Assembly: GCA_001599295.1 (NCBI GenBank)
Contig: BCGN01000003.1
Location: 1 to 64,000 of the forward strand
Direction of reading: 5' to 3'
Length of the DNA stretch: 64,000 nucleotides
From: Sporopachydermia quercuum
Lineage: Eukaryota
In this document: one piece after another, positions 1 to 64,000 of the stretch
Numbering within the stretch: position 1 is the first letter of the stretch
Layout: every line of letters starts with the position of its first letter
The notes under the pieces: generated by a model
The model's input: only the letters and a program-made list of their open reading frames with translations
The model's database searches: none
Told to the model about the DNA's origin: nothing
Position numbers and translations under genes: made by a program

Positions 1-101
1 CAACTACCTCCCAACTACCTCCCAACTACCTCCCAACTACCTCCCAACTACCTCCCAACTACCTCCCAACTACCTCCCAACTACCTCCCAACTACCTCCC
101 A
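1..101. repeat. Tandem array of 11-bp unit CAACTACCTCC (9 copies; G-strand GGGAGGTAGTT), candidate telomeric repeat
   Basis: Perfect 11-nt periodicity from base 1 to ~101. The C-rich strand is on +, as expected at a left chromosome end, and subtelomere-type gene families follow. The array itself is certain; the telomere role is inferred. Confidence 0.65.
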
Positions 102-2471
102 GTACTAGAGTAAACTTCCAATTTCATGTATATAGATACAGAGTATACACATGTCCACACAAACGTCATGCAAACCGTTAATATTCGACAACCTTAGGTC
201 CAAACAAGTAGAATCAGAACATAATGACAGCTCGTCAATAATTGAAATAATTATAATTCAAGCATATAAATGAATAGCTACAAAGTTTGAAAATTCAATG
301 AGTATACTTATTTGATTATGGATCAACTGTAAGATGAAAATATCGATCATGTATTCATGGCGGATGAACGAATGTACTATGGGTTCCTACAAGCCCATCG
401 ATAAAAAAACAATTCAAGGTCAATCTATTGAATAACATACATCATTAGAAATCCCTTTATTACTTCAGTGTACATAGTATATAATACTTATAAGAAGCAA
501 TGGAAAACATAAAATAATTGTAGTAATTGTATAAACCTTAATAAATGATTAAATAATCAAGGTAAGAAGTAAAGATGCTTAAAAGTAACTAATAATAAGG
601 CACAAATGTAAAATAAATAAATAAGTAACACTACGACGGATTCTGAATAAAGCAGACATATACAATATTCAATATTCTACAAACTCTAGAGTAATAAAAC
701 AGTTATCATTAAAATACATTATTAGAAAGCCATTCATTACTTAGAATACAATAATTACAAGAATGAATGAATAATATAGAGATATAACAGAACACATATA
801 GAACCTAATAAAAGCTTACGTAATTGTAATAAGGTTAGCGCTGCTTCTCAGAATTTCTATTGTTCCTTTACGCTACCTCATATAAAAGGGTAAAAAGTCG
901 ATCAGCAAAACTCATGCAGCTACCATAAATAACAAAATACTTCCATCAATAACTATTCAAATTAGAATATGTAATTACAAAGCTGAGAATCAGGGGATTG
1001 CAATAAATATAATATATTTTTGACTTGGCAAAAACACGTTTTGTAATTAATAGATCTGTTTGAATAAACAGGAGTAAATAGACGGTAGTATATTTAACCT
1101 ACATATCATTTTCCAAAGAACGAATATGGGAGAAAGTATGAGATCCTAAAAAGGTAATTATAGAGTCTACTTCCTGATATGAGATGTCTGGTAGGCAGGA
1201 AGTACCTCAGCAGCGCACCACCACTGTCCCACCTAGTATTCCTAGAGCGTAGAACAAATTCTAGAGCTTTCGTCTTCGGGTTAAGCTTAGTAAGAGAAAA
1301 ACTATTCCGAAGTTTAATACCATTCAGCCAAAAGCTGAACATTGATAATATTTGAATTGTGCTAGAGAGCGAATTAAAACACCTTATCCGAGATCACATT
1401 TCAAAATCAGACATATCCAGTACCTGTCATTCAGTAGCTTTGAAAGAAGCTTTATGGAACTATCTCTCTGATCCTCATTTTCCGACGCCGGTTATATAGA
1501 GAAATACAAGATATACCTCCCTGCCGATTATTTAGAGTTACTGAGAGTGCAGTTAACGTTCAAATTTTTGGCGGATTATTCGAAAAAGGAAGCTATGAGA
1601 CAACACCGATTCGGCCCGCTCTGGCCGGCATCTCGGAGCCTCAACTCTAATTTCTTTTTCCCCGCATCCAAAGATAAATAAGTAAAAAAAGGCTCTTTAT
1701 GTAGTCATTTTTTTGAACAAAATCTATTATGTTATTTTAGATTCATAAGCTACAATTATAATGTTTAGGCATCTATTGAATATCAACAGTAATTCTTTGC
1801 ATCTGCCACCTCATCTTGATGTTAGAGTTCTCCACTTCTTACAATGCTTTATGATTTTTTTGTATTTCCTAAATAGGCAATTGAAAACTAAAGTTTAGAC
1901 TAAGAAATTAAATAAAGGAAATAAGGGCAAAGGAAGAGTTTTCAGGATCTTGGTAACTCCAGTGGTAACTCCAGTTTGTCTGCCGCTTCAGTCTAATATC
2001 AAGAGAAAGGGAAAAACAGCTATTGCAAAAGAATTTAATTTATTGGAATATTTTATGTAGTGTTGCTTTTTAAAACCTATCTGTTGCGGAAAAGCTTACA
2101 TTATACAGGAATCACCTTAGATCTTAGTATTTTGTTCCAATTTTTGTTCGATTAAAATTTGAAATTAACTGTATCAGGGGCCGAAGTCAACTTAAGATTT
2201 ATCGGAACTGAACAAATGAGGAAGGAATCAACATTCGGAAGTGAATTTAGCCCTCACGGATTTAAGTCAATGAGGTTTTTATACTAAAAATCAAAAGCAT
2301 ACTATAGTTTATAAAAGTTTTGCTCATCCGGACTTATTGAAGTGCCTGGCACAATTTATTGAATATATAAGTAGCCGATGTCTCAGCTTCTAGATTTATA
2401 TGACTAACCAGCATGAATCAAATTTGAAGGTTCAAAAACGGTCCAGGTATATTCTAGGGATTATTAATTGA

Positions 2472-3839
2472 ATGTGCTTAGATCGAACAGAAACAATGGC
2501 TCAACAAATTGCCACGGAAGAGACAATGAAACAAGAAGAGGTAGTGGTTGAAACAAACCAACTAGATATGCGCGATTCTTCTGGTCTAGAAGTGGATATG
2601 GAAGCTGCAGAAGAGCCCAAAGAATTAGACACTTCTCCAGCCTTAACAGTAAATGAGTGGAATCTTTCTAGTATCCTGTGTGTGACTGGAGGATTTTTCA
2701 GTCTATTTTGCAGTTTTGGAGTTGTGAATACGTTAGGATTGTTTGAAGGTTACTATGTTCAACATCAGTTAAGTGACCATACTGCATCGGCCGTCTCCTG
2801 GATTATTTCTTTGCAAACTTTTATTCTGCTTTTCAGTTCTCTTTTTGTTGGTAGGATATTCGACGTGGTGGGAATTAAGATTATCACTCTTTTTGGCTGT
2901 GTATTCGGAACTCTAGGCTTCATGATGACATCAATTTCGAAGGAATACTATCAGTTTATGTTAGCCCAAGGAGTTTGCTGTGGTTTAGGTATTTCAGCAA
3001 TGTATAATGCTGGATTTGCTTCGGTATCAAGCCATTTTCATAAACATCGTGTGATGGCTTTAAGTATAACAGCTAGTGGGTCGTCTTTAGGAGGTGTTAT
3101 TCTTCCTTTAATGTTCCGGTCGATTTTGAAAGACACATCTTTTGCTGTTGCTGTAAGATCCATCGGTTTTTTATATCTTGGAATGACTGGTTCCTGTGTT
3201 TTTTTTCTGACTAAAAGAAAGGCTGAGAATAGTGATCATGAGAAAGCCCATGTGATCAAGGTATGCTACAAATTGGTGAGGATTCCAAGGTACTCTGTTT
3301 TACTGTTCGGAGGTTTTGTATTCTACCTGGGGTTATTCATCCCTTTTTCGTACATTCCACTGTTTGCTCAGAATAAAGGATTTTCTCAAGATATGTCATA
3401 CAATCTGATCTCAATTCTGAATAGTGCAAGTTTTTTTGGTCGTCTAAGTTCTGGATTTCTCGTCCCATATGTCGGTGTATATAATCTCTTCTTGGTGACA
3501 TGTGGACTGTGTGGGGTTTTTTGCACGGCGATGTGGGTGCCAATAAGTACTCATGTTCAGATTATTGTTTTTTCGGTTCTGATTGGGTTATTTAGTGGCA
3601 CCCCAATTTCGCTGACTACACCTATGTTTGCTGATGGATCACCTCACCATGAGATTGGCACTCGGATTGGACTTGCCTCTACTGTGATGTCCTTTGGGGC
3701 CCTTCTTGGGGCCCCTATGGCTTCACTTGCATTACACCCCGAATATGATAATTTATGGATTCTGGGAGTTTGGAGTGGTGTTTGCTTATTGACAGCTTCT
3801 GTCATTATGCGTCTGGCCCCGTTTGCACGAGCTGCATAA
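2472..3839 (+). CDS. MFS monocarboxylate-porter family transporter (MCH/Mch4-Mch5-like)
   Basis: 455-aa ORF with ~12 hydrophobic segments and MCT-family motifs FCSFGVVNTLG, GRIFD, YYQFMLAQGV, ASGSSLGGVI, LNSASFFGR. The start may be the ATG at 2496. Confidence 0.85.
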   Translation: MCLDRTETMAQQIATEETMKQEEVVVETNQLDMRDSSGLEVDMEAAEEPKELDTSPALTVNEWNLSSILCVTGGFFSLFCSFGVVNTLGLFEGYYVQHQLSDHTASAVSWIISLQTFILLFSSLFVGRIFDVVGIKIITLFGCVFGTLGFMMTSISKEYYQFMLAQGVCCGLGISAMYNAGFASVSSHFHKHRVMALSITASGSSLGGVILPLMFRSILKDTSFAVAVRSIGFLYLGMTGSCVFFLTKRKAENSDHEKAHVIKVCYKLVRIPRYSVLLFGGFVFYLGLFIPFSYIPLFAQNKGFSQDMSYNLISILNSASFFGRLSSGFLVPYVGVYNLFLVTCGLCGVFCTAMWVPISTHVQIIVFSVLIGLFSGTPISLTTPMFADGSPHHEIGTRIGLASTVMSFGALLGAPMASLALHPEYDNLWILGVWSGVCLLTASVIMRLAPFARAA

Positions 3840-6800
3840 AAAAGAGTGTTTGGTTCTATAGGTGACTGATATGTTGAAATACGTTAGTTTGATTTCTTGG
3901 CGTGTCTGTGATTGTTAGCAAAGTGAAGTACGCAAAAAAGACGTACTACTATTTCTGACGAGCTGAAAAGTCCTTATCGTAATGGGGGACGTGTAAACAA
4001 CAATAAAATACATCTTCATGAAAAAGATATGCTACTACAACCGATAGAAAGCAATCTCAGCAGGTGGAATGGATCAAATTAGAGTTGAGAGGTTCCTCAA
4101 GAACTTGCTATAATTCTGAATGGTAAAGTTTATTCTTTTTTATGAGAATCAGAACTTAAGGAATAAATGCATGTAATAGCTACAGATCGATAGAATTGCC
4201 TAGGAGGACGTTGTAATAACTCGTGACAAAATATGAAGGATGTAATTAATCAGGAAAGAGTGTGAAAGGAGAAATACTATGAAATTGTGATTGAAAATCA
4301 GGAAATACTACATATAAAATATATACACAACTGCAGAAACTGCAGAATACACAATTTAAGATTAAATGTTGGTTGTTTGAATTTGTTTAGATGGTTAATT
4401 TAACAATTTATGGAGATGTAATAGCTTTGAGCTATACCTATGGTCCTTAATACTTTTAGACAATGAAGTAGCCTGAGAGTCATTCACACTCAAGTGAGAA
4501 ATAATAGAAGTTAACCTACAAGTGTATATAGGAGGAAGAGAAAATAGTTCTTTAAAATGTTCGAATTCATTAGTTGATCTCTAGCTAGTAACACCACTCA
4601 ATCTTGTAAATGAAATTGACTACGCACTTAACTTATGCTTTCTCTAGCCTGGCTTATGGTGAAATACTTGAACAATATGAAAAGGTATGAATAGAAGAAA
4701 TGAGTAAAAGAGAACCATAGAACGATAGATATTAATTAAAACTTACAGCCAAACAATTAATCCAATCAATATGTACAAATATAAATTTGATTCCAATCAA
4801 CTGAGTGTCGAGTCACCTGCTAAACATAGTTATCTTGCCATTTTTGGAGTATTAGAATTACGAGCTTAATCGGTAGTTTCATAGAAGTATATTCTATTTT
4901 CTAACTGTGAAGAAAGCGTTTGAAAGGCTNACTAGTTTAAATACTTTTTTGACAGCAAAACCAAAATCTTGCTATTAATTTCCATTGGAGATGGATGGTT
5001 TTATAAGGGCCGTGTGAGAAGTTTTCAGCTGAATATTACTCATGCTCTACTAGCAAACGTTTCAGAAAGCTAACAGTATTTGATACTTGTTCTCAGAATT
5101 TTCCTGACCAGATACGTTTCACCTAACCGAACTTCTAAAACTTACGTTAAATCCGGTGGTATGTTGACACAAAAACCTCAAACAATTCGTGATTCCAATT
5201 ATTCAATCTCCAAGTTCTTTTTCTCATCTTCTTCTGCACTGAGTCATATGGTGGTAAAGGAACTGATAGTTTAAAGTAAGATATTCGAACTTCCCATTAA
5301 AGCAACCTGTCAGGTGATTAAGAGATTATACATGTGCTTCAAAACTTATCACTGTAGCAGTCAAAATTGTGATGCTCCCCATTCATGAATAGTTTGAACA
5401 TTAAATGAAATCAGCAATTAATTACTTTCATTATCTTCACTTTGATAGGTTTCAATAGAAGTTTCAATATCAAGTCTAATTTAAAACAAATTATACTTCA
5501 TTATTGGTTTGCCCTGCTTGAAGAGTCTGATTCTATAGTGGCTTTAGCCATAGTTTGGCAAACACCGCCCACCATAGTTTGGCGTAATGCCCACTTTATC
5601 GTATTCCGCATTCAAAAAAGGGACCGTTTTAGTTCTTTTTATTTTCGATGAGAACTTTATATTTATTTTTCGAAATGTCATTAAAGTTTACATTTTTATA
5701 GAAGATTAATTGATTCGGCAGTTACACCACAGAAGTTACCGAGATTATAATTATATTTCAATCCTTTTTGAAAGTCTAATTATAATAACCTCGTTTTTAA
5801 AGTTAGCGTCAATGTATTATCAATTGAAATCGGAAACTCTGAAAGGTAGGTATAATATAAAGTTCTTTTTTCATATTCTTTTTCCTCTCATTTTAATTGA
5901 CGATTCAGGGTTATCAGTTATTTTCTATTGCTTACCTCAAAATGTACCAGATCAATAACGAATAATATGCCGGGTTGTTATCTTCATTACCATAATCATA
6001 GATTAGTTGAATAGTGAACATTGATATTCGAGAAAAACTGTTTACTAATTAATAGGTTCAGTGTATTGGCGCCTTTCATCTGAATCTAAGAACAAGATTT
6101 ACTCACGGCATTGATAAATTTCAGTATCTATTATAAGATATAGAGTAAACACCAAAGATTTTCAATGAAAATTAATTCAAATTTCACATATTGACTAGAG
6201 ATTTACAAGAAATGATCATAAAGAATGAGACAGTTACCCATTAAGAAGCGCTCTACAATCACGGGTTTCCATTGTTCAACTACTAAACTATCAATCATTA
6301 TTCGCATTATTGCTCTATTCACCCACATTACTTTTTCTTGAATGTATAGCTTCAAGCGAAGAAGGAACAACAAGGCATCATCCCATAAGATCACAACCAT
6401 CCAGGGTCCAAAACATTCTTGATCACCTAGCCTACATGAAACTATAATTATTGCACCATGAAAAGCTTGAAACAACTACAAGCACGCAATCAATTGACTA
6501 AATTGTTGAATAATTCATGATAGCGAGATGCAATGTCTGAAACTCTCTGATCGAAAATATTATGCTATTAAAGTTTATTATTACTCATATATAAGATTGA
6601 TTGTTCCATGCATATGGTTCATTGAACTCTAAATTGAGTTGTCTAAATTAGGATGTTGTATTTCTTGATAACGTTTTAATAATTACTTCCAGAAAGAATA
6701 AAGTAAATGAGGAGAACTTGTTACTCAACAAGATGCTATAGTGGAGTTAGGCATTTCTCTACTTCATACTAACCCAGACTCACGAAGAGAAGTGGAGCAC

Positions 6801-7497
6801 ATCAAAGCTCTCGTACTTATTTCAAATTAAAGTTGCGAATCATCAATAGCTATAAGCTCACTGAATCCTTGGTATTCGATTATATAGAGAACTATTATAT
6901 TCAGCAATTTATCTCATTTCTCTATAGCTATTTAGACTAATATCTGAATTAAACTAATCAGCATATGGTAAGACCACTTGCTGCCAAATAATATCAGCTT
7001 TCTTCTACAGTTTTATAAGGAAACCACTATGCCATCATCAGAAGAAAATGCCAATGCAATTGTCTTGTGAATTGGCAACCAAGAACCAGTTAACTTCTCC
7101 TTAACTTGAAACTGAAGGTGAATTTATTAATTTTAGTTCAACTTTATTTGAATAAAGTTGACGATTTGACAGATGATGCCTTCTGCTTCATTAAATGGTG
7201 TCTTACTATTTTTGAATGACCAAGCCAACTAACATATTGCTCTAGATTTTCTGATGATACTACAGCATTGAACTTACAGCAAAATTAACTGGAAAGAAAA
7301 TTTCTTTAATTCTAAGAAAAATTGTATAAATATGAAGCGTTCGGGCTTTTCTGCTGAGAACGATCTTTTACAAGATTGAAGCTCATATCCTTTTTTCTTT
7401 CTGTAACTAATTCTCTTTTATGTGTTGATAACAATCATACAGAAACACATAACATACAAACAGTAATAAAATAAACCAATTTTTAATCTTCTCAACC

Positions 7498-9153
7498 ATG
7501 GTACTTGAGAAGGTGAAAGAAACGTTCCGAAAAGGTCGTCTCATTGAGATTGACGATAAATTGATTGATGAAACATATTCAGGAGCAGAGATAGAATTAG
7601 ACAAAGGTGTTCGAAGTGTTGGATATGTTACCGCAATTTTCCTTATTTTCAACCGAATTATCGGTACAGGTATTTTTGCTACACCATCAACAATCTTCAC
7701 ATTATCAGGTTCAGCAGGATTTTCTATGATGTTATGGTTATGCGGTACTATTATTGCATTTTCTGGAATGCTGGTATTTATGGAGTTCGGTGTTGCTTTA
7801 CCGAGAAATGGTGGAGAAAAGAATTATTTAGAATTTGTTTATACTAAACCAAAGTTCTTCATAACATGTTTCTACGCTATCTATGTCTTCTTTCTAGGCC
7901 AAGCATCTGGTAATTCTATTGTGTTTGGAGAGTTTATCTTAAATGCTGCTGGTGTGGAAGTAACAAGATGGAATCAAAGAGGTGTTGGTATTGCATGTCT
8001 TTCATTTGCTTTTCTTATCCACGCCTTTTTCAAGAAGACAGGTATGGTTTTACAGAATGTGTTGGGTACATTCAAACTTGTTATTATTGTAATGATTTCC
8101 GTCATCGGATGGGTAGCATTGTCTGGAAAGCTTAATATTCCACCAGCACATAATTTTGATAATTCATTTGCAGGTACTTCAGGATCTGCTTATGGTGTCG
8201 TGACAGCCCTTTATAGTGTCATTTGGTCCTACCTTGGTTATTCCAATGCAAACTACGCATTAGGAGAAATTAAGGATCCTGTAAAGACATTAAAGGTTGC
8301 AGCACCTGTTGCATTGATTATCGTTGCGATCTTTTATATGTTTGTTAATGTTGCTTATTTTGCTGTTGTACCAGAAGCTGAGTTCAAAGCTTCTGGAACC
8401 ATTTTAGCAGCAAAGTTTTTCAATATAGTATTTGGTGAGGAAGCTGAAAAGGCTCTCTCGGTTATTGTTGCATTATCAGCTTTGGGAAATGTGATGGCCG
8501 TTACCTTTTCTCAGGGAAGACTTTTACAGCAGTTAGCAAGAGAAGGTGTTTTACCTTACTCTTCATTTTTTGCTTCCAGTAAACCTTTTAACTCTCCTGC
8601 TGCTGGTCTTTTTGAACAATACGTTGTATGTCTGATTATTATCGTTGGACCTCCACCAGGTGATGCTTTCGAGTTTATCATGAAGCTTCAATCATATCCT
8701 ATCAATGTTATTAATGCTCTTGTATCTGGTGGTTTGATTTATATATATATTCAAAAAAGAAAAGGTAACATCGAATGGAGTCCTCCATTTAGAGCTACTT
8801 TGCCCGTTGTTATTTTCTTCTTCTTATCAAATGTCTACCTAATTGCTGCACCATTTGTTCCCCCTAGTAACGGTGAAAATGTTTACAATGATCTACCATA
8901 CTGGCTACATTGTGTAGTTGGTATTGGCATTTTATTTCTTGGTGGGGTCTATTGGGTTTTCTGGGCTAGAGTCTTCCCCAAATTGTTGCATTACGAACTT
9001 ATAGTTACTCAAGTTGTCGGTGAAGATGGATTTTACAGAAACAATATCACCAAAAGAAGTACTAAAGCTATTAATGATGTTGAAGGAGATCCTGCCAATG
9101 CAAATTCCAATGATGATTCGAAAGAAGATATTGAAAAAGTCTCTATCAATTAA
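7498..9153 (+). CDS. MUP1: High-affinity methionine permease (APC superfamily, LAT family)
   Basis: 551-aa ORF with IFNRIIGTGIFATPS, PRNGGEKNYLE, WSYLGYSNANY and PPPGDAF motifs typical of Mup1-like permeases. Confidence 0.85.
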   Translation: MVLEKVKETFRKGRLIEIDDKLIDETYSGAEIELDKGVRSVGYVTAIFLIFNRIIGTGIFATPSTIFTLSGSAGFSMMLWLCGTIIAFSGMLVFMEFGVALPRNGGEKNYLEFVYTKPKFFITCFYAIYVFFLGQASGNSIVFGEFILNAAGVEVTRWNQRGVGIACLSFAFLIHAFFKKTGMVLQNVLGTFKLVIIVMISVIGWVALSGKLNIPPAHNFDNSFAGTSGSAYGVVTALYSVIWSYLGYSNANYALGEIKDPVKTLKVAAPVALIIVAIFYMFVNVAYFAVVPEAEFKASGTILAAKFFNIVFGEEAEKALSVIVALSALGNVMAVTFSQGRLLQQLAREGVLPYSSFFASSKPFNSPAAGLFEQYVVCLIIIVGPPPGDAFEFIMKLQSYPINVINALVSGGLIYIYIQKRKGNIEWSPPFRATLPVVIFFFLSNVYLIAAPFVPPSNGENVYNDLPYWLHCVVGIGILFLGGVYWVFWARVFPKLLHYELIVTQVVGEDGFYRNNITKRSTKAINDVEGDPANANSNDDSKEDIEKVSIN

Positions 9154-12100
9154 TCAAATGTTTATCATTAACTTATGTTTATGATTTAAAGGCTGGAGTT
9201 ATTTCGTGGCTTTTTTTATCTCAATCCTTTAATTTTTCTTTTTATTTTATAGACATTTGTTGAATGATTTTATGTTTTGCATTTTTACATACTAAATGAG
9301 TCTATAAAACAAATCAACCTTATGAGGTTGGTACTGTTCTTTATTTACCAATATTGTAGTAGTTTTTAAAGTTAAAACAACCTTGGAGACTAGAAGTCTT
9401 CCAACCTCCACATCAACTGATACCTTTCCAATGTCTCACTTTGTTTATCAGCAAAGACCATATCTGATTATTACAAGTAAAAAGATTAGTTTTCAATATT
9501 ACGAATTTGATGCAAAATTTTCATGCATAAATCGTAATACCAATGCTGGCTCATTTAAGAGGGGGTAGACTTTCTCTGAGGAGAAAAGACAAGGCTCAGA
9601 AAAACGTTAAAGATAAACGTTATTTCAACTTCCTTAAACAAAATAAAGCTTTAAACTTTCTGCACCATTCTCACCTCACAAATTAGTAGCCATTATCTTC
9701 ATCGAAGGGATAGATTGAAAATAAACACTAAAAGAAGAAACTGAAAACAAACTGAGGAGGTATAAACTAGGAAATCTACCAATATTTTTTATGATTATAT
9801 TCCTAGGGAAGTAACGTAGCATAAGTATAAATCCTCCACTTACTTGTTTTCAACCCAAAAGTAATCTATATGAAGCAGGAGATGTCTAGTTCAATAAAAC
9901 AAGTCGAAGATACAATTACCAGGAACATCTTAGGGGATCATGACACATTACAGATACTTGGTTTTATAGTTTCTAGAAAACTATGACTAGAGAACTGGCA
10001 TAAATAGCATAGTCTTAATGATTAGCTTACAGTCTTACCTCTGCTGATCTAGAATAGAAGCATCTCTTTGTTTAATTTATTATAGAAATTCACAACAAAA
10101 TCTAATAGTATTTATTACTAAAACCCCATTTAATATTAAAATACTTATTGCTCTCAAATTTATCTGGCTTAGACTTTGATATGGTGATTACACCTTACTT
10201 CAGATTAGCATTAATAACATTCCTTCAGCTTTTAGTCTTGATGCAGCTGCAGAGTTTTGGGAGGGTGTTTTTTGACTATTTCATATTGCTTTGGGGTATT
10301 GTCGATAAAGTCCTATTGATATCGCTATAAAAGTCTATAATGCAGATATTATAATATTAAGAACTTCTCTTTACTTATTGGAGTTGAGAACAAAACATTT
10401 GAGAGATAAGTATTTTCAAACAGATAGATTGAATATCTATTCAGTTTAATCTGAATGGTGTATAATCTCCAATAGCTAATATTATTTACTAATAATCTAT
10501 ATGTTTTCGTTTTTATTTATTTTTGTTTTTGAATCGCTTTCTGTTGGGAGGTATACAATTATTATAGCTTGACTTCAACTTTCTTATTGCTCTACTCCCT
10601 GACGAATGATACTTCTTGCAATCTATAGAATAAGCTTTGGTTTTATTGTTCATGCGATTAATCTTAACATATATCAAAGCTTAGTAGTCAATATATCATT
10701 CAGTGATAAGTGATTGGCTGCGACCTAAACTTATAGCTGATTCCTAATAATTTCGTATATTTACCTAATGCTCTACTTTAGTGTATAGTAAACGTCCACA
10801 AGTATATGATATTCCTTAGGAATAATGAAAATAAGCATTTTCTGGAAAAACGTTTATTATAATTGTTTTTAATGGTTTCAACTCAGACTTCGTGAAGAAT
10901 GCCTGCATGTGAAGGATTTAAAATATTTCATGCTTTCGAGAGATTCTATTCATTGACCATACTCTGGCTCATAAATCTATTACTTACGCAGGAAAGTCGC
11001 TAGCTCAGTAAACCTTTGTGGCATTTATCAATTAAAAAAACTTCTTTCTAAAGCGGCTCTATTAATACAATTGATTTTTATAATTCAATTTCAAATCAAA
11101 GCCTGTGTCAATTCTTAATACAGTGGAATAGATTGTAGAGACTTCAGTACTCTGAAGTTCAATGAAAAGTACTACGATGGAAAAACATCCGCTGAGATAA
11201 ATTGACTATTAATTGGCTAACAAAAATAATCCCATATTGTAGATTATTTCTGAAAATCTAGGAGCAAAAATAGTTACCAGTATTAAAGCCCAAGCTTTGA
11301 TAATAATCCTAGATGCATTCATTACACTGACTGATAATGAATGGTATTTAGAAAGTTTCCATTAGTCTATAAGTAATTTTCAACCTATACAAACACATTT
11401 GTAAAAACCTATGTACCAACTTTCCAAAGATTTAGCTGTCCAACATGATTTCCACCAGCAATTATTGGCAGTAATTAGTTTATTCTCATTTGAATCAAGC
11501 TAGGATATGGCGCAACACATCAAGCCCTTAAAGTAGTTGGAAGACTTACATATTTGAAGCACAATAATGTACGGCTTGGCAAACAGCTTTGATAAGGATG
11601 GGATTATGTCTCAAATATATATTCTGTCAAGTAAAGATCTGCATCATGTTGTGCTTTGTGCTTTTTCCTAGGTTTATTTTACCTGTATTTTAAGTAGAAG
11701 TATCACTATTGTCCATTTTTGATCAAAGGCAGCTGAAAGGTTNATTCTTTTCTTTTCAATAAAAGAAAATGTTACAGTGACAATTAATTTTCCTTGTTAT
11801 TTTCACTATTCTTTGTATTGAAACAAAGATTAGTTAATCAGATGATAGCATTCCCTTCTACTCAGATACAGATAGGGGCTACATTAGAGAGTAATTTGTA
11901 CCTCAGTCATTTTTGCTTACATTGCACTTCTATTCTGAACAAAACTATAATAATGATCTCAGCCATTACTGTTTTGGTAGATAGTAATCCCACATATAGT
12001 CAAAGGGAAAAACATTTCAGAAAGAAGAAAAAGGCAGAAGAAACTATCATATTCCCGTCTAAGGACATAAATCAGTTATATTATGATTCATAGTTCACTG

Positions 12101-14637
12101 ACTTTAATTATCAATCAATAATTTAACTAGCAATGCAGTGCCAGATCTTCAACGACTTCCAGTAATACTGGGTTAACGAAAGTATTTGATGAACCAACCA
12201 TTAAACGCATATTCTTAATGAAAACATTCTCACTAAGAATGAGAATCCAAAGAACCACTCTGATGTATAACACATATCACAAGTAGCAAACTTATTGGAG
12301 ATAGGGAGGCAGATAAGGTACAAATTCAAGTATTCTCAAGTTTAAATTTTCTAAAGATATTTGAAAAGCAAACAAGTCGTCTTTCTTTCATAGGTTTGCA
12401 TTATTTAGTTGTTCCAGAATTTACCGGTAATGAATAAATAATTTCTCCTGATCAAAGCATCTTTGTCGGCTCCTTTTTCACCTTCCCAACATTGATTTTC
12501 ATTACCAAAATGAGCACCACAATCAAAGAGCCTATGACAGATCATGTTTGCTTTGTAAATGGTCTTGTTGCAAAATCCTTTAGTTGTCACTTCCAATTAC
12601 CGAAGCCAACTAATTAAAAGATTTAGTACTGAGAGTTAAAGCAATTATTGTTCTACTTTCATGTATATTTAAAGAGATTATGAAATAAAACAAGAAAATG
12701 TACTTCAGGAAAACAATAATCAAATAATTCCTCAAAGACTGTCTGTAACATAATAAAAAATAACGAGACAGGCGACGCAGTAATATATTATCGGAATCAT
12801 TTGTGAATAACTTCCATAATCTATACTAATTATTTCAAAAAAAAGGAAAACCAATAGAAGTCTAAAGCAAAGCTTACTATTCCTTTGCGCGATGGGTACG
12901 GTACAATCATCAGATAAGTTAATGAAAAGTTTCCCCATTAAAACTTGTTGTCACTATAATACTACAAGAAACTATTCATGAAATCAGAATAGTACTCTTA
13001 GTAGAATGCAGTTTCCATCAGGACGTTGATCTTTCTTTCTTTCCTTTTTCTTGGGATTGGCTCTCATAATTATCTCACTCGAAAGACATGGATCTAAATT
13101 TTTAGAATCTAAGTTTTAATAATGTCCTACAGTAACTTGGTGTAAATTTAATGGATAACCAATAAAGTCCTATTTGCAGAAAAGTAATAGTGTGTCATTG
13201 TAATGAAGTTTAATTTAGGTTGCATAAACTCCACACTAGCTTCAAGTTAAACTGCAATAGTACACAATTTAAGTTGAGGATCCATCTCATTTGAATGAAA
13301 TGTTAGATTATTATATTCTTAAGTGACACAAGTTGATAAGTTTTCTGAAGCATGGACCGTTAAATCAGCAGCTAAAGGGTTGTTGACACACTAATTATTG
13401 CAAAGAATTATGCTTGCTCTACACGTATTTCTTCAGCACATATCAACACGCTCAACAAATCAATAATAAAATTCAGGTTTTCTATGCAAATTATTACTAA
13501 AACTAATGAGTGCCATCATTTAATTCATATGATGGTCATCAGGTTCTAGATTTCCTAAACTTCAGAACCTTGACATTTATAAGCATCGCAATCATTTCTT
13601 GATCGATTTATCATTTCCCTTGCAAGGTGGTCATTGAAAATATATATTATTACGACCTTGCTAGACAACGTGATCTCCTTGGAACAAAATTATTGTCACC
13701 TTTTAACAATTCTTCAAATACTGGTCTTCTGTTTAAAAAGAAGTAACTGGAAACTGTATACTGGATCAAGCGGAACAAGAGCCAGAAGATGATTATAAAT
13801 CAGAAAAAACTAGGGACATAGATTGTTATTCTCGCTCCGAATGAAAACAATTTATATAACTCAGTAAAAGTGACAGAAAAGTATTAAAGGTTATTCTTTC
13901 CTTATCTATGTCTAGAATCAGTCTACTTGTGAAGTTGATTGAGCTTTTAGCAAGCGAGAGGAACGTATTTGCTGGAAATAAACGATAAAACCACTAATTT
14001 AACGTTCTAACTTTATGCAATAGTATGCATGGATAAAAGTAAGGTTTTTGATACAGTAAAAGTAAGTAAAAATTTTATTCAATTTATAAGGTAATAATAT
14101 AATATAGAGATAAATAAAAGGAAAGAGCATAGAGTCTGATATAGCAAAATCAGTAATATTTAGACTTTCAGTAATCAATAATAAAGTAGTAAAATAATAA
14201 TACGATAAAATGATAAAATGATAAAACGATAAGAAAATATAGTCACACGAAAGCTAAATAGTATTCATATTATATTTCAATAAGCGACAGCATTTGACCT
14301 GACGTCTCGTCTCGTCCCATTCAGCCATGAACAAAAACTTTAAAGTTCAAGAGGGCGAAGTATAAGTAGAGAGATAACGTTTGACTACAAAGGGGTTTCG
14401 GGGATTCAAGCTTGAAAGCACTAAACTTTGAATGAAATGACACAATTTCTGCAAGAATGAATCAAATCAAGTAGATCCTAGTTACATTCGTCTTCCTTGC
14501 AGATATTGTAATTGAAAAGTTTGAATGTATGAATAAGAATTCCCAAGAACAAAATTTTTACAGGTGAACTTTTTTGGCTTACATTTATTAGCTTTTAGAA
14601 TTTAATCGATACATTTTTTCATTAAAACAAATAGCTT

Positions 14638-15816
14638 TTAAATAAGGAAAGGTTTTTCGGCCATTGGTGTTAATCTGAAGGCATGTTTTCTATGAGGAAC
14701 CTCATCACCAAGTAAACTAGTATGAGCCGTTCGTCGATTATCCCAAACAACTACGGTTCCGGGCTTCAATGATGCACGAGCATGGAATTCCTTACCTTGA
14801 GATATGTGATCATATAAAAATTTTAAAATATAGTCCGATTCTTGTTTCTTTAACTGTAGAATTCTTCTACAGAAAATAGGATTAACAAATAACGACCTCT
14901 GACCAGTTACAGGGTGCGTTCGCACAATTGGATGCTCACTGATAGTTAATCCACGTTTTATACCTTTTCCACCAAATTTGGATAACGTGTCCTTGCCTTG
15001 CTCAATTCCTGAGTGAATGACAGTTAAGTGCTCTAAAAATTTCTGGAAAATTGGAGACAGTAAATTGTAGGCTTCTACTGTATCAACAAAATTAACATCA
15101 CTCCCGTTCTCGGGCAGTTCTAAAACTCCCAAAAATGTCACACCAGATGGTTGTCTCTCAAATGAGATATCAGAATTCCATAATGATCGTTCAAAAGACG
15201 TAACTACATCTGGTTGGGAACTATCTCTGAGCTTTGGGCTATAAAAGCTACTTATCTCTGGATAGCCTTTCGGAGAACCTGCAGCAGGATGAATGTGTGG
15301 GGGACCGAAGTAATTCGAAAATTTGACGATATCATCCAATGGTTGATCTTTTAAATCTTGATCTCGAAAAACAACAAATCCTCTCTGCTCGACAAATAAT
15401 GCTAACTCGTCCTTTTGGGTATCGCTTAGTTTTGATAACTGAATTCCACTCACCTCAGTACCAAACCTGGGTGTGACTTCTGAAATCTTGATATCAGAGG
15501 AATGGAATAAGTGATGAAACGAGGGATCTGCTCTCTTTCCAACATCTTCATGCTCGAATGCCTGTGGAATTTCGTAGGTTATCCATTTCTGATGAAAAGG
15601 AAGAAACTGTGGATATAAAGCTCTTTCTGCTTCTTCGGGTGCTAGCACAAAATTTCCTTCTTCGTCCTCAACAACTTTATACCGAAATACCTGTATTGCA
15701 ACTAATCCATTGTTACTTATTCCATTTAGAGCCCCTTGGTCAACACTGCTAGAGACTTCTATGTTTTGCAATGATTTGAGGTTTTCAATTGCAGCAGGTG
15801 CACTTATTGTTTCCAT
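14638..15816 (-). CDS. Divergent JLP1/TauD-family dioxygenase-like protein with a degenerate active site (WNSD instead of WHSD)
   Basis: 392-aa intact ORF that aligns along its length to the three paralogs (GIQLSKL, HIHP, HPIVRTHPVTG, WDNRRTAH). The first Fe-ligand His is Asn. Confidence 0.85.
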   Translation of the reverse strand: METISAPAAIENLKSLQNIEVSSSVDQGALNGISNNGLVAIQVFRYKVVEDEEGNFVLAPEEAERALYPQFLPFHQKWITYEIPQAFEHEDVGKRADPSFHHLFHSSDIKISEVTPRFGTEVSGIQLSKLSDTQKDELALFVEQRGFVVFRDQDLKDQPLDDIVKFSNYFGPPHIHPAAGSPKGYPEISSFYSPKLRDSSQPDVVTSFERSLWNSDISFERQPSGVTFLGVLELPENGSDVNFVDTVEAYNLLSPIFQKFLEHLTVIHSGIEQGKDTLSKFGGKGIKRGLTISEHPIVRTHPVTGQRSLFVNPIFCRRILQLKKQESDYILKFLYDHISQGKEFHARASLKPGTVVVWDNRRTAHTSLLGDEVPHRKHAFRLTPMAEKPFLI

Positions 15817-18419
15817 CTTTATAACCGAATATATCTTTTCTTATCTTATAATCAACAAAAGAGATAAGAATTATTTTTCAATTTGCTTTTCAGTTGTGTT
15901 GTAGTTCGTATTGATCAAACAAAGTAAATCAGTTAGAACTATTGTTAAAAGAGGAAACCCCAAATATATGTATGTATGTTTTAAGGGTGTTTCAACGCGA
16001 ATTGGTATAGGCTATTCAAGTAACAAATAAGGAATCCAGTGTATCTCTCCACGGAGCCATTAACAGTTATCTGTAAATGAAACGAAACACTACTTCGTGA
16101 GCTAAACTTTCTAGATTGTTCAAAATAAAAACTCTAAAATTGGGAAGTACGAAATAAGTTCGGACTTTCGGATATAAACATGAAATACTGGAGGAAGTCG
16201 AGAAATAGAAAATTTTCAGTTGATACAAACTCGGTTTAGATATTTCTGTTTTACATTGGAACTAATGACTATCAAACCCTCTTTATTTACCAATGATTTG
16301 TTCGAAGGATTCTCGAAAAAAGTCTAATACAATCCCTGCTGGTCAAAGTTTTTGTGGTTTGCATCTAAGGCTTTACTTTAGGTTTGCTGTAATTTAGGCA
16401 GCTAATGAACTTAGAAGGAACTTAGAAGGAACTCAAAATAAAAAGAATAAATAACGAAGACTAAATAAACTCTATTTATAGACTTATTGAAAGCAATTTT
16501 TCATATAATAGTATTAGTAAAACTGGTTTCTCATCATTTTTAATTCTAACAAGATTATTGAAAAAACATTTTTAGTTGTTTTTCAATTTTTTTATGAAAG
16601 AAGAGCTTCCGGATGTTGAACAATGTTTCCTTTTTTCATGTCAGAACTACTTGAGATATTTATAGAGATTCACCGACATTGGTGATATAGTTTGACGACT
16701 TTCTTTTTCCGAGAAAGTATAATAACTAAATCAATTGATTTATGAAGGAGAACCTTTTTCTTAAATCTAAACAAAAAAAAATTGAAAATCAAACTGTGAA
16801 TGACTTGTAAGATAGCGATAAAGCATCATTTGTAGTAGCNAAGGATATAGCACCTTCATCATCTTTCCCTTCCGACAGCTTTCAACTCATTAGAAGACTT
16901 AGGACCCCTCTATATAATATATTCCAATATTCCAACTGAGTTCCATAAAGCTCAAGTCAGGGTTTATTTACTGATCAGATAGTAGCATTATTTATGCCTC
17001 ACGATGGTCTCTGGATATTACTTTGGAAATATAACATTAGGGTGAATACTTGCTCGAAGTGTTTAATCACTCTCTTCTACAGTTTATCCTACCACTTTTT
17101 CAGCTTATCATCTATTCTAACTAAGTATTTGAAATAAATTAACTCCAGGTTATATTTGTACCTTTCAACGGTTGTTCAACGTGAGAGTTCATATTGACTT
17201 AATTTCATTAGTCATTAACATGTTAGATGGCCTAAAGCTAAAGAAAGTTTTAATGAACCAAACTTCAATTCGTTTCGTAAATCCAAATCTGAGCCAACCA
17301 ATGGAAATACACTCAACTCAAAACGCTCCATGACAAAACTTTGGTCTCTCTCTGCTTGACTTGACTGATGCTTGCAAGATACAACATTTAATGGATACAT
17401 TAGAGCGAAACTGATAACTTTTATTGTTCGCTGACTCTTGCAGGAGTTGAAGGTAAACTGTTTTGTATTCACAACTTTACTATTTGTTGTTCAAAAAGTT
17501 GGGGTCAGTTAAATCGGGAGAATTTAAACAAAACAAAAATGGAACGGCCAGGTCAAATTGGGATAAGATAGTGATCTTGAGTTTTCCAACTACTAAATAC
17601 AACATATAATTTGATGATCAACCATAGCTGCTATTGAACAGCCTTCTGATATTTTATCATTGTATTAATTATCGCGCAATGACGTAAATTAATTATTATT
17701 GAAATTCTTATGCTCAGGCTAATACCAATATTATACTAACAATCGCTTTCATTTAGATTAATCAGAACAGCTTGGAAAATTACCTAACAAGCATCATCCA
17801 ATAAACTATATTATAAGAAATTGTTATCAAACAACATAAAGTACCCTTCATATAAATTAGCAAACTCTTGATGCTGGATAATAGCATTTAATGCTAATTA
17901 ACACCTTCAATGATAGGGAATCGGCTAGTCCGCCCTTTACTTATGCATTGCATAACTTCTTATTAAGTCATACTTTTTAACCATGGACTCCCCCAAAATA
18001 GAATAGAAAGGAGGCTTTTTGAATCATCAGAAACTTATTTAGGGATTATTTTCTCACTTGCCTTTCTTTCGTACTTAGGATATGGCATCATTTTCTTTGC
18101 AACTCGTGATTTGACGCAAATAAAGTTCCCCGTAAATCACCAATAAGATTTGAACTTGAATTTAACTTAAAAAATATTCTTCACACTTAGAAAGAAAAAT
18201 ACTAATTCTAAAGAATATTTTGATGTTACGGTAATACGGAATTAACAATCTTTTAGGCAACAGTTGTTGAGATTTGAATATAAATTCAATTGAAATGCTC
18301 TCTCATTAATAGTAGTACAGATATAATTTTAGAATCATGATAGAATGCAAACAACAGGACCTAGAAAATAGATTATGGGAATACAATTGAAGTTGTTCAG
18401 ACTTACAAGCAGGATCAAA

Positions 18420-20321
18420 ATGTCAAGCAAAGTACCTAAAGAGGCATCTGAATTTACCAAAGCAAATAATGCTGTGGTTTTGAATCAATTGCCTTTTGAC
18501 AATCAACAGGATTTTGAAAATTCTAGAAGAGGATTCATTGCTACTGTTGAGGATGAAGTCGTAAAGACCCCTAATGGTAAAGTGGCAATTGATATCAGCC
18601 AGTATGATTTTCTTAGAGATGAATCAAAGGCTCCTGATACTGTAAATCCAAGTTTATGGAGACAATCACAGTTACTACAGATTCACGGGTTATTTGAAAT
18701 AGTTAAGGGTGTTTATCAATTCAGGAATGTTGACCTTGCTAATACAACTTTTATTCGTGGTGAAAGAGGTTGGATTGTAATTGACGTTCTTACATCATTG
18801 GAAACTGCAAAAGTGTCATTGGATCTTATTAATAAACATGTAGAGAATCTGCCAGTAACTGGTGTTATTATCACACATTCTCACCTAGATCATTTTGGGG
18901 GGTTACGGGCAATTGTAGATGAAGAAGATGTTTTATCAGGAAAAATTCCTCTTGTTGTACCGGAAGGGTTCTACGAAGAATCTATTAGTGAAAACGTTTT
19001 TGCCGGAAATGCAATGAGCCGTCGTGCATCGTATATGTTTGGGAGGCTGATTCCGAAAAACACAAAAGGAAGTGTAGGAAATGGGCTGGGTACGGGATTG
19101 GTTTCTGGCTCAGTTTCTCTGTTCAAGCCAAACAAAGAAGTCACAACAACTGGGGAAAGGGTTACAGTTGACGGCATTGAATTTGAATTTTTAATGGCTC
19201 CCGAATCTGAGGCTCCAGCAGAAGCAATGATCTATGTTCCCAAGTTTAAGCTTCTTCATGCTGCAGAGAATGCTGGTCATACTTTGCACAATCTTTTAAC
19301 TTTGAGAGGAGCTAAAATTAGAAGTGCTAAGAAATGGTCAGGATATCTGCATGAAGCCATTCAAAGATGGGGGAACGAAGCTGAAGTATCTGTTGGAGGA
19401 CATGCTTGGCCAACTTGGGGTAAGCAAGCTGTGATTGACCATTTAGCCACTCAACGAGATTTGTACAAATACATTAATGATCAGACTTTGAGACTTGCTA
19501 ATCAAGGTTACACATTGAACGAAGTTGCTGAGAAATTTGTCTTACCAGAGGCGTTATCCAAAGAATTCAGTAACAGAAGTTATTATGGTCATTTGAAACA
19601 TAATATTAGAGCAACATATGTTTTTTATCTTGGATTCTGGGATGGTAATCCAGGAAATTTTGATCCTTACACTCCTGAAGAAGAAGCAAAAAAGATTACT
19701 GAACTTATTGGTGTTGAAAAAGCCTTTGAGGCTGCTCAAAAGGCGTTTGACCTAGGTGATTATCGTTGGACTGTCAATCTTACCAATAAATTAGTATTTG
19801 CAAATCCGGAGAACGAAAAAGCACGTTTATTAGAAGCTGATGCTTTAGAGCAATTAGCATATCAAGAAGAATCTGCAACTGTAAGAAACTATTATCTTAC
19901 CGGTGCTCAAGAACTTCGCAATGGCGTCAATAAGCCTAATGATCCAGTAGGAATCTCTGCAGATATTGTCGCTGGTTTGTCAATTAGTATCATCTTGGAT
20001 TTTCTGGCTATTCACTTAAATGGTCCTAAAATTGGAAACAAGCAGTTCAGCTTTAATCTTACTTTACCCGATATCAATGAAGAATATTCTATTTCTATTG
20101 CTAATGGTGTCTTAAACTTTACTGAAAACTTACTTGAAAACGTGGATGCATTTGTCACATTTAATAGATCTGTCTTGAATGACATTGCTCTCGGAAAATA
20201 TGAATTTAAAGAAGCACTTGCCACTGGAAANATCAAAATTGAAGGCACAAAAGAGAAGTTCTTTGAAGTTATACCTTACTTTGATAAGTTTGAGTTCTGG
20301 TTCAATATTTCTGAACCATGA
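18420..20321 (+). CDS. BDS1: Alkyl/aryl-sulfatase of the metallo-beta-lactamase fold (SdsA1/Bds1 type)
   Basis: Motifs TVNPSLWRQ, THSHLDHFGG, HNLLTLRGAKIR, RSYYG and an SCP2-like C-terminus. The ORF opens at ATG 18375; the likelier start is ATG 18420 (AAAATG context, MSSKVPKEAS). Confidence 0.9.
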   Translation: MSSKVPKEASEFTKANNAVVLNQLPFDNQQDFENSRRGFIATVEDEVVKTPNGKVAIDISQYDFLRDESKAPDTVNPSLWRQSQLLQIHGLFEIVKGVYQFRNVDLANTTFIRGERGWIVIDVLTSLETAKVSLDLINKHVENLPVTGVIITHSHLDHFGGLRAIVDEEDVLSGKIPLVVPEGFYEESISENVFAGNAMSRRASYMFGRLIPKNTKGSVGNGLGTGLVSGSVSLFKPNKEVTTTGERVTVDGIEFEFLMAPESEAPAEAMIYVPKFKLLHAAENAGHTLHNLLTLRGAKIRSAKKWSGYLHEAIQRWGNEAEVSVGGHAWPTWGKQAVIDHLATQRDLYKYINDQTLRLANQGYTLNEVAEKFVLPEALSKEFSNRSYYGHLKHNIRATYVFYLGFWDGNPGNFDPYTPEEEAKKITELIGVEKAFEAAQKAFDLGDYRWTVNLTNKLVFANPENEKARLLEADALEQLAYQEESATVRNYYLTGAQELRNGVNKPNDPVGISADIVAGLSISIILDFLAIHLNGPKIGNKQFSFNLTLPDINEEYSISIANGVLNFTENLLENVDAFVTFNRSVLNDIALGKYEFKEALATGXIKIEGTKEKFFEVIPYFDKFEFWFNISEP

Positions 20322-22613
20322 TGAAGGTCTTGTTGCACAAGTTTGACAGAAATAACTTCACATTTTATTCAAATGTCAATCTTAAAATTAATCATTTGAT
20401 TACTCAATTGAAGAATCTAATAGGGCTAATTTGTCGTTGTCAATAATGGAAAAGGATGCGCTGTTAAAATTATTAAGCAGTTTTGAAGAAAAAGTCAGGC
20501 ATATCATAGATCCTTCGGATTTCAGTTTATATTCTAGTTTTAAAAAGTCTATTATTTTCTCATTGACGTCTAGGATAGACCTCTCGTAGTCTCCATTTTG
20601 CTAAACATGCATTTATAGTAAAAGCTTGTTAGTTTGGAAGCTATGACATGAGATTCAACTGTGAAGTCGGAAGATATTACAATTTATTTGGATATTCATT
20701 CTTTGACTTGTTAATCATTTCCAAAAATTTTATAGGTGGTTTTTTTACTATTTCATTACTGAATTGGGTTTGAAGTATGTATAGATTGTTTGGAGATACT
20801 AGTCTATCAAATTATCATTCATCATTGTTGTAAACATTAGAAAGGAAACAATTTCAAATATCTCCCTATTGGGAATGTAAGTATAATAAACTCTAATGAA
20901 ATTAAAGATATTACTTTAACTGTAACCTAATTTTAGGTTTCTCGCCAATATTTCGCCTATTTCTACGTAAAGCACGTCATTCACTATATCCATATATCGA
21001 GACGGAAATATATTTTTTAAATCTCCGGCTTCTCCAAACTGTATTTTAAGATTCATCTGGAGCATAATTTCTTCATGAAACCATGAAGAATATCCATAAC
21101 ATGATTTCATCTTCCATGGATTTCCATTCCATAGCTTCTACAAGAAATTGATGTTTGCTGTATTATTTTCCAAACAGCAGAGAGCGCTAAACTTACCAGG
21201 AGGCAATACATTTCTAGTTGGTAGCAACCAAATCGTTCCTTCAGAAAGGACGCACATAAGGTAGCTGAAAGTATTTATTGGTTTTCTAACATGTTTCTTT
21301 GGTTCTACGAGAGATTTTCAAGAAGTTCGTCGCGTCACAGTTCACCCATATAATTTCCTTAATCCACATTGGTTATAAACTGAAGAACAAGAACACTGGA
21401 GCGGACAATTATAAATAGAGTTGATAGACTAGAATAATATATGGACGTAACTTCTTCTTCTAGTCTTAGATTGAGGAATCTGGTGCTGACTGACTGACAC
21501 CTTAGCGCTTGCTGAAACATCTGCTGATCAGAGACTCCCAACTACACTGCTTTACAAGATATCTGGAAAGGATTAACTATAATTTTGCTTGCAATATTAG
21601 AGCTGCTTTCAGCTTTATTGGCTAATTTGACAATAACAGTCGGCTTTGTGACTTTTCCTAATGTTCTTGTTTCTCATTTCCAGAATCCGAGATCCCAATT
21701 CTGTTAAACAATGAATATTGCCTTGCAATTGAGTTTAAGATTTATGCATACAAAAACATTAGAACCTTAAATGGACACCCTAAATTACCCTCTGTTTCTC
21801 CTGATTCACGTTTGACATATTTACTTTATCTTTAATTACCAAATGTGGTAACTCATCGAACCTTAATCCAAAGAGTTTCGACATTTTATTTCACTTTTCA
21901 AGTAAATAGAGATATGATTTCTAGTACTCCATAGGGACGATGATTTTGATTCATCATTCTGTTCCCCTTACCTTGAAAATCTAAAGAGAAGACCTGTATT
22001 CTCAGAGATAGCTATTTTAGCTACCAAAGAAAAATAGGAACTCTAATGATCCGAAAGAGTAGTTTTGGGGGAACCATCCTTCTTTTCAAGATAACCGATT
22101 TCCTTCCTTTAAATCCTTATAGTGAAGCTTTGTATACTATAATTTTCCTGTAGCTTTGTAACTTTGAGCTGATTAATGAGTTCTCTTACCACGATTACTG
22201 ATTAATCTGACCTGGAAAAATTGTCACTCTGGATTGGCTTCTATACAATTTTGCCTTTTCACAACTGAAAACTTTCAAACCATTTATTTGACTTCTTTTG
22301 TAGATTCAGACTATACTAAAGCTAAAAACTAATAGTATGGTAGTGTATTCTTATTGCTTGGTTTCCTTTTTGTTGTTCATAAATACTGAATCATTGGCAA
22401 TTTCGAGTATTTACGAACAACAAAATTAGTAATGTCAATAAAATGAAAATTAATGACTCGTTCAATATGAGAACAAATNAAATTCATCCTTTTCTATCAA
22501 AGAGTGCGAACGAATTAAAAATCATATTCGTTTTCAATGGTACTTTTTGTTTTTACTGCTAGGAATTAACAGTCCTACTTTATCATGTGCAAACATTTCA
22601 AAATTTCTCTCTC

Positions 22614-22622
22614 TCACGTGAC
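22614..22622. promoter_or_regulatory. Cbf1-type E-box TCACGTGAC upstream of JLP1 paralog b
   Basis: Exact consensus match ~290 bp upstream of ATG 22910. Confidence 0.6.
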
Positions 22623-22909
22623 ATTTGTATGAAGAAAATTGTAATCTTTACATACAAAAAAGCATAAAGTTTATGTTTACAAGTATGTTTAGCTTCCGCA
22701 TTGAGCAATAATTTGCAACTCTATCTTAAAGAAAAAAGTATATAAGAAAGAATCACTTCCCGGAACTCTTTCTAAAGCAAATATTATCGTAAAGAGTGGA
22801 CGAGATATTAGCCTTACTATTGTCCTTTTCCATCAATTACTTTTTAGTCCCACTTAATAATCAGTTTTTGAAATTACTCATCTCAGGAAAAAAAATTATT
22901 AGTATCAAA

Positions 22910-24082
22910 ATGGCTCCAACTGCATCTGCCACTGTTACAGTAACAGAACAAAACGATCAAGCTCGCTTGTTAAAAGACAAGAAAGCTGAAGAGCTAAAGA
23001 ATTTGATTTACCCAGTAAAAACTTACGGACTAGAATACAAAACTGTTGAAGATGAAGAAGGAAATTTTGTTATAGACCCCGAAGAGGCAAAAGGAGTATT
23101 GTATCCTCATTTTTTGCCATTCCACCAGAAAACAATTACTCATGAGTTACCAGGAGAATTTACAATTGAAGATGTTGCTAAAAAAGCTGATCCTTCATTC
23201 AAAAATCTTTTTAACTCGGAAAACATCAAAAAGTCAAACATTACCCCCAAGTTTGGAACAGACCTTTCTGGTATTCAACTTTCCAAATTAAACGATGCTC
23301 AAAAGGATGAACTTGCTCTGTTCATCGAACAAAGAGGATTGGTTGTACTTCGTGATCAAGATTTGAAAGATCAACCTTTGGATGATATCGTCAAATTTGG
23401 NGAATATTTTGGTCCTCAACACATTCATCCAGCAACTCCTTCGCCAAAGGGATATCCTCAAATTCATCTTGTTTATAAGCCTGAAAAAGAGGTGATCGCG
23501 GATCAAATCTTTTCGGACAAACTTAACAGTCTGGGATGGCACAGTGATATATCTTTTGAAGAACAACCAGCTTCGTTATCGTTTCTAGCAATTCTAGAAC
23601 TACCAGAGAGCGGTGGTGATACTTTGTTTGCTAATACTGCTGAAGCTTACAACAGACTGTCCCCAGCACTACAAAAGTTCTTGGAAGGGTTGACCGTCAT
23701 TCACTCCGGCATTGAACAGGGAGAAATGACTTTGAATAAGTTTGGTGGTAAAGGAATTAAGCGCGGATTAGCAATTAGTGAGCATCCCGTTGTTCGTACT
23801 CATCCAGTAACAGGAGAAAGGGCATTATATGTTAACCCTATCTTTTCAAGACGAATTCCTCAATTGAAGAAAGAAGAGTCTGATTACCTATTAAATTTCC
23901 TTTACGACCACATTTCTAAAGGACAAGATTTTCAAGCCAGAGCCAAATGGGAAGTAGGAACTGTCGTAGCCTGGGATAATAGGAAGACTGTGCATAGTCC
24001 TTTATTCGATTGGAGCTCCTCTGAAAGACGGCACCTATTTAGATTGACACCATTGGGCGAGAAACCATTCTTTAAGCCATAA
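22910..24082 (+). CDS. JLP1: Fe(II)/2-oxoglutarate-dependent sulfonate dioxygenase (JLP1/TauD family), paralog b
   Basis: Intact WHSD...GGDT...WDNRKTVH...RRHLFR motifs. Start placed at ATG 22910 (MAPTASAT, matches paralogs) rather than the track's GTG 22796. Confidence 0.9.
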   Translation: MAPTASATVTVTEQNDQARLLKDKKAEELKNLIYPVKTYGLEYKTVEDEEGNFVIDPEEAKGVLYPHFLPFHQKTITHELPGEFTIEDVAKKADPSFKNLFNSENIKKSNITPKFGTDLSGIQLSKLNDAQKDELALFIEQRGLVVLRDQDLKDQPLDDIVKFXEYFGPQHIHPATPSPKGYPQIHLVYKPEKEVIADQIFSDKLNSLGWHSDISFEEQPASLSFLAILELPESGGDTLFANTAEAYNRLSPALQKFLEGLTVIHSGIEQGEMTLNKFGGKGIKRGLAISEHPVVRTHPVTGERALYVNPIFSRRIPQLKKEESDYLLNFLYDHISKGQDFQARAKWEVGTVVAWDNRKTVHSPLFDWSSSERRHLFRLTPLGEKPFFKP

Positions 24083-24406
24083 AATCTTATATTACTGGTT
24101 TTTCTTTTCAATATAGCTTAATATAAAAATTCTATTAGTAGATTGAAGTATAAGATAAATGTAGGATATCTTAATTTGGGTTCTAGTATTTCAAGTTAAT
24201 TTTCCAGCTTGCATACCTCCCGTCACCTTTCTATTGTGTTCCAACCTTGATTCGTTTCAATATTTCAATCTTACTGAACATGTTATATACAACACTGACT
24301 ATTTTCATTTTTTTAGAATAATATTAATCGTATCATTTTTATAATCAGCATATGGATTTACGCACGCTCGATGCTTCATTCAGATATCAGATCATTCAGG
24401 AGACGG

Positions 24407-24414
24407 CACGTGAC
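24407..24414. promoter_or_regulatory. Cbf1-type E-box CACGTGAC upstream of JLP1 paralog c
   Basis: Exact consensus (GTCACGTG on minus) ~270 bp upstream of ATG 24684, similar spacing to paralog b. Confidence 0.6.
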
Positions 24415-24683
24415 ATGGTTAATTACTTTCCCATGTTTGACAGATATTTGATAAATTACGACAATTGAGATAGAGTTTATCTAATTCATGATTAGATCAA
24501 CTTAATCTCAAATACGAGAATTTTAATTTCTGAATAGTATAAATAGTTCTTCATCATACTGTTTGAAAATTCATTCTTATTCTTTATCTATTTACTAACT
24601 GGATAAAGGGAATAGTTAAAGCATTAAGAGTATCAGTACTTGCAGTAACCATATTATTGATTTTACTCGCTGCTTTATACAAT

Positions 24684-25844
24684 ATGGCTCCAACAGTGAC
24701 TGAACAGAGTTTCACTAGTGGTGACACTACTGAACAATTATTGAAAGATCAAAAGGCTGAAGAGCTCAAGAAACTGGTATCAGGAGCTCAAACCTATGGT
24801 TACAACTACAAGTCCGTTGAAAATGAAGATGGTGATTTCGTTGTAGCTCCTGAAGAAGCCGAAGGAGCACTGTATCCACAGTTTTTACCTTCTCACCAAA
24901 AAGCCATTACACACCAGGTGCCAGGAGAATTTACAATTGAAGATGTTGCTAAAAAAGCTGATCCTTCATTCAAAAATCTTTTTAACTCGGAAAACATCAA
25001 AAAGTCAAACATTACCCCCAANTTTGGAACAGACCTTTCTGGTATTCAACTTTCCAAATTAAACGATGCTCAAAAGGATGAACTTGCTCTGTTCATCGAA
25101 CAAAGAGGATTGGTTGTACTTCGTGATCAAGATTTGAAAGATCAACCTTTGGATGATATCGTCAAATTTGGNGAATATTTTGGTCCTCAACACATTCATC
25201 CAGCTACGGGCTCGCCCAAGGGTTACCCCCAAATTCATGTTGTTTATAGGGCCAAGCAAGAAGGTGCCACCACCAACATATTCAAGGATCGTTTGAACAG
25301 TATAGCATGGCATAGTGATATTTCCTTTGAAGAGCAGCCGGCGGCTTTATCTTTTTTAGCAATCCTAGAGTTGCCAGATAGTGGTGGTGACACTATATTT
25401 GCTAATACTGCTGAAGCTTACAACAGATTGTCTCCAGCACTACAAAAATTCCTTGAAAGCTTAACTGTTATTCATTCAGGACTTGAACAAGGAAAGAACA
25501 CTCTAAATAGATTTGGTGGTAAAGGAATTAAGCGTGGATTGGCAATTAGTGAGCATCCCGTTGTTCGTACTCATCCAGTAACAGGAGAAAAGGCATTGTT
25601 TGTGAATCCTGCGTTCTCAAGACGAATTCCCCAATTGAAGAAGGAAGAGTCTGATTACGTGTTGAATTTCCTTTACGATCACATTTCTAAGGGACAAGAT
25701 TTCCAAGCCAGAGCCAAATGGGAAGTAGGAACTGTCGTAGCCTGGGACAATAGAAAAACTGTTCACAGTGCATTGTTTGATTGGGATACTGTTGAGAGAA
25801 GACATGCCTTTAGATTGACTCCCCTTGGAGAGAGGCCGTTCTAA
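24684..25844 (+). CDS. JLP1: Fe(II)/2-oxoglutarate-dependent sulfonate dioxygenase (JLP1/TauD family), paralog c
   Basis: Intact WHSD, GGDT, WDNRKTVH and RRHAFR motifs. Tandem with paralog b. First ATG is at 24684. Confidence 0.9.
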   Translation: MAPTVTEQSFTSGDTTEQLLKDQKAEELKKLVSGAQTYGYNYKSVENEDGDFVVAPEEAEGALYPQFLPSHQKAITHQVPGEFTIEDVAKKADPSFKNLFNSENIKKSNITPXFGTDLSGIQLSKLNDAQKDELALFIEQRGLVVLRDQDLKDQPLDDIVKFXEYFGPQHIHPATGSPKGYPQIHVVYRAKQEGATTNIFKDRLNSIAWHSDISFEEQPAALSFLAILELPDSGGDTIFANTAEAYNRLSPALQKFLESLTVIHSGLEQGKNTLNRFGGKGIKRGLAISEHPVVRTHPVTGEKALFVNPAFSRRIPQLKKEESDYVLNFLYDHISKGQDFQARAKWEVGTVVAWDNRKTVHSALFDWDTVERRHAFRLTPLGERPF

Positions 25845-26419
25845 ATTAGTATGGGGTTAGTATGGTTAAAGAGTTGTTAACCATATAACTATATTATTAG
25901 AGACAAGTTTACTATTCTGTTATAGTTTAAAGACTAAGGATGTTTGTTAAATATACGTCCCAACTTAATATGTAAGTAGAATAAATATTGAATTTAAATT
26001 GCCATAGGGCACGAAGCTACCTGAACTTGAACTATAGGTTTAGAAGAGTGTTTATTGGATGTTATCTGCTTCCCTACTTTCTGCTCTCGTTTATTGCAGC
26101 TCCCCCTACGGATATTTCAGCTATTCAAAAGTGCTCACATACATAAGCTACCCAAGTAAATCTTGTCAGTCAACTTTGAGCATAAAAACTAAAAATAGCG
26201 CTGATAAAGTCACTTAAAGTATAATATAACTTACTAATAGAATGAAATCCCAACCTTCGTTGTATTGTTTTAACATATACATTTTACTATATGGCGTCAC
26301 AAAACCATTTCAACATTCTTTAACTTAAAAAATTGTACTATTGAATCTATAGAAACTAGACAAAAGAGAAACGAGAAAAGCAAAATCCGAAGCTACTTAA
26401 GTCGGCGAATTACAACANC

Positions 26420-28135
26420 TTAATGAGAAAATCTGAAGTCCAATCTTCTATTTCCTTTATCTTTTGTTGTCAAGGTGTATTCAACTTGTTCCTCTTTGGT
26501 GAAGGCATTCCACTTCAATTCTTTTTGTTTATTACGATATGAGTAAAACCATTTTGTTAAAAGAAGAAACACAATTGCAAGAAGATTTATCCCGAACAAG
26601 ACACCATTTCCTCTTCTGTAAAGAGGAGCATCGTCTTGTCGGTAAATATTAGAAGCAATTATGGCACCAGCTTGTACAAACATATTGTACAACGCGGCAC
26701 TCACAGTTCTAGATCTTACAGCATTGGAGTTTCGGGAGCACCACGCAACTAAAATGGCATGAATGTAAGGAGCACCCAGTAAAAGTACCAAGACTGCGTA
26801 TGTTTGCCAAATGTAACCAGGTTGAGCAACATTCTTCCAGAAAGCTAAGACTCCAATAAGTGGAACAAGCCACAAAGGTTGTAAAGTTGAAGTGAAGCAT
26901 TTCTCCTCCCTTTTCTCGGTAAGCCAAGTTAACCATATCATCAGGATAATATGGAGTACTTGATATGGGATGGTTAGAACTGTAGTTACAATTGCGGAGA
27001 AACCCATTCTTCTCAGAATAATTGTGATATATGCGCCTGTAGTGTTAATAGGGATTAAGATAATGAGGCCAATAAGATACAATGGCCACAAATCATAATC
27101 GGTCAAGGCTTCCCATAAGAGCTTCGGAGTTATATGCTGACGATTATTCATATCACCTTTACTTGGGTCATCACGCAACAATCTGTTCACAACGATTTTT
27201 TCCTCCCTGTCTGTAAACCATCCTTTCTTTCTAAACCATGTCCTTGTTTGGGCAGGAGATGCAGGCATTCTAAAAAAAGAAGCAATACCGATCACTAGAG
27301 TTAAAAGCCCTTGAAGTAAAAACAGCCATTGCCATCCGTGCCAACCATTAACACCTCTCATTCTCAACAGCCCAAAAGCCATTAAGGCAGTGGCAATTTG
27401 AGCAAAAGATAAAGCAGTCCAGAAGAAAGATAATCTGATTGGCAACTCTCTTGAAGTATAGAAATAGGATAGCCATAAGACAACATCGGGAATGAACCCA
27501 CCTTCTAAGAGACCCAATAAACATCTAGTAACAAAAAAGCTAGCTTTACCACTTAAAGCAGCTTGAGACATAGCAACAATTGACCATAAGCAAATCTGAG
27601 TGGGGATCCATCTGTCTGGTCCCAAACCCTTGGAAATCAGCTGAGATGGTAATTCAGCAGACAAAAATGAAACCAAGAAGATTGTTTGACCAGTATTGTA
27701 GTCATTGGTAGTAAGACCTAAGTCCGACAACATATTATCAGCCAAAGCCTGAATAATATTTCCTCTGTCAATTTGAAGAGCAATAAACATAATACAGGCC
27801 CAGAAACAAGCATACCATTCTAGCTTTCTCAGAACAATCTTCTCCTCCTTTAGTTCCCATTCAAAATTGGGATCAAATAAGTGCCTGCACTCATATTGTG
27901 TTTTCTCATAGAGCTGTCTATAGTATTCAGCTACCTCAGGATTACTGAATATATTATCGTCTTCACTATCTTCACGATGGGATACAATTTCCAAAATCTC
28001 CTCTGGAGTTTTAGTGGTACTATTTTTTCTGTATGATCTTGTTTCTGAATCTTTAACCGAGCTGTTTTCACTTTCAGTAGTATCACGTTTAGAGTCAGAT
28101 GTCTCTGACTTTTCTTTCTTGAAAAGGGTAACCAT
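26420..28135 (-). CDS. SOA1: MFS DAL5/anion:cation symporter family transporter, SOA1 (YIL166C)-like sulfonate/inorganic sulfur transporter
   Basis: 571 aa. N-terminal PEVAEYYRQLYEKTQYECRHLFDP segment, ALQIDRGN, ELPSQLISK, LLRDDPSKGDMNNRQ and C-terminal NRRLDFRFSH are characteristic of the Soa1 subfamily. Confidence 0.8.
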   Translation of the reverse strand: MVTLFKKEKSETSDSKRDTTESENSSVKDSETRSYRKNSTTKTPEEILEIVSHREDSEDDNIFSNPEVAEYYRQLYEKTQYECRHLFDPNFEWELKEEKIVLRKLEWYACFWACIMFIALQIDRGNIIQALADNMLSDLGLTTNDYNTGQTIFLVSFLSAELPSQLISKGLGPDRWIPTQICLWSIVAMSQAALSGKASFFVTRCLLGLLEGGFIPDVVLWLSYFYTSRELPIRLSFFWTALSFAQIATALMAFGLLRMRGVNGWHGWQWLFLLQGLLTLVIGIASFFRMPASPAQTRTWFRKKGWFTDREEKIVVNRLLRDDPSKGDMNNRQHITPKLLWEALTDYDLWPLYLIGLIILIPINTTGAYITIILRRMGFSAIVTTVLTIPYQVLHIILMIWLTWLTEKREEKCFTSTLQPLWLVPLIGVLAFWKNVAQPGYIWQTYAVLVLLLGAPYIHAILVAWCSRNSNAVRSRTVSAALYNMFVQAGAIIASNIYRQDDAPLYRRGNGVLFGINLLAIVFLLLTKWFYSYRNKQKELKWNAFTKEEQVEYTLTTKDKGNRRLDFRFSH

Positions 28136-29748
28136 TATGACTTTCCGAAACTCGGACGCTGAAAATCTATTTCTACTACTAGATAAGTTACAACTTGAAT
28201 CCGAACGAGTTTGAACTCCTTTTCTTACAGATAGTTCTTCTTTTCTTATTCATCTATTAATTCTATATATCATAAATATTCAGCTATTCCGCAAAACTCA
28301 TCAGTTTGTTGAGGGAAATCAGTGAAATTTATATCATCATATTGACAAAACGTTTAGCTTTACTTTCTCTATATATTTCTTCTGTTGGATACATTGATCA
28401 GACTTTAGCATTTTGTTATTGCTTAGCTTTTGGAAAAGGACTTGGCAGAAGTTCTCAATCTTTGATCTTGTAGTGAAAAGTGAAAAGTTTTCTGAAATTT
28501 CGGTGCCATTATTAGAATACTAAGAAGAAATCAGACATTCAATCTGCTTGCCAAGTCAATGAACATCAGTATTTATTGTTTTAATTGTCAAAAAATCTAT
28601 TGTCCTCATAAATCAAAAAAATCGATGAATAGTGTAATGTCATGTGATCTTGTCTCACATCGACTTTTACACATGAATTATTCCTAATACATTAGAAATT
28701 AGTATTAAACACTTCAAATAATGATGAGGAAAAATGTAGGTTAGTACAATTTAGCTCGAACTTTATTAAGTTATTTGTATGAAGTGCCAAGATAACTTTG
28801 AGCGCTTTATGATTAAGTTCTATTTTGGATCTTATCTTCCTTTTCGTTCCAAATTAGGCAATTGAAGAGATCTCATCGATTTCATGTAGTACTTAAGGGC
28901 TTAAATCTCACAATGTTTATTCCTACTCTCCGTAATTGGCTACAAAATGGTGCAATGTTCTCAGATAATGATAGATAATTAATGTGGCATTTGCATTTTT
29001 ACACAATTTATTGTGGCGCAGGGAGGAATCAAACAATCACGGATTTTAAAACTTTTATTCTCCATGTTATACTTTTCGTCCAGAATAAAGTTCTTTGATG
29101 GAAAATCGTAGATTGAACCTGAACTTTTTTCTTTGTTATAGTATGATTGGATTAGATCTTCAATAGCAAAATCTCAAGGAAACAGTGCAAAAGATATTCA
29201 TTTAATAAAACTTTCTATTAAAGATAGCATATTACCAATAAATTTATTTCAAATTTTTCTTTTCTCAATTCTATGCAACAATTTGAAATTTCTTTAGTCT
29301 ACGCTTCACCTTTATGTGAAAATGCATGGACCGTGCTGTTACCCCAGAAGGCAGCACAGAAATTTCAGAAGCTAAAGAAAACCAAATGTGGAAGCACCTA
29401 ATAGATTAATGTATAACGTAATTCTTCTTCTACGGGTAGTACCATCTTGCCATATTTTCAATTAGTTACTCATTTTCGTGATTTTTGGGTTTTTGTTTGG
29501 TTTCAAACTGAAATAACTTTTCTTGTTTACCTAAAATAAATCAGCTATTTTAATCCACTCTGGATATATAAATTCAATGAATCGCCGGATTACCTTAAAC
29601 TATCAGAGATGTACTTACTTGTGAAGTAGGCTTTCTTGACCGATAATCATACAAAATACTGACAAATACCCCATTCGAGCTTTGTGAACTACATTGTTGA
29701 AAATTGCAAAGCGGTAATCAAGTAAGAACTGAATTTTAGGAATCAAAA

Positions 29749-30921
29749 ATGGCCCCAACTGTGTCTGCTACTGTCAGCGTTGTTGAGCAAGATCAAGAGA
29801 GACAACTCTTGAAGGATAAAAGAGCTGAAGAACTGAAGAATCTCGTAACACCCAGAGCTCTTTATGCATATCCATATAAAACAGTTGAAGATGAAGATGG
29901 AAACTTTGTGATTGACCCTGAAGAAGCAAAAAGTGCATTGTATCCTCGATTCTTGCCTACCCATCAAAAAGAAATCACTCATGAAATCCCTGATGAGTTC
30001 GAAATTGAGGATGTAGGCAAACGAGCTGATCCTTCATTCAAAAATCTTTTTAACTCGGAAAACATCAAAAAGTCAAACATTACNCCCAAGTTTGGAACAG
30101 ACCTTTCTGGTATTCAACTTTCCAAATTAAACGATGCTCAAAAGGATGAACTTGCTCTGTTCATCGAACAAAGAGGATTGGTTGTACTTCGTGATCAAGA
30201 TTTGAAAGATCAACCCTTCGAAGATATCATCAAGTTTAGTGAGTACTTTGGTCCTCAGCATGTCCACCCTGCCTCTGGTGCGCCAAAAGGATTTCCAGAA
30301 ATTCATGTTGTTTATAGACCTCCGGTAGAGATAGACCATGATAGAGTTTTTGCTGAGAAGTTGAATACCATTGGGTGGCACAGTGATGTTTCTTACGAGA
30401 GACAACCTGCATCTTTGTCTTTCCTCGCTATTCTTGAATTGCCTGAATCTGGTGGTGACACCTTGTTTGCTGATACTACTGAAGCATACAACAGACTTTC
30501 TCCTGCTCTTCAAAAATTCCTTGAAGGATTAACTGTGGTTCACTCTGGTCTAGAGCAAGGACAGGAAGCCTTGAGAAAGTTTGGAGGTAAAGGTATCAAA
30601 CGTGGATTAGCTATCAGTGAGCATCCTGTTGTTAGGACACATCCAGTAACCGGTACAAAATCCTTATATGTTAATCCTACATTTTCAAGGCGAATTGTAC
30701 AACTAAAGAAAGAAGAATCAGACTGGTTATTGAACTTTTTGTATGATCACATTTCTAAAGGACAAGATTTTCATGCAAGAGCTAAGTGGGAAGTTGGCAC
30801 TGTTGTAGCTTGGGACAACAGACGTACAGTTCACTCTGCCTTATTTGACTGGTATTCTCCTGAAAGAAGACACGCTTTCAGATTGACTCCTTTAGGTGAG
30901 AAACCCTTTTTCGAAGCTTGA
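29749..30921 (+). CDS. JLP1: Fe(II)/2-oxoglutarate-dependent sulfonate dioxygenase (JLP1/TauD family), paralog d
   Basis: 390 aa with WHSDVSYE, GGDT, WDNRRTVH and RRHAFR motifs intact. Divergently transcribed from the SOA1-like gene. Confidence 0.9.
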   Translation: MAPTVSATVSVVEQDQERQLLKDKRAEELKNLVTPRALYAYPYKTVEDEDGNFVIDPEEAKSALYPRFLPTHQKEITHEIPDEFEIEDVGKRADPSFKNLFNSENIKKSNIXPKFGTDLSGIQLSKLNDAQKDELALFIEQRGLVVLRDQDLKDQPFEDIIKFSEYFGPQHVHPASGAPKGFPEIHVVYRPPVEIDHDRVFAEKLNTIGWHSDVSYERQPASLSFLAILELPESGGDTLFADTTEAYNRLSPALQKFLEGLTVVHSGLEQGQEALRKFGGKGIKRGLAISEHPVVRTHPVTGTKSLYVNPTFSRRIVQLKKEESDWLLNFLYDHISKGQDFHARAKWEVGTVVAWDNRRTVHSALFDWYSPERRHAFRLTPLGEKPFFEA

Positions 30922-31452
30922 GTATTTGAGGTGTGAGAATTGTGATGAATGCTTAAAGTATATTGAATATACTCTTGTCAATTTTTAGATAGGCTATTTG
31001 TTTTTTTGTTTTCTAATCTATTCATCATTAGTCATAGAATCTGAATTAAGTTGAACTTGAGTAATAAAATTCTTAGTGTTAGTTGAAATTGAATAATAAA
31101 ATTACATCTACTATTTTGAATTCCATTTATTTTGTTTTTCGAAAAGTGGTAGTTAGGCTAACATGTTTATTAAGATTATGATCTTGTAGAAATGATAGAA
31201 TTCATGGTATTTGCAATTCATCGATACTCTAAAATATATAGTTGAACCTTATTACTCAAACCTTAGACCTTCAATTACTTTTACAAGTTGGAGATTAACT
31301 TTCAATTTATGCTTGTTATCAATTACAATGGGTGTACCAAATTGGTCAATTAAACATATTGAAAAGTCTAGAAGTTTGTTTATTCTCTAGTTTTTACATA
31401 TCAATTTCTCAAAATTCCTGCGCAGATCTGATGCCTATATGTTTCAATGTTC

Positions 31453-33129
<1,677 letters not shown>

Positions 33130-33580
33130 CTACTGTAACAAATGAACAGTTATATGTATTGCAATTGAGTTATAATAGCAATTGGTATGAACGATCCACT
33201 CTTTAGACTTTTCTTGGGCCTAAAGATGTACAATAATAAGAAAGTTCAAGTTGAGCGGTTAGTACATAAAGGATTTTTGTATGGAAGATGGGATTAAAAC
33301 TTTTATAAATCCGGAGACTTTACATCTTTTATAACATGCTAAAATAGAGAGAAAGNAAGAAAATTGGAAACCAGATCTCCGAAACCCAAAACTTGTGGGG
33401 ACCACACAGTTCTCCCGTTTATTTCGCCAAACTCAATATATTAACATACTTACTTTGGGTACTTCAACTCCTATTATTGTCAGAGAAATCAATGAAATAA
33501 TAGCTCTCCTGATATGATTCATCTTGGTCTAAGTATTGAATTATTGAGTGGCTGTTTTGCTTTATGTAAGATATTTCAAT

Positions 33581-33587
33581 TCACGTG
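33581..33587. promoter_or_regulatory. Cbf1-type E-box TCACGTG in the arylsulfatase / MFS divergent promoter
   Basis: Exact TCACGTG ~460 bp upstream of the arylsulfatase ATG. Confidence 0.5.
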
Positions 33588-35211
33588 GTAGTATGCAATT
33601 TGATTTTAGAGTTGCATCATCAATCTTAAAGTTTCAACGTCTAAATTTCAACTAGCATTCCTTGTAGGATCTTCCTAAAAGTCCGGATGTCCATTCAACG
33701 ACTTTAGACTCATTATCGCGGAGATTCGGCGTTGCAGCCAACTTGTCAATTTAATGATTAAATAATTTTAAATGAACGCAGAGTTAAATTTATACCATAT
33801 TTGAATACAAGGGAGATATCATTAGAAGAAGTCAAAAGTAACTCTAACCATATTCGGAAAAATAACGGTATCTNGCATTACGAAAAGGGTAGGTAAGATT
33901 ACGCCATTTCTGCCTAAGAAAACAAATAGTTCAAATCTTAAGTTTAACTTAAACCATCGGACATTCGCACTGTGGATTGATTTGCAAGAATTCATGTTTC
34001 GATAATTAGCACACTCATAAACCCGAAAAAAAAAAAAAAGAAAGTAGAAGATGGACCAGTTTAATATTAAGACAAATAAATATACTTGAAGATCTCATCA
34101 CATTAAAGCTTAACAAGTGAGTGGCAAGCAAAACGATGTAGCTATCAATATTATGGTCCATATAAAAAGGCTGATGCCTCCCAATTGCTTCAATATTTTC
34201 ATGAAAGTGGGCGTGATTATTTGTTTCAATTGGGTTCACCTCAAAGTTCGTATTTTAATATTTCTCCATATACTTTAAAGCCATTTTGTCTCCCTTGCAT
34301 TCAATTGGCTATCTCAATTCTGTGTCTTTTAACCTTATGGCAAGTTTTGGGTTATGCAGCTGTTGTCTTATTATGAAAGAAGCCTTCCAAGACGACCCCC
34401 TATCACAATGCAAACATAAACCATTGCCACCTCTTTCATTCATTTAGTAGAGTGAGAGGAATACCATAAAAGAAAGAGGACAAGAGCATTCCTCTGCTTA
34501 ATACTGAGTTGGTTAGCTTTGCAGAATTCTTTTTTCCAGGCAAGTAATAGCTCATTATCATAGGTTTCCAGTTGCTTACATTTGAATTGACAGTGCGGGC
34601 CATTTAGGAATTAGTATTCTGTNCTGTAAGTCATTTCCTCCTACTAAGCTGTAGAAAAGCCACCAAAACTTGGCGATAATAACCAAAAATAGAAAGTATG
34701 CCACTGGGTTGCAATATTGAATGACTCTAGCATTTCTTATCGTTTTACCTTCTTCAGAAAGTAATTCAAATCAATAACTAAGTCTTAATAAGCGGTTTAT
34801 CATTTAGACTTTCAAAGTCATGTGATTAGTAACAATAATCATTGATATTGTCACAATTCGGGTGGCTCCTTGATGATTTGCTTGAGGCTTTTGGGGAGCC
34901 ACATTAACAGGAAAGTTAACTGTGCAGAAAGGAACTAAGCTTCCAAACTTAACCTTAANTTTACCAGTAAACCGTTCCATTAAGTGAATAAAGTTATTCA
35001 ACCGCTTGAAAATGCTTTCATTTTTCATAAAAAACTGGATAGAAAAATCAAATATAAATGATGATAAAAAGAACATTCTAAGAAAATGTTGTTTTCAGAA
35101 ACCACTAATAGTAAAAAAGAGAAAAAACAGCTTCATTCATACTTATTGTTGCATCAACGTTAATTTCTTATTGTTGATTTAGAGGTATTTCAGTGTCCAT
35201 AGATATACAGG

Positions 35212-36906
35212 ATGTCATCAAGTGATAAATTAGAAAAAATTGCTACTACAGAACTGAAGAGTTCCGGATCATCAATTGATTCGTTAGAAGATAAGAAATT
35301 GNATGACTTTCCAAAGACGTACATTTATGATGCTGATAAAGACAGAGTTACTTTTTTAGAAAAGAACTGGACAGAGGAAGAAGAGAGAAGAGCATACAAG
35401 AAACTTGATTTCACTATCATACCTCTATTATTCTTCGCTTTCTTCCTATTACAGCTTGATCGTGGTAATATNNNNNNTGCNTTGACATCATCGCTNANAG
35501 AAGATGTTGGGTTAGATAATAATAGAATCAACGCTGGTACTGCTCTTTTCAATGTCGCTATTGTCATTTTTGANATTCCTTCAAATGTTATGCTTCAAAA
35601 ACTAGGACCTTCAAGATGGTTAGGCGGACAGGTTTTTGCTTGGTCTCTGGTTGCTACCTTACAATCTCTGATGACCAATTATGCTGGATTTTTGGTANCA
35701 AGATTCTTCATGGGTGCTATGGAAGCTGGATTTATTCCCGGTGCCCTTTACTATATNAGTACATGGTATACTAAGGGAAGGTTAACTNCNAGATATAACT
35801 TNTATTTCTTAGGTAATATTACTGCNNCNGCTTGTTCTGGTTTGATTGCGGCTGGTATCCTTAACACAGTTGCTGGGGCTCATGGACTTGCTGGTTGGAA
35901 GTGGATTTTCATCATTGAAGGTGCTGCTGGTCTCGGTTATGGTATTATCTTTTTTTTCTTGATTCCTGAATCTGCTAGTCATCCCAAACCACTCTTTGGA
36001 AATCTTAGATATCTCACCGAGCGTGAATCATACATTATCAGTTCAGCTGTCTTAATTGATGATCCAGAAAAGATTAACAACAAAACACACATATCTGGAA
36101 AGGATATTCTTGATACCTTTAAGCAATGGAGGGTTTGGTTGCATTTCTTGTACACTATGGTCTTTATGCAAAATATTCAATCGCTGAGTACCTATGTTCC
36201 TTCTATTGTTGTCTCTTTAGGATACAAGGCTGTTCAAGCTAATGCTATGGCATCAATTGGTCTATGGGGTGCTTTAGTTATGTTGCTTCTAATGACTAAA
36301 TGGGCAAACCATATCCAATGCCGGGGTGTTCCAATGATTTTCTTGGCTGCCTGGCAAATGACTTGGCAAATTGTCTTGTTTTCAGTTGCGCGTACATCGA
36401 AGAATAAAGTCAAGTATGCTATGTTGACACTTCTACAAGTTTCTTCTGCTAATGGGCATGTGCTGAATACTTCATATGTGTCAATGAATTTGAAGAAGCC
36501 TGCTCATAGGAGTGTAGCACTTGCTTTGATGGTTATGTCTGCCAATATGGCAGGTATCTGTGCCGGTCAGATTCTTAGAACAAATGATGCTCCACTTTAT
36601 CACACGGCATTTTTGGCTCTTATGATTCTATCGATTTGTGCAGTTGTTGTAGCTGTGTTCTTGTTAACACAATATGTTATCAGTAACAAAAAGTTAAATG
36701 AAAAATATCCAAATATCAGTCCAGAATTGCTTGAGAGATCTAAAGAAGGCACTAACTACCTTAACTCCGTGGTCTTGATTGGCTCTGAAAAAGCATTGGC
36801 TAACGAAGAAAAAGTCAGAGAAAAAATCAAGGAAGTTAATGTACATGGGTTGACTGTTAAGCAGACGTATGTTGCAGCCGATGAAGTCTTCAGATACAAG
36901 CTATAG
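35212..36906 (+). CDS. MFS DAL5/ACS-family transporter, copy 1 (possibly alternative-sulfate-transporter-like)
   Basis: 564 aa with LLQLDRGN, EIPSN-like, RFFMGAMEAGFIPG, GWKWIFIIEG and DAPLY motifs. Contains several N bases. Substrate is inferred from context only. Confidence 0.85.
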   Translation: MSSSDKLEKIATTELKSSGSSIDSLEDKKLXDFPKTYIYDADKDRVTFLEKNWTEEEERRAYKKLDFTIIPLLFFAFFLLQLDRGNXXXXLTSSXXEDVGLDNNRINAGTALFNVAIVIFXIPSNVMLQKLGPSRWLGGQVFAWSLVATLQSLMTNYAGFLVXRFFMGAMEAGFIPGALYYXSTWYTKGRLTXRYNXYFLGNITXXACSGLIAAGILNTVAGAHGLAGWKWIFIIEGAAGLGYGIIFFFLIPESASHPKPLFGNLRYLTERESYIISSAVLIDDPEKINNKTHISGKDILDTFKQWRVWLHFLYTMVFMQNIQSLSTYVPSIVVSLGYKAVQANAMASIGLWGALVMLLLMTKWANHIQCRGVPMIFLAAWQMTWQIVLFSVARTSKNKVKYAMLTLLQVSSANGHVLNTSYVSMNLKKPAHRSVALALMVMSANMAGICAGQILRTNDAPLYHTAFLALMILSICAVVVAVFLLTQYVISNKKLNEKYPNISPELLERSKEGTNYLNSVVLIGSEKALANEEKVREKIKEVNVHGLTVKQTYVAADEVFRYKL

Positions 36907-38890
36907 ATTTGTAAAGATTTTTATTTATTTAAATTAATGGGGTAATTTTTTATTTCAACAATAGATCTTTTTTGTCTATTTTTTTTATTTTGTATTCTTG
37001 TAGAGTAACAGTCTAATAAAACAATATGGTTTCCTTCCTAGAGAGGACCGTTTAGGTTATTTAAGGTTTTCACTCTATACTTCTAATCTGAAGCTTATTA
37101 TATATAATTGACAGTAATCTAATGTTATGGCTGTTAGAGTTCATTGGCACACTTGGAAACGTACACAAGGAAATACGCCATAGTCGACATGTCCATNTTT
37201 ACTGAGCGGACTAAGAGAGTCAAGCTAGATGCGTTTTTTGTTAACAACTTGGATATCCAATTCGTAATGCGGCAAATAAACTTCTACTTAAGATTAGATT
37301 CAAACGTTCAATGTGAACTGACAAACCTTATTTGATTTTCGACTTCGAAAATATCGAGATCTACCAAAAAAACATCTTTCTTTAATCTACTAGAAGCTTG
37401 AAAATAAGACCTAGAAAATATTTGCCAGCTACATAATTACTATGGGCCTATCTGCGCTTTTTATGATACAACGTAATTTCACTTGTTCTATTTCACAATA
37501 AATAAAATTAGTTTGTTTGCACTATAAGGTGTCCCTCAGATACATTCTTCCATCTAATAATTGGTCTAAACGACAAGATTGCTAAACTGTGATCGAAGTA
37601 ATAACCCAGTTGCCATATTCCAGCAGAACTTGCTTATTATCTATTTGTCAATGTATCTCTCAGTATCATAATGAAAAAACTCTTACCAAATTAATTCATT
37701 CTGATGAAACATCTTTAATAATCTTCAGAAAGTCAGTCATACAGCACACCTAAAAANTTTTTTGTTGAATATCTTCAGTTGTGCAGCAAAATTACTTGAA
37801 TAAATCAATATTAGTTCCCGGAGATTTGTAGGTCTAAAAGTCCGGTCAAGTGAGAAGCTGTTATTCCGAACCCTCAAAGTGTGTTCTTATTTAATTTTTG
37901 ATTAACCAATTGGGCAAAACTAACCGTAAGCAGCTCCCAAGTTTCAGGTCTTAGCAAAAAAAGAATAATATTAATCGAAAGACTAAAAAACATTTCAAGC
38001 AAGTAAGATAGCACATTATTATTCAGTATTAATGCTGCAGGAGGATCGGTTTCAAAGCGTTCAAATCATGTGAACAACTGTAGTCAAGATAGAATTTTGT
38101 ACATGAATACTCAACCGGGACTGTTGTTGACTTTCCTTTCTCTAAGATTTGTCCTCTCTTTCTTTTGATTTTTTTTTTTTATTTTCTTTTTTATTCTTTC
38201 TTTACCGAGCTGGTAGTTTTCTTCATTTCAGATTGAATGAAGAGGCTCAAACACTGTTACCTATTATATCAACACAATGACTCTTTTCTTCACGTTTAAC
38301 TAGCTTAGAAAAATTTCAAGTCTATTAATTCACCGTTGAAATGAAATAGCAAAAAAAGGATTTGAGCAGAAGTTATATGGCGTAATATAGAATACTCATT
38401 ACACTTGAAAATCAATTATTCCTACAAGTCATGTGACTTGCCAAATAAAGTTATATAGTTGGATAAAAAAAACATTTAAAATTAGAATAAAATAAAATAA
38501 AATAGAGAAGAAAAGGAAAACCCAAATGTGGGAGGTGAAAGAATTATAGTTTCCAATTCTGAAATTGATTGTTGGAGCTGCAAAGTTTAATTACTTCAGA
38601 AGGAACCTTAAAAAATGGAGTTGGGTATAACTTTAGGAACTTTAATTTTTAAATCTTAAAGTGTTCGGACTTTCTTCACCATATCTTGAAGATCTATTGT
38701 TAACCCTATAATTAATAGAGCTGCAATGATTTATTATAAATAAAAGGTACAATCTCCAATAATTGATTCATCTTCAACTTATTTTTGTTTTAATTTAATT
38801 TAAATAATATCTGTGCTACGCTCTCATCAACTGAGTATTGTTCAAAAGTAAGAGGATTGCTCCACCGAATTTTATTCATTTTTAGTTGCA

Positions 38891-40576
38891 ATGTCGGTAA
38901 AATCAGGCCAAATGAGCGAGAAAGATATCCTAAAGGATTCTGATCTCTCAGTTAACTCTCTTGAGAAATCAGTTGCATATCCTCACACATATATATTCAA
39001 TGCTGATACTGAAGAAACAATAGTGTTAGAAAAGAACTGGACAGAGGAAGAAGAGAGAAGAGCATACAAGAAACTTGATTTCACTATCATACCTCTATTA
39101 TTCTTCGCTTTCTTCCTATTACAGCTTGATCGTGGTAATATNNNNNNTGCNTTGACATCATCGCTNANAGAAGATGTTGGGTTAGATAATAATAGAATCA
39201 ACGCTGGTACTGCTCTTTTCAATGTCGCTATTGTCATTTTTGAAATTCCTTCAAATGTTATGCTTCAAAAACTAGGACCTTCAAGATGGTTAGGCGGACA
39301 GGTTTTTGCTTGGTCTCTGGTTGCTACCTTACAATCTCTGATGACCAATTATGCTGGATTTTTGGTATCAAGATTCTTCATGGGTGCTATGGAAGCTGGA
39401 TTTATTCCCGGTGCCCTTTACTATATAAGTACATGGTATACTAAGGGAAGGTTAACTGCAAGATATAACTTTTATTTCTTAGGTAATATTACTGCNNCNG
39501 CTTGTTCTGGTTTGATTGCGGCTGGTATCCTTAACACAGTTGCTGGGGCTCATGGACTTGCTGGTTGGAAGTGGATTTTCATCATTGAAGGTGCTGCTGG
39601 TCTCGGTTATGGTATTATCTTTTTTTTCTTGATTCCTGAATCTGCTAGTCATCCCAAACCACTCTTTGGAAATCTTAGATATCTCACCGAGCGTGAATCA
39701 TACATTATCAGTTCAGCTGTCTTAATTGATGATCCAGAAAAGATTAACAACAGAGCACACATCGGTGGAAAGGATATTCTTGATACCTTTAAGCAATGGA
39801 GGGTTTGGTTGCATTTCTTGTACACTATGGTCTTCATGCAAAATATGCAATCATTGATGACCTATATCCCTTCTATCGTTGTCTCTTTAGGATACAAGGC
39901 TGTTCAAGCTAATGCTATGGCGTCAATCGGTGGATGGGGTTCTATACTTATGCTGATTCTAATGACTAGACTCGCAGCTTATATCAATTCTAGAGGTATT
40001 CCAATGATTATTTTAGCAACCTGGCAAATGATTTTCCAAATTGCCTTGTTTTCTGTTTCTTTGACTTCCCGTACAAAAGTCAAATTTGCATTACTTACAT
40101 TGTTAACCGTTTCTGGTGCCAATGGTCATGTTTTGAATACTTCATGGATTTCAATGAATATGAGAAAACCAGCTCATAGAAGTGTAGCACTTGCTTTGAT
40201 GGTTATGTCTGCCAATATGGCAGGTATTTGTGCTGGCCAAATTCTTAGAACAAATGATCTTCCATTATATCGTACAGCGTTTATGGCACTTATGATTTTG
40301 TCAATATGCGCCGTAATCATTAGTGTTATACTGTTCACACAATATTTCATCAGTAATAAGAAGTTGGATAAGAAATTCCCACCTGTTAGTGAAGAACACT
40401 TGGAAGAAATTGCCAAATATAACAATTATATTCAATCATTCGTTATTGTTGGATCTGAGAAGGCATTGTCTAATGAAGAACGAATTGAAGAGAAGATCAA
40501 GGAATCCAATGACTTGAACTTACCTGTGAAACAAACATACATTGAAACTGATGCAATCTTCAGATATAGATTGTAA
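38891..40576 (+). CDS. MFS DAL5/ACS-family transporter, copy 2 (tandem paralog)
   Basis: 561 aa. The N-terminal domain is near-identical to copy 1 and the C-terminal half is diverged. Confidence 0.85.
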   Translation: MSVKSGQMSEKDILKDSDLSVNSLEKSVAYPHTYIFNADTEETIVLEKNWTEEEERRAYKKLDFTIIPLLFFAFFLLQLDRGNXXXXLTSSXXEDVGLDNNRINAGTALFNVAIVIFEIPSNVMLQKLGPSRWLGGQVFAWSLVATLQSLMTNYAGFLVSRFFMGAMEAGFIPGALYYISTWYTKGRLTARYNFYFLGNITXXACSGLIAAGILNTVAGAHGLAGWKWIFIIEGAAGLGYGIIFFFLIPESASHPKPLFGNLRYLTERESYIISSAVLIDDPEKINNRAHIGGKDILDTFKQWRVWLHFLYTMVFMQNMQSLMTYIPSIVVSLGYKAVQANAMASIGGWGSILMLILMTRLAAYINSRGIPMIILATWQMIFQIALFSVSLTSRTKVKFALLTLLTVSGANGHVLNTSWISMNMRKPAHRSVALALMVMSANMAGICAGQILRTNDLPLYRTAFMALMILSICAVIISVILFTQYFISNKKLDKKFPPVSEEHLEEIAKYNNYIQSFVIVGSEKALSNEERIEEKIKESNDLNLPVKQTYIETDAIFRYRL

Positions 40577-43161
40577 ATACGGAAAGATTTGCATGTAAAT
40601 TCATTCTTATTTATATAATGTATTAATGGGTATTCAATCAATTTAGATTAAGAATATGAAATTAATGGTATTAAACTTTCTGAAGATTTGTGAAAGAGTA
40701 AAACAATAATGTTTCAGGAACGGAACAGGTAAATTTTCTACGGAGGTCCTAAAACAACCAAAAGTTCTCCTTCCATAACTGGTGCTTGTATCATAAGGTG
40801 GAAAAACTATGCTTTACGATAGCTGTTCCTGCAACTTTCTGCTTAATTTAGCTGGTGCTCTAAATAACACATGGCAGTATTCAAAGCTCATCTTTTTTTT
40901 CTTGCAAAAATCAATTAGCTTGTTCATGAAACTTTAAGCTTTTACTCTTTCAACATGAACTTCAGTACAAGCAGAGTTAAACAAGTTTCATTGTACATAT
41001 ATAAACAGTAATGAGAATATACTAGAGGATATAGAAGTGACATTAATGGCGAGCAATCAGAAATATTTTATTGATAGTATGTTAACACGTATAGAGTATG
41101 TGACTCACACTGAAGTTTGTTTGTCTGATTCTTAACTAGTGTATTAACCTCCTCTATCTGATGAGACATTTAGCTGTTTTAAATCATCATCCAAGGTTCT
41201 AATAGTATACAAAATTAACTGGCGAGAGTATTAAAGCCCACTACCAGTATTTCCTTTACATCTTTCAATTCTAATAATTAAACTGCTACTTTTCGATTCA
41301 AGAAAGGTGAAATCGTGGGCGTCCATTGCGTAGTGAATTTAATGAAAGAGAGTTAAGTTCAAGCGAAAGTGGGAACTCGTTTAAAAGCGAAAAAGGATTC
41401 TCAGACTAACCGGAAATTCTTTACTCTTGATCGGCAAATTCCTTCTTAATGATTACTGCCTCATATAACTATGGTACGATATTTCAATTCCAACACGCAT
41501 AAGAAAATGTAGAGTCATCTACATGTGAGAAATAATTCACGTGACCAACGGTTTTTCGCTACTCATTTGATGAATACCAATCTTCATCACTTGCTCTAAT
41601 AATCTTTGATCCTAAGGGCTACCTATCGATAAAAATGCNAAGTTCAGTCGGTAATAAATTCTGTATTCTTTTCCAGATCAATCAAGCAATTTGTTTCTCC
41701 TAATATGTTATATTACTTGCCCCTGCTTTATTGATCCTCTTGACAATGAATCTTCGATTAAGATCATAATGAAGAAAAGAGAGGGTGGGAAAAGATTTGG
41801 CCCCTTATAACTTTAACTTTCTTCGGAACTGAATTTGGCGGTTATTGATGATTCTTCCGTAATTGGACATTTACTCGCCGTTCCTCCGGGTAAAAGCCAA
41901 TATAATTCTCGACAGGAACTGGGGTAATTGTGTGGATTGANAAAATTCAATGTATTGATATGTTTTGAATAATATCGAAGTCTTTTCAATTAGTATTAGA
42001 ATTCTTACCCCAGATTTTTTAAGGGTGTGTTTTATAGATCGTTGTGCTTATTCCTATGAGAGTGGAAATGCTGCCTGAGCCATATACTGAGATAGCAAAC
42101 TCATTAGAGTTGTGTAACAAACGAGGTACTCATAGTACTAAAGCATTACGACTATCGCTAAACCTAAGTTGTAAAAAGCTTTACAAATCAATAAAACAAA
42201 ACAAGTATTTGATTAATAATAATGAAAATACAATAACTTCACTTAGAAATATACTACAACGATACTCAAAAANGCTTCCTTCAATATTTATGTAGTTACC
42301 ACTAGTATACCATTTGCTTACACATCTACGTTCATTATTTCTTTTCCCCGAATCTTTCAGGACTTATGTTGATTTGTCTGATTGCTTGTGGTAGAAACGA
42401 CTAGACTCATGCTTCAGACGTTCAACGACTCTGGAATGTTAAAAAAGAAAGAATTCCTTTTCTTCTAAAATTAATTAAACAAACGGAACAATGACCCATG
42501 CTTGATCAACCGCATTCCTTTCTAAAAGAAAGAATGGGAATTAGCCGCAACTTTAAGTTCTCAGATATAAATCTGGGGTATAACCTAAATTTAAGTTAAG
42601 CCTTTTTAGCTTTGCACAAAGCACTTAATAGCATTTTTTGTTATGAAACTTTTTCTTTCTCCAGTTTTCCTTTTTTTTTCTTGCATTATATGGTCTATTT
42701 CTATTAATGTTAGTATTTTTATACACCATTTTCAAGCTTTGCATAGAAACCTGAAATAACGTTGAGTTACAGTGACGCGATCGGTTGGTTTGCTGTTACT
42801 AGATTTAGCATCTCAAATGATTAAGCTCAATTAGATTATTATCATACCAAGACATATAGATCAAGAAAACATTACCTTGTAATTTCGGAATACTTACCAT
42901 CCCAAGACAGTTTGTTTGGCTATATAATCTAGTTTTGAAACAGGGAGTTCTGCTTTAAACTATAAAGGAACATTCCTACATCCAGGGTGTTTTAACTAGG
43001 TTATAAATACTGATGATAATCCAACGGTCAAATCTATGTTGACATGAGCCCAAGTCTAGTTTTGAATTCCATCTATTTGATATCAGAGCGACAAACCAAT
43101 CAGTTTGTTTAAGAAGCTTGTTAATGTTAAGACTTGAATAATTTACTTTCTATAAACCACT

Positions 43162-44670
43162 ATGGCTAAAACCTACTACTCAGTAGCGGGACCTGGCTTC
43201 CCCATTCAAGCTGTACTATTTCTCATGTGTACAGTATGTTTTCTTTTATATGGTTTTGAGCAAGGTGCTCTTGCTAATGTTCAAAATGAGGCAGAGTTTC
43301 AAAATCAATTTGGACACCCTCAGAACAGTTTTCTTGGTATAGTGGTTTCCATTTACAATCTTGGTTGTTTATTTGGCTGTTTCATCACTTTTGCATACGC
43401 TGATAAACTTGGCAGAAAAATGACTTTATGGGTTGGTTTTGTCTTGATTATTGTTGGTGTTATTCTGCAGACTAGTTCTTACCATGTTGCTCAATTGATG
43501 GTTGGAAGATTTATTACGGGTTTGGGTACTGGTATGGAAACATCGACAACACCATTATATCAATCAGAAGTTTGTCCACCAAATGTTAGAGGTCGATTAG
43601 TATCAGCTGAACCATTTTCTGTTGCTGTTGGTATTACCATTACATACTGGCTAGGTTATGGTATGAGTTTTGTTGACAGTTCTGCTAGTTGGAGGGTTCC
43701 TGTTGCCTCTCAAATGATATTTGCTCTTGCAGGATTTGCCTTGTTATTCATTTGTCCAGAGTCTCCTCGGTGGCTGATGAATCAGGATAGAACTGCTGAA
43801 GCTATTGAGATTATTTGCTATATCACTGACAAACCGAAAGATCATCCCGCTGTCGTTGAAATGGTTGATGAAATTCAAAAGGTCCAAGAGGCAGAAGGTA
43901 AAGGTGACAATATTTCTTGGAATGATATTCTTCATGGTCGGGATGTCATGAAAGCTAGATATAGGTTACTATTAGCTTGGGGAATCCAATGCATGAATCA
44001 ACTTGGTGGTATTAATCTAGTTATCTATTATGTTCCTCTGATTTTAGAAGTCAATGTTGGTTTTGATCCTAACATGGCCAAAATTTTAGGTGGTTGTTGT
44101 TCAATGTGTATGCTTTTCTCCATTGTACCATCTTTTTTCTTGGATCAAATGGGAAGAAGACCTACAATGATTTGGGGTTCTCTAATCCAGGGAATTTCTA
44201 TGATGTTAATTACAATTTTACTTTCTGTTGACCAACCAAAGGCTTATGATGCTTCAGTTGCTTTTTTCTTTATCTTCACTGCTGTATTTGGCGTTACAAT
44301 GAACTGTGGTCCTTGGGTTTACGTTCCTGAAGTTGTACCTTTAGCATTAAGAGCAAAAGGTACAGCCATTGGTGTCTCTTCAAATTGGTTATGGAACTTC
44401 TTTATTGCTATGATTACTCCTGTTCTCATTGATAATATTGCCTGGAAAACTTACATTATTTTTACTATTACTAATGTTGTTGGAGCTGCCATTATCTATT
44501 TATTCTATCCAGAAACTGGAAATAAGAGTTTGGAAGAAGTTGATGAAATGTTCTTGCAAGGTAACACTAATGTACTGCTTGGGCCAAAGACTGCTATTGA
44601 GCATGTTGANAAAAGTAAAGAGGCAACTGTTTTAACTTCAAGTGGATCTGACCTTGAAAAACAATTGTGA
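43162..44670 (+). CDS. MFS sugar-porter family transporter (STL1-like sugar/polyol:H+ symporter)
   Basis: 502 aa with DKLGRK, GRFITGLG, PESPRWL, QCMNQLGGIN, GRRP and PETGNKSLEE motifs. Confidence 0.88.
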   Translation: MAKTYYSVAGPGFPIQAVLFLMCTVCFLLYGFEQGALANVQNEAEFQNQFGHPQNSFLGIVVSIYNLGCLFGCFITFAYADKLGRKMTLWVGFVLIIVGVILQTSSYHVAQLMVGRFITGLGTGMETSTTPLYQSEVCPPNVRGRLVSAEPFSVAVGITITYWLGYGMSFVDSSASWRVPVASQMIFALAGFALLFICPESPRWLMNQDRTAEAIEIICYITDKPKDHPAVVEMVDEIQKVQEAEGKGDNISWNDILHGRDVMKARYRLLLAWGIQCMNQLGGINLVIYYVPLILEVNVGFDPNMAKILGGCCSMCMLFSIVPSFFLDQMGRRPTMIWGSLIQGISMMLITILLSVDQPKAYDASVAFFFIFTAVFGVTMNCGPWVYVPEVVPLALRAKGTAIGVSSNWLWNFFIAMITPVLIDNIAWKTYIIFTITNVVGAAIIYLFYPETGNKSLEEVDEMFLQGNTNVLLGPKTAIEHVXKSKEATVLTSSGSDLEKQL

Positions 44671-44873
44671 GGGAGAAAATACAAGATTAGTTAGTTTAGT
44701 TTTGAGATTTATTTTGAGTTTGTAATGAAATAAATGATGAAATAGTATATTATTTAGAATTATGTGTTTTTGTCCTATTAGTAAGTTGCCGATGCAAAAA
44801 AACTACTAGTCATTAACCGTAAGTAAATTCACATTGCTCATTCATAAATTAAAGAAATGCTATTGATCAAAGA

Positions 44874-47258
44874 TTATACACTACTGGAACTCCAGTACTT
44901 CTCTAAATCACTTATTCTATACTTCATGTACCAACCTGTAATTTGTTCAATTCGTTGCAATAGGTTGATGACAATTAGATGCTCGTCATCACTACTTAAT
45001 AGTTTTCCTGCAACATATATTGGTTGTACAGCATTGTTTAAGCAACCGCTTGATTTTTCAGTTAGTTATGTTATCTTCTTAGCAAAATAATCAAGTTTAA
45101 TCAAATCCCATCATCTACTTACTGATGCTCATTATGCAAACTAATAGATATTATCTGTTTCGCATGCCAGATTACTGATTTCTAATTAGATGATTAGTAA
45201 TACGTTCGTCATAGAATTAGTTTATAACAAAAGTGAAAGTACTAGCTTCAAAATAATCACTTTCTATAAAATGAGTCCGTTTCTGACAATACTTACTGAT
45301 GCCGGTAACGTCACTTTCTGTAGCCTTGGTTTATTTTCTATCATAAGAATAATTGCCATATGATACATCTGATTAGCCGATATTGATGGCCCATTTAGAT
45401 ATAATACAATAGGGAATGGCTTTTCATCTTTCTCCATGTAAGGCAACATTTCAAAAGGTCTCTTCTCATACCAAACCTGCAATTCATCCCACAGCCGTTT
45501 CCATTCTTCAGTATAATTTTCAACTTCCTGATAGACTAAACTCAATACCCTTGCACATAAGAATATACAGTGGTTTGAGTACATATCTGCAGAATCGTAC
45601 TTTGTGAATGACTTACTGCTTTCATCAATTTCTATATTACAAGGTAGCCAATCAACTGGTCTTAGAGTTGTTGGTTTCTCATCAATAACGCCAGCATCGA
45701 CATCCATTCGAACAAAACACCAAAATAAACCTCTTTCAAATGGCTCGGAAAATCCATTGATTCCAGCTCTTCGAAATAAAGCCGAACACCCTTCTAAATG
45801 GTGTCTCCATTCTGAAGGTAGTAAAGACATCATATCCATCACGCATAACAAAACACATGAAGCAATAGTTGTTTTGGAAGGCCTTTGCTTCACATTTGGT
45901 ATTAAGTATTTTAATGACTCTTGAAATAAAATATTGGTCTTATTTCCTGAATATCCTTCTGTGGTTCTCTCCAGTTGTCTAGCCGATATTGCATATATGG
46001 CAAACATTAATGCCTTATCTTCTTGAGCAAACTTTGGTAGTACTCTAGCAAACTGCCTAGTGATATCAAACATATCCAGCCAATCAGCTACTTCATAGAA
46101 GTAATTTTTCAGCAACAATATCTCTTCTTCTTCGCTAATTTTGAATTTTGGCCTATTTTTCTCCTGAAATGTCACGTTTTCTAATAAATTATTATCTACA
46201 AATCCTGGTGCTGGCTGTCCAATAGTACCTTGTTCTAGTACCATAGAGTTGCTCATTAAACTATTATCAGGATTCAGTATATAATCAAAACTCGTCGGGT
46301 TGTTTTTGCACTCATTCAACATAAAATCCCAGTTATAGCTTGCATTGGTAAACATAAAATCTCTGAGTGTATTATGAAGCTCATTTGAGTTAAGCATGAA
46401 AACATCCTCAAAATCAGATTCTGTTGTCAAGGAAATATCACCCAAAGGTGAATTTGTCTCAGGAAGTTTTAGGCCGTTTAACAGTTGACTAGATCCAGCT
46501 GTTACAGATGATGCTGAATGTGAGGTATTTGACGATTCAGAGAATGGTGAACCTGAGCCCGAACATTTTGAAGAAATGGACGATATGGAACCGTTNCCCG
46601 ATAAGCTATGTGGTTTTCCAGGCATTGTAATCAAAGCTAAATCTTGGGTAGATTCCAGTTGTGCNGTGGTTGTGCCTTGAATTGTCTGGGGAAAGCATTG
46701 AAATGAGCTGGACTGTTGTGCAGGTTCCGGCTCAGTGAGTTGACACTTGTTGAAACTAGCTAACAAATCTTTAGAGTACTTGGTAACCCTGGAAATGCTA
46801 TCTTCATCTTTTGATGTACTTTGAACAGAGATGAATTTTGAGCTTACACCATTACTATCCTTTTTAGTTTTCTTAAGTGTTTTTGTTCGTCGTTTTGTTA
46901 TAGGTTTTGCTGCTCTTTTGTTTGAGACTGTACTTTCTTCTTGTTGGTTACTATTACTATTTCTAGCTGAGTTATAATGCAATGGCTCTTTCAGAATATT
47001 CGGTTTACCATCTGTTGCAGGAACTACAGTATTACTGAAAATACTTGGCCAAACACATTCTTGACCTCGTTTAATACATAGGAAACATCTGGGCTTGGCT
47101 TCGTCGCATTTCTTGTGNACTTTCCTACACGGTAAGCACCCAGTTCTAACTCGTTTCTTCGTCTGTTTCTTCGCAAAAAAAGATGCATGTTGAGACTCCG
47201 CTGCCTTGGTTATATTCCCCATTGGCTGTTCTTCGATGATACTTTCATTGTCAGTCAT
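44874..47258 (-). CDS. Zn(II)2Cys6 transcription factor, 3 exons (47258-45297, 45181-45123, 45048-44874; ~731 aa)
   Basis: N-terminal RTGCLPCRKxHKKCDEAKPRCFLCIKRGQECVWP. Two GTAAGT introns with TACTAAT/AACTAAC branch points restore a conserved-looking tail KSVIWHAKQIISISLHNEHHGCLNNAVQPIYVAGKLLS...IEQITGW...DLEKYW. Confidence 0.85.
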
Positions 47259-49302
47259 GATTGTTTTCTTTCAATATGCATCCATCTAACGGTACCCATT
47301 CAGGTGGACCAAGTTGTAATGGGTCAAGCATTCAAACTCTTGATGTTTAGTAGATTTTCTTTGAACCTTAAGAGTCCTATTTTCGTTGTTCAATCTGTAA
47401 AATACATCAGAAACAAGTAACCACTGAAGACTCACAAGCAACAAATAACAAGTTATATTCCTTCTTTTTTTTGGTATAGTTTGACTCACTTACTGGTATT
47501 TAGTATTTAATTTTCAATACCATTACAGCAAAAGAATATAAGGAAGAAAACGAACAACGTAAAAAGTTCACCGAGAATTCTACTATTGTCTCACTATTTT
47601 CGCCCGTCAATACCCATCTATCTGGATTATAGTGTTGCTGAGGATAAAAAATCATACCAAATGGGTGAGTAGTTAAAAAGGTCAGAATCTGTCATGAGAG
47701 AATCGTAAAAGAAGGTTATTACATGTTACGGGGAGGCACATTTTCAGCAAAACGTTAACAAAATAAAGTTTGTCGAATGAAAATTTTATTTGATGGTTCA
47801 TTCTACATCAGCTAACTATGGGGAACTTGAGAGATTTGCGAGAACAAAACGATTCACGATATTTCATGTAACAATCCTTGGAGGACTGACAATATTCAAT
47901 AGAAAGTATTTCTATTTGAATAATAATTGATCAATTAAAATGACAATAGGTTTAAAGGACTGGGATGTAATACTTAAGTTTTGACGCGCACAAACTTCTT
48001 CCATTTCATCCCTTTACTTATTGTTTCCCCACTCAATACTTGCAAATTTGNCTCAAGGTTCAAAATAAAGTTGTCGGTTCAATTTCTTGATTTGGTTTTT
48101 TAACACTACTTTCTTTTTCTTGCTGACGATCCCTTTCTTCTCGAAGTATTATATTCTTTGGTATTTTGATATAAACAGGGAAAGTATGATGTCAGAATCT
48201 GGGGTCATTCTCTTTTATTCTGGGTAGTGTTTATTTAAAATTCATTTCAGTAAGCGTTGTCTATTCATATAGTAGACTCAAGCGACAACTGGAATAAAGT
48301 TGCGACAAATTTTCCTTTTTGAAGCACATAAGACTTCGGACTAGAATATGTGATTTTGTATGATATTCTTAGTCAAGGGATCGTCATTATTGATCAGCAA
48401 TCGTGAGAAAAATAATTAGATGCATGATGTGAGTAGAAAAGATCTTGTCGTATATTAAAGCTTTTCCATGGTGATATAGTACTGGTCATATGACTTTTTG
48501 CTCCTACTAGAACAAAATGGATTTACTAATTAGTATGTATCAATGTGCATCAATGATAGCATTAGAGGTGTAGAATGTATCAGGCAAGCCATACTGATTA
48601 TGTTCAACATAAACAACTCCAGTACCACTTCTCCTTTTTGTTGCTCCAGATATACCTTTATCTTGCGCTCCTTGATTTCTTTAGCTTCGTTAGTTCACTC
48701 GGCTCAGTTTCAGCCAGTTCACTTTTTCTTNCTCTTCAAAATTACCCCAGAAATTTTCTCCGCAAATAATTTAGCGGCTATAAAGTTTGAGATCGGTCTA
48801 TCTATACTTATCTTAGCTTAGCTTAAACATACATAATCCGACAAAGTTTACTTGTGATGAATATCCGTCTATTTTTCACTATGCGTCTTGCTATTAAAAT
48901 AAAGCTCCTACAGGACTTACATGCATTTCGTGTTTGATCCAGCAATCTTGCGGTAACATTGTCTTTATTGGAACAATTCAGAGGTAAGGAGATTCGGAAT
49001 AGTCATGGAATATGGATAATACTAGATTAAAAGGAAACAATTATAAACCCCAACGGTTTGGAAATAAATAGCAATTTGCTCATTTATATCTTACTATCCC
49101 CAAGATCCTGAGAAATTCGTTTAAGCAGCTTTTCTTCCATACAAGGGTATAATAATTTGTGTGAGTATTGAAAAGTAATCTGTAGTTATCTAAGATCATT
49201 TGGTGTACTGTTGTTACATCCAACTCTGTATATTCAGCAAACTTTCAAATATTCTCTTCTTTTTCGACATTTCAATCTCATCTCTTTTGACTGAAATTCA
49301 AA

Positions 49303-50373
49303 ATGACAGCAGAAACAAATCCATCACTTCAAGTGAGCCCTGATAATACTATCAAAGTAGTCAATCTACCTGTTAAGTCCGTTGGCCCAGGTCAAGTGAA
49401 AATCCATATCAGAGCAACAGGAATATGCGGTTCCGATATTCATTTTTGGAAAATGGGCCAAATAGGTGACTTGAAAATAGTAGAAGATTTAACTCTCGGT
49501 CACGAAACTGCGGGAGATATCATTGAAGTTGGTCCTGGAGTAACCAATGTGAAGGTTGGTGATCGAGTAGCTATTGAACCCGGTGTTCCTTGTGACAAAT
49601 GTTTTCTATGTCGTAATGGCGATTACCATTTATGTGAGGATGTTAGATTTCTAGGTGTACCACCTGCTGAAGGTTCTATTCAAAGATATTTAGTACACGA
49701 TGCAAGATTTGTATTCAAATTACCTGATACTATGACTTACGAGCAAGGAGCTTTGGTTGAACCATTATCAGTTGCATATCATGGAATTGAAAGAGCTGGC
49801 TTACAATTAGGTAGAGGATGCGTTATTACTGGTGCTGGACCTATTGGATTAAGCGCTCTCGTGCTAGCAAAAGCCTCAGGTGCAAATCCAATTGTTATAA
49901 CAGATGTTAACAAAGACAGGTTAGAATTTGCCAAGACTTTGGTCCCTGATGTTTTAACTTATTGTATTGATGCAAAGCTTAACGGAAAAGAAAATGGTCT
50001 AAAGATCAAAAAATTATTTGGACCAAGTGAATATGAAGCACCCCCGGTTGCATTGGAATGCACAGGTTTAGAAAGTAGTATCAATACTGTCGCTTATGTC
50101 GTTAGAAGATCGGGAACATTAATGATAATTGGAGTTGGAAGAGATTTACTTCATAACTTCCCTTTCATGCATTTATCATTAGCAGAAATTGATGTCAAGT
50201 TTATCAATAGATATAAAGATTCATGGCCTGCTGTTATTAACCTGATTGCTAATAAGGTCGTTGATGTCGATAAATTTGTGACCCATAGATTTCCCCTTGA
50301 AAAAGCTGTTGATGCCTTTGAAGCAGTTGCTAATCCTAATATTCCAACTATCAAAGTAATTATTCAAGATTGA
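49303..50373 (+). CDS. Zn-dependent polyol dehydrogenase (MDR family), L-arabinitol 4-dehydrogenase / LadB galactitol-dehydrogenase-like
   Basis: 356 aa with GICGSDIHFWK, GHE, structural-Zn Cys cluster PCDKCFLCRNGDYHLC, GAGPIG and PFMHLSLAEIDVKFINRY. Confidence 0.85.
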   Translation: MTAETNPSLQVSPDNTIKVVNLPVKSVGPGQVKIHIRATGICGSDIHFWKMGQIGDLKIVEDLTLGHETAGDIIEVGPGVTNVKVGDRVAIEPGVPCDKCFLCRNGDYHLCEDVRFLGVPPAEGSIQRYLVHDARFVFKLPDTMTYEQGALVEPLSVAYHGIERAGLQLGRGCVITGAGPIGLSALVLAKASGANPIVITDVNKDRLEFAKTLVPDVLTYCIDAKLNGKENGLKIKKLFGPSEYEAPPVALECTGLESSINTVAYVVRRSGTLMIIGVGRDLLHNFPFMHLSLAEIDVKFINRYKDSWPAVINLIANKVVDVDKFVTHRFPLEKAVDAFEAVANPNIPTIKVIIQD

Positions 50374-52995
50374 GAATATATGTGGAGGTAAGTAGATGAG
50401 TAGCTTGAGGGCACCTAGTATTGTAGTCAATAACTTAACAATGTATAAAGAAATCAAAGCAAATGAATACTATAGACTAATCACATTTTCTCCAAGTAGC
50501 AGTATAATATCAGCTAGGTAGAAAGTATAAATTAATAAGACCATNAAAACCAATTGATTCATTTAACAATAAGAATTCATATATTTTCGTATTTTTCTTT
50601 CTTTCTTCCTCATTTTTCTTTATTCTTATGATTTTATTATTTTATTATAATTGAAAACGGTGATGTATCCGTAGAAGTGTGACTATCAAATAAATCAAGA
50701 AAACTTAACCAAAGAGTTCAGTAGAATAAATTGTGGACTACGTATAATTGTGTAAGAAAGGCGCCGCGTTTGACAATTCTTGTAAGAATGAATGTTTGGT
50801 CTCTCGTTGTTAAGAAAAACAACAATTCTACACCTACTTTTCTGTTTAATTGTATGATTTTCAGTTTTTGATTTCTAGTTTGAAGCATACATTCCTTACT
50901 TTCTTCATTCACGTATGCTTCTCGAAGTTTTCCATTTTGTCAATCGGGAGAATGATGTCAGAGACTGGTCCTCCACTATTGAACTTTCCTGCTTTCCGGT
51001 ACCCCAGAATTGGGTACTCTACTTAATACGCCAGAAATCTAACACAGCAAAACTCAAGCAAACATAAATTTTAGAACCTTATCTCTTCTTCTTGCTATTT
51101 TTCTGTTATTGTTATAGCTTTTCACATTTTTTAAATATGCAACTGTCAGTATCAATTAAGGTCCCAGACCAGCATCGAACTACCTAACAACAAGAAGAAC
51201 AATCTCCTTACTTTCTACATAACTTCCTCAAGAATGTCAGGAGTATTTGTTCTGTATAGTAAAACAAAATCTGCCTGTCATATCCGCGAAATATTGTTGT
51301 TCAAGAAATATTTTTTTTTCTTTTTCATTATGCAATCGGGGTAGATTGATTCATTTATGTTGTAGACAAAATGACTATGATAAGCTAAATAACTTTTAGC
51401 AAGTAACTCGTACGAGAGAAAAGAAATTAAGATTTAAAGTTACTTTTGCAATCAGCTTAAACTTAATCTTAAGCTTTGGGAAAACCAGGCTTAAACCTCC
51501 TGGTTAACATATGGGGAAGTAGTAGACGGATTATCTGGAGAAGTTTACTTGAGATTTGTTCTAAAAATAGATATACAACCTAATAAATGGATGAAAATCG
51601 ATGAGATCAAAAACGGGGGTCAATATACTCTGTATACTCCTAATATTCCACATACAGCTTCTGTTTCTTATATTAAAAATCATGATTTTAGTATAAAAGT
51701 GACTAAATATGAACTGAAATATGACTGTTTATTGCTGCCGAGAACTACTGTCCATTGATCATATTTCGTTCGTACTAAGTTGCACAGAGGTGAGAAAAAA
51801 TAGTTCTCTCNCTCAACTTTATTTACCCACGACGCTAAAAAACATTAGGTTGCTTGCCTGTTCAGTATAGACGAAACTTCTCTGCGCTTGACTAACTACC
51901 CTCTCGTCGTTCTTCACCATTCTTATATATGTTTGTTCTGGTTTGGTGGTGATAAGATGCTAAATAAATAGTTGAATGTTCAAGTACCGATCAATAGATT
52001 ATTTTCAGATATTTACATTTTTCTGTATGCCTGACTTTACCCAATGCACTGCGAGTAAACAGCTTTCCTCTTTAACATCTCCATTTAAGAAGTACTAACG
52101 CTGTACACATTATATCAATTCTTCAAATTACCTTCTCTCGCTCCAGTTCAGCATTTACTTGCATATATTTGTGTGCATGTTCTTGTTTCAATACAATGCT
52201 CTTCCATTATGTCTTCCCGAATCAGGGTTATTGTCTCAACATAAGATTTGGAACTGTTTATATGAAACTGCGACATGAATTATCAATCAGGGTCGAGCAA
52301 GTGTGTCAATTGTCCAGCTCTGTTTAGATCGGTATAGAAAGAAGTCAGTGTAAATAATAGTTACTTCATTATCACCCTTGGTTGCCTAACCTTGTTTGCT
52401 CAAAGTGTTGGATTTAAAATCTTACTACTTTTTTCTTTGACAATTTGGTCTGGTTTTAGGTATTATTGAGGCGACAGATTTGGTGGAATTTGCTGAAAGA
52501 TTTAGTATCTCAATATGCATGATTCTGCGCAATTATTTATTTATGCATAAAAAATACTTATCCTNATGCAAACACCCATAAATGTTCAAACCATATTTAG
52601 CTCACTTAATCTTGGGGCTTTTTACCACTGATGCTCCATAACATCTATCCTCTCTACTAGACTAACTAGTTATCAAAATCTTTTCAATAAACGCTACAAT
52701 CTTCTGTCGAATACTTTCAAAGTGACCTTTTATTTGCTAAAATATATATATCATCCAGCGGAGTGTCTAATGTATGACTTGCATAAATCATTGCTTGGTT
52801 TTGTTCGAATAAAAATTCACCGTTAGATAGTTCACAGATATAGCATCATTCATTATTTTCAGCAAGACTGTTTATATATATGTTTATGTTCATGTTTGTG
52901 CTTATGTTTATCATCATATAACAGCAAGTGAATTAATTTAATGAACCCTCTGCGACAGAAATAACCAGTAAAACTGTTTATACACGATAGAAATA

Positions 52996-54909
52996 ATGGG
53001 AAGACGGAAAATTGAAATTAAACCTCTAACTGATGAGAGGAATAGGTCAGTGTAAGTATTCTTTCGTATGCCATGCACAATATGCATACCACAATATGCC
53101 GTTACAATATGCTATGTTACTAGTTGATAGTTATTGATGTCTTATTTTTTACTCATATTCTGCGAGTATTAACCAATTACTAACTCTCTTAGAACTTTTC
53201 TCAAGAGAAAAGCTGGACTGTTCAAAAAAGCTCATGAATTAGCAGTACTCTGTCAAGTAGACTTGGCAGTAGTAATCTTTGCAAATAATGAAAAACTATA
53301 CGAATACACTACTATGCCCCACAATGAATTGATCTCCAGGTACCAAACAGCTATACCGCAGGAGCAAAAACATCAAGGTGGTTTTGATAAAGCTTATGAG
53401 AATGAAAACAATGACAACGACAATGACAATGACAATGATTACGATGCATCGCGGTTTGAGAGCCCTGAAGTAGAATCAGAAACCAGGAAAGAGAAACGGC
53501 CTCTGAGCCGAAATCTCAATGCTGGAGGGCCTTCAGCGCATAAACGTTCTAAGTCAGGTGCTTCTGGAAGGTCACAGGGCTACTCTGGTCAACAGCAGCG
53601 AGGACAGCAACCGGGGTCAGTGATACCTGGAACAGGATCATACGGTATGGAAACTAGCAAACAAAATAGAGCAAACATAACCACAAGTTCAAATGTTTCT
53701 GGAAATGCTTCAAGGACTCCTTCAAGTATTACTACTTCCAACAATTCTACATCAATATCCACTACTTCCTTGGCCCCAGGAAAACCTTCTTTGCCACAAA
53801 TGCATCCTGAATCAAATCCTCCACAATTCACGAACAGATTTGTTCCATCCTTAGCCCCATTGAGTACAAATAGCTTAGCTACTTCTCTAATGGTGAATAA
53901 CAGCAAGAGTAAACCCCATCAGCAAGCAGGAAACAGTACATCTCAACGCCCACGGCTGAAAGTGCAGATTCCGGGCCTTCGCCAGGATTTGGGCCCTGTA
54001 ATGCTAGATTCTGGGGACAATCAGACGTCTTTAGGCAGTGGAGATGGAAACAGTGCTGGGGCAGATGATCTCGTGCACAATGGAGGAAACAGCACTGGAG
54101 GAATTGACTCTTCGGGAGGCCCAGAAACCAACTCAGGGAACGTTTCGACTCCAGTTTCTGGCGGAGGTATCATGACCAATAGCTACTTTCTGCCCAACCA
54201 GCAATCGCCATCATTGAACAGTGGGATCAGTTCTGCTATTCTGCGGTCCCAGTTTTTCCCCAACTCCGCCAACGGGTTTATAGATACGTCTGGTCAAACT
54301 CTCGTGCAGAATTCCAACAGTTCCGGCGGGAACATAATGCCAGGACAGCCCCAGCAAGTTCAGAATGCTAGCCTGACCATGCAACAGCTTCATCAGATAC
54401 AACATCTTCAACAGCTGCAGACCCATCAGTCACAGCAAACACCTTTGAGTGCGTTGCCCAGCAGATATGTAACAGAAAATCTGCCATCGCCATTAAACTA
54501 CTATAACGATTGGAGCATTCCATTTGGTTCGGCAGCACCAAGCGCAGGGCCCAACTCTACGGGGATGTCTTTCAATAATGCCTTTGTGCAACATTCACGC
54601 GGCGGTTTGCCGTTAGACTCTCTGAATTCTCCTTTGCAATCAGGNATGATGACTGGGTTTCCTGAGGTTCGGAATTCTCCTTTGGTGACTTCGTTTCAAG
54701 AGCGCAAGCCGGATGGAACTGTTGGGACTGGCGGTACAGGAAATGTACCGGGAGGTACTGGAACGGGCCCTGGCTCTGCGCTAGGAACAAATAACTCATC
54801 TGCCTCAGCTGCTGCAGGATCAGGGAACTCAGGATCACCGGGCCCAGGAAATAGTAATAGAAATAGCAAGGATGATGAATCAAACGGAGAGATGGAACAT
54901 AAAAGATGA
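52996..54909 (+). CDS. RLM1: MEF2-type MADS-box transcription factor, 2 exons (52996-53051, 53193-54909; ~590 aa)
   Basis: Exon 1 gives [19 protein letters not shown]. The intron GTAAGT...TACTAAC...TAG (53052-53192) joins it in frame to [20 protein letters not shown]. Rlm1-type RPRLKVQIP and [10 protein letters not shown] motifs follow. Confidence 0.9.
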
Positions 54910-55390
54910 CAGGAAAAGAACCGAAAGAACAAGAGGATTAAAATACAGGGAAAATACAAGCTTGAAGAATATGTACTTTACATTGGGAATCGATTTGGTT
55001 GTAATTGTAGTTGTAATCATATTTCAGTCGTGCTGTTTATTATTAGTTTGAGTGGTAGTTTTAGTACTAGTTTTATTTTGTGAANTTAGGTGTTTTTATA
55101 GAGATTTGGGAGATAATGGAAGTATGAAATTCAGAGAGAAAAGATGATTTATTTAGATTGGACCATAAGGTAGTAGGATAATGTAGTACTAGTATGATAG
55201 TACCATATGGCAATATGATAGTTTGCTCTTAAATGTATGATGGATGTGATTAGTCTGGTTTGCTAGATTATAAACGTTAATGATAAACAGTACGATAGCG
55301 CAGTAACATAAAAGTTACAACAGCAATGAATACATAATTATGGATTAACGTCATTAATCCCATTATATTCTTATAAAACAAAAATCAGCT

Positions 55391-55651
55391 AACCATTTTG
55401 AGTGATCTACTGAGTGTGATATTCAGTTTCTTNCACTAAATATAGAATTTCTCGCCTGAGTTGAATCTAGGAAAGTCTAACAGCTCATCACCGCTCATGT
55501 GCAATTAATGATGAGGCGAACAGTTCGTGGGCGAGATAATGAGTATATCTACCATCGTGAAGATAGTCATCGTCGTTTATTTGGTAAAATCAGAGTCGAT
55601 GGCGTATTTGAGGGTCTTGTTTAACGAAAGCTATTAGCATGATTAACATTT
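55391..55651 (+). ncRNA. Candidate structured ncRNA, box H/ACA snoRNA-like
   Basis: A 5' hairpin is followed by ANANNA (ATAGAA 55442-55447), then a multibranch stem, then a basal stem TAGTCAT/ATGATTA directly before ACATTT (55646-55651). A TATA-like sequence lies at ~55371. Folded by eye only. Confidence 0.45.
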
Positions 55652-55789
55652 TCATCAATAATNCTAATGGATATTATACCAACAGCGAATACTAAACACT
55701 CCTATATAAACTACCCTTTTCTATCATTATTAGACTATTTATCTACATATTAAAATCTCATCCTTAACAACCCAGCAGAACTCGTCAAA

Positions 55790-56605
55790 TTATTTTTGAG
55801 GTTGCTTAGTGTATCTAAGGTAAGGCTTGACTTGCTTGAAATCACCGAACTTCTTCTTGGCATCTNCATTAGAAACAGTTGGTGGGATTATAACATCTTG
55901 ACCATCAGTCCAGTTAACAGGAGTGGCTATTCCGTTGGCATCGGCAACTTGTAAAGCTTCAACAACTCTCAAAACTTCAGCAGAGTTACGGCCAGTAGAT
56001 GCAGGATAAGTCATAGTGAGTCTGACCTTTTTAGCAGGATCAATAACAAAGACAGATCTCACAGTGAAAGCAACTTCTCCTTTAGTGAGCTTCTCAAATC
56101 CAGCTTGATCAACCATATCATATAAAAAGGCAACCTTACCGTCATCAGCAATGATAGGGTAGGTGAACTTCTTACCGTGGGAAGTAGTTTCTTCGATGTC
56201 TTTGATCCAATCTTTGTGAGATTGAACCGGATCAACACTGAGAGCAATCATCTTGGTGTTGAGTTTGTCAAATTCTTCCTTCAAGGAAGCAAAAGCTCCT
56301 AATTCTGTAGTGCATACTGGTGTGAAATCAGCAGGATGAGAGAACAAAACGCACCAGGAGTCACCAATATAGTCGTGGAAATCGATCTTTCCAACTGAGC
56401 TTTCAGCAGTGAAGTCGGGAGCAGTACCGCCGATACGTAGTCTTGGTTGTTCTTCAGCCTTCAAAAAGAGAAATCTTTTGGCGGCAGAAGGAGTAGTGAA
56501 GACTGATTTCTTGTTGGCTAATTGTTTTGCACAGCTAGGAGTAAAAGATCTAGCTGAACGTAAAGAAGAAGCTCTGATGGCGTTACGTAAGTTGGAAGCG
56601 AACAT
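55790..56605 (-). CDS. PRX1: Mitochondrial 1-Cys peroxiredoxin
   Basis: FSHPADFTPVCTTELG active site, YPASTGRN, and an Arg/Ser-rich N-terminal presequence. Confidence 0.93.
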   Translation of the reverse strand: MFASNLRNAIRASSLRSARSFTPSCAKQLANKKSVFTTPSAAKRFLFLKAEEQPRLRIGGTAPDFTAESSVGKIDFHDYIGDSWCVLFSHPADFTPVCTTELGAFASLKEEFDKLNTKMIALSVDPVQSHKDWIKDIEETTSHGKKFTYPIIADDGKVAFLYDMVDQAGFEKLTKGEVAFTVRSVFVIDPAKKVRLTMTYPASTGRNSAEVLRVVEALQVADANGIATPVNWTDGQDVIIPPTVSNXDAKKKFGDFKQVKPYLRYTKQPQK

Positions 56606-57726
56606 CTTGGTCTTGTTAATAGATAGTCTGGTGATCGATCAATATAGAAATCTGTCAATCTAGCCTTCTGTTGATATTTTGAATGTTATTGCTGAGCGAA
56701 ACTACAAACAGATGGTTGCGGTTTGTGGCTTGGGGTTTGTAATTTATAATTTGTTAGTATAAATTGGCGCAAAAGCAATTGAGATGGATGTTTGCGGAAA
56801 CTAGGCATTGGTGCTCTAGTGGCCCTGAAATGGGACATGAAAGCCTAAAGCACCAAACGCAGGGTAAGTATGTAGGGTAAGTTGAGAGACCGAAACTAAG
56901 CAATGAGTGATTGAGCGATGAATAGCGGAGAATTATGAATGAACATTAGTAAAAAGCTATTGAAATTATATTAGAAAATGGTAGAATAGTGATTTACTCA
57001 GTCNCAAGTTCTATAGAATTCTCCAACTCTATGAGTAGAAAAGAAAACAACTGAAGAAAACACCAACGCCTATGCCTGGGGTCATTCTCAAGACCGGTAT
57101 GGAACCGCTTACTAGATTTGACTTCATAGAATTATTCTTTTTATAGCCGATAAGATGGCATAATTGCAGGGATTTTCATAGCTTTTCTGTCTTATCAAGA
57201 TTAATAAACATGCTCATATTGTGTTGAATATCCGAAAGTAAAGAATAAAGTTTCAATTCATGATTCATGATTAAAACCAGTATTATTATGTAGGCTACAA
57301 GGCAGTACTGGGACACTGATTTCTGCAATACGTTGAAGATACGTATTAATAAAATATAGCTGAAACACTAATATTTATCCTAGCAACAATCTGGATTTAG
57401 GTGAATACAAATATCATTAAAAAAAAAATCAGAATCAAAGGTTTGTTTCAATGGCTCTACCATTGGCAAGACCTATTTCAACAATCATGCACACTCCTGC
57501 ACTATCCTGCATAATATGATAAACCTTAATGTTACCCAATTAGGCACCGCTACTGTTTTCCTCATTCCTATTCAGGAAAGTATCCACAAACTCAATACTC
57601 TCATTTCTCCTCCTACAATAAACAATAATCTCGTTCTTCTTCTTCATTACCGTTTTATGTCTTATTTTCCTGCCGGTTTGCCTCAATCAACACTTCCAGT
57701 TCATCCAAACACCAGCCGGCTACACG

Positions 57727-57732
57727 ACGCGT
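57727..57732. promoter_or_regulatory. MCB element (ACGCGT) upstream of kinesin-5
   Basis: Single exact MluI box ~140 bp upstream of ATG 57871, consistent with G1/S expression of spindle genes. Confidence 0.45.
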
Positions 57733-57870
57733 CTGTATTTCTATCTACGTGCCTGCCGCGGACACCAAAGTCACCCTTTTCTCTTGCGAGTGTACCAACA
57801 TCTAACATCTCACATCTCGATATTCACATTTATATTAACATTTACGTACTAATTTCTACATATATTTACA

Positions 57871-60800
57871 ATGGCTGGCGCTTCTAGAAGCTCACATTAC
57901 GCTTCGGGAACTGCAAAAGGCCCCAAATACTCCCTGCCGGCGAACGGAACCTCGGGACATCGGAAATCCACCTACCAACTGGGGAAATCTCGGCAGACGC
58001 TGACTGAGATTTCAGCGTTTCCCCCCAGACAACCTGCCAACTCCGCCCTAACTAATTCGGCCAACCCCACCAACCCCGTGCCCTCGGAATCAAACATCCA
58101 TGTCTACGTCCGCTGCCGCGGCAGAAATGACAGGGAAATATCAGAAAACTCCGCAGTGGTTGTTACCACAAAAGGCATAAACCAAAAGGAAATCACTTTA
58201 CAAACAACTGCCGCGGCTAATTCAACTACCATCCCAAATAGCACAACTAAAACCTACACTTTTGACGGTGTATTTGGCCCAGAAAGTAACCAGGAAATGC
58301 TCTATGAAGGTGTGGCGGCAAATGTGCTCAAAGAGATGCTCCAGGGCTACAATTGTACCATTTTCGCCTACGGCCAAACCGGAACCGGGAAAACATACAC
58401 CATGTCGGGCGATTTGGCTGAAATTTCCGAACTCGCCGCCCTCAACTCCCTATCCTCGACTAATCTTCCCATTTCCGCGGGTATCATCCCCAGAACCCTC
58501 CATAATCTCTTCCATAGCCTTGGCAAATCCGCCTCCCAGCCGGAATATTCAGTAAAAGTCTCTTTCATCGAACTCTACAACGAAGAACTGAAAGATCTTT
58601 TGGCCCCGCCGGGGGCAGAAGATAGAAAAGTCCGCATCTACGACGACTCCTCCAACAGAAACAAAGACCAAAGCAAAGGCTCCATCACTGTGCAGGGCAT
58701 GGAGGAAATATATATCTCCTCGGCAGCGGAGGGCCTCTATTTGCTCCAGCAGGGGTCCCTCCGACGGCAGGTAGCCGCCACGCAGTGCAACGATCTCTCC
58801 TCGCGATCCCATTCTGTTTTCACTATCACGGCGCATCTGAAGGAAGCTGTGCCGGGAGGAGAGGATGTCCTTCGGGTCGGGAAGCTGAATCTGGTCGATC
58901 TCGCGGGCTCCGAAAATATTAACCGGTCCGGAGCCGAGAATAAACGCGCCAGAGAGGCTGGATTAATCAATCAGAGTCTCCTGACGCTGGGCCGGGTGAT
59001 CAACGCCCTGGTTGACAAATCCCCGCACATCCCATATCGGGAGTCCAAGCTGACCCGACTGCTGCAGGACTCGCTGGGCGGGCGCACGAAAACTTGCATC
59101 ATTGCCACCGTGTCGCCGGCAAAAGTTAGTCTGGAGGAAACGCTGAGCACGCTGGAGTATGCGAACCGCGCAAAGTCCATTAAAAACAAACCGCAGCAGA
59201 ACCAGAGCCTGTCGCGGAAAACAGTACTCCGGGAGTTCGTGGGAGAAATTGAACGACTGCGGAATGACCTGGCGGCCGCTCGGAGCAAAAATGGAGTGTA
59301 TCTGGCCCAGGAAACGTATACAGAGCTAATGGCAGAGTCGGAGAGCCGCAGGGTGCATGCGGAAGAGTTGAAGCTGCAGCAGCAAGGGCTAGAGGAGCAN
59401 TTGCGGCGGACGAAGCTGGAGGCGGCGGGCCAGGCCCAGGAGCTTGCCCGTGCACAGAAAATGCTGGTCCGCACAGAGGAACTGCTTGCGGGTAAACAGG
59501 TACTGTTGGAAGAGACGCAGGCCGAGCTCGTGGGGGCCAATAAGAATCTGGAACAGGAGAAAATTGTGTGCGCAGCACACGTGGAAACCGAAGTAAAACT
59601 GCACGGTGTTGTACAGCAACTGAGGACGCTGTTGGAGAATGCCGTGCAGGATATCAACTTGCTGCAGGAATCCGTGGCAGGGAAGCAGAAACTGGAAACA
59701 GAAAACGTCGCTGGGACACAGGAATTGCAGAGTTCCGTGCTCCAGTCCGCCAACAGCGCCGCAGCGCATCTTGCTCGTGCCCTCGTTGCCGTAGACACCT
59801 TCCAAACAGAATCCACTACTGGAACACAAGAAATTGCCCGCATAGCACAGGACCACAGCANAACGTCAGGCGAGCTGGTAGAAAGTTCCCGAATACAAAC
59901 TGACGCCCTGTTTTCCAGTCTTCACCAGAAAATTTCTTCCAGCACCGCAGAGCTGGCCACCCGTGCACAAGAACTCCGCCGGGCACAGGAAACTCTGCAA
60001 CAGGATATTGGGTCAGACATGGCCCAAATGGTTTCCGCAACAGAAGCCCTGGCCCAGAACACAACCGATGGCATACAGGATCTTCGCACCGGAGTGCAGC
60101 TAGCGTTCAACCAGCTGGGCAAACAGTTCCGCACTCTTATTGCAAATTTCCAGCAGGAGTTGGTCCAGCAAACAGAAACCATCGAATCTCTGCACGGGAA
60201 ACTGGCCCTATCCGCACGGGAAGCAGAATCCTTGGCCCAGGAGAACCAAAAGCTAGTACAGCGGCTATTTGCAGCCCAGAACCAGGAAACAGAGGCCTCC
60301 GCAGAAACCCTTGCGGCTGACATCGCCCAAGAGGTTGCGGCGATCACCGCTCGCGCGGTGGAAACATTTGCGACGCAGAGAAAATCCCGTTTGCGGGAAA
60401 CAGAAACCCTTGTAGCGGACAGGCTCCGTACCTCCCAGGAAACGGTTTCCGCCGCCCATAGCAACTCCACGGCGGCTGCAGCAGCTTGGATTGCCCACAG
60501 CAAACAATATCAAGCCGATATCCACATGGCGAAAACAGAACTGAAGCAGGAACTCGTCGCCGCGCACAGGAACCTCGACACGGAAATCGCGCGCGCACAG
60601 GAGTCCACTACCGCCCAGCATACGGCCCGCCTGAAAACTCTTGCCAGCCAGGCCGTCCGCTGGCACGAAGAACTGAACTCCCTGTTGCATCAAGCTTCTC
60701 TCCTGCAAACAGACTCCCAAACCTCCGCCCACGCCGTAGGAGACTCCGTCAGCGGTATCCAAGCAACTATGCACGACCAGCAGGACCAGTTGGTGCGCCA

Positions 60801-61383
60801 AATTGAATCCCACACGGCAGAAATGAGAAACCAGCTGCAAAGTATCGATGGACTTAAAAACACCTTCTTACAAGGATATAAAGGTACCGTTACAGCATTA
60901 GAGGAAGAACTGCTTGTAGTGAAGCAGGAAATAGACAATTACACGTTCGCTGTTGATAACAGAGAAGCAGTTGAAGTAGGGCAGTATGCTATGCCGGGGG
61001 CTGTTCCCCGCACGTTAAAAAGGAGGGAATTGGTGGGAGATATCTATGATGAAGATGAGTTTAGGGGGATCAGGGAGACCAGGGAGACCAGAGAAAGCAG
61101 TGAAAGCAGAGAAGACAGGGAAAACGATGAGAATACTAGCAGCAAGATTGTTAATGCTGATTCTAATGCCGCTACTCCTGCTTCTTCCACCTCTGCTGCC
61201 CCTGCCACTCCTAGAACTCCTCTAGAACCTATTGCAGTTCCCAATCAAATGCCGAACATGCCGGCCGGTGGCAACGACGGTAAATCGATCACCGCTATCG
61301 CCTCCAACGGCTCAATGCTGCCGCCAGGTTCTAAAAAGAGAGCCGCAAGCGTCACTGGACCAGCCAAAAGGTTCCGCTTGTAA
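57871..61383 (+). CDS. KIP1: Kinesin-5 (BimC family) mitotic motor
   Basis: Motor motifs GQTGTGKT, SSRSH, LNLVDLAGSE, HIPYRESKLTRLLQDSLGG, neck KNGVY and a long coiled-coil stalk. Divergent from PRX1, the same arrangement as S. cerevisiae PRX1-KIP1. Confidence 0.9.
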   Translation: MAGASRSSHYASGTAKGPKYSLPANGTSGHRKSTYQLGKSRQTLTEISAFPPRQPANSALTNSANPTNPVPSESNIHVYVRCRGRNDREISENSAVVVTTKGINQKEITLQTTAAANSTTIPNSTTKTYTFDGVFGPESNQEMLYEGVAANVLKEMLQGYNCTIFAYGQTGTGKTYTMSGDLAEISELAALNSLSSTNLPISAGIIPRTLHNLFHSLGKSASQPEYSVKVSFIELYNEELKDLLAPPGAEDRKVRIYDDSSNRNKDQSKGSITVQGMEEIYISSAAEGLYLLQQGSLRRQVAATQCNDLSSRSHSVFTITAHLKEAVPGGEDVLRVGKLNLVDLAGSENINRSGAENKRAREAGLINQSLLTLGRVINALVDKSPHIPYRESKLTRLLQDSLGGRTKTCIIATVSPAKVSLEETLSTLEYANRAKSIKNKPQQNQSLSRKTVLREFVGEIERLRNDLAAARSKNGVYLAQETYTELMAESESRRVHAEELKLQQQGLEEXLRRTKLEAAGQAQELARAQKMLVRTEELLAGKQVLLEETQAELVGANKNLEQEKIVCAAHVETEVKLHGVVQQLRTLLENAVQDINLLQESVAGKQKLETENVAGTQELQSSVLQSANSAAAHLARALVAVDTFQTESTTGTQEIARIAQDHSXTSGELVESSRIQTDALFSSLHQKISSSTAELATRAQELRRAQETLQQDIGSDMAQMVSATEALAQNTTDGIQDLRTGVQLAFNQLGKQFRTLIANFQQELVQQTETIESLHGKLALSAREAESLAQENQKLVQRLFAAQNQETEASAETLAADIAQEVAAITARAVETFATQRKSRLRETETLVADRLRTSQETVSAAHSNSTAAAAAWIAHSKQYQADIHMAKTELKQELVAAHRNLDTEIARAQESTTAQHTARLKTLASQAVRWHEELNSLLHQASLLQTDSQTSAHAVGDSVSGIQATMHDQQDQLVRQIESHTAEMRNQLQSIDGLKNTFLQGYKGTVTALEEELLVVKQEIDNYTFAVDNREAVEVGQYAMPGAVPRTLKRRELVGDIYDEDEFRGIRETRETRESSESREDRENDENTSSKIVNADSNAATPASSTSAAPATPRTPLEPIAVPNQMPNMPAGGNDGKSITAIASNGSMLPPGSKKRAASVTGPAKRFRL

Positions 61384-62724
61384 TTAACTATGATTATCTA
61401 TCATCAACTATGAGATTTTGTGTAATATACACTGCTTATTGCTGTTCGCGTTCTTGCTCATCGTTTTGTGCATTAAGCCTGAAGAGGCCGTTCTACCGGA
61501 GCCCTATTTATATACCCCAGCTGCAATCGTTCTTGGGGCAGGTTTCCAGGGAGCACAGTTCTGTTATTCACGAGAACAGCAGAGCATATTAATATGGCAG
61601 TAAGAGTCGGTGGTCACTTCGGAAGGTTTCCTGTTGCTTAAGTGCTAGAAGTGGCCTTAAATAAGCGTCAACCTGTTTCCGCTGAGTAAAATACAAACTT
61701 GAACTTTATCCATCTTTTCTCCATCTTTTCTCCATATTTTCTCGTTCAGCCCCGTGAACCCCTTGCAAGACTTCCATGAATGCTCTTGTGTGTCCTCCTG
61801 ATCAATATATCAGCAGTTATATATTCAGGTTAGTAGGCATCCATCGGGATGACTTTTGCCTGTTGAGAGCGCTGAAGAACGTTGCTTATCATCTACTCAA
61901 CACAACTCTCCCTAAGCCAACGAGTATTCGGGCAGTCGGTGGACTGAACGCTTGATACCGTCCAATTCCTAATGATATTGGGTAGAAAGTGAAAGAAAGC
62001 TGTTTGAGAGGGAAAGTATCTACTGTTATCTATTGTATCTATTGTAACTGATAAATGTATTATCAGCTAGAATAGATAATTNTACCTTGCAGTAACTGAT
62101 CATAAAATTGATGTAGTGATAGTGAGAATGATGCTACACGCTTGAGAATTGCCTGGTATCTGTTAATTTCGATAGCGACGTCTGTTTACTGACTTTACAG
62201 CGAATGTTTCATGAAATGAAAACGAATTGAATATTAGAAAGGTGCATTTAATACAGCGAGTGTAATACTGATAATTCCTGCTCTTATTGTTATAATGGTA
62301 AAATCATTACTGGTGCTATGCTATGCTACGAGTATGAATATTAGCCTCGCTGATTAGCAGATCAGGTATTTAATACCGAGAGCTGCGATCTCAGCAGGAA
62401 ATAGCGGTTTCTATAGGTCTTCTCAAGGAACTTATTTGTCTGAGCTTTGGTCCTTGGAAGAGGATATGCGCGAAGCTCATATCTATGTATATTTATGTAG
62501 ATTATAATGTGTATTATATTATCTTTAATTATCGGTACATTCCTCAAAAATTATATGATACCTAAGTNTCATGGCATAAGCTCTTGGTCCATCATCAAAT
62601 AAGGAGTTTGAATTGGTTGTGTCTTTCAACTGATCTATTTTTCTTTTCCTTCATAATTAGCGGATACCCCAACATCATATCTAAGAGTCCTTTAGTTATT
62701 ACGTTGTTACTTATCGACATAACC

Positions 62725-62814
62725 TCAATTCATCTTTCCAATTCACCTTTCCAATTCACCTTTCCAATTCACCTTTCCAATTCACCTTTCCAATTCACCT
62801 TTCCAATTCACCTT
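62725..62814. repeat. 13-bp minisatellite (CCAATTCACCTTT), ~7 copies
   Basis: Five perfect copies at 62738-62802, flanked by one degenerate and one near-complete copy. Confidence 0.9.
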
Positions 62815-64000
62815 ATCTCAAATACTTTTCCATTAGAAGCAAAGCACTTGATGGTATGTATGGACGTGATAGGAGTGACATAGCAATGAAGGATCTCACG
62901 GTACAAATAGTAACATGTCAGAAATACGATACAACCAGCAACGAGTTTAACGTATTTCCTGCCTTCGATCCCTTCTAGATCCCAAAGAAATGATCATTCA
63001 GCCTTAACCTTTCTCCTGGTCCAGCTGCCACTTGTAGGAATAATAACTCGAGCATCAGAACAGAAAAAGCCTGAGAAAAGGCTAAACTGGAATGATATAA
63101 TGTGCCAGCTATTAACCTTGAATAGTCATCAGCTGCTAAGCAGAACGAGTCATCAAGATAATACTAGGAAAAGAGTAACTACTTCTATTTCTCTGGAATC
63201 TATGAGCGAGCGCTTCTATCAAAGGGAGCAAGATGATAGTCGAGAGGAAAGATTTGTTTAACACACAGAGATAGCAACACATTCGTCGGGTATCAACTGT
63301 TTTGATTTGACATAAATATTGCTATTCAATTGAAGCAATTGGAACCTCAAAGTTGTAAAGATCCCTATAATCTTTTTCCCTATTACTTCTCACGCCGGTT
63401 CCTGGAACATAAACATAAATATAAGATAAGNCTTCAATACCTAATAAGTGATTCTAGCTAGGTGCATATCTTGGAATATAGCTTTGATCCTAATTCTCAT
63501 CATGGTATAAGGATTAGAATAACTTCCAACGATAATACTATGACTGCTCCTGCTTGTATGTCTTCTGTTTATATGGCCCGCTCTAGATGTAGAACGGTGT
63601 AGAACGGCCTATAGGTTAAGCATCCTTGGTCCCAGTTAGACCAAATGGTAGACGTAGGAAAGCCCAGTTTTTACGCGCCTCTGATGCTTATAACAGCGTC
63701 CATGGCATCTGAAGGACTTAAATTTCAAAGTATGTTGATTTGGTGTTTTCATTATCAGATTATCCACTCAGTGGTAGTGCCGATTCAAAAGCAATTAAGC
63801 CACCATTTATTAATGGTTCGCTCATTAGAGGACTAATGCTGTCGTACGGCCTGAATATTACATTATTGAACAATACAGTGATTTCGTCAATAGGTTCCTG
63901 CACGCTAGGAACATCAACAGAAAGCTGAACCAATTGCAACAACTGCATAATGAACGGGAATTTCTAACAATAAATACCAAAGACAAGTTCAGCACTTGGA

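Follow-up and report, generated by a model that had tools for sequence, protein, structure and literature searches.

Why should ten genes of sulfur-related families lie side by side in a yeast genome? The question is raised by a stretch of 64,000 nucleotides from Sporopachydermia quercuum (assembly GCA_001599295.1, contig BCGN01000003.1, positions 1-64,000; hereafter, the window), in which positions 7498-40576 encode four transporters (a LAT-family permease, a Soa1-like MFS protein, and two MFS proteins of the DAL5/ACS family) and six enzymes (four dioxygenases of the TauD family, an alkylsulfatase of the SdsA1/Bds1 type, and a CSPTR arylsulfatase). Our answer, which we consider probable, is that this ten-gene array, probably subtelomeric, imports organosulfur compounds and frees their sulfur inside the cell.

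Gene content and layout

The ten genes described in a first-pass annotation of this DNA match intact, intronless ORFs exactly (Table 1), and their family assignments agree with the CSPTR motif and with Pfam (AA_permease_2, Sulfatase, and a three-domain alkylsulfatase once each, MFS_1 three times, and TauD four times, at 1e-48 to 5e-62). The three divergent gene pairs are also as described (g2/g3, g6/g7, and g8/g9), and two of them, g6/g7 and g8/g9, join a transporter and an enzyme at a common divergent promoter. Coding density is only ∼45% (15,057 of 33,079 bases), and the largest gap, of 5.5 kb (9154-14637), may have room for a gene of an unfamiliar family. Nothing recognizable was found between the ten genes, in line with the earlier statement that no unrelated gene interrupts them: none of the 77 intergenic stop-to-stop ORFs of at least 55 aa in window positions 1-45000 reached the Pfam cut-off, all 35 HSPs from tblastn with the window's own proteins fell inside listed ORFs, and the window contained no tRNAs and no Rfam matches. 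Leu is the commonest homologue residue at 11 of 15 CTG sites; judged by homology, the host, a budding yeast, reads CTG as Leu in the standard way.

Table 1. Features of the array and its promoter regions, in window coordinates
Feature	Position	Strand	Remarks
Telomere-like tandem repeat	1..101		9.2 perfect copies of 11-nt CAACTACCTCC; repeat search
g1, LAT-family amino-acid permease (family of yeast MUP1), 551 aa	7498..9153	+	AA_permease_2 1.9e-98
g2, divergent TauD-family paralogue, 392 aa	14638..15816	-	Pfam TauD 1.2e-48
g3, metallo-beta-lactamase-type alkylsulfatase (SdsA1/Bds1, SulfAtlas S3), 648 aa	18375..20321	+	three Pfam domains
Cbf1-type E-box TCACGTGA	22614..22621		∼295 bp upstream of g4
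g4, TauD/Jlp1-type Fe(II)/2-oxoglutarate sulfonate dioxygenase (predicted), 390 aa	22910..24082	+	Pfam TauD 4.3e-58
Gene-conversion tract g4/g5/g7, ∼codons 101-150	23185..23376	+	100% identical in all three
E-box CACGTGA	24407..24413		∼277 bp upstream of g5; CACGTGACAT common with g4 site
g5, TauD/Jlp1-type dioxygenase, 386 aa, tandem to g4	24684..25844	+	Pfam TauD 8.2e-59
g6, Soa1 (YIL166C)-like MFS, DAL5/ACS family, 571 aa	26420..28135	-	Pfam MFS_1
g7, TauD/Jlp1-type dioxygenase, 390 aa, divergent from g6	29749..30921	+	Pfam TauD 4.6e-62
g8, type I (S1) arylsulfatase, CSPTR, 556 aa	31453..33123	-	Pfam Sulfatase 4e-53
E-box TCACGTG, g8/g9 divergent promoter	33581..33587		∼459 bp from g8
g9, DAL5/ACS-family MFS, 564 aa, divergent from g8	35212..36906	+	Pfam MFS_1 3.8e-26
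Gene-conversion tract g9	35356..35961	+	identical to ∼39026-39631 of g10
g10, DAL5/ACS-family MFS, 561 aa, g9 paralogue	38891..40576	+	Pfam MFS_1 8.3e-29

Dioxygenases

The first-pass annotation counted four JLP1/TauD genes, and all four belong to the family; a canonical active site is not found in g2. The best match of g4 among solved structures is taurine dioxygenase (142.7 bits to E. coli TauD 1gqw versus 95.4 bits to AtsK), and g4 retains the equivalents of TauD H70, H99, D101, H255, R266, and R270, while g5 and g7 retain the HxD...H triad and the Arg residues. Equivalents of H70 and R270, which we take to be the sulfonate-binding residues, are present in all four copies; those of N95 and Y73, presumably the contacts of the taurine amine, are not retained in the comparison with g4. 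The g2 protein, ∼65% identical to g4, g5, and g7 (g4 and g5 share 82% identity, and g7 is 77 to 81% identical to g5 and g4), has WNSD in place of WHSD, so that Asn (codon AAT) replaces the His that serves as an iron ligand, and Lys replaces the 2-oxoglutarate Arg; neither residue occurs at these columns in any of 68 relatives. Catalytic sites that look canonical are limited to g4, g5, and g7, and the g2 dioxygenase, with these two residues lost, is probably inactive or altered in function.

The array dioxygenases are best read as sulfonate dioxygenases, with g4, g5, and g7 predicted to oxidize the carbon beside the sulfonate group and so release sulfite. Since by score their similarity to TauD exceeds that to AtsK, which acts on sulfate esters, the claim that the cluster combines three mechanistic classes of desulfation enzyme was overstated; the SulfAtlas family S2 is said to be confined to bacteria (PMC5066984), and sulfate-ester cleavage has been demonstrated for no fungal TauD-type enzyme (PMC5857272). 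That part of the earlier proposal goes too far; the gene families and their adjacency stand, and the scavenging interpretation itself is coherent.

An improbable alternative is a role outside sulfur nutrition, in which TauD-family enzymes would act on non-sulfur substrates and the locus would draw nitrogen or carbon from taurine-like compounds, detoxify detergents and phenolic sulfates, or import allantoate or vitamins through the DAL5-family transporters. Solved TauD relatives do include phenoxypropionate, 2,4-D, and ScoE-type enzymes, some DAL5/ACS members carry source names of allantoate, pantothenate, or biotin transporters, and the missing N95 and Y73 equivalents point the same way. The taurine dioxygenase match of g4 and the H70 and R270 equivalents of all four copies argue for sulfonates, however, and two dedicated sulfatases lie within the array; the cluster promoters show no excess of GATAAG nitrogen-control sites over other regions, and in three other yeasts all of the families are reported, in the accessible parts of the sources cited below, as sulfur-starvation genes.

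Sulfatases

The g3 protein combines Lactamase_B, Alkyl_sulf_dimr, and Alkyl_sulf_C domains, carries the HSHLDH motif, and aligns over its full length with PSdsA (4nur/7tl5; 688 bits) and SdsA1 (2cfu; 557 bits); it would hydrolyze primary alkyl sulfates. The g8 protein matches the Pseudomonas aeruginosa arylsulfatase 1hdh (626.6 bits, residues 4-541), the Cys of its CSPTR motif aligning at the formylglycine position, and would hydrolyze aryl or choline sulfate to yield sulfate. According to a review, fungal arylsulfatases appear to lack the cysteine-to-formylglycine conversion (PMC5857272). Sulfite from the dioxygenases and sulfate from the sulfatases would enter the ordinary assimilation pathway, encoded outside the window.

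Such similarities could suggest that a bacterial sulfur-scavenging operon or island moved into the yeast as a block: besides the 627-bit match of g8, full-length identity of g3 to enzymes from Pseudomonas, Caballeronia, Paraburkholderia, and Buttiauxella reaches 60%, and BDS1 of Saccharomyces cerevisiae is described, in the accessible text of two papers, as a proteobacterial acquisition (PMC5303821, PMC5857272). We find block transfer scarcely credible. Among the 80 loci retained from bacteria and archaea, whose homologues are 40 to 60% identical to g3, an arylsulfatase homologue lay within 4 kb of the g3 homologue at one and a TauD homologue at none; the transporters are fungal-type MFS proteins; in GC content the cluster genes (37 to 41%) match g11 to g13 (∼37 to 38%); and g8 has many yeast homologues at 60 to 73% identity, the closest at 72 to 73%. 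By these comparisons, g3 looks to be at most the sole gene acquired from bacteria, an alkylsulfatase of proteobacterial type that the array would have recruited.

Transporters

No signal peptide is seen by eye at the N termini of the array enzymes, so transporters would be needed to bring substrates into the cell. The Soa1-like g6 (122.5 bits to TIGR00893, under the cut-off) has its best named matches in Geotrichum and Magnusiomyces (59 to 66% identity), one of them labelled 'similar to S. cerevisiae YIL166C', and is predicted to import sulfonates, choline sulfate, or sulfur oxyanions; Soa1 is reported, in the accessible text of its description, to transport sulfonates and choline sulfate (PMC5303821). 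For g1, g9, and g10, substrates are assigned by family membership only, the NCBIfam scores of all three being under the cut-offs. Against TIGR00911 (L-type amino acid transporter), g1 scores 450.7 bits, with a cut-off of 701.8; its nearest solved relatives are SLC7 light chains, and it may import methionine or cysteine-type amino acids. The paralogues g9 (136.3 bits to TIGR00893) and g10 are 81% identical and putatively import further organic anions; the best matches of g10 are only 53 to 57% identical and bear the source names 'putative allantoate permease' and 'uncharacterized transporter'.

Promoters and regulation

The core E-box CACGTG occurs in three of nine cluster promoter regions and in none of six control regions, a count of three being reached in 1 of 1,000 shuffles; the g4 and g5 sites may derive from a single ancestral site, which would reduce the independent sites to two. 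Upstream of g1, g2, and g3 there is no E-box. The Met31/32-type motif RBTGTGGYKB is not enriched (one of nine promoter regions, with 292 of 1,000 shuffles as good), AAYTGTGGCT occurs in none of the nine, all four occurrences of AACTGTGG in the window lie within ORFs, and AAACTGTGG with at most one mismatch is found in one of nine, a result equalled by 309 of 400 shuffles. No promoter motif is common to all members of the array, and the co-regulation proposed in the first-pass annotation is a conjecture.

Induction by the Met4 system under sulfur limitation would be expected by analogy with other yeasts, to the extent of the accessible text of the studies concerned. In Candida albicans, sulfur starvation is reported to induce five JLP1 homologues, the arylsulfatase AYS1, SOA1, and MUP1, with JLP11, JLP12, AYS1, SOA1, and MUP1 bound by Met32 (PMC13170222); the same families are described as Met4 dependent in Candida parapsilosis (PMC11502921); and the Met32/Met4 group of S. 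cerevisiae is said to include BDS1, JLP1, YIL166C, and YCT1 (PMC3408425).

Assembly

Contigs of two short-read runs from two studies show no base differences from the assembly over positions 14000-33873 and break only inside the TauD paralogues g4, g5, and g7, so the order of the pieces across these genes rests on the original assembly; because the runs may be its source, they do not provide independent support. False joins among paralogous TauD and MFS copies could in principle have linked unlinked genes, and the breaks, together with ambiguous bases (N) at matching positions of g9 and g10, would fit such an artifact. It is nevertheless very improbable. In both runs, single contigs extend from ∼74 or 782 to 23179 (g1, g2, g3, and the start of g4), over 25718-30053 (the end of g5, g6, and the start of g7), and from 30186 to ∼35385 (the rest of g7, g8, and the start of g9), the g9-g10 linkage lying outside this coverage, and at each break the 5′ portion of one TauD gene faces the 3′ portion of a TauD gene. 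A 192-bp contig common to the paralogues has ∼2.4-fold depth in both runs, which fits the three window copies without any additional ones outside it, so that any rejoining leaves the same genes linked.

Chromosomal position and duplication history

The terminal repeat begins at the first base of the window, its C-rich strand reading inward and its G strand containing no C, and the contig of one run (X2) starts, by arithmetic, at ∼74. We infer that this repeat is a telomere; given its C-strand copies at the window start, the array, 7.4 to 40.6 kb away, is probably subtelomeric, near a chromosome end. The first-pass annotation had missed this probable position.

Synonymous divergence is high between g4 and g5 (dS 1.14, dN/dS 0.13) and between g9 and g10 outside their conversion tract (dS 1.11, dN/dS 0.21; the tract spans ∼codons 51-250, with approximate ends), and dS is saturated for the other TauD pairs. 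By these estimates the duplicates arose long ago and have stayed under purifying selection, which suggests a long-lasting arrangement. The array would have grown by old tandem duplications, maintained by purifying selection and locally homogenized by gene conversion.

A subtelomeric position provides a nonadaptive route to clustering. Dispensable genes for nutrient scavenging tend to gather, multiply, and be exchanged at the ends of chromosomes, and the run could be such a passive accumulation, with the same enzymatic roles, genes regulated singly, and adjacency of no selective value. This account, which we regard as possible if rather doubtful, would explain the terminal repeat, the tandem paralogues with their conversion tracts, the low coding density (with long, dissimilar intergenic regions, none with a reported repeat), the absence of a motif common to every promoter, and the flanks, which hold typical chromosome-end families (MCT-like MFS, sugar transporter, Zn2Cys6 factor, and alcohol dehydrogenase); BDS1/SOA2 and SOA1 of S. 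cerevisiae also lie near chromosome ends. An unbroken ten-gene run of six sulfur-related families is, however, more than duplication explains, the old duplicates are under purifying selection, and divergent enzyme-transporter pairs recur, in a fungal metagenome contig (L002) and, according to the accessible text of one study, as BDS1-SOA2 and as pairings of JLP1 and a transporter elsewhere among the fungi (PMC5303821).

Comparison with known systems

As a grouping of genes the array is real and unusually complete, an expanded variant of known pairings. The DAL and GAL catabolic clusters and the subtelomeric MAL loci of yeasts likewise group related nutrient-use genes, some at chromosome ends; the array differs in concerning sulfur, in its looser packing, and in its several paralogues. 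A literature search found pairs or triplets only, consistent with the earlier impression that no cluster this complete had been described. The clustering of the array is unusual because the homologues are dispersed in C. albicans, C. parapsilosis, and S. cerevisiae.

The 'alternative sulfur' regulon of S. cerevisiae (JLP1, BDS1, SOA1/YIL166C, and YCT1) has the same enzyme and transporter families, its BDS1 being, like g3, an alkylsulfatase of proteobacterial type, and its members are reported, in the accessible text, to be co-induced via Met32/Met4 (PMC3408425). The linkage in this species is limited to a two-gene pairing, BDS1-SOA2 (YOL164W with YOL162W/YOL163W), with the alkylsulfatase beside a Soa-type transporter (PMC5303821, accessible text); S. 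cerevisiae has no arylsulfatase and a single JLP1, and the members lie on different chromosomes, whereas the array has six families in ten contiguous genes with no canonical Met31/32 site enriched.

As far as the accessible texts go, the sulfur-starvation regulons of C. albicans and C. parapsilosis comprise the same families (JLP1 homologues, arylsulfatases, SOA1, SEO1-like MFS, and MUP1), with five JLP homologues in the former and four dioxygenases and two arylsulfatases in the latter. Their genes are dispersed (JLP12 on C. albicans chromosome R, JLP11 and MUP1 on 1, AYS1 on 3, and SOA1 on 7; C. parapsilosis gene numbers in the 1, 2, 4, 7, and 8 series), an SdsA1-type enzyme is missing from the regulon gene lists examined, and both species also use FMNH2 monooxygenases, of which the window has none.

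Elsewhere among fungi, TauD-type genes of Basidiomycota and Eurotiomycetes adjoin a transporter predicted to carry sulfonates (PMC5303821, accessible text), a TauD homologue is divergent from a Soa1-like gene in L002, as in g6/g7, and the Schizosaccharomyces octosporus arylsulfatase SOCG_01906 has as neighbors SOCG_01905, a sulfonate dioxygenase, and an alcohol dehydrogenase gene (PMC7144085). These neighbors, pairs or triplets that their authors do not call clusters, nowhere unite all of the families. Bacterial sulfate-starvation loci (tauABCD and the Pseudomonas ats/sds genes) use the same three enzyme superfamilies for the same purpose, and g3 and g8 strongly resemble the Pseudomonas enzymes; the bacterial systems rely on ABC importers and operons, unlike the MFS and permease genes of the yeast array, which would have been put together in the eukaryote.

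Gene content of the array

Most soil sulfur is in the form of sulfonates and sulfate esters, and the use of these compounds by yeasts is poorly mapped. The ten-gene array g1 to g10 is best read as serving sulfur scavenging, a reading that we consider somewhat better than even: its 33-kb block unites putative importers, members of two sulfatase families, and several predicted sulfonate dioxygenases. An ORF scan of the window with the standard code returned 18 ORFs of at least 150 amino acids (aa), ten of which have coordinates identical to those in the first-pass annotation; with every family confirmed by Pfam, the ten listed genes are real (see the table). Three pairs of them are divergent (g2/g3, g6/g7, and g8/g9).

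Table. Genes of the array and its flanks, with promoter E-boxes
Feature	Position	Strand	Pfam family or gene type	CACGTG site
g0	2472-3839		MCT-like MFS (flank)	
g1	7498-9153	+	AA_permease_2	
g2	14638-15816	-	TauD	
g3	18375-20321	+	Lactamase_B, Alkyl_sulf_dimr, Alkyl_sulf_C	
g4	22910-24082	+	TauD	-295
g5	24684-25844	+	TauD	-277
g6	26420-28135	-	MFS_1	
g7	29749-30921	+	TauD	
g8	31453-33123	-	Sulfatase	-459
g9	35212-36906	+	MFS_1	
g10	38891-40576	+	MFS_1	
Sugar transporter	43162-44670		flank	
Zn2Cys6 factor	45264-47258		flank	
Alcohol dehydrogenase	49303-50373		flank	

Intergenic lengths range from 0.5 to 5.5 kb, and about 45% of the sequence is coding overall. None of the 77 stop-to-stop ORFs of at least 55 aa found outside the genes (window positions 1-45000) reaches the Pfam cut-off, and the intergenic check returned neither tRNAs nor Rfam matches. 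When the window was searched with its own proteins (tblastn), all 35 HSPs fell within ORFs, so the spaces between the genes are free of paralogue relics. The 5.5-kb gap may contain a gene of an unknown family.

The window is AT-rich and yeast-like (GC 0.31-0.41 in 2-kb steps), but GC rises to 0.50-0.54 at 58-62 kb. At 11 of the 15 sites occupied by CTG codons of g6, g8, and g10, Leu is the commonest residue in homologues; the window uses the standard code, and the organism is neither a CTG-Ser nor a CTG-Ala yeast. The closest proteins in a large collection are 72-73% (g8), 66-67% (g6), and 53-57% (g10) identical, so the species is without a close annotated relative in that collection.

Some other features of the window stand apart. 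The kinesin-motor gene at 57871-61383 (1170 aa) is a compositional outlier, with 54% GC and CTG as 48 of its 116 Leu codons, its neighbours having 37-48% GC and 0-13 CTG codons. Nested in the kinesin gene is an antisense ORF of 290 aa (58971-59843). The 531-aa ORF at 53314-54909 (GC 48%) has no match in Pfam or NCBIfam and weak leads in the protein atlas (0.88, an unnamed ascomycete cluster); on g10 and ORF g14 the atlas was uninformative. Within an intergenic stretch, positions 62726-62814 hold 6.8 near-perfect tandem copies of the 13-nt unit CAATTCACCTTTC.

Assembly support

In three runs from two studies, 99% of the words sampled from 22800-32700 are present, these runs being possibly the assembly's own source and hence not independent of it. 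Contigs from two of these sequencing runs, X1 and X2, agree with the window at every base over 14000-33873, with a single exception: at 14204, X1 but not X2 lacks 8 bases. That position falls in an 8-nt tandem repeat, ATAAAACG, at 14197-14232, which thus differs by one unit between the runs. Over the same 14000-33873 the run contigs are broken solely within g4, g5, and g7: single contigs cover the sequence from ~74 (X2) or ~782 (X1) to 23179, then 23947-24950, 25718-30053, and 30186 to ~35385. The depth of a 192-bp piece at 23185-23376 is ~2.4 times that of its neighbours, which fits three copies. Each break falls between the 5' portion and the 3' portion of a TauD gene, with g4, g5, and g7 the only copies involved, so any alternative joining would leave the same genes linked. 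This linkage check extended to ~35385, with the g9-g10 junction outside it.

The window contains 71 scattered N. Runs of N at 35472-35499 and 39142-39168 occupy matching positions of g9 and g10, inside the tract in which the two genes are 100% identical; elsewhere single N occur about once per kb. These N resemble base calls masked as ambiguous or heterozygous more than they do gaps in the assembly.

Sulfatases and dioxygenases

The alkylsulfatase g3 has the three-domain architecture (metallo-beta-lactamase, dimerisation, and C-terminal domains) and the HSHLDH metal motif of the SdsA1/Bds1 group (SulfAtlas S3), and it aligns over its full length to the structures 7tl5, 4nur, and 2cfu, scoring 688 bits against PSdsA (7tl5) and 557 bits against SdsA1. 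Bacterial and archaeal genomes yielded 194 relatives of g3; the best of the 80 kept (40-60% identical) come from Pseudomonas, Caballeronia, Paraburkholderia, Buttiauxella, and Achromobacter. This bacterial similarity agrees with reports that BDS1 of S. cerevisiae came from proteobacteria (PMC5303821, PMC5857272), and g3 is another probable instance of a bacterial-type alkylsulfatase retained in a eukaryote. The other array families are almost never adjacent to the bacterial homologues: within 4 kb of the 80 kept loci, an arylsulfatase homologue was found once and a TauD homologue never.

The arylsulfatase g8 carries the type I (SulfAtlas S1) motif, its CSPTR conforming to C-x-P-x-R, and matches PF00884 at 181.1 bits. 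It aligns to the P. aeruginosa arylsulfatase 1hdh over residues 4-541 (~627 bits), and the CSPTR cysteine falls on the residue that becomes formylglycine in such enzymes; fungal arylsulfatases appear to be without the formylglycine modification, according to a review (PMC5857272).

All four TauD-family proteins (g2, g4, g5, and g7) belong to the TauD/TfdA family, matching PF02668 at 166.7-210.8 bits (cut-off, 27). The g4 protein retains the equivalents, counted on the alignment, of TauD residues H99, D101, and H255 (iron), R266 (2-oxoglutarate), and H70 and R270 (sulfonate). The g5 and g7 proteins are the same as g4 at those positions, and in all three the HxD...H iron triad is intact, as are both conserved Arg. 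In g2, by contrast, WNSD replaces WHSD (the AAT codon was seen directly) and Lys occupies the R266 equivalent, so that the HxD...H/Arg pattern is lost. Among 68 full-length representatives of the nearest relatives of g2, the first-His column holds His in 62 and Asn in none, and the R266-equivalent column holds Arg in 62 and Lys in none; in a SulfAtlas alignment of 469 superfamily proteins (PMC5066984), the His is 99% and the Arg 98% conserved. With substitutions at these near-invariant positions, g2 is unlikely to be a working dioxygenase, though its frame is intact. Thus, the four JLP1/TauD genes counted at first do all encode a TauD domain, but only three of them are canonical.

The first-pass annotation also credited the array with three classes of desulfating enzymes, the TauD/AtsK-family dioxygenases standing as type II. 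Placing the dioxygenases with the AtsK-type "type II sulfatases" (SulfAtlas S2) is rejected, as g4 is nearer to E. coli TauD (142.7 bits) than to AtsK (95.4 bits), and the S2 alkylsulfate dioxygenases are described as exclusively bacterial (PMC5066984). The array is better described as combining two sulfatase families with predicted sulfonate dioxygenases. According to PMC5857272, sulfate-ester cleavage has been demonstrated for no fungal member of the TauD family. That review covers three enzyme families for fungal use of sulfate esters, and PMC5066984 distinguishes four sulfatase families.

Transporters

As judged by eye, the array enzymes are without a hydrophobic N-terminal signal sequence, so they should act intracellularly and require importers; in the scheme proposed here, they would work inside the cell on substrates that the importers bring in. 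The g1 permease scores 450.7 bits, under the cut-off of 701.8, against TIGR00911 of the LAT family, to which yeast MUP1 belongs, and its solved relatives are SLC7 light chains. The MFS protein g6 scores 122.5 bits against TIGR00893 (cut-off, 395) and appears to be Soa1-like: among its best 120 matches is one, 59% identical, that its source names "similar to S. cerevisiae YIL166C". No solved relatives of g6 were found. The g9 and g10 proteins, 28% identical to g6, are predicted to be DAL5/ACS-family transporters; g9 scores 136.3 bits against the same model, again under its cut-off. Their relatives are named "putative allantoate permease" or "uncharacterized transporter" by the sources, none of these names being informative. 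The array could help to establish which substrates orphan DAL5-family transporters and Jlp1 paralogues handle; most single mutants of the JLP paralogues of C. albicans had no phenotype (PMC13170222).

Duplication history and probable chromosome-end position

The paralogues are old duplicates under purifying selection that have undergone recent gene conversion. Protein identity is 77-82% among g4, g5, and g7, ~65% between g2 and these three, and 81% between g9 and g10. Synonymous divergence outside short tracts is close to saturation or has reached it: dS is 1.14 (dN/dS, 0.13) for g4-g5 and 1.11 (dN/dS, 0.21) for g9-g10; for five of the six TauD pairs dS is saturated and not computable, which leaves the duplications undatable. 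Codons ~101-150 are 100% identical in g4, g5, and g7, as are codons ~51-250 in g9 and g10. No intergenic repeat families were reported, and the promoters are not repeated.

Positions 1-101 of the window, from its very first base, are taken up by the 11-nt unit CAACTACCTCC, tandemly repeated in 9.2 perfect copies. The complementary strand of the repeat is without C, and the C-rich strand runs inward from the end, as in telomeres; the X2 contig also starts within this repeat. A literature search for the unit matched only unrelated primer sequences. Judging from its sequence, the unit probably makes up the telomeres of Sporopachydermia quercuum, and we infer that the window starts at a chromosome end, which would place the array 7.4-40.6 kb from it. 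The flanking genes are in keeping with such a region, and the locus has the features of a subtelomeric gene-family array: a terminal repeat (taken as telomeric), tandem paralogues, and identity tracts from gene conversion. The probable subtelomeric position makes it a serious rival explanation that the genes lie together through that position rather than through selection for their joint function, although transporter-enzyme pairings of the same families recur in other fungi (see below). The array is accordingly a test case for whether functional clusters at yeast chromosome ends arise by selection or by accident.

Promoter motifs and regulation

Motif tests covered nine array promoter regions and six control regions, used motifs taken from papers, and compared the counts with those in shuffled sequences. 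The Met31/32 site, which marks organosulfur genes in S. cerevisiae (PMC3408425), C. parapsilosis (PMC11502921), and C. albicans (PMC13170222), is not enriched in the array promoters. All four occurrences of AACTGTGG in the window lie within ORFs, and AAYTGTGGCT occurs in none of the nine promoter regions. The Met32-type motif RBTGTGGYKB is found in one of the nine (at 29010, in the g6/g7 promoter), matched by 292 of 1000 shuffles, and AAACTGTGG with at most one mismatch likewise in one, matched by 309 of 400. The apparent absence of these sites, if confirmed, would indicate rewired sulfur control in the Sporopachydermia quercuum lineage. Of the "sulfur-starvation island" proposed initially, the gene run is real and sulfur scavenging remains the best reading, but Met31/32-type enrichment is missing, and co-regulation is an expectation drawn from homologues.

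The Cbf1 E-box CACGTG is present in three of the nine array promoter regions versus none of the six controls, a count reached in 1 of 1000 shuffles; that of CACGTGA was equalled by none of 1000. The sites upstream of g4 and g5 lie at comparable distances and have CACGTGACAT in common, the two promoters being dissimilar in other respects; the sites may represent a single conserved ancestral element. A fourth E-box, at 41538, is beyond the tested promoter regions. The motif TCACGTGA, found with at most one mismatch in six of the nine regions (0 of 400 shuffles), was discarded, as three of the six are CATGTG variants and not E-boxes. GATA-like 7-mers from a k-mer search were also set aside, GATAAG being no denser in array promoters than elsewhere. 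The CYS3/MetR-type motif ATGRYRYCAT occurs a single time, upstream of g3. The top de novo 8-mer, GGGAAACC (GGAAACC-like), is found with at most one mismatch in seven of the nine array regions (the promoters of g1, g2, g4, g6/g7, g8, g9, and g10), a count reached in 1 of 400 shuffles, and in two of the six controls; having been chosen post hoc from 32,896 8-mers, it is not significant and serves as a lead only.

The Zn2Cys6 factor gene lies 4.7 kb past the last array gene, with the sugar-transporter gene intervening; it may encode a locally acting regulator, either of the array or of the genes beside it.

Comparison with known systems

The array is an enlarged variant of known two-gene pairings. 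PMC5303821 describes BDS1 paired with SOA2 in four Saccharomyces species and, in Basidiomycota and Eurotiomycetes, JLP1 orthologues beside a predicted transporter. In Schizosaccharomyces octosporus, an arylsulfatase gene adjoins that of a sulfonate dioxygenase (PMC7144085), and SOA1 of C. parapsilosis adjoins another DAL5-family gene (PMC11502921). The corresponding genes of C. albicans and C. parapsilosis, unlike those of the array, are scattered over several chromosomes (PMC13170222, among other sources). In the openly available literature that was searched, we found no account of a budding-yeast sulfur cluster that unites several families.

A more ambitious scenario, which we hold to be rather improbable as a whole, would make the array a long-lived, selected organosulfur "supercluster", the largest nutrient-scavenging cluster yet seen in budding yeast. 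Vertically inherited genes and a bacterial-type alkylsulfatase would have come together at a chromosome end, in transporter-enzyme modules with bidirectional promoters. Under sulfur limitation the cluster would be induced as a unit through E-boxes or an unknown factor, not through the Saccharomyces/Candida Met31/32 site, and the crippled g2 would have been kept as a binding or regulatory protein.

A metagenome scan returned 80 loci, nine of which look fungal (L001-L007, L013, and L040), all of them short; a neighbouring TauD homologue is present in L002 only and a sulfatase in none. In L002, a fungal metagenome contig, the TauD homologue is divergent from a Soa1-like gene (2481-6114), the same module as g6/g7. 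Three Soa1-like genes of Magnusiomyces paraingens (P0145, P0158, and P0220 in the collection search) bear the consecutive locus tags SAPINGB_P001901, P001902, and P001903, suggesting that Soa1-like transporters form a tandem array in another yeast too.

What the first reader, a model, noticed from the sequence alone, without database searches (positions are those of the whole stretch)
14638..15816. TauD-family pseudoenzyme: Fe and 2OG ligands lost, sulfonate-binding residues kept
Seen, relative to the three paralogs: WHSD is WNSD (AAT, 15175-15177), GGDT is GSDV (15094-15096) and RRHxFR is RKHAFR (14686-14688). The ORF is full length with no stops or frameshifts, and HIHP, the distal His (WDNRRTAH) and the final Arg (FRLT) are retained. 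Established: in E. coli TauD the HxD His binds Fe, the GGDT Thr and the first Arg of RxxxR bind 2OG, and the upstream His and second Arg bind the sulfonate. Inference: the targeted loss of cofactor residues suggests a non-catalytic sulfonate-binding, sensing or hetero-oligomeric partner, rather than random decay.
Basis: partly seen in the sequence, partly recalled or inferred. Interest (0 to 1): 0.75.

Follow-up and report, generated by a model that had tools for sequence, protein, structure and literature searches.

The report
Catalytically dead yeast sulfonate dioxygenase copy
A yeast keeps an old extra copy of a sulfur-scavenging enzyme that has lost key iron- and co-substrate-binding residues, yet the rest of the protein is still preserved by selection, so it probably has a non-catalytic job that nobody has tested.

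Summary
Observation confirmed: H214N, G239S/T241V and R377K lie at the stated codons in an intact 392-aa ORF, identical in contigs of two runs that may be the assembly's source. The gene is the earliest branch of a 7-member clade among 12 Jlp1/TauD paralogs. Synonymous sites are saturated, branch dN/dS is about 0.07 (dN/dS=1 rejected, LRT 59). Nine of 76 family-invariant residues changed (0-4 in each paralog), 7 in the Fe/2OG core. Codon models favour long freeing of about 11-16% of sites over late neutral decay (delta lnL about 20; control paralog none). So it is most likely a selected pseudoenzyme, not a young pseudogene. Corrections: only 1 of 3 iron ligands is lost (D216, H365 kept), R-to-K is conservative, and the sulfonate pocket is remodelled (H189S, R193S, S210R, D370G, W371D) though H176 and R381 remain. 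No ortholog (best full-length hit 50%) and no expression data exist here. An independent dead TauD clade (7 fungal proteins) shows the loss recurs. Best guess: non-catalytic anion-binding subunit; the mechanism is inferred, not shown.

The parts
14638..15816 (-). Jlp1/TauD-family pseudoenzyme ORF, 392 aa (L001)
   Evidence: Pfam TauD 166.7 bits, cut-off 27; AF2 pLDDT 90.2; Foldseek top hit TauD 1OS7, E 2.8e-26
15175..15177 (-). H214N: first Fe ligand (TauD His99) lost
15094..15102 (-). GDT changed to SDV (G239S, T241V); T241 aligns to the TauD GGDT Thr (2OG role recalled)
14686..14688 (-). R377K: 2OG C5-carboxylate Arg (TauD Arg266) conservatively replaced
   Evidence: role from PMC7949033 passage
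14767..14769 (-).
14704..14709 (-).
15187..15252 (-). Remodelled substrate-side strand and loop: H189S, V191F, R193S, S210R
15289..15291 (-). H176 kept (TauD His70, sulfonate ligand)
14674..14676 (-). R381 kept (TauD Arg270, sulfonate ligand)
15169..15171 (-). D216 kept (Fe ligand, TauD Asp101)
14722..14724 (-). H365 kept (distal Fe ligand, TauD His255)
22910..24082 (+). Intact-motif paralog L004
24684..25844 (+). Intact-motif paralog L003
29749..30921 (+). Intact-motif paralog L002

Best explanation
An old duplicate of a yeast Jlp1-type sulfonate dioxygenase that no longer does Fe(II)/2-oxoglutarate chemistry but is kept by purifying selection as a folded, non-catalytic protein (about 0.7 for this part). 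Most likely mechanism (about half of that): the old substrate pocket, still lined by His176 and Arg381 but reshaped, binds a sulfonate, sulfate-ester or similar small anion without turning it over, and the protein does so as a subunit that can co-assemble with the active paralogs of the same sulfur-scavenging cluster, buffering or tuning them. Shown: substitutions, intact ORF, fold model, selection statistics. Inferred: loss of activity, ligand binding, oligomer, physiological role.
For: pS to all six paralogs 0.74-0.86 (saturated) with dN 0.26-0.34. Branch dN/dS 0.069 vs background 0.078; dN/dS=1 rejected, LRT 59. 67 of 76 invariant residues kept; 7 of the 9 changes fall in a 16-residue core-motif set (p=1.5e-4, set chosen after seeing the data; 3 of 5 cofactor ligands, p=0.011). 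Late neutral decay long enough to give these changes (0.08 substitutions/site) predicts about 5 stops, P(no stop) 0.005-0.009. Whole-gene fits: null -5281.7, late decay -5281.1, site-specific freeing -5261.1 (16% of sites); same model on control paralog L005 gave no gain. Outside the most conserved class L001 changes at 31 of 138 core-invariant sites vs 25 of 138 for L005. If free for the fitted 0.65 substitutions/site, H176+R381 would both survive with p about 0.07 and H176+H365+R381 with p about 0.015; in an independent dead TauD clade the Arg270 equivalent is lost in 7 of 7 and the distal His in 5 of 7, so the fold does not need them. Complex model with paralog L002: score 0.40, best of 3 controls 0.00, runs agree in >=85% of contacts, partner pLDDT 86; weak, since the mark was reached by 51 of 78 solved and 2 of 108 mismatched pairs but at <=0.60 by only 5 of 78 solved and all 4 passing mismatches, and solved TauD oligomers may be remembered.
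Against: No ortholog to show cross-species conservation (best full-length hit 50%; representatives 47%; fragments 41-61% over short spans). Pocket residues H189, R193, S210, D370, W371 are changed, so substrate binding may be gone. Five of the 9 invariant-site losses in the core (H214N, G239S, W350L, D370G, R377K) are single-base changes, compatible with a more recent loss; at 0.2-0.3 substitutions/site the survival of H176+R381 is unremarkable (p 0.25-0.39). No Cbf1-type CACGTG within 1 kb upstream, unlike 4 of 6 clade paralogs. Codon adaptation is at the low end (0.60 vs 0.59-0.77). The N-terminal 43 residues have diverged from a helix shared by the six paralogs. Models rest on 7 sequences with saturated dS and gene conversion among three paralogs.
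Confidence: 0.38

Rival explanations
1. Selected pseudoenzyme acting only through protein contacts (scaffold, assembly partner or dominant-negative regulator of the active paralogs or another protein); the pocket binds nothing relevant.
For: Scaffold conserved at the normal rate while both cofactor and several substrate-pocket residues changed; 0 of 22 invariant sites before residue 213 changed against 9 of 54 after (p=0.052); weak complex score 0.40 vs 0.00 control (limits as above).
Against: H176, H365 and R381 persist although an independent dead clade loses the latter two in most or all members.
Confidence: 0.2
2. Neofunctionalised enzyme: Asn214/Asp216/His365 still hold a metal, Lys377 and Arg381 hold an anionic substrate, and the protein does 2OG-independent or non-oxidative chemistry.
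For: D216 and H365 both kept (p about 0.05 if free for 0.65 substitutions/site); N and K are polar single-step replacements; R-to-K occurs in 2 full-length homologs with an intact triad (P0193, P0200); ScoE lacks the Arg266 equivalent yet works (PMC7949033 passages); 11-16% of sites across all conservation classes changed fast, which positive selection could also give.
Against: No Asn at this position in 120 of 120 close homologs, 150 representatives or 120 further proteins; His99 substitutions inactivate E. coli TauD (recalled from Grzyska 2007, not seen); Thr, Trp and Asp-Trp of the co-substrate side are lost together; D216 is also kept in 7 of 7 members of the dead clade, so it may be structural.
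Confidence: 0.17
3. Decaying duplicate: an active enzyme for most of its history that lost function recently (or drifts under weak selection) and has not yet picked up a stop.
For: 11 other intact-motif paralogs make it redundant; longest branch in the clade (0.59 vs 0.03-0.34); weaker promoter and codon signals; branch-average dN/dS cannot see a short final neutral phase.
Against: Neutral decay explains neither the clustering, the multi-base changes T241V and W371D, nor the intact frame (P 0.005-0.009 before frameshifts); uniform relaxation gives no gain (k=0.87, delta lnL 0.8).
Confidence: 0.18
4. Still a weak Fe/2OG sulfonate dioxygenase.
For: Two Fe ligands, Lys at 377, His176 and Arg381 remain; a His99Ala TauD variant is recalled to form a ferryl species (not seen in any call).
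Against: Five or more cofactor-side residues that are invariant in 119-120 of 120 homologs are changed at once.
Confidence: 0.05

Closest known systems
S. cerevisiae Jlp1 and fungal sulfonate/2-oxoglutarate dioxygenases (C. albicans Jlp11-22)
   Same: Pfam TauD domain with fungal N-terminal extension; 42-51% identity to listed fungal homologs, some named sulfonate dioxygenase; multi-copy family in a sulfur-scavenging cluster, as described for yeasts (PMC5857272, PMC13170222 passages).
   Different: HxD His, GGDT Gly/Thr, first Arg, Trp350 and Asp-Trp replaced; those passages describe no non-catalytic paralog.
E. coli TauD (PDB 1GQW/1OS7), AtsK, Rv3406
   Same: Same fold (phmmer E 6.8e-32; Foldseek E 2.8e-26, target TM 0.84); His70, Asp101, His255, Arg270, Val102, Phe104, Phe206 equivalents kept or conservative.
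   Different: His99 to Asn, Thr126 to Val, Arg266 to Lys, Trp240 to Leu; Ile83/Asn95 region altered.
Dead TauD clade of filamentous ascomycetes found here (P0223, P0243, P0271, P0272, P0273, P0287, P0385)
   Same: HxD His lost (Thr/Ser/Ala/Val), Asp kept in 7 of 7, one clade with support 100; in one species an intact copy (P0298) coexists with the dead one.
   Different: Independent origin in another subfamily; they also lose both Arg residues (7 of 7) and mostly the distal His, and most carry a long C-terminal tail; conserved across several genera, unlike the single-genome gene here.
Pseudoenzymes of other 2OG-oxygenase families (e.g. inactive JmjC proteins such as JARID2; recalled)
   Same: Fold kept, metal/2OG ligands lost, regulatory role.
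   Different: Chromatin proteins with known partners; recalled, not tested here.

Membership tests
TauD/TfdA fold family (PF02668) | Profile score above curated cut-off | tested here: met
   166.7 bits vs 27
TauD/TfdA fold family (PF02668) | TauD-like three-dimensional fold | tested here: met
   AF2 model pLDDT 90.2, pTM 0.90; top Foldseek hit 1OS7; model only
Active Fe(II)/2OG sulfonate dioxygenase (Jlp1/TauD) | HxD...H iron triad | tested here: not met
   N214-x-D216...H365
Active Fe(II)/2OG sulfonate dioxygenase (Jlp1/TauD) | 2OG-binding Arg (TauD Arg266) and GGDT Thr | tested here: not met
   K377 and V241; Arg role from PMC7949033 and PMC3675115 passages; Thr role recalled
Active Fe(II)/2OG sulfonate dioxygenase (Jlp1/TauD) | Sulfonate ligands His70 and Arg270 | tested here: met
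   H176, R381
Active Fe(II)/2OG sulfonate dioxygenase (Jlp1/TauD) | Rest of the substrate pocket as in the subfamily | tested here: inconclusive
   Of 12 positions mapped from the TauD pocket list, 7 match the paralogs (176, 217, 219, 273, 274, 315, 381) and 5 differ from most of them (179, 189, 209, 210, 212); loop register uncertain
Active Fe(II)/2OG sulfonate dioxygenase (Jlp1/TauD) | Sulfite release from sulfonates | not testable with these tools
   needs enzyme assay
Pseudoenzyme (selected, non-catalytic) | Purifying selection continuing after loss of catalytic residues | tested here: met
   from paralogs only, 7 sequences, saturated dS
Pseudoenzyme (selected, non-catalytic) | Conserved orthologs in other species | tested here: inconclusive
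   none found, but no close relative of the whole 7-member clade is in the databases either
Pseudoenzyme (selected, non-catalytic) | Expressed, inactive, with a non-catalytic function | not testable with these tools
   needs RNA, protein and bench data

The most novel reading that the evidence does not exclude
A dedicated non-catalytic sulfonate/sulfur-anion sensor or regulatory subunit built from Jlp1, the first such component of fungal sulfur scavenging, and one of several independent births of dead TauD proteins in eukaryotes; alternatively an Asn/Asp/His metal site doing new, 2OG-free chemistry.
Probability: 0.3. Interest if true: 0.75.

Novelty: new variant of a known kind. Interest (0 to 1): 0.52.

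Why it matters
Fungi carry many Jlp1/TauD copies whose roles are mostly unknown (in C. albicans only 1 of 5 mutants showed a taurine defect; PMC13170222 passage), and all are annotated as dioxygenases. A selected dead copy inside a sulfur-scavenging cluster, with near-identical active neighbours as controls, makes it easy to test whether this family also supplies binding or regulatory subunits. The second dead clade found here suggests the phenomenon recurs and that database annotations are wrong for such proteins. Limits: one genome, no expression data, no phenotype.

Tried and rejected
Orthologs: protein search (1289 hits, best 120 listed, best 50-51% identity), 50%-cluster representatives (best 47%), short fragments (48 hits), metagenome contigs (1 unrelated 25% locus of 97 pattern matches), ESM Atlas (only ordinary TauD clusters): none. 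Expression: no RNA holder listed; no evidence either way. Run X4 (organism B) gave one 250-base piece at depth 2 identical to the window, taken as carry-over and not as an ortholog; X5 laid nothing. The 'opposite strand joint' is the same contig matching a paralog. Second DNA copy of the locus: none, only paralogs at 66-68%. Promoter: de novo 7-9-mer scan gave GAAACC-type words with no shared context, rejected; one AAACTGTG at -982 in the divergent spacer shared with the alkyl sulfatase gene is uninformative. Rfam on 9000-23000: 0. Uniform-relaxation and late-decay codon models: no gain (the relax fit failed numerically and was redone). Gene conversion as the cause of conservation: rejected, the converted tract excludes L001 (62-81% vs 97-100%). 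Literature: full-text searches for TauD + pseudoenzyme (1 irrelevant paper) and related term sets (listings and abstract starts only) found no described TauD/Jlp1 pseudoenzyme; the library lacks most subscription papers. The TauD facial-triad mutagenesis paper could not be read; PMC2767507 passages report only its D101 and H255 results. PMC4019311 and PMC13178082 gave nothing on His99. Cluster-member names for P0223/P0243 could not be looked up by that tool.

Full report
Setting. The window is the first 64 kb of contig C3 of a 16.4-Mb, 15-contig eukaryotic genome. Intron-free ORFs and the homologs found (Lipomyces, other ascomycetes) point to a budding yeast (inference); CTG reads as Leu at the conserved LELP motif. 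The first 41 kb hold a sulfur-scavenging cluster: amino-acid permease, alkyl sulfatase, four TauD genes, MFS transporters and an arylsulfatase-type sulfatase. The genome has 12 Jlp1-like TauD genes and 4 more distant PF02668 matches that I did not inspect.

Observation. The ORF 14638-15816 (-) is intact and has N214 (AAT 15175-15177), S239, V241 (GTT 15094-15096) and K377 (AAA 14686-14688). All 11 other paralogs and 120 of 120 listed homologs have His, Gly, Thr, Arg there. Alignment to E. coli TauD maps H176 to His70, N214 to His99, D216 to Asp101 and H365 to His255. Passages of PMC9304159 give His99/Asp101/His255 as iron ligands and His70/Arg270 as taurine ligands; passages of PMC7949033 give Arg266 as the 2OG C5 ligand. 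The roles of Thr126 and Trp240 are recalled; a search found no usable passage. Contigs of two runs reproduce the 1701-base stretch with no difference, but both may be the source of the assembly. Two of three iron ligands remain.

Age. The protein is sister to the other six members of a genome-specific clade (support 87/89; clade 100/100) on the longest branch, 0.59 (7 paralogs and 11 of 120 homologs used; a long branch may be misplaced). It keeps the family consensus at 5 sites where all six others share a derived residue (0-2 such sites for the others). Synonymous sites to every paralog are saturated (pS 0.74-0.86) while dN is 0.26-0.34. It is an old duplicate.

Selection. A codon branch model on 347 codons gives dN/dS 0.069 on this branch vs 0.078 elsewhere; fixing it at 1 costs LRT 59. 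Because a branch average can hide a late neutral phase, I tested that directly. Of 76 sites invariant in >=95% of 120 homologs and in all six paralogs, 9 are changed (0-4 for each paralog by the same count). Neutral decay needs about 0.08 substitutions/site to give this, which predicts about 5 stops (P of none 0.005-0.009) before counting frameshifts; a model with about 17% of these sites free for about 0.65 substitutions/site fits 5 lnL units better without, and about 10 with, the stop penalty. On all codons, with site classes set from outside homologs: null -5281.7, late decay -5281.1, uniform relaxation -5280.9, site-specific freeing -5261.1; without the poorly aligned loop the gain is 14.5; the same model on control paralog L005 gains 0 (3.9 with per-class fractions). 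The changes cluster: 3 of 5 Fe/2OG ligands vs 6 of 71 other invariant sites (p=0.011), 7 of 16 core-motif residues vs 2 of 60 (p=1.5e-4, post hoc set). Caveats: home-made models, 7 sequences, saturated dS, a gene-conversion tract among L002/L003/L004, and no test can exclude that the gene fell silent very recently.

Structure. AlphaFold2 with a 123-sequence alignment gives pLDDT 90.2 and Foldseek ranks TauD 1OS7 first; this shows compatibility with the fold, not activity. A complex model with paralog L002 scored 0.40 against a best control of 0.00 (contacts agree >=85%, partner pLDDT 86): weak support, reached by 51 of 78 solved and 2 of 108 mismatched pairs, but at 0.60 or under by only 5 of 78 solved ones and all 4 passing mismatches; likeness to solved TauD oligomers may explain it.

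A natural control. Among 150 representatives two fungal proteins lacked the HxD His in a clean motif. A search from one of them returned 120 listed proteins, of which 7 form one clade (support 100 in a 24-row FastTree) with His replaced by Thr/Ser/Ala/Val, Asp kept in 7 of 7, both Arg lost in 7 of 7 and the distal His lost in 5 of 7. Source names place them in Cucurbitaria, Neocucurbitaria, Pyrenochaeta, Paraphoma, Coniothyrium and Ophiobolus. So dead TauD proteins can be conserved across genera, and the fold does not need the distal His or Arg270. Their survival in the yeast protein (p about 0.015 for H176+H365+R381 if free for 0.65 substitutions/site, but 0.12-0.23 at 0.2-0.3) is modest evidence for a pocket that still binds something.

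Mechanism. Most likely the protein is a selected pseudoenzyme (about 0.7). Within that, I favour non-catalytic binding of a sulfonate-like anion through H176/R381 in a reshaped pocket, plausibly in mixed oligomers with active neighbours (0.38), over a pure scaffold or regulator (0.2) or a new chemistry on an Asn/Asp/His site (0.17, counted apart). Late decay keeps 0.18 and residual normal activity 0.05. Loss of activity is inferred from motif invariance and from the recalled result that TauD His99 cannot be substituted (paper not seen); against it stand ScoE, active without the Arg266 equivalent, two natural Arg-to-Lys homologs and tolerance of His255 changes in TauD (PMC2767507 passage). Co-regulation is not shown: no CACGTG within 1 kb, which 4 of 6 clade paralogs have, and low-end codon adaptation.

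Comparison and novelty. It is a member of the TauD fold family but fails the test for an active Jlp1/TauD dioxygenase. Four full-text searches (listings and abstract starts) found no described TauD/Jlp1 pseudoenzyme; subscription papers and supplements were not seen. Pseudoenzymes are a known kind, so this is a new variant. Papers seen as passages only: PMC9304159, PMC2767507, PMC4019311, PMC7949033, PMC5857272, PMC3675115, PMC13170222; PMC13178082 searched with no hit. Interest 0.52: real, statistically supported and easy to test, but one genome, no ortholog and no expression evidence.

Noticed in passing
proteins P0223, P0243, P0271, P0272, P0273, P0287, P0385: A conserved clade of filamentous-ascomycete TauD proteins lacking the HxD His and both Arg residues, mostly with a long C-terminal tail, annotated as sulfonate dioxygenase or TauD-domain protein; a multi-genus pseudoenzyme family worth its own study.
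   Followed up: partly
window about 23220-23400, 24980-25160, 30060-30240 (residues 104-163 in L001 numbering): About 180-nt gene-conversion tract, 97-100% identical among the three intact paralogs L002/L003/L004 whose other parts are about 50-90% identical.
   Followed up: partly
window 7498-40576: Contig-end sulfur-scavenging cluster: amino-acid permease, alkyl sulfatase (Bds1-like, family with reported bacterial transfers), four TauD genes, MFS transporters (two near-duplicate tandem copies at 35212 and 38891) and a sulfatase.
   Followed up: no
G000 C6:1404297-1424069, C8:1294453, C7:172459, C4:28335, C3:1714442: Large Jlp1 expansion: 12 copies in two clades, four of them clustered on C6; L006/L007 have their own pocket changes (H189L, Q273F), suggesting different substrates.
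   Followed up: no
window 9154-14637: 5.5 kb without an ORF of 100 aa or more and without an Rfam match, downstream of the pseudoenzyme.
   Followed up: partly
window 15172-15174: Ser215 is coded TCT here but AGT in all six paralogs, a two-base codon-set switch right beside the His-to-Asn change; unexplained.
   Followed up: no
window 57871-61383: Kinesin-like gene with GC 50-54% against about 34% for the rest of the window.
   Followed up: no
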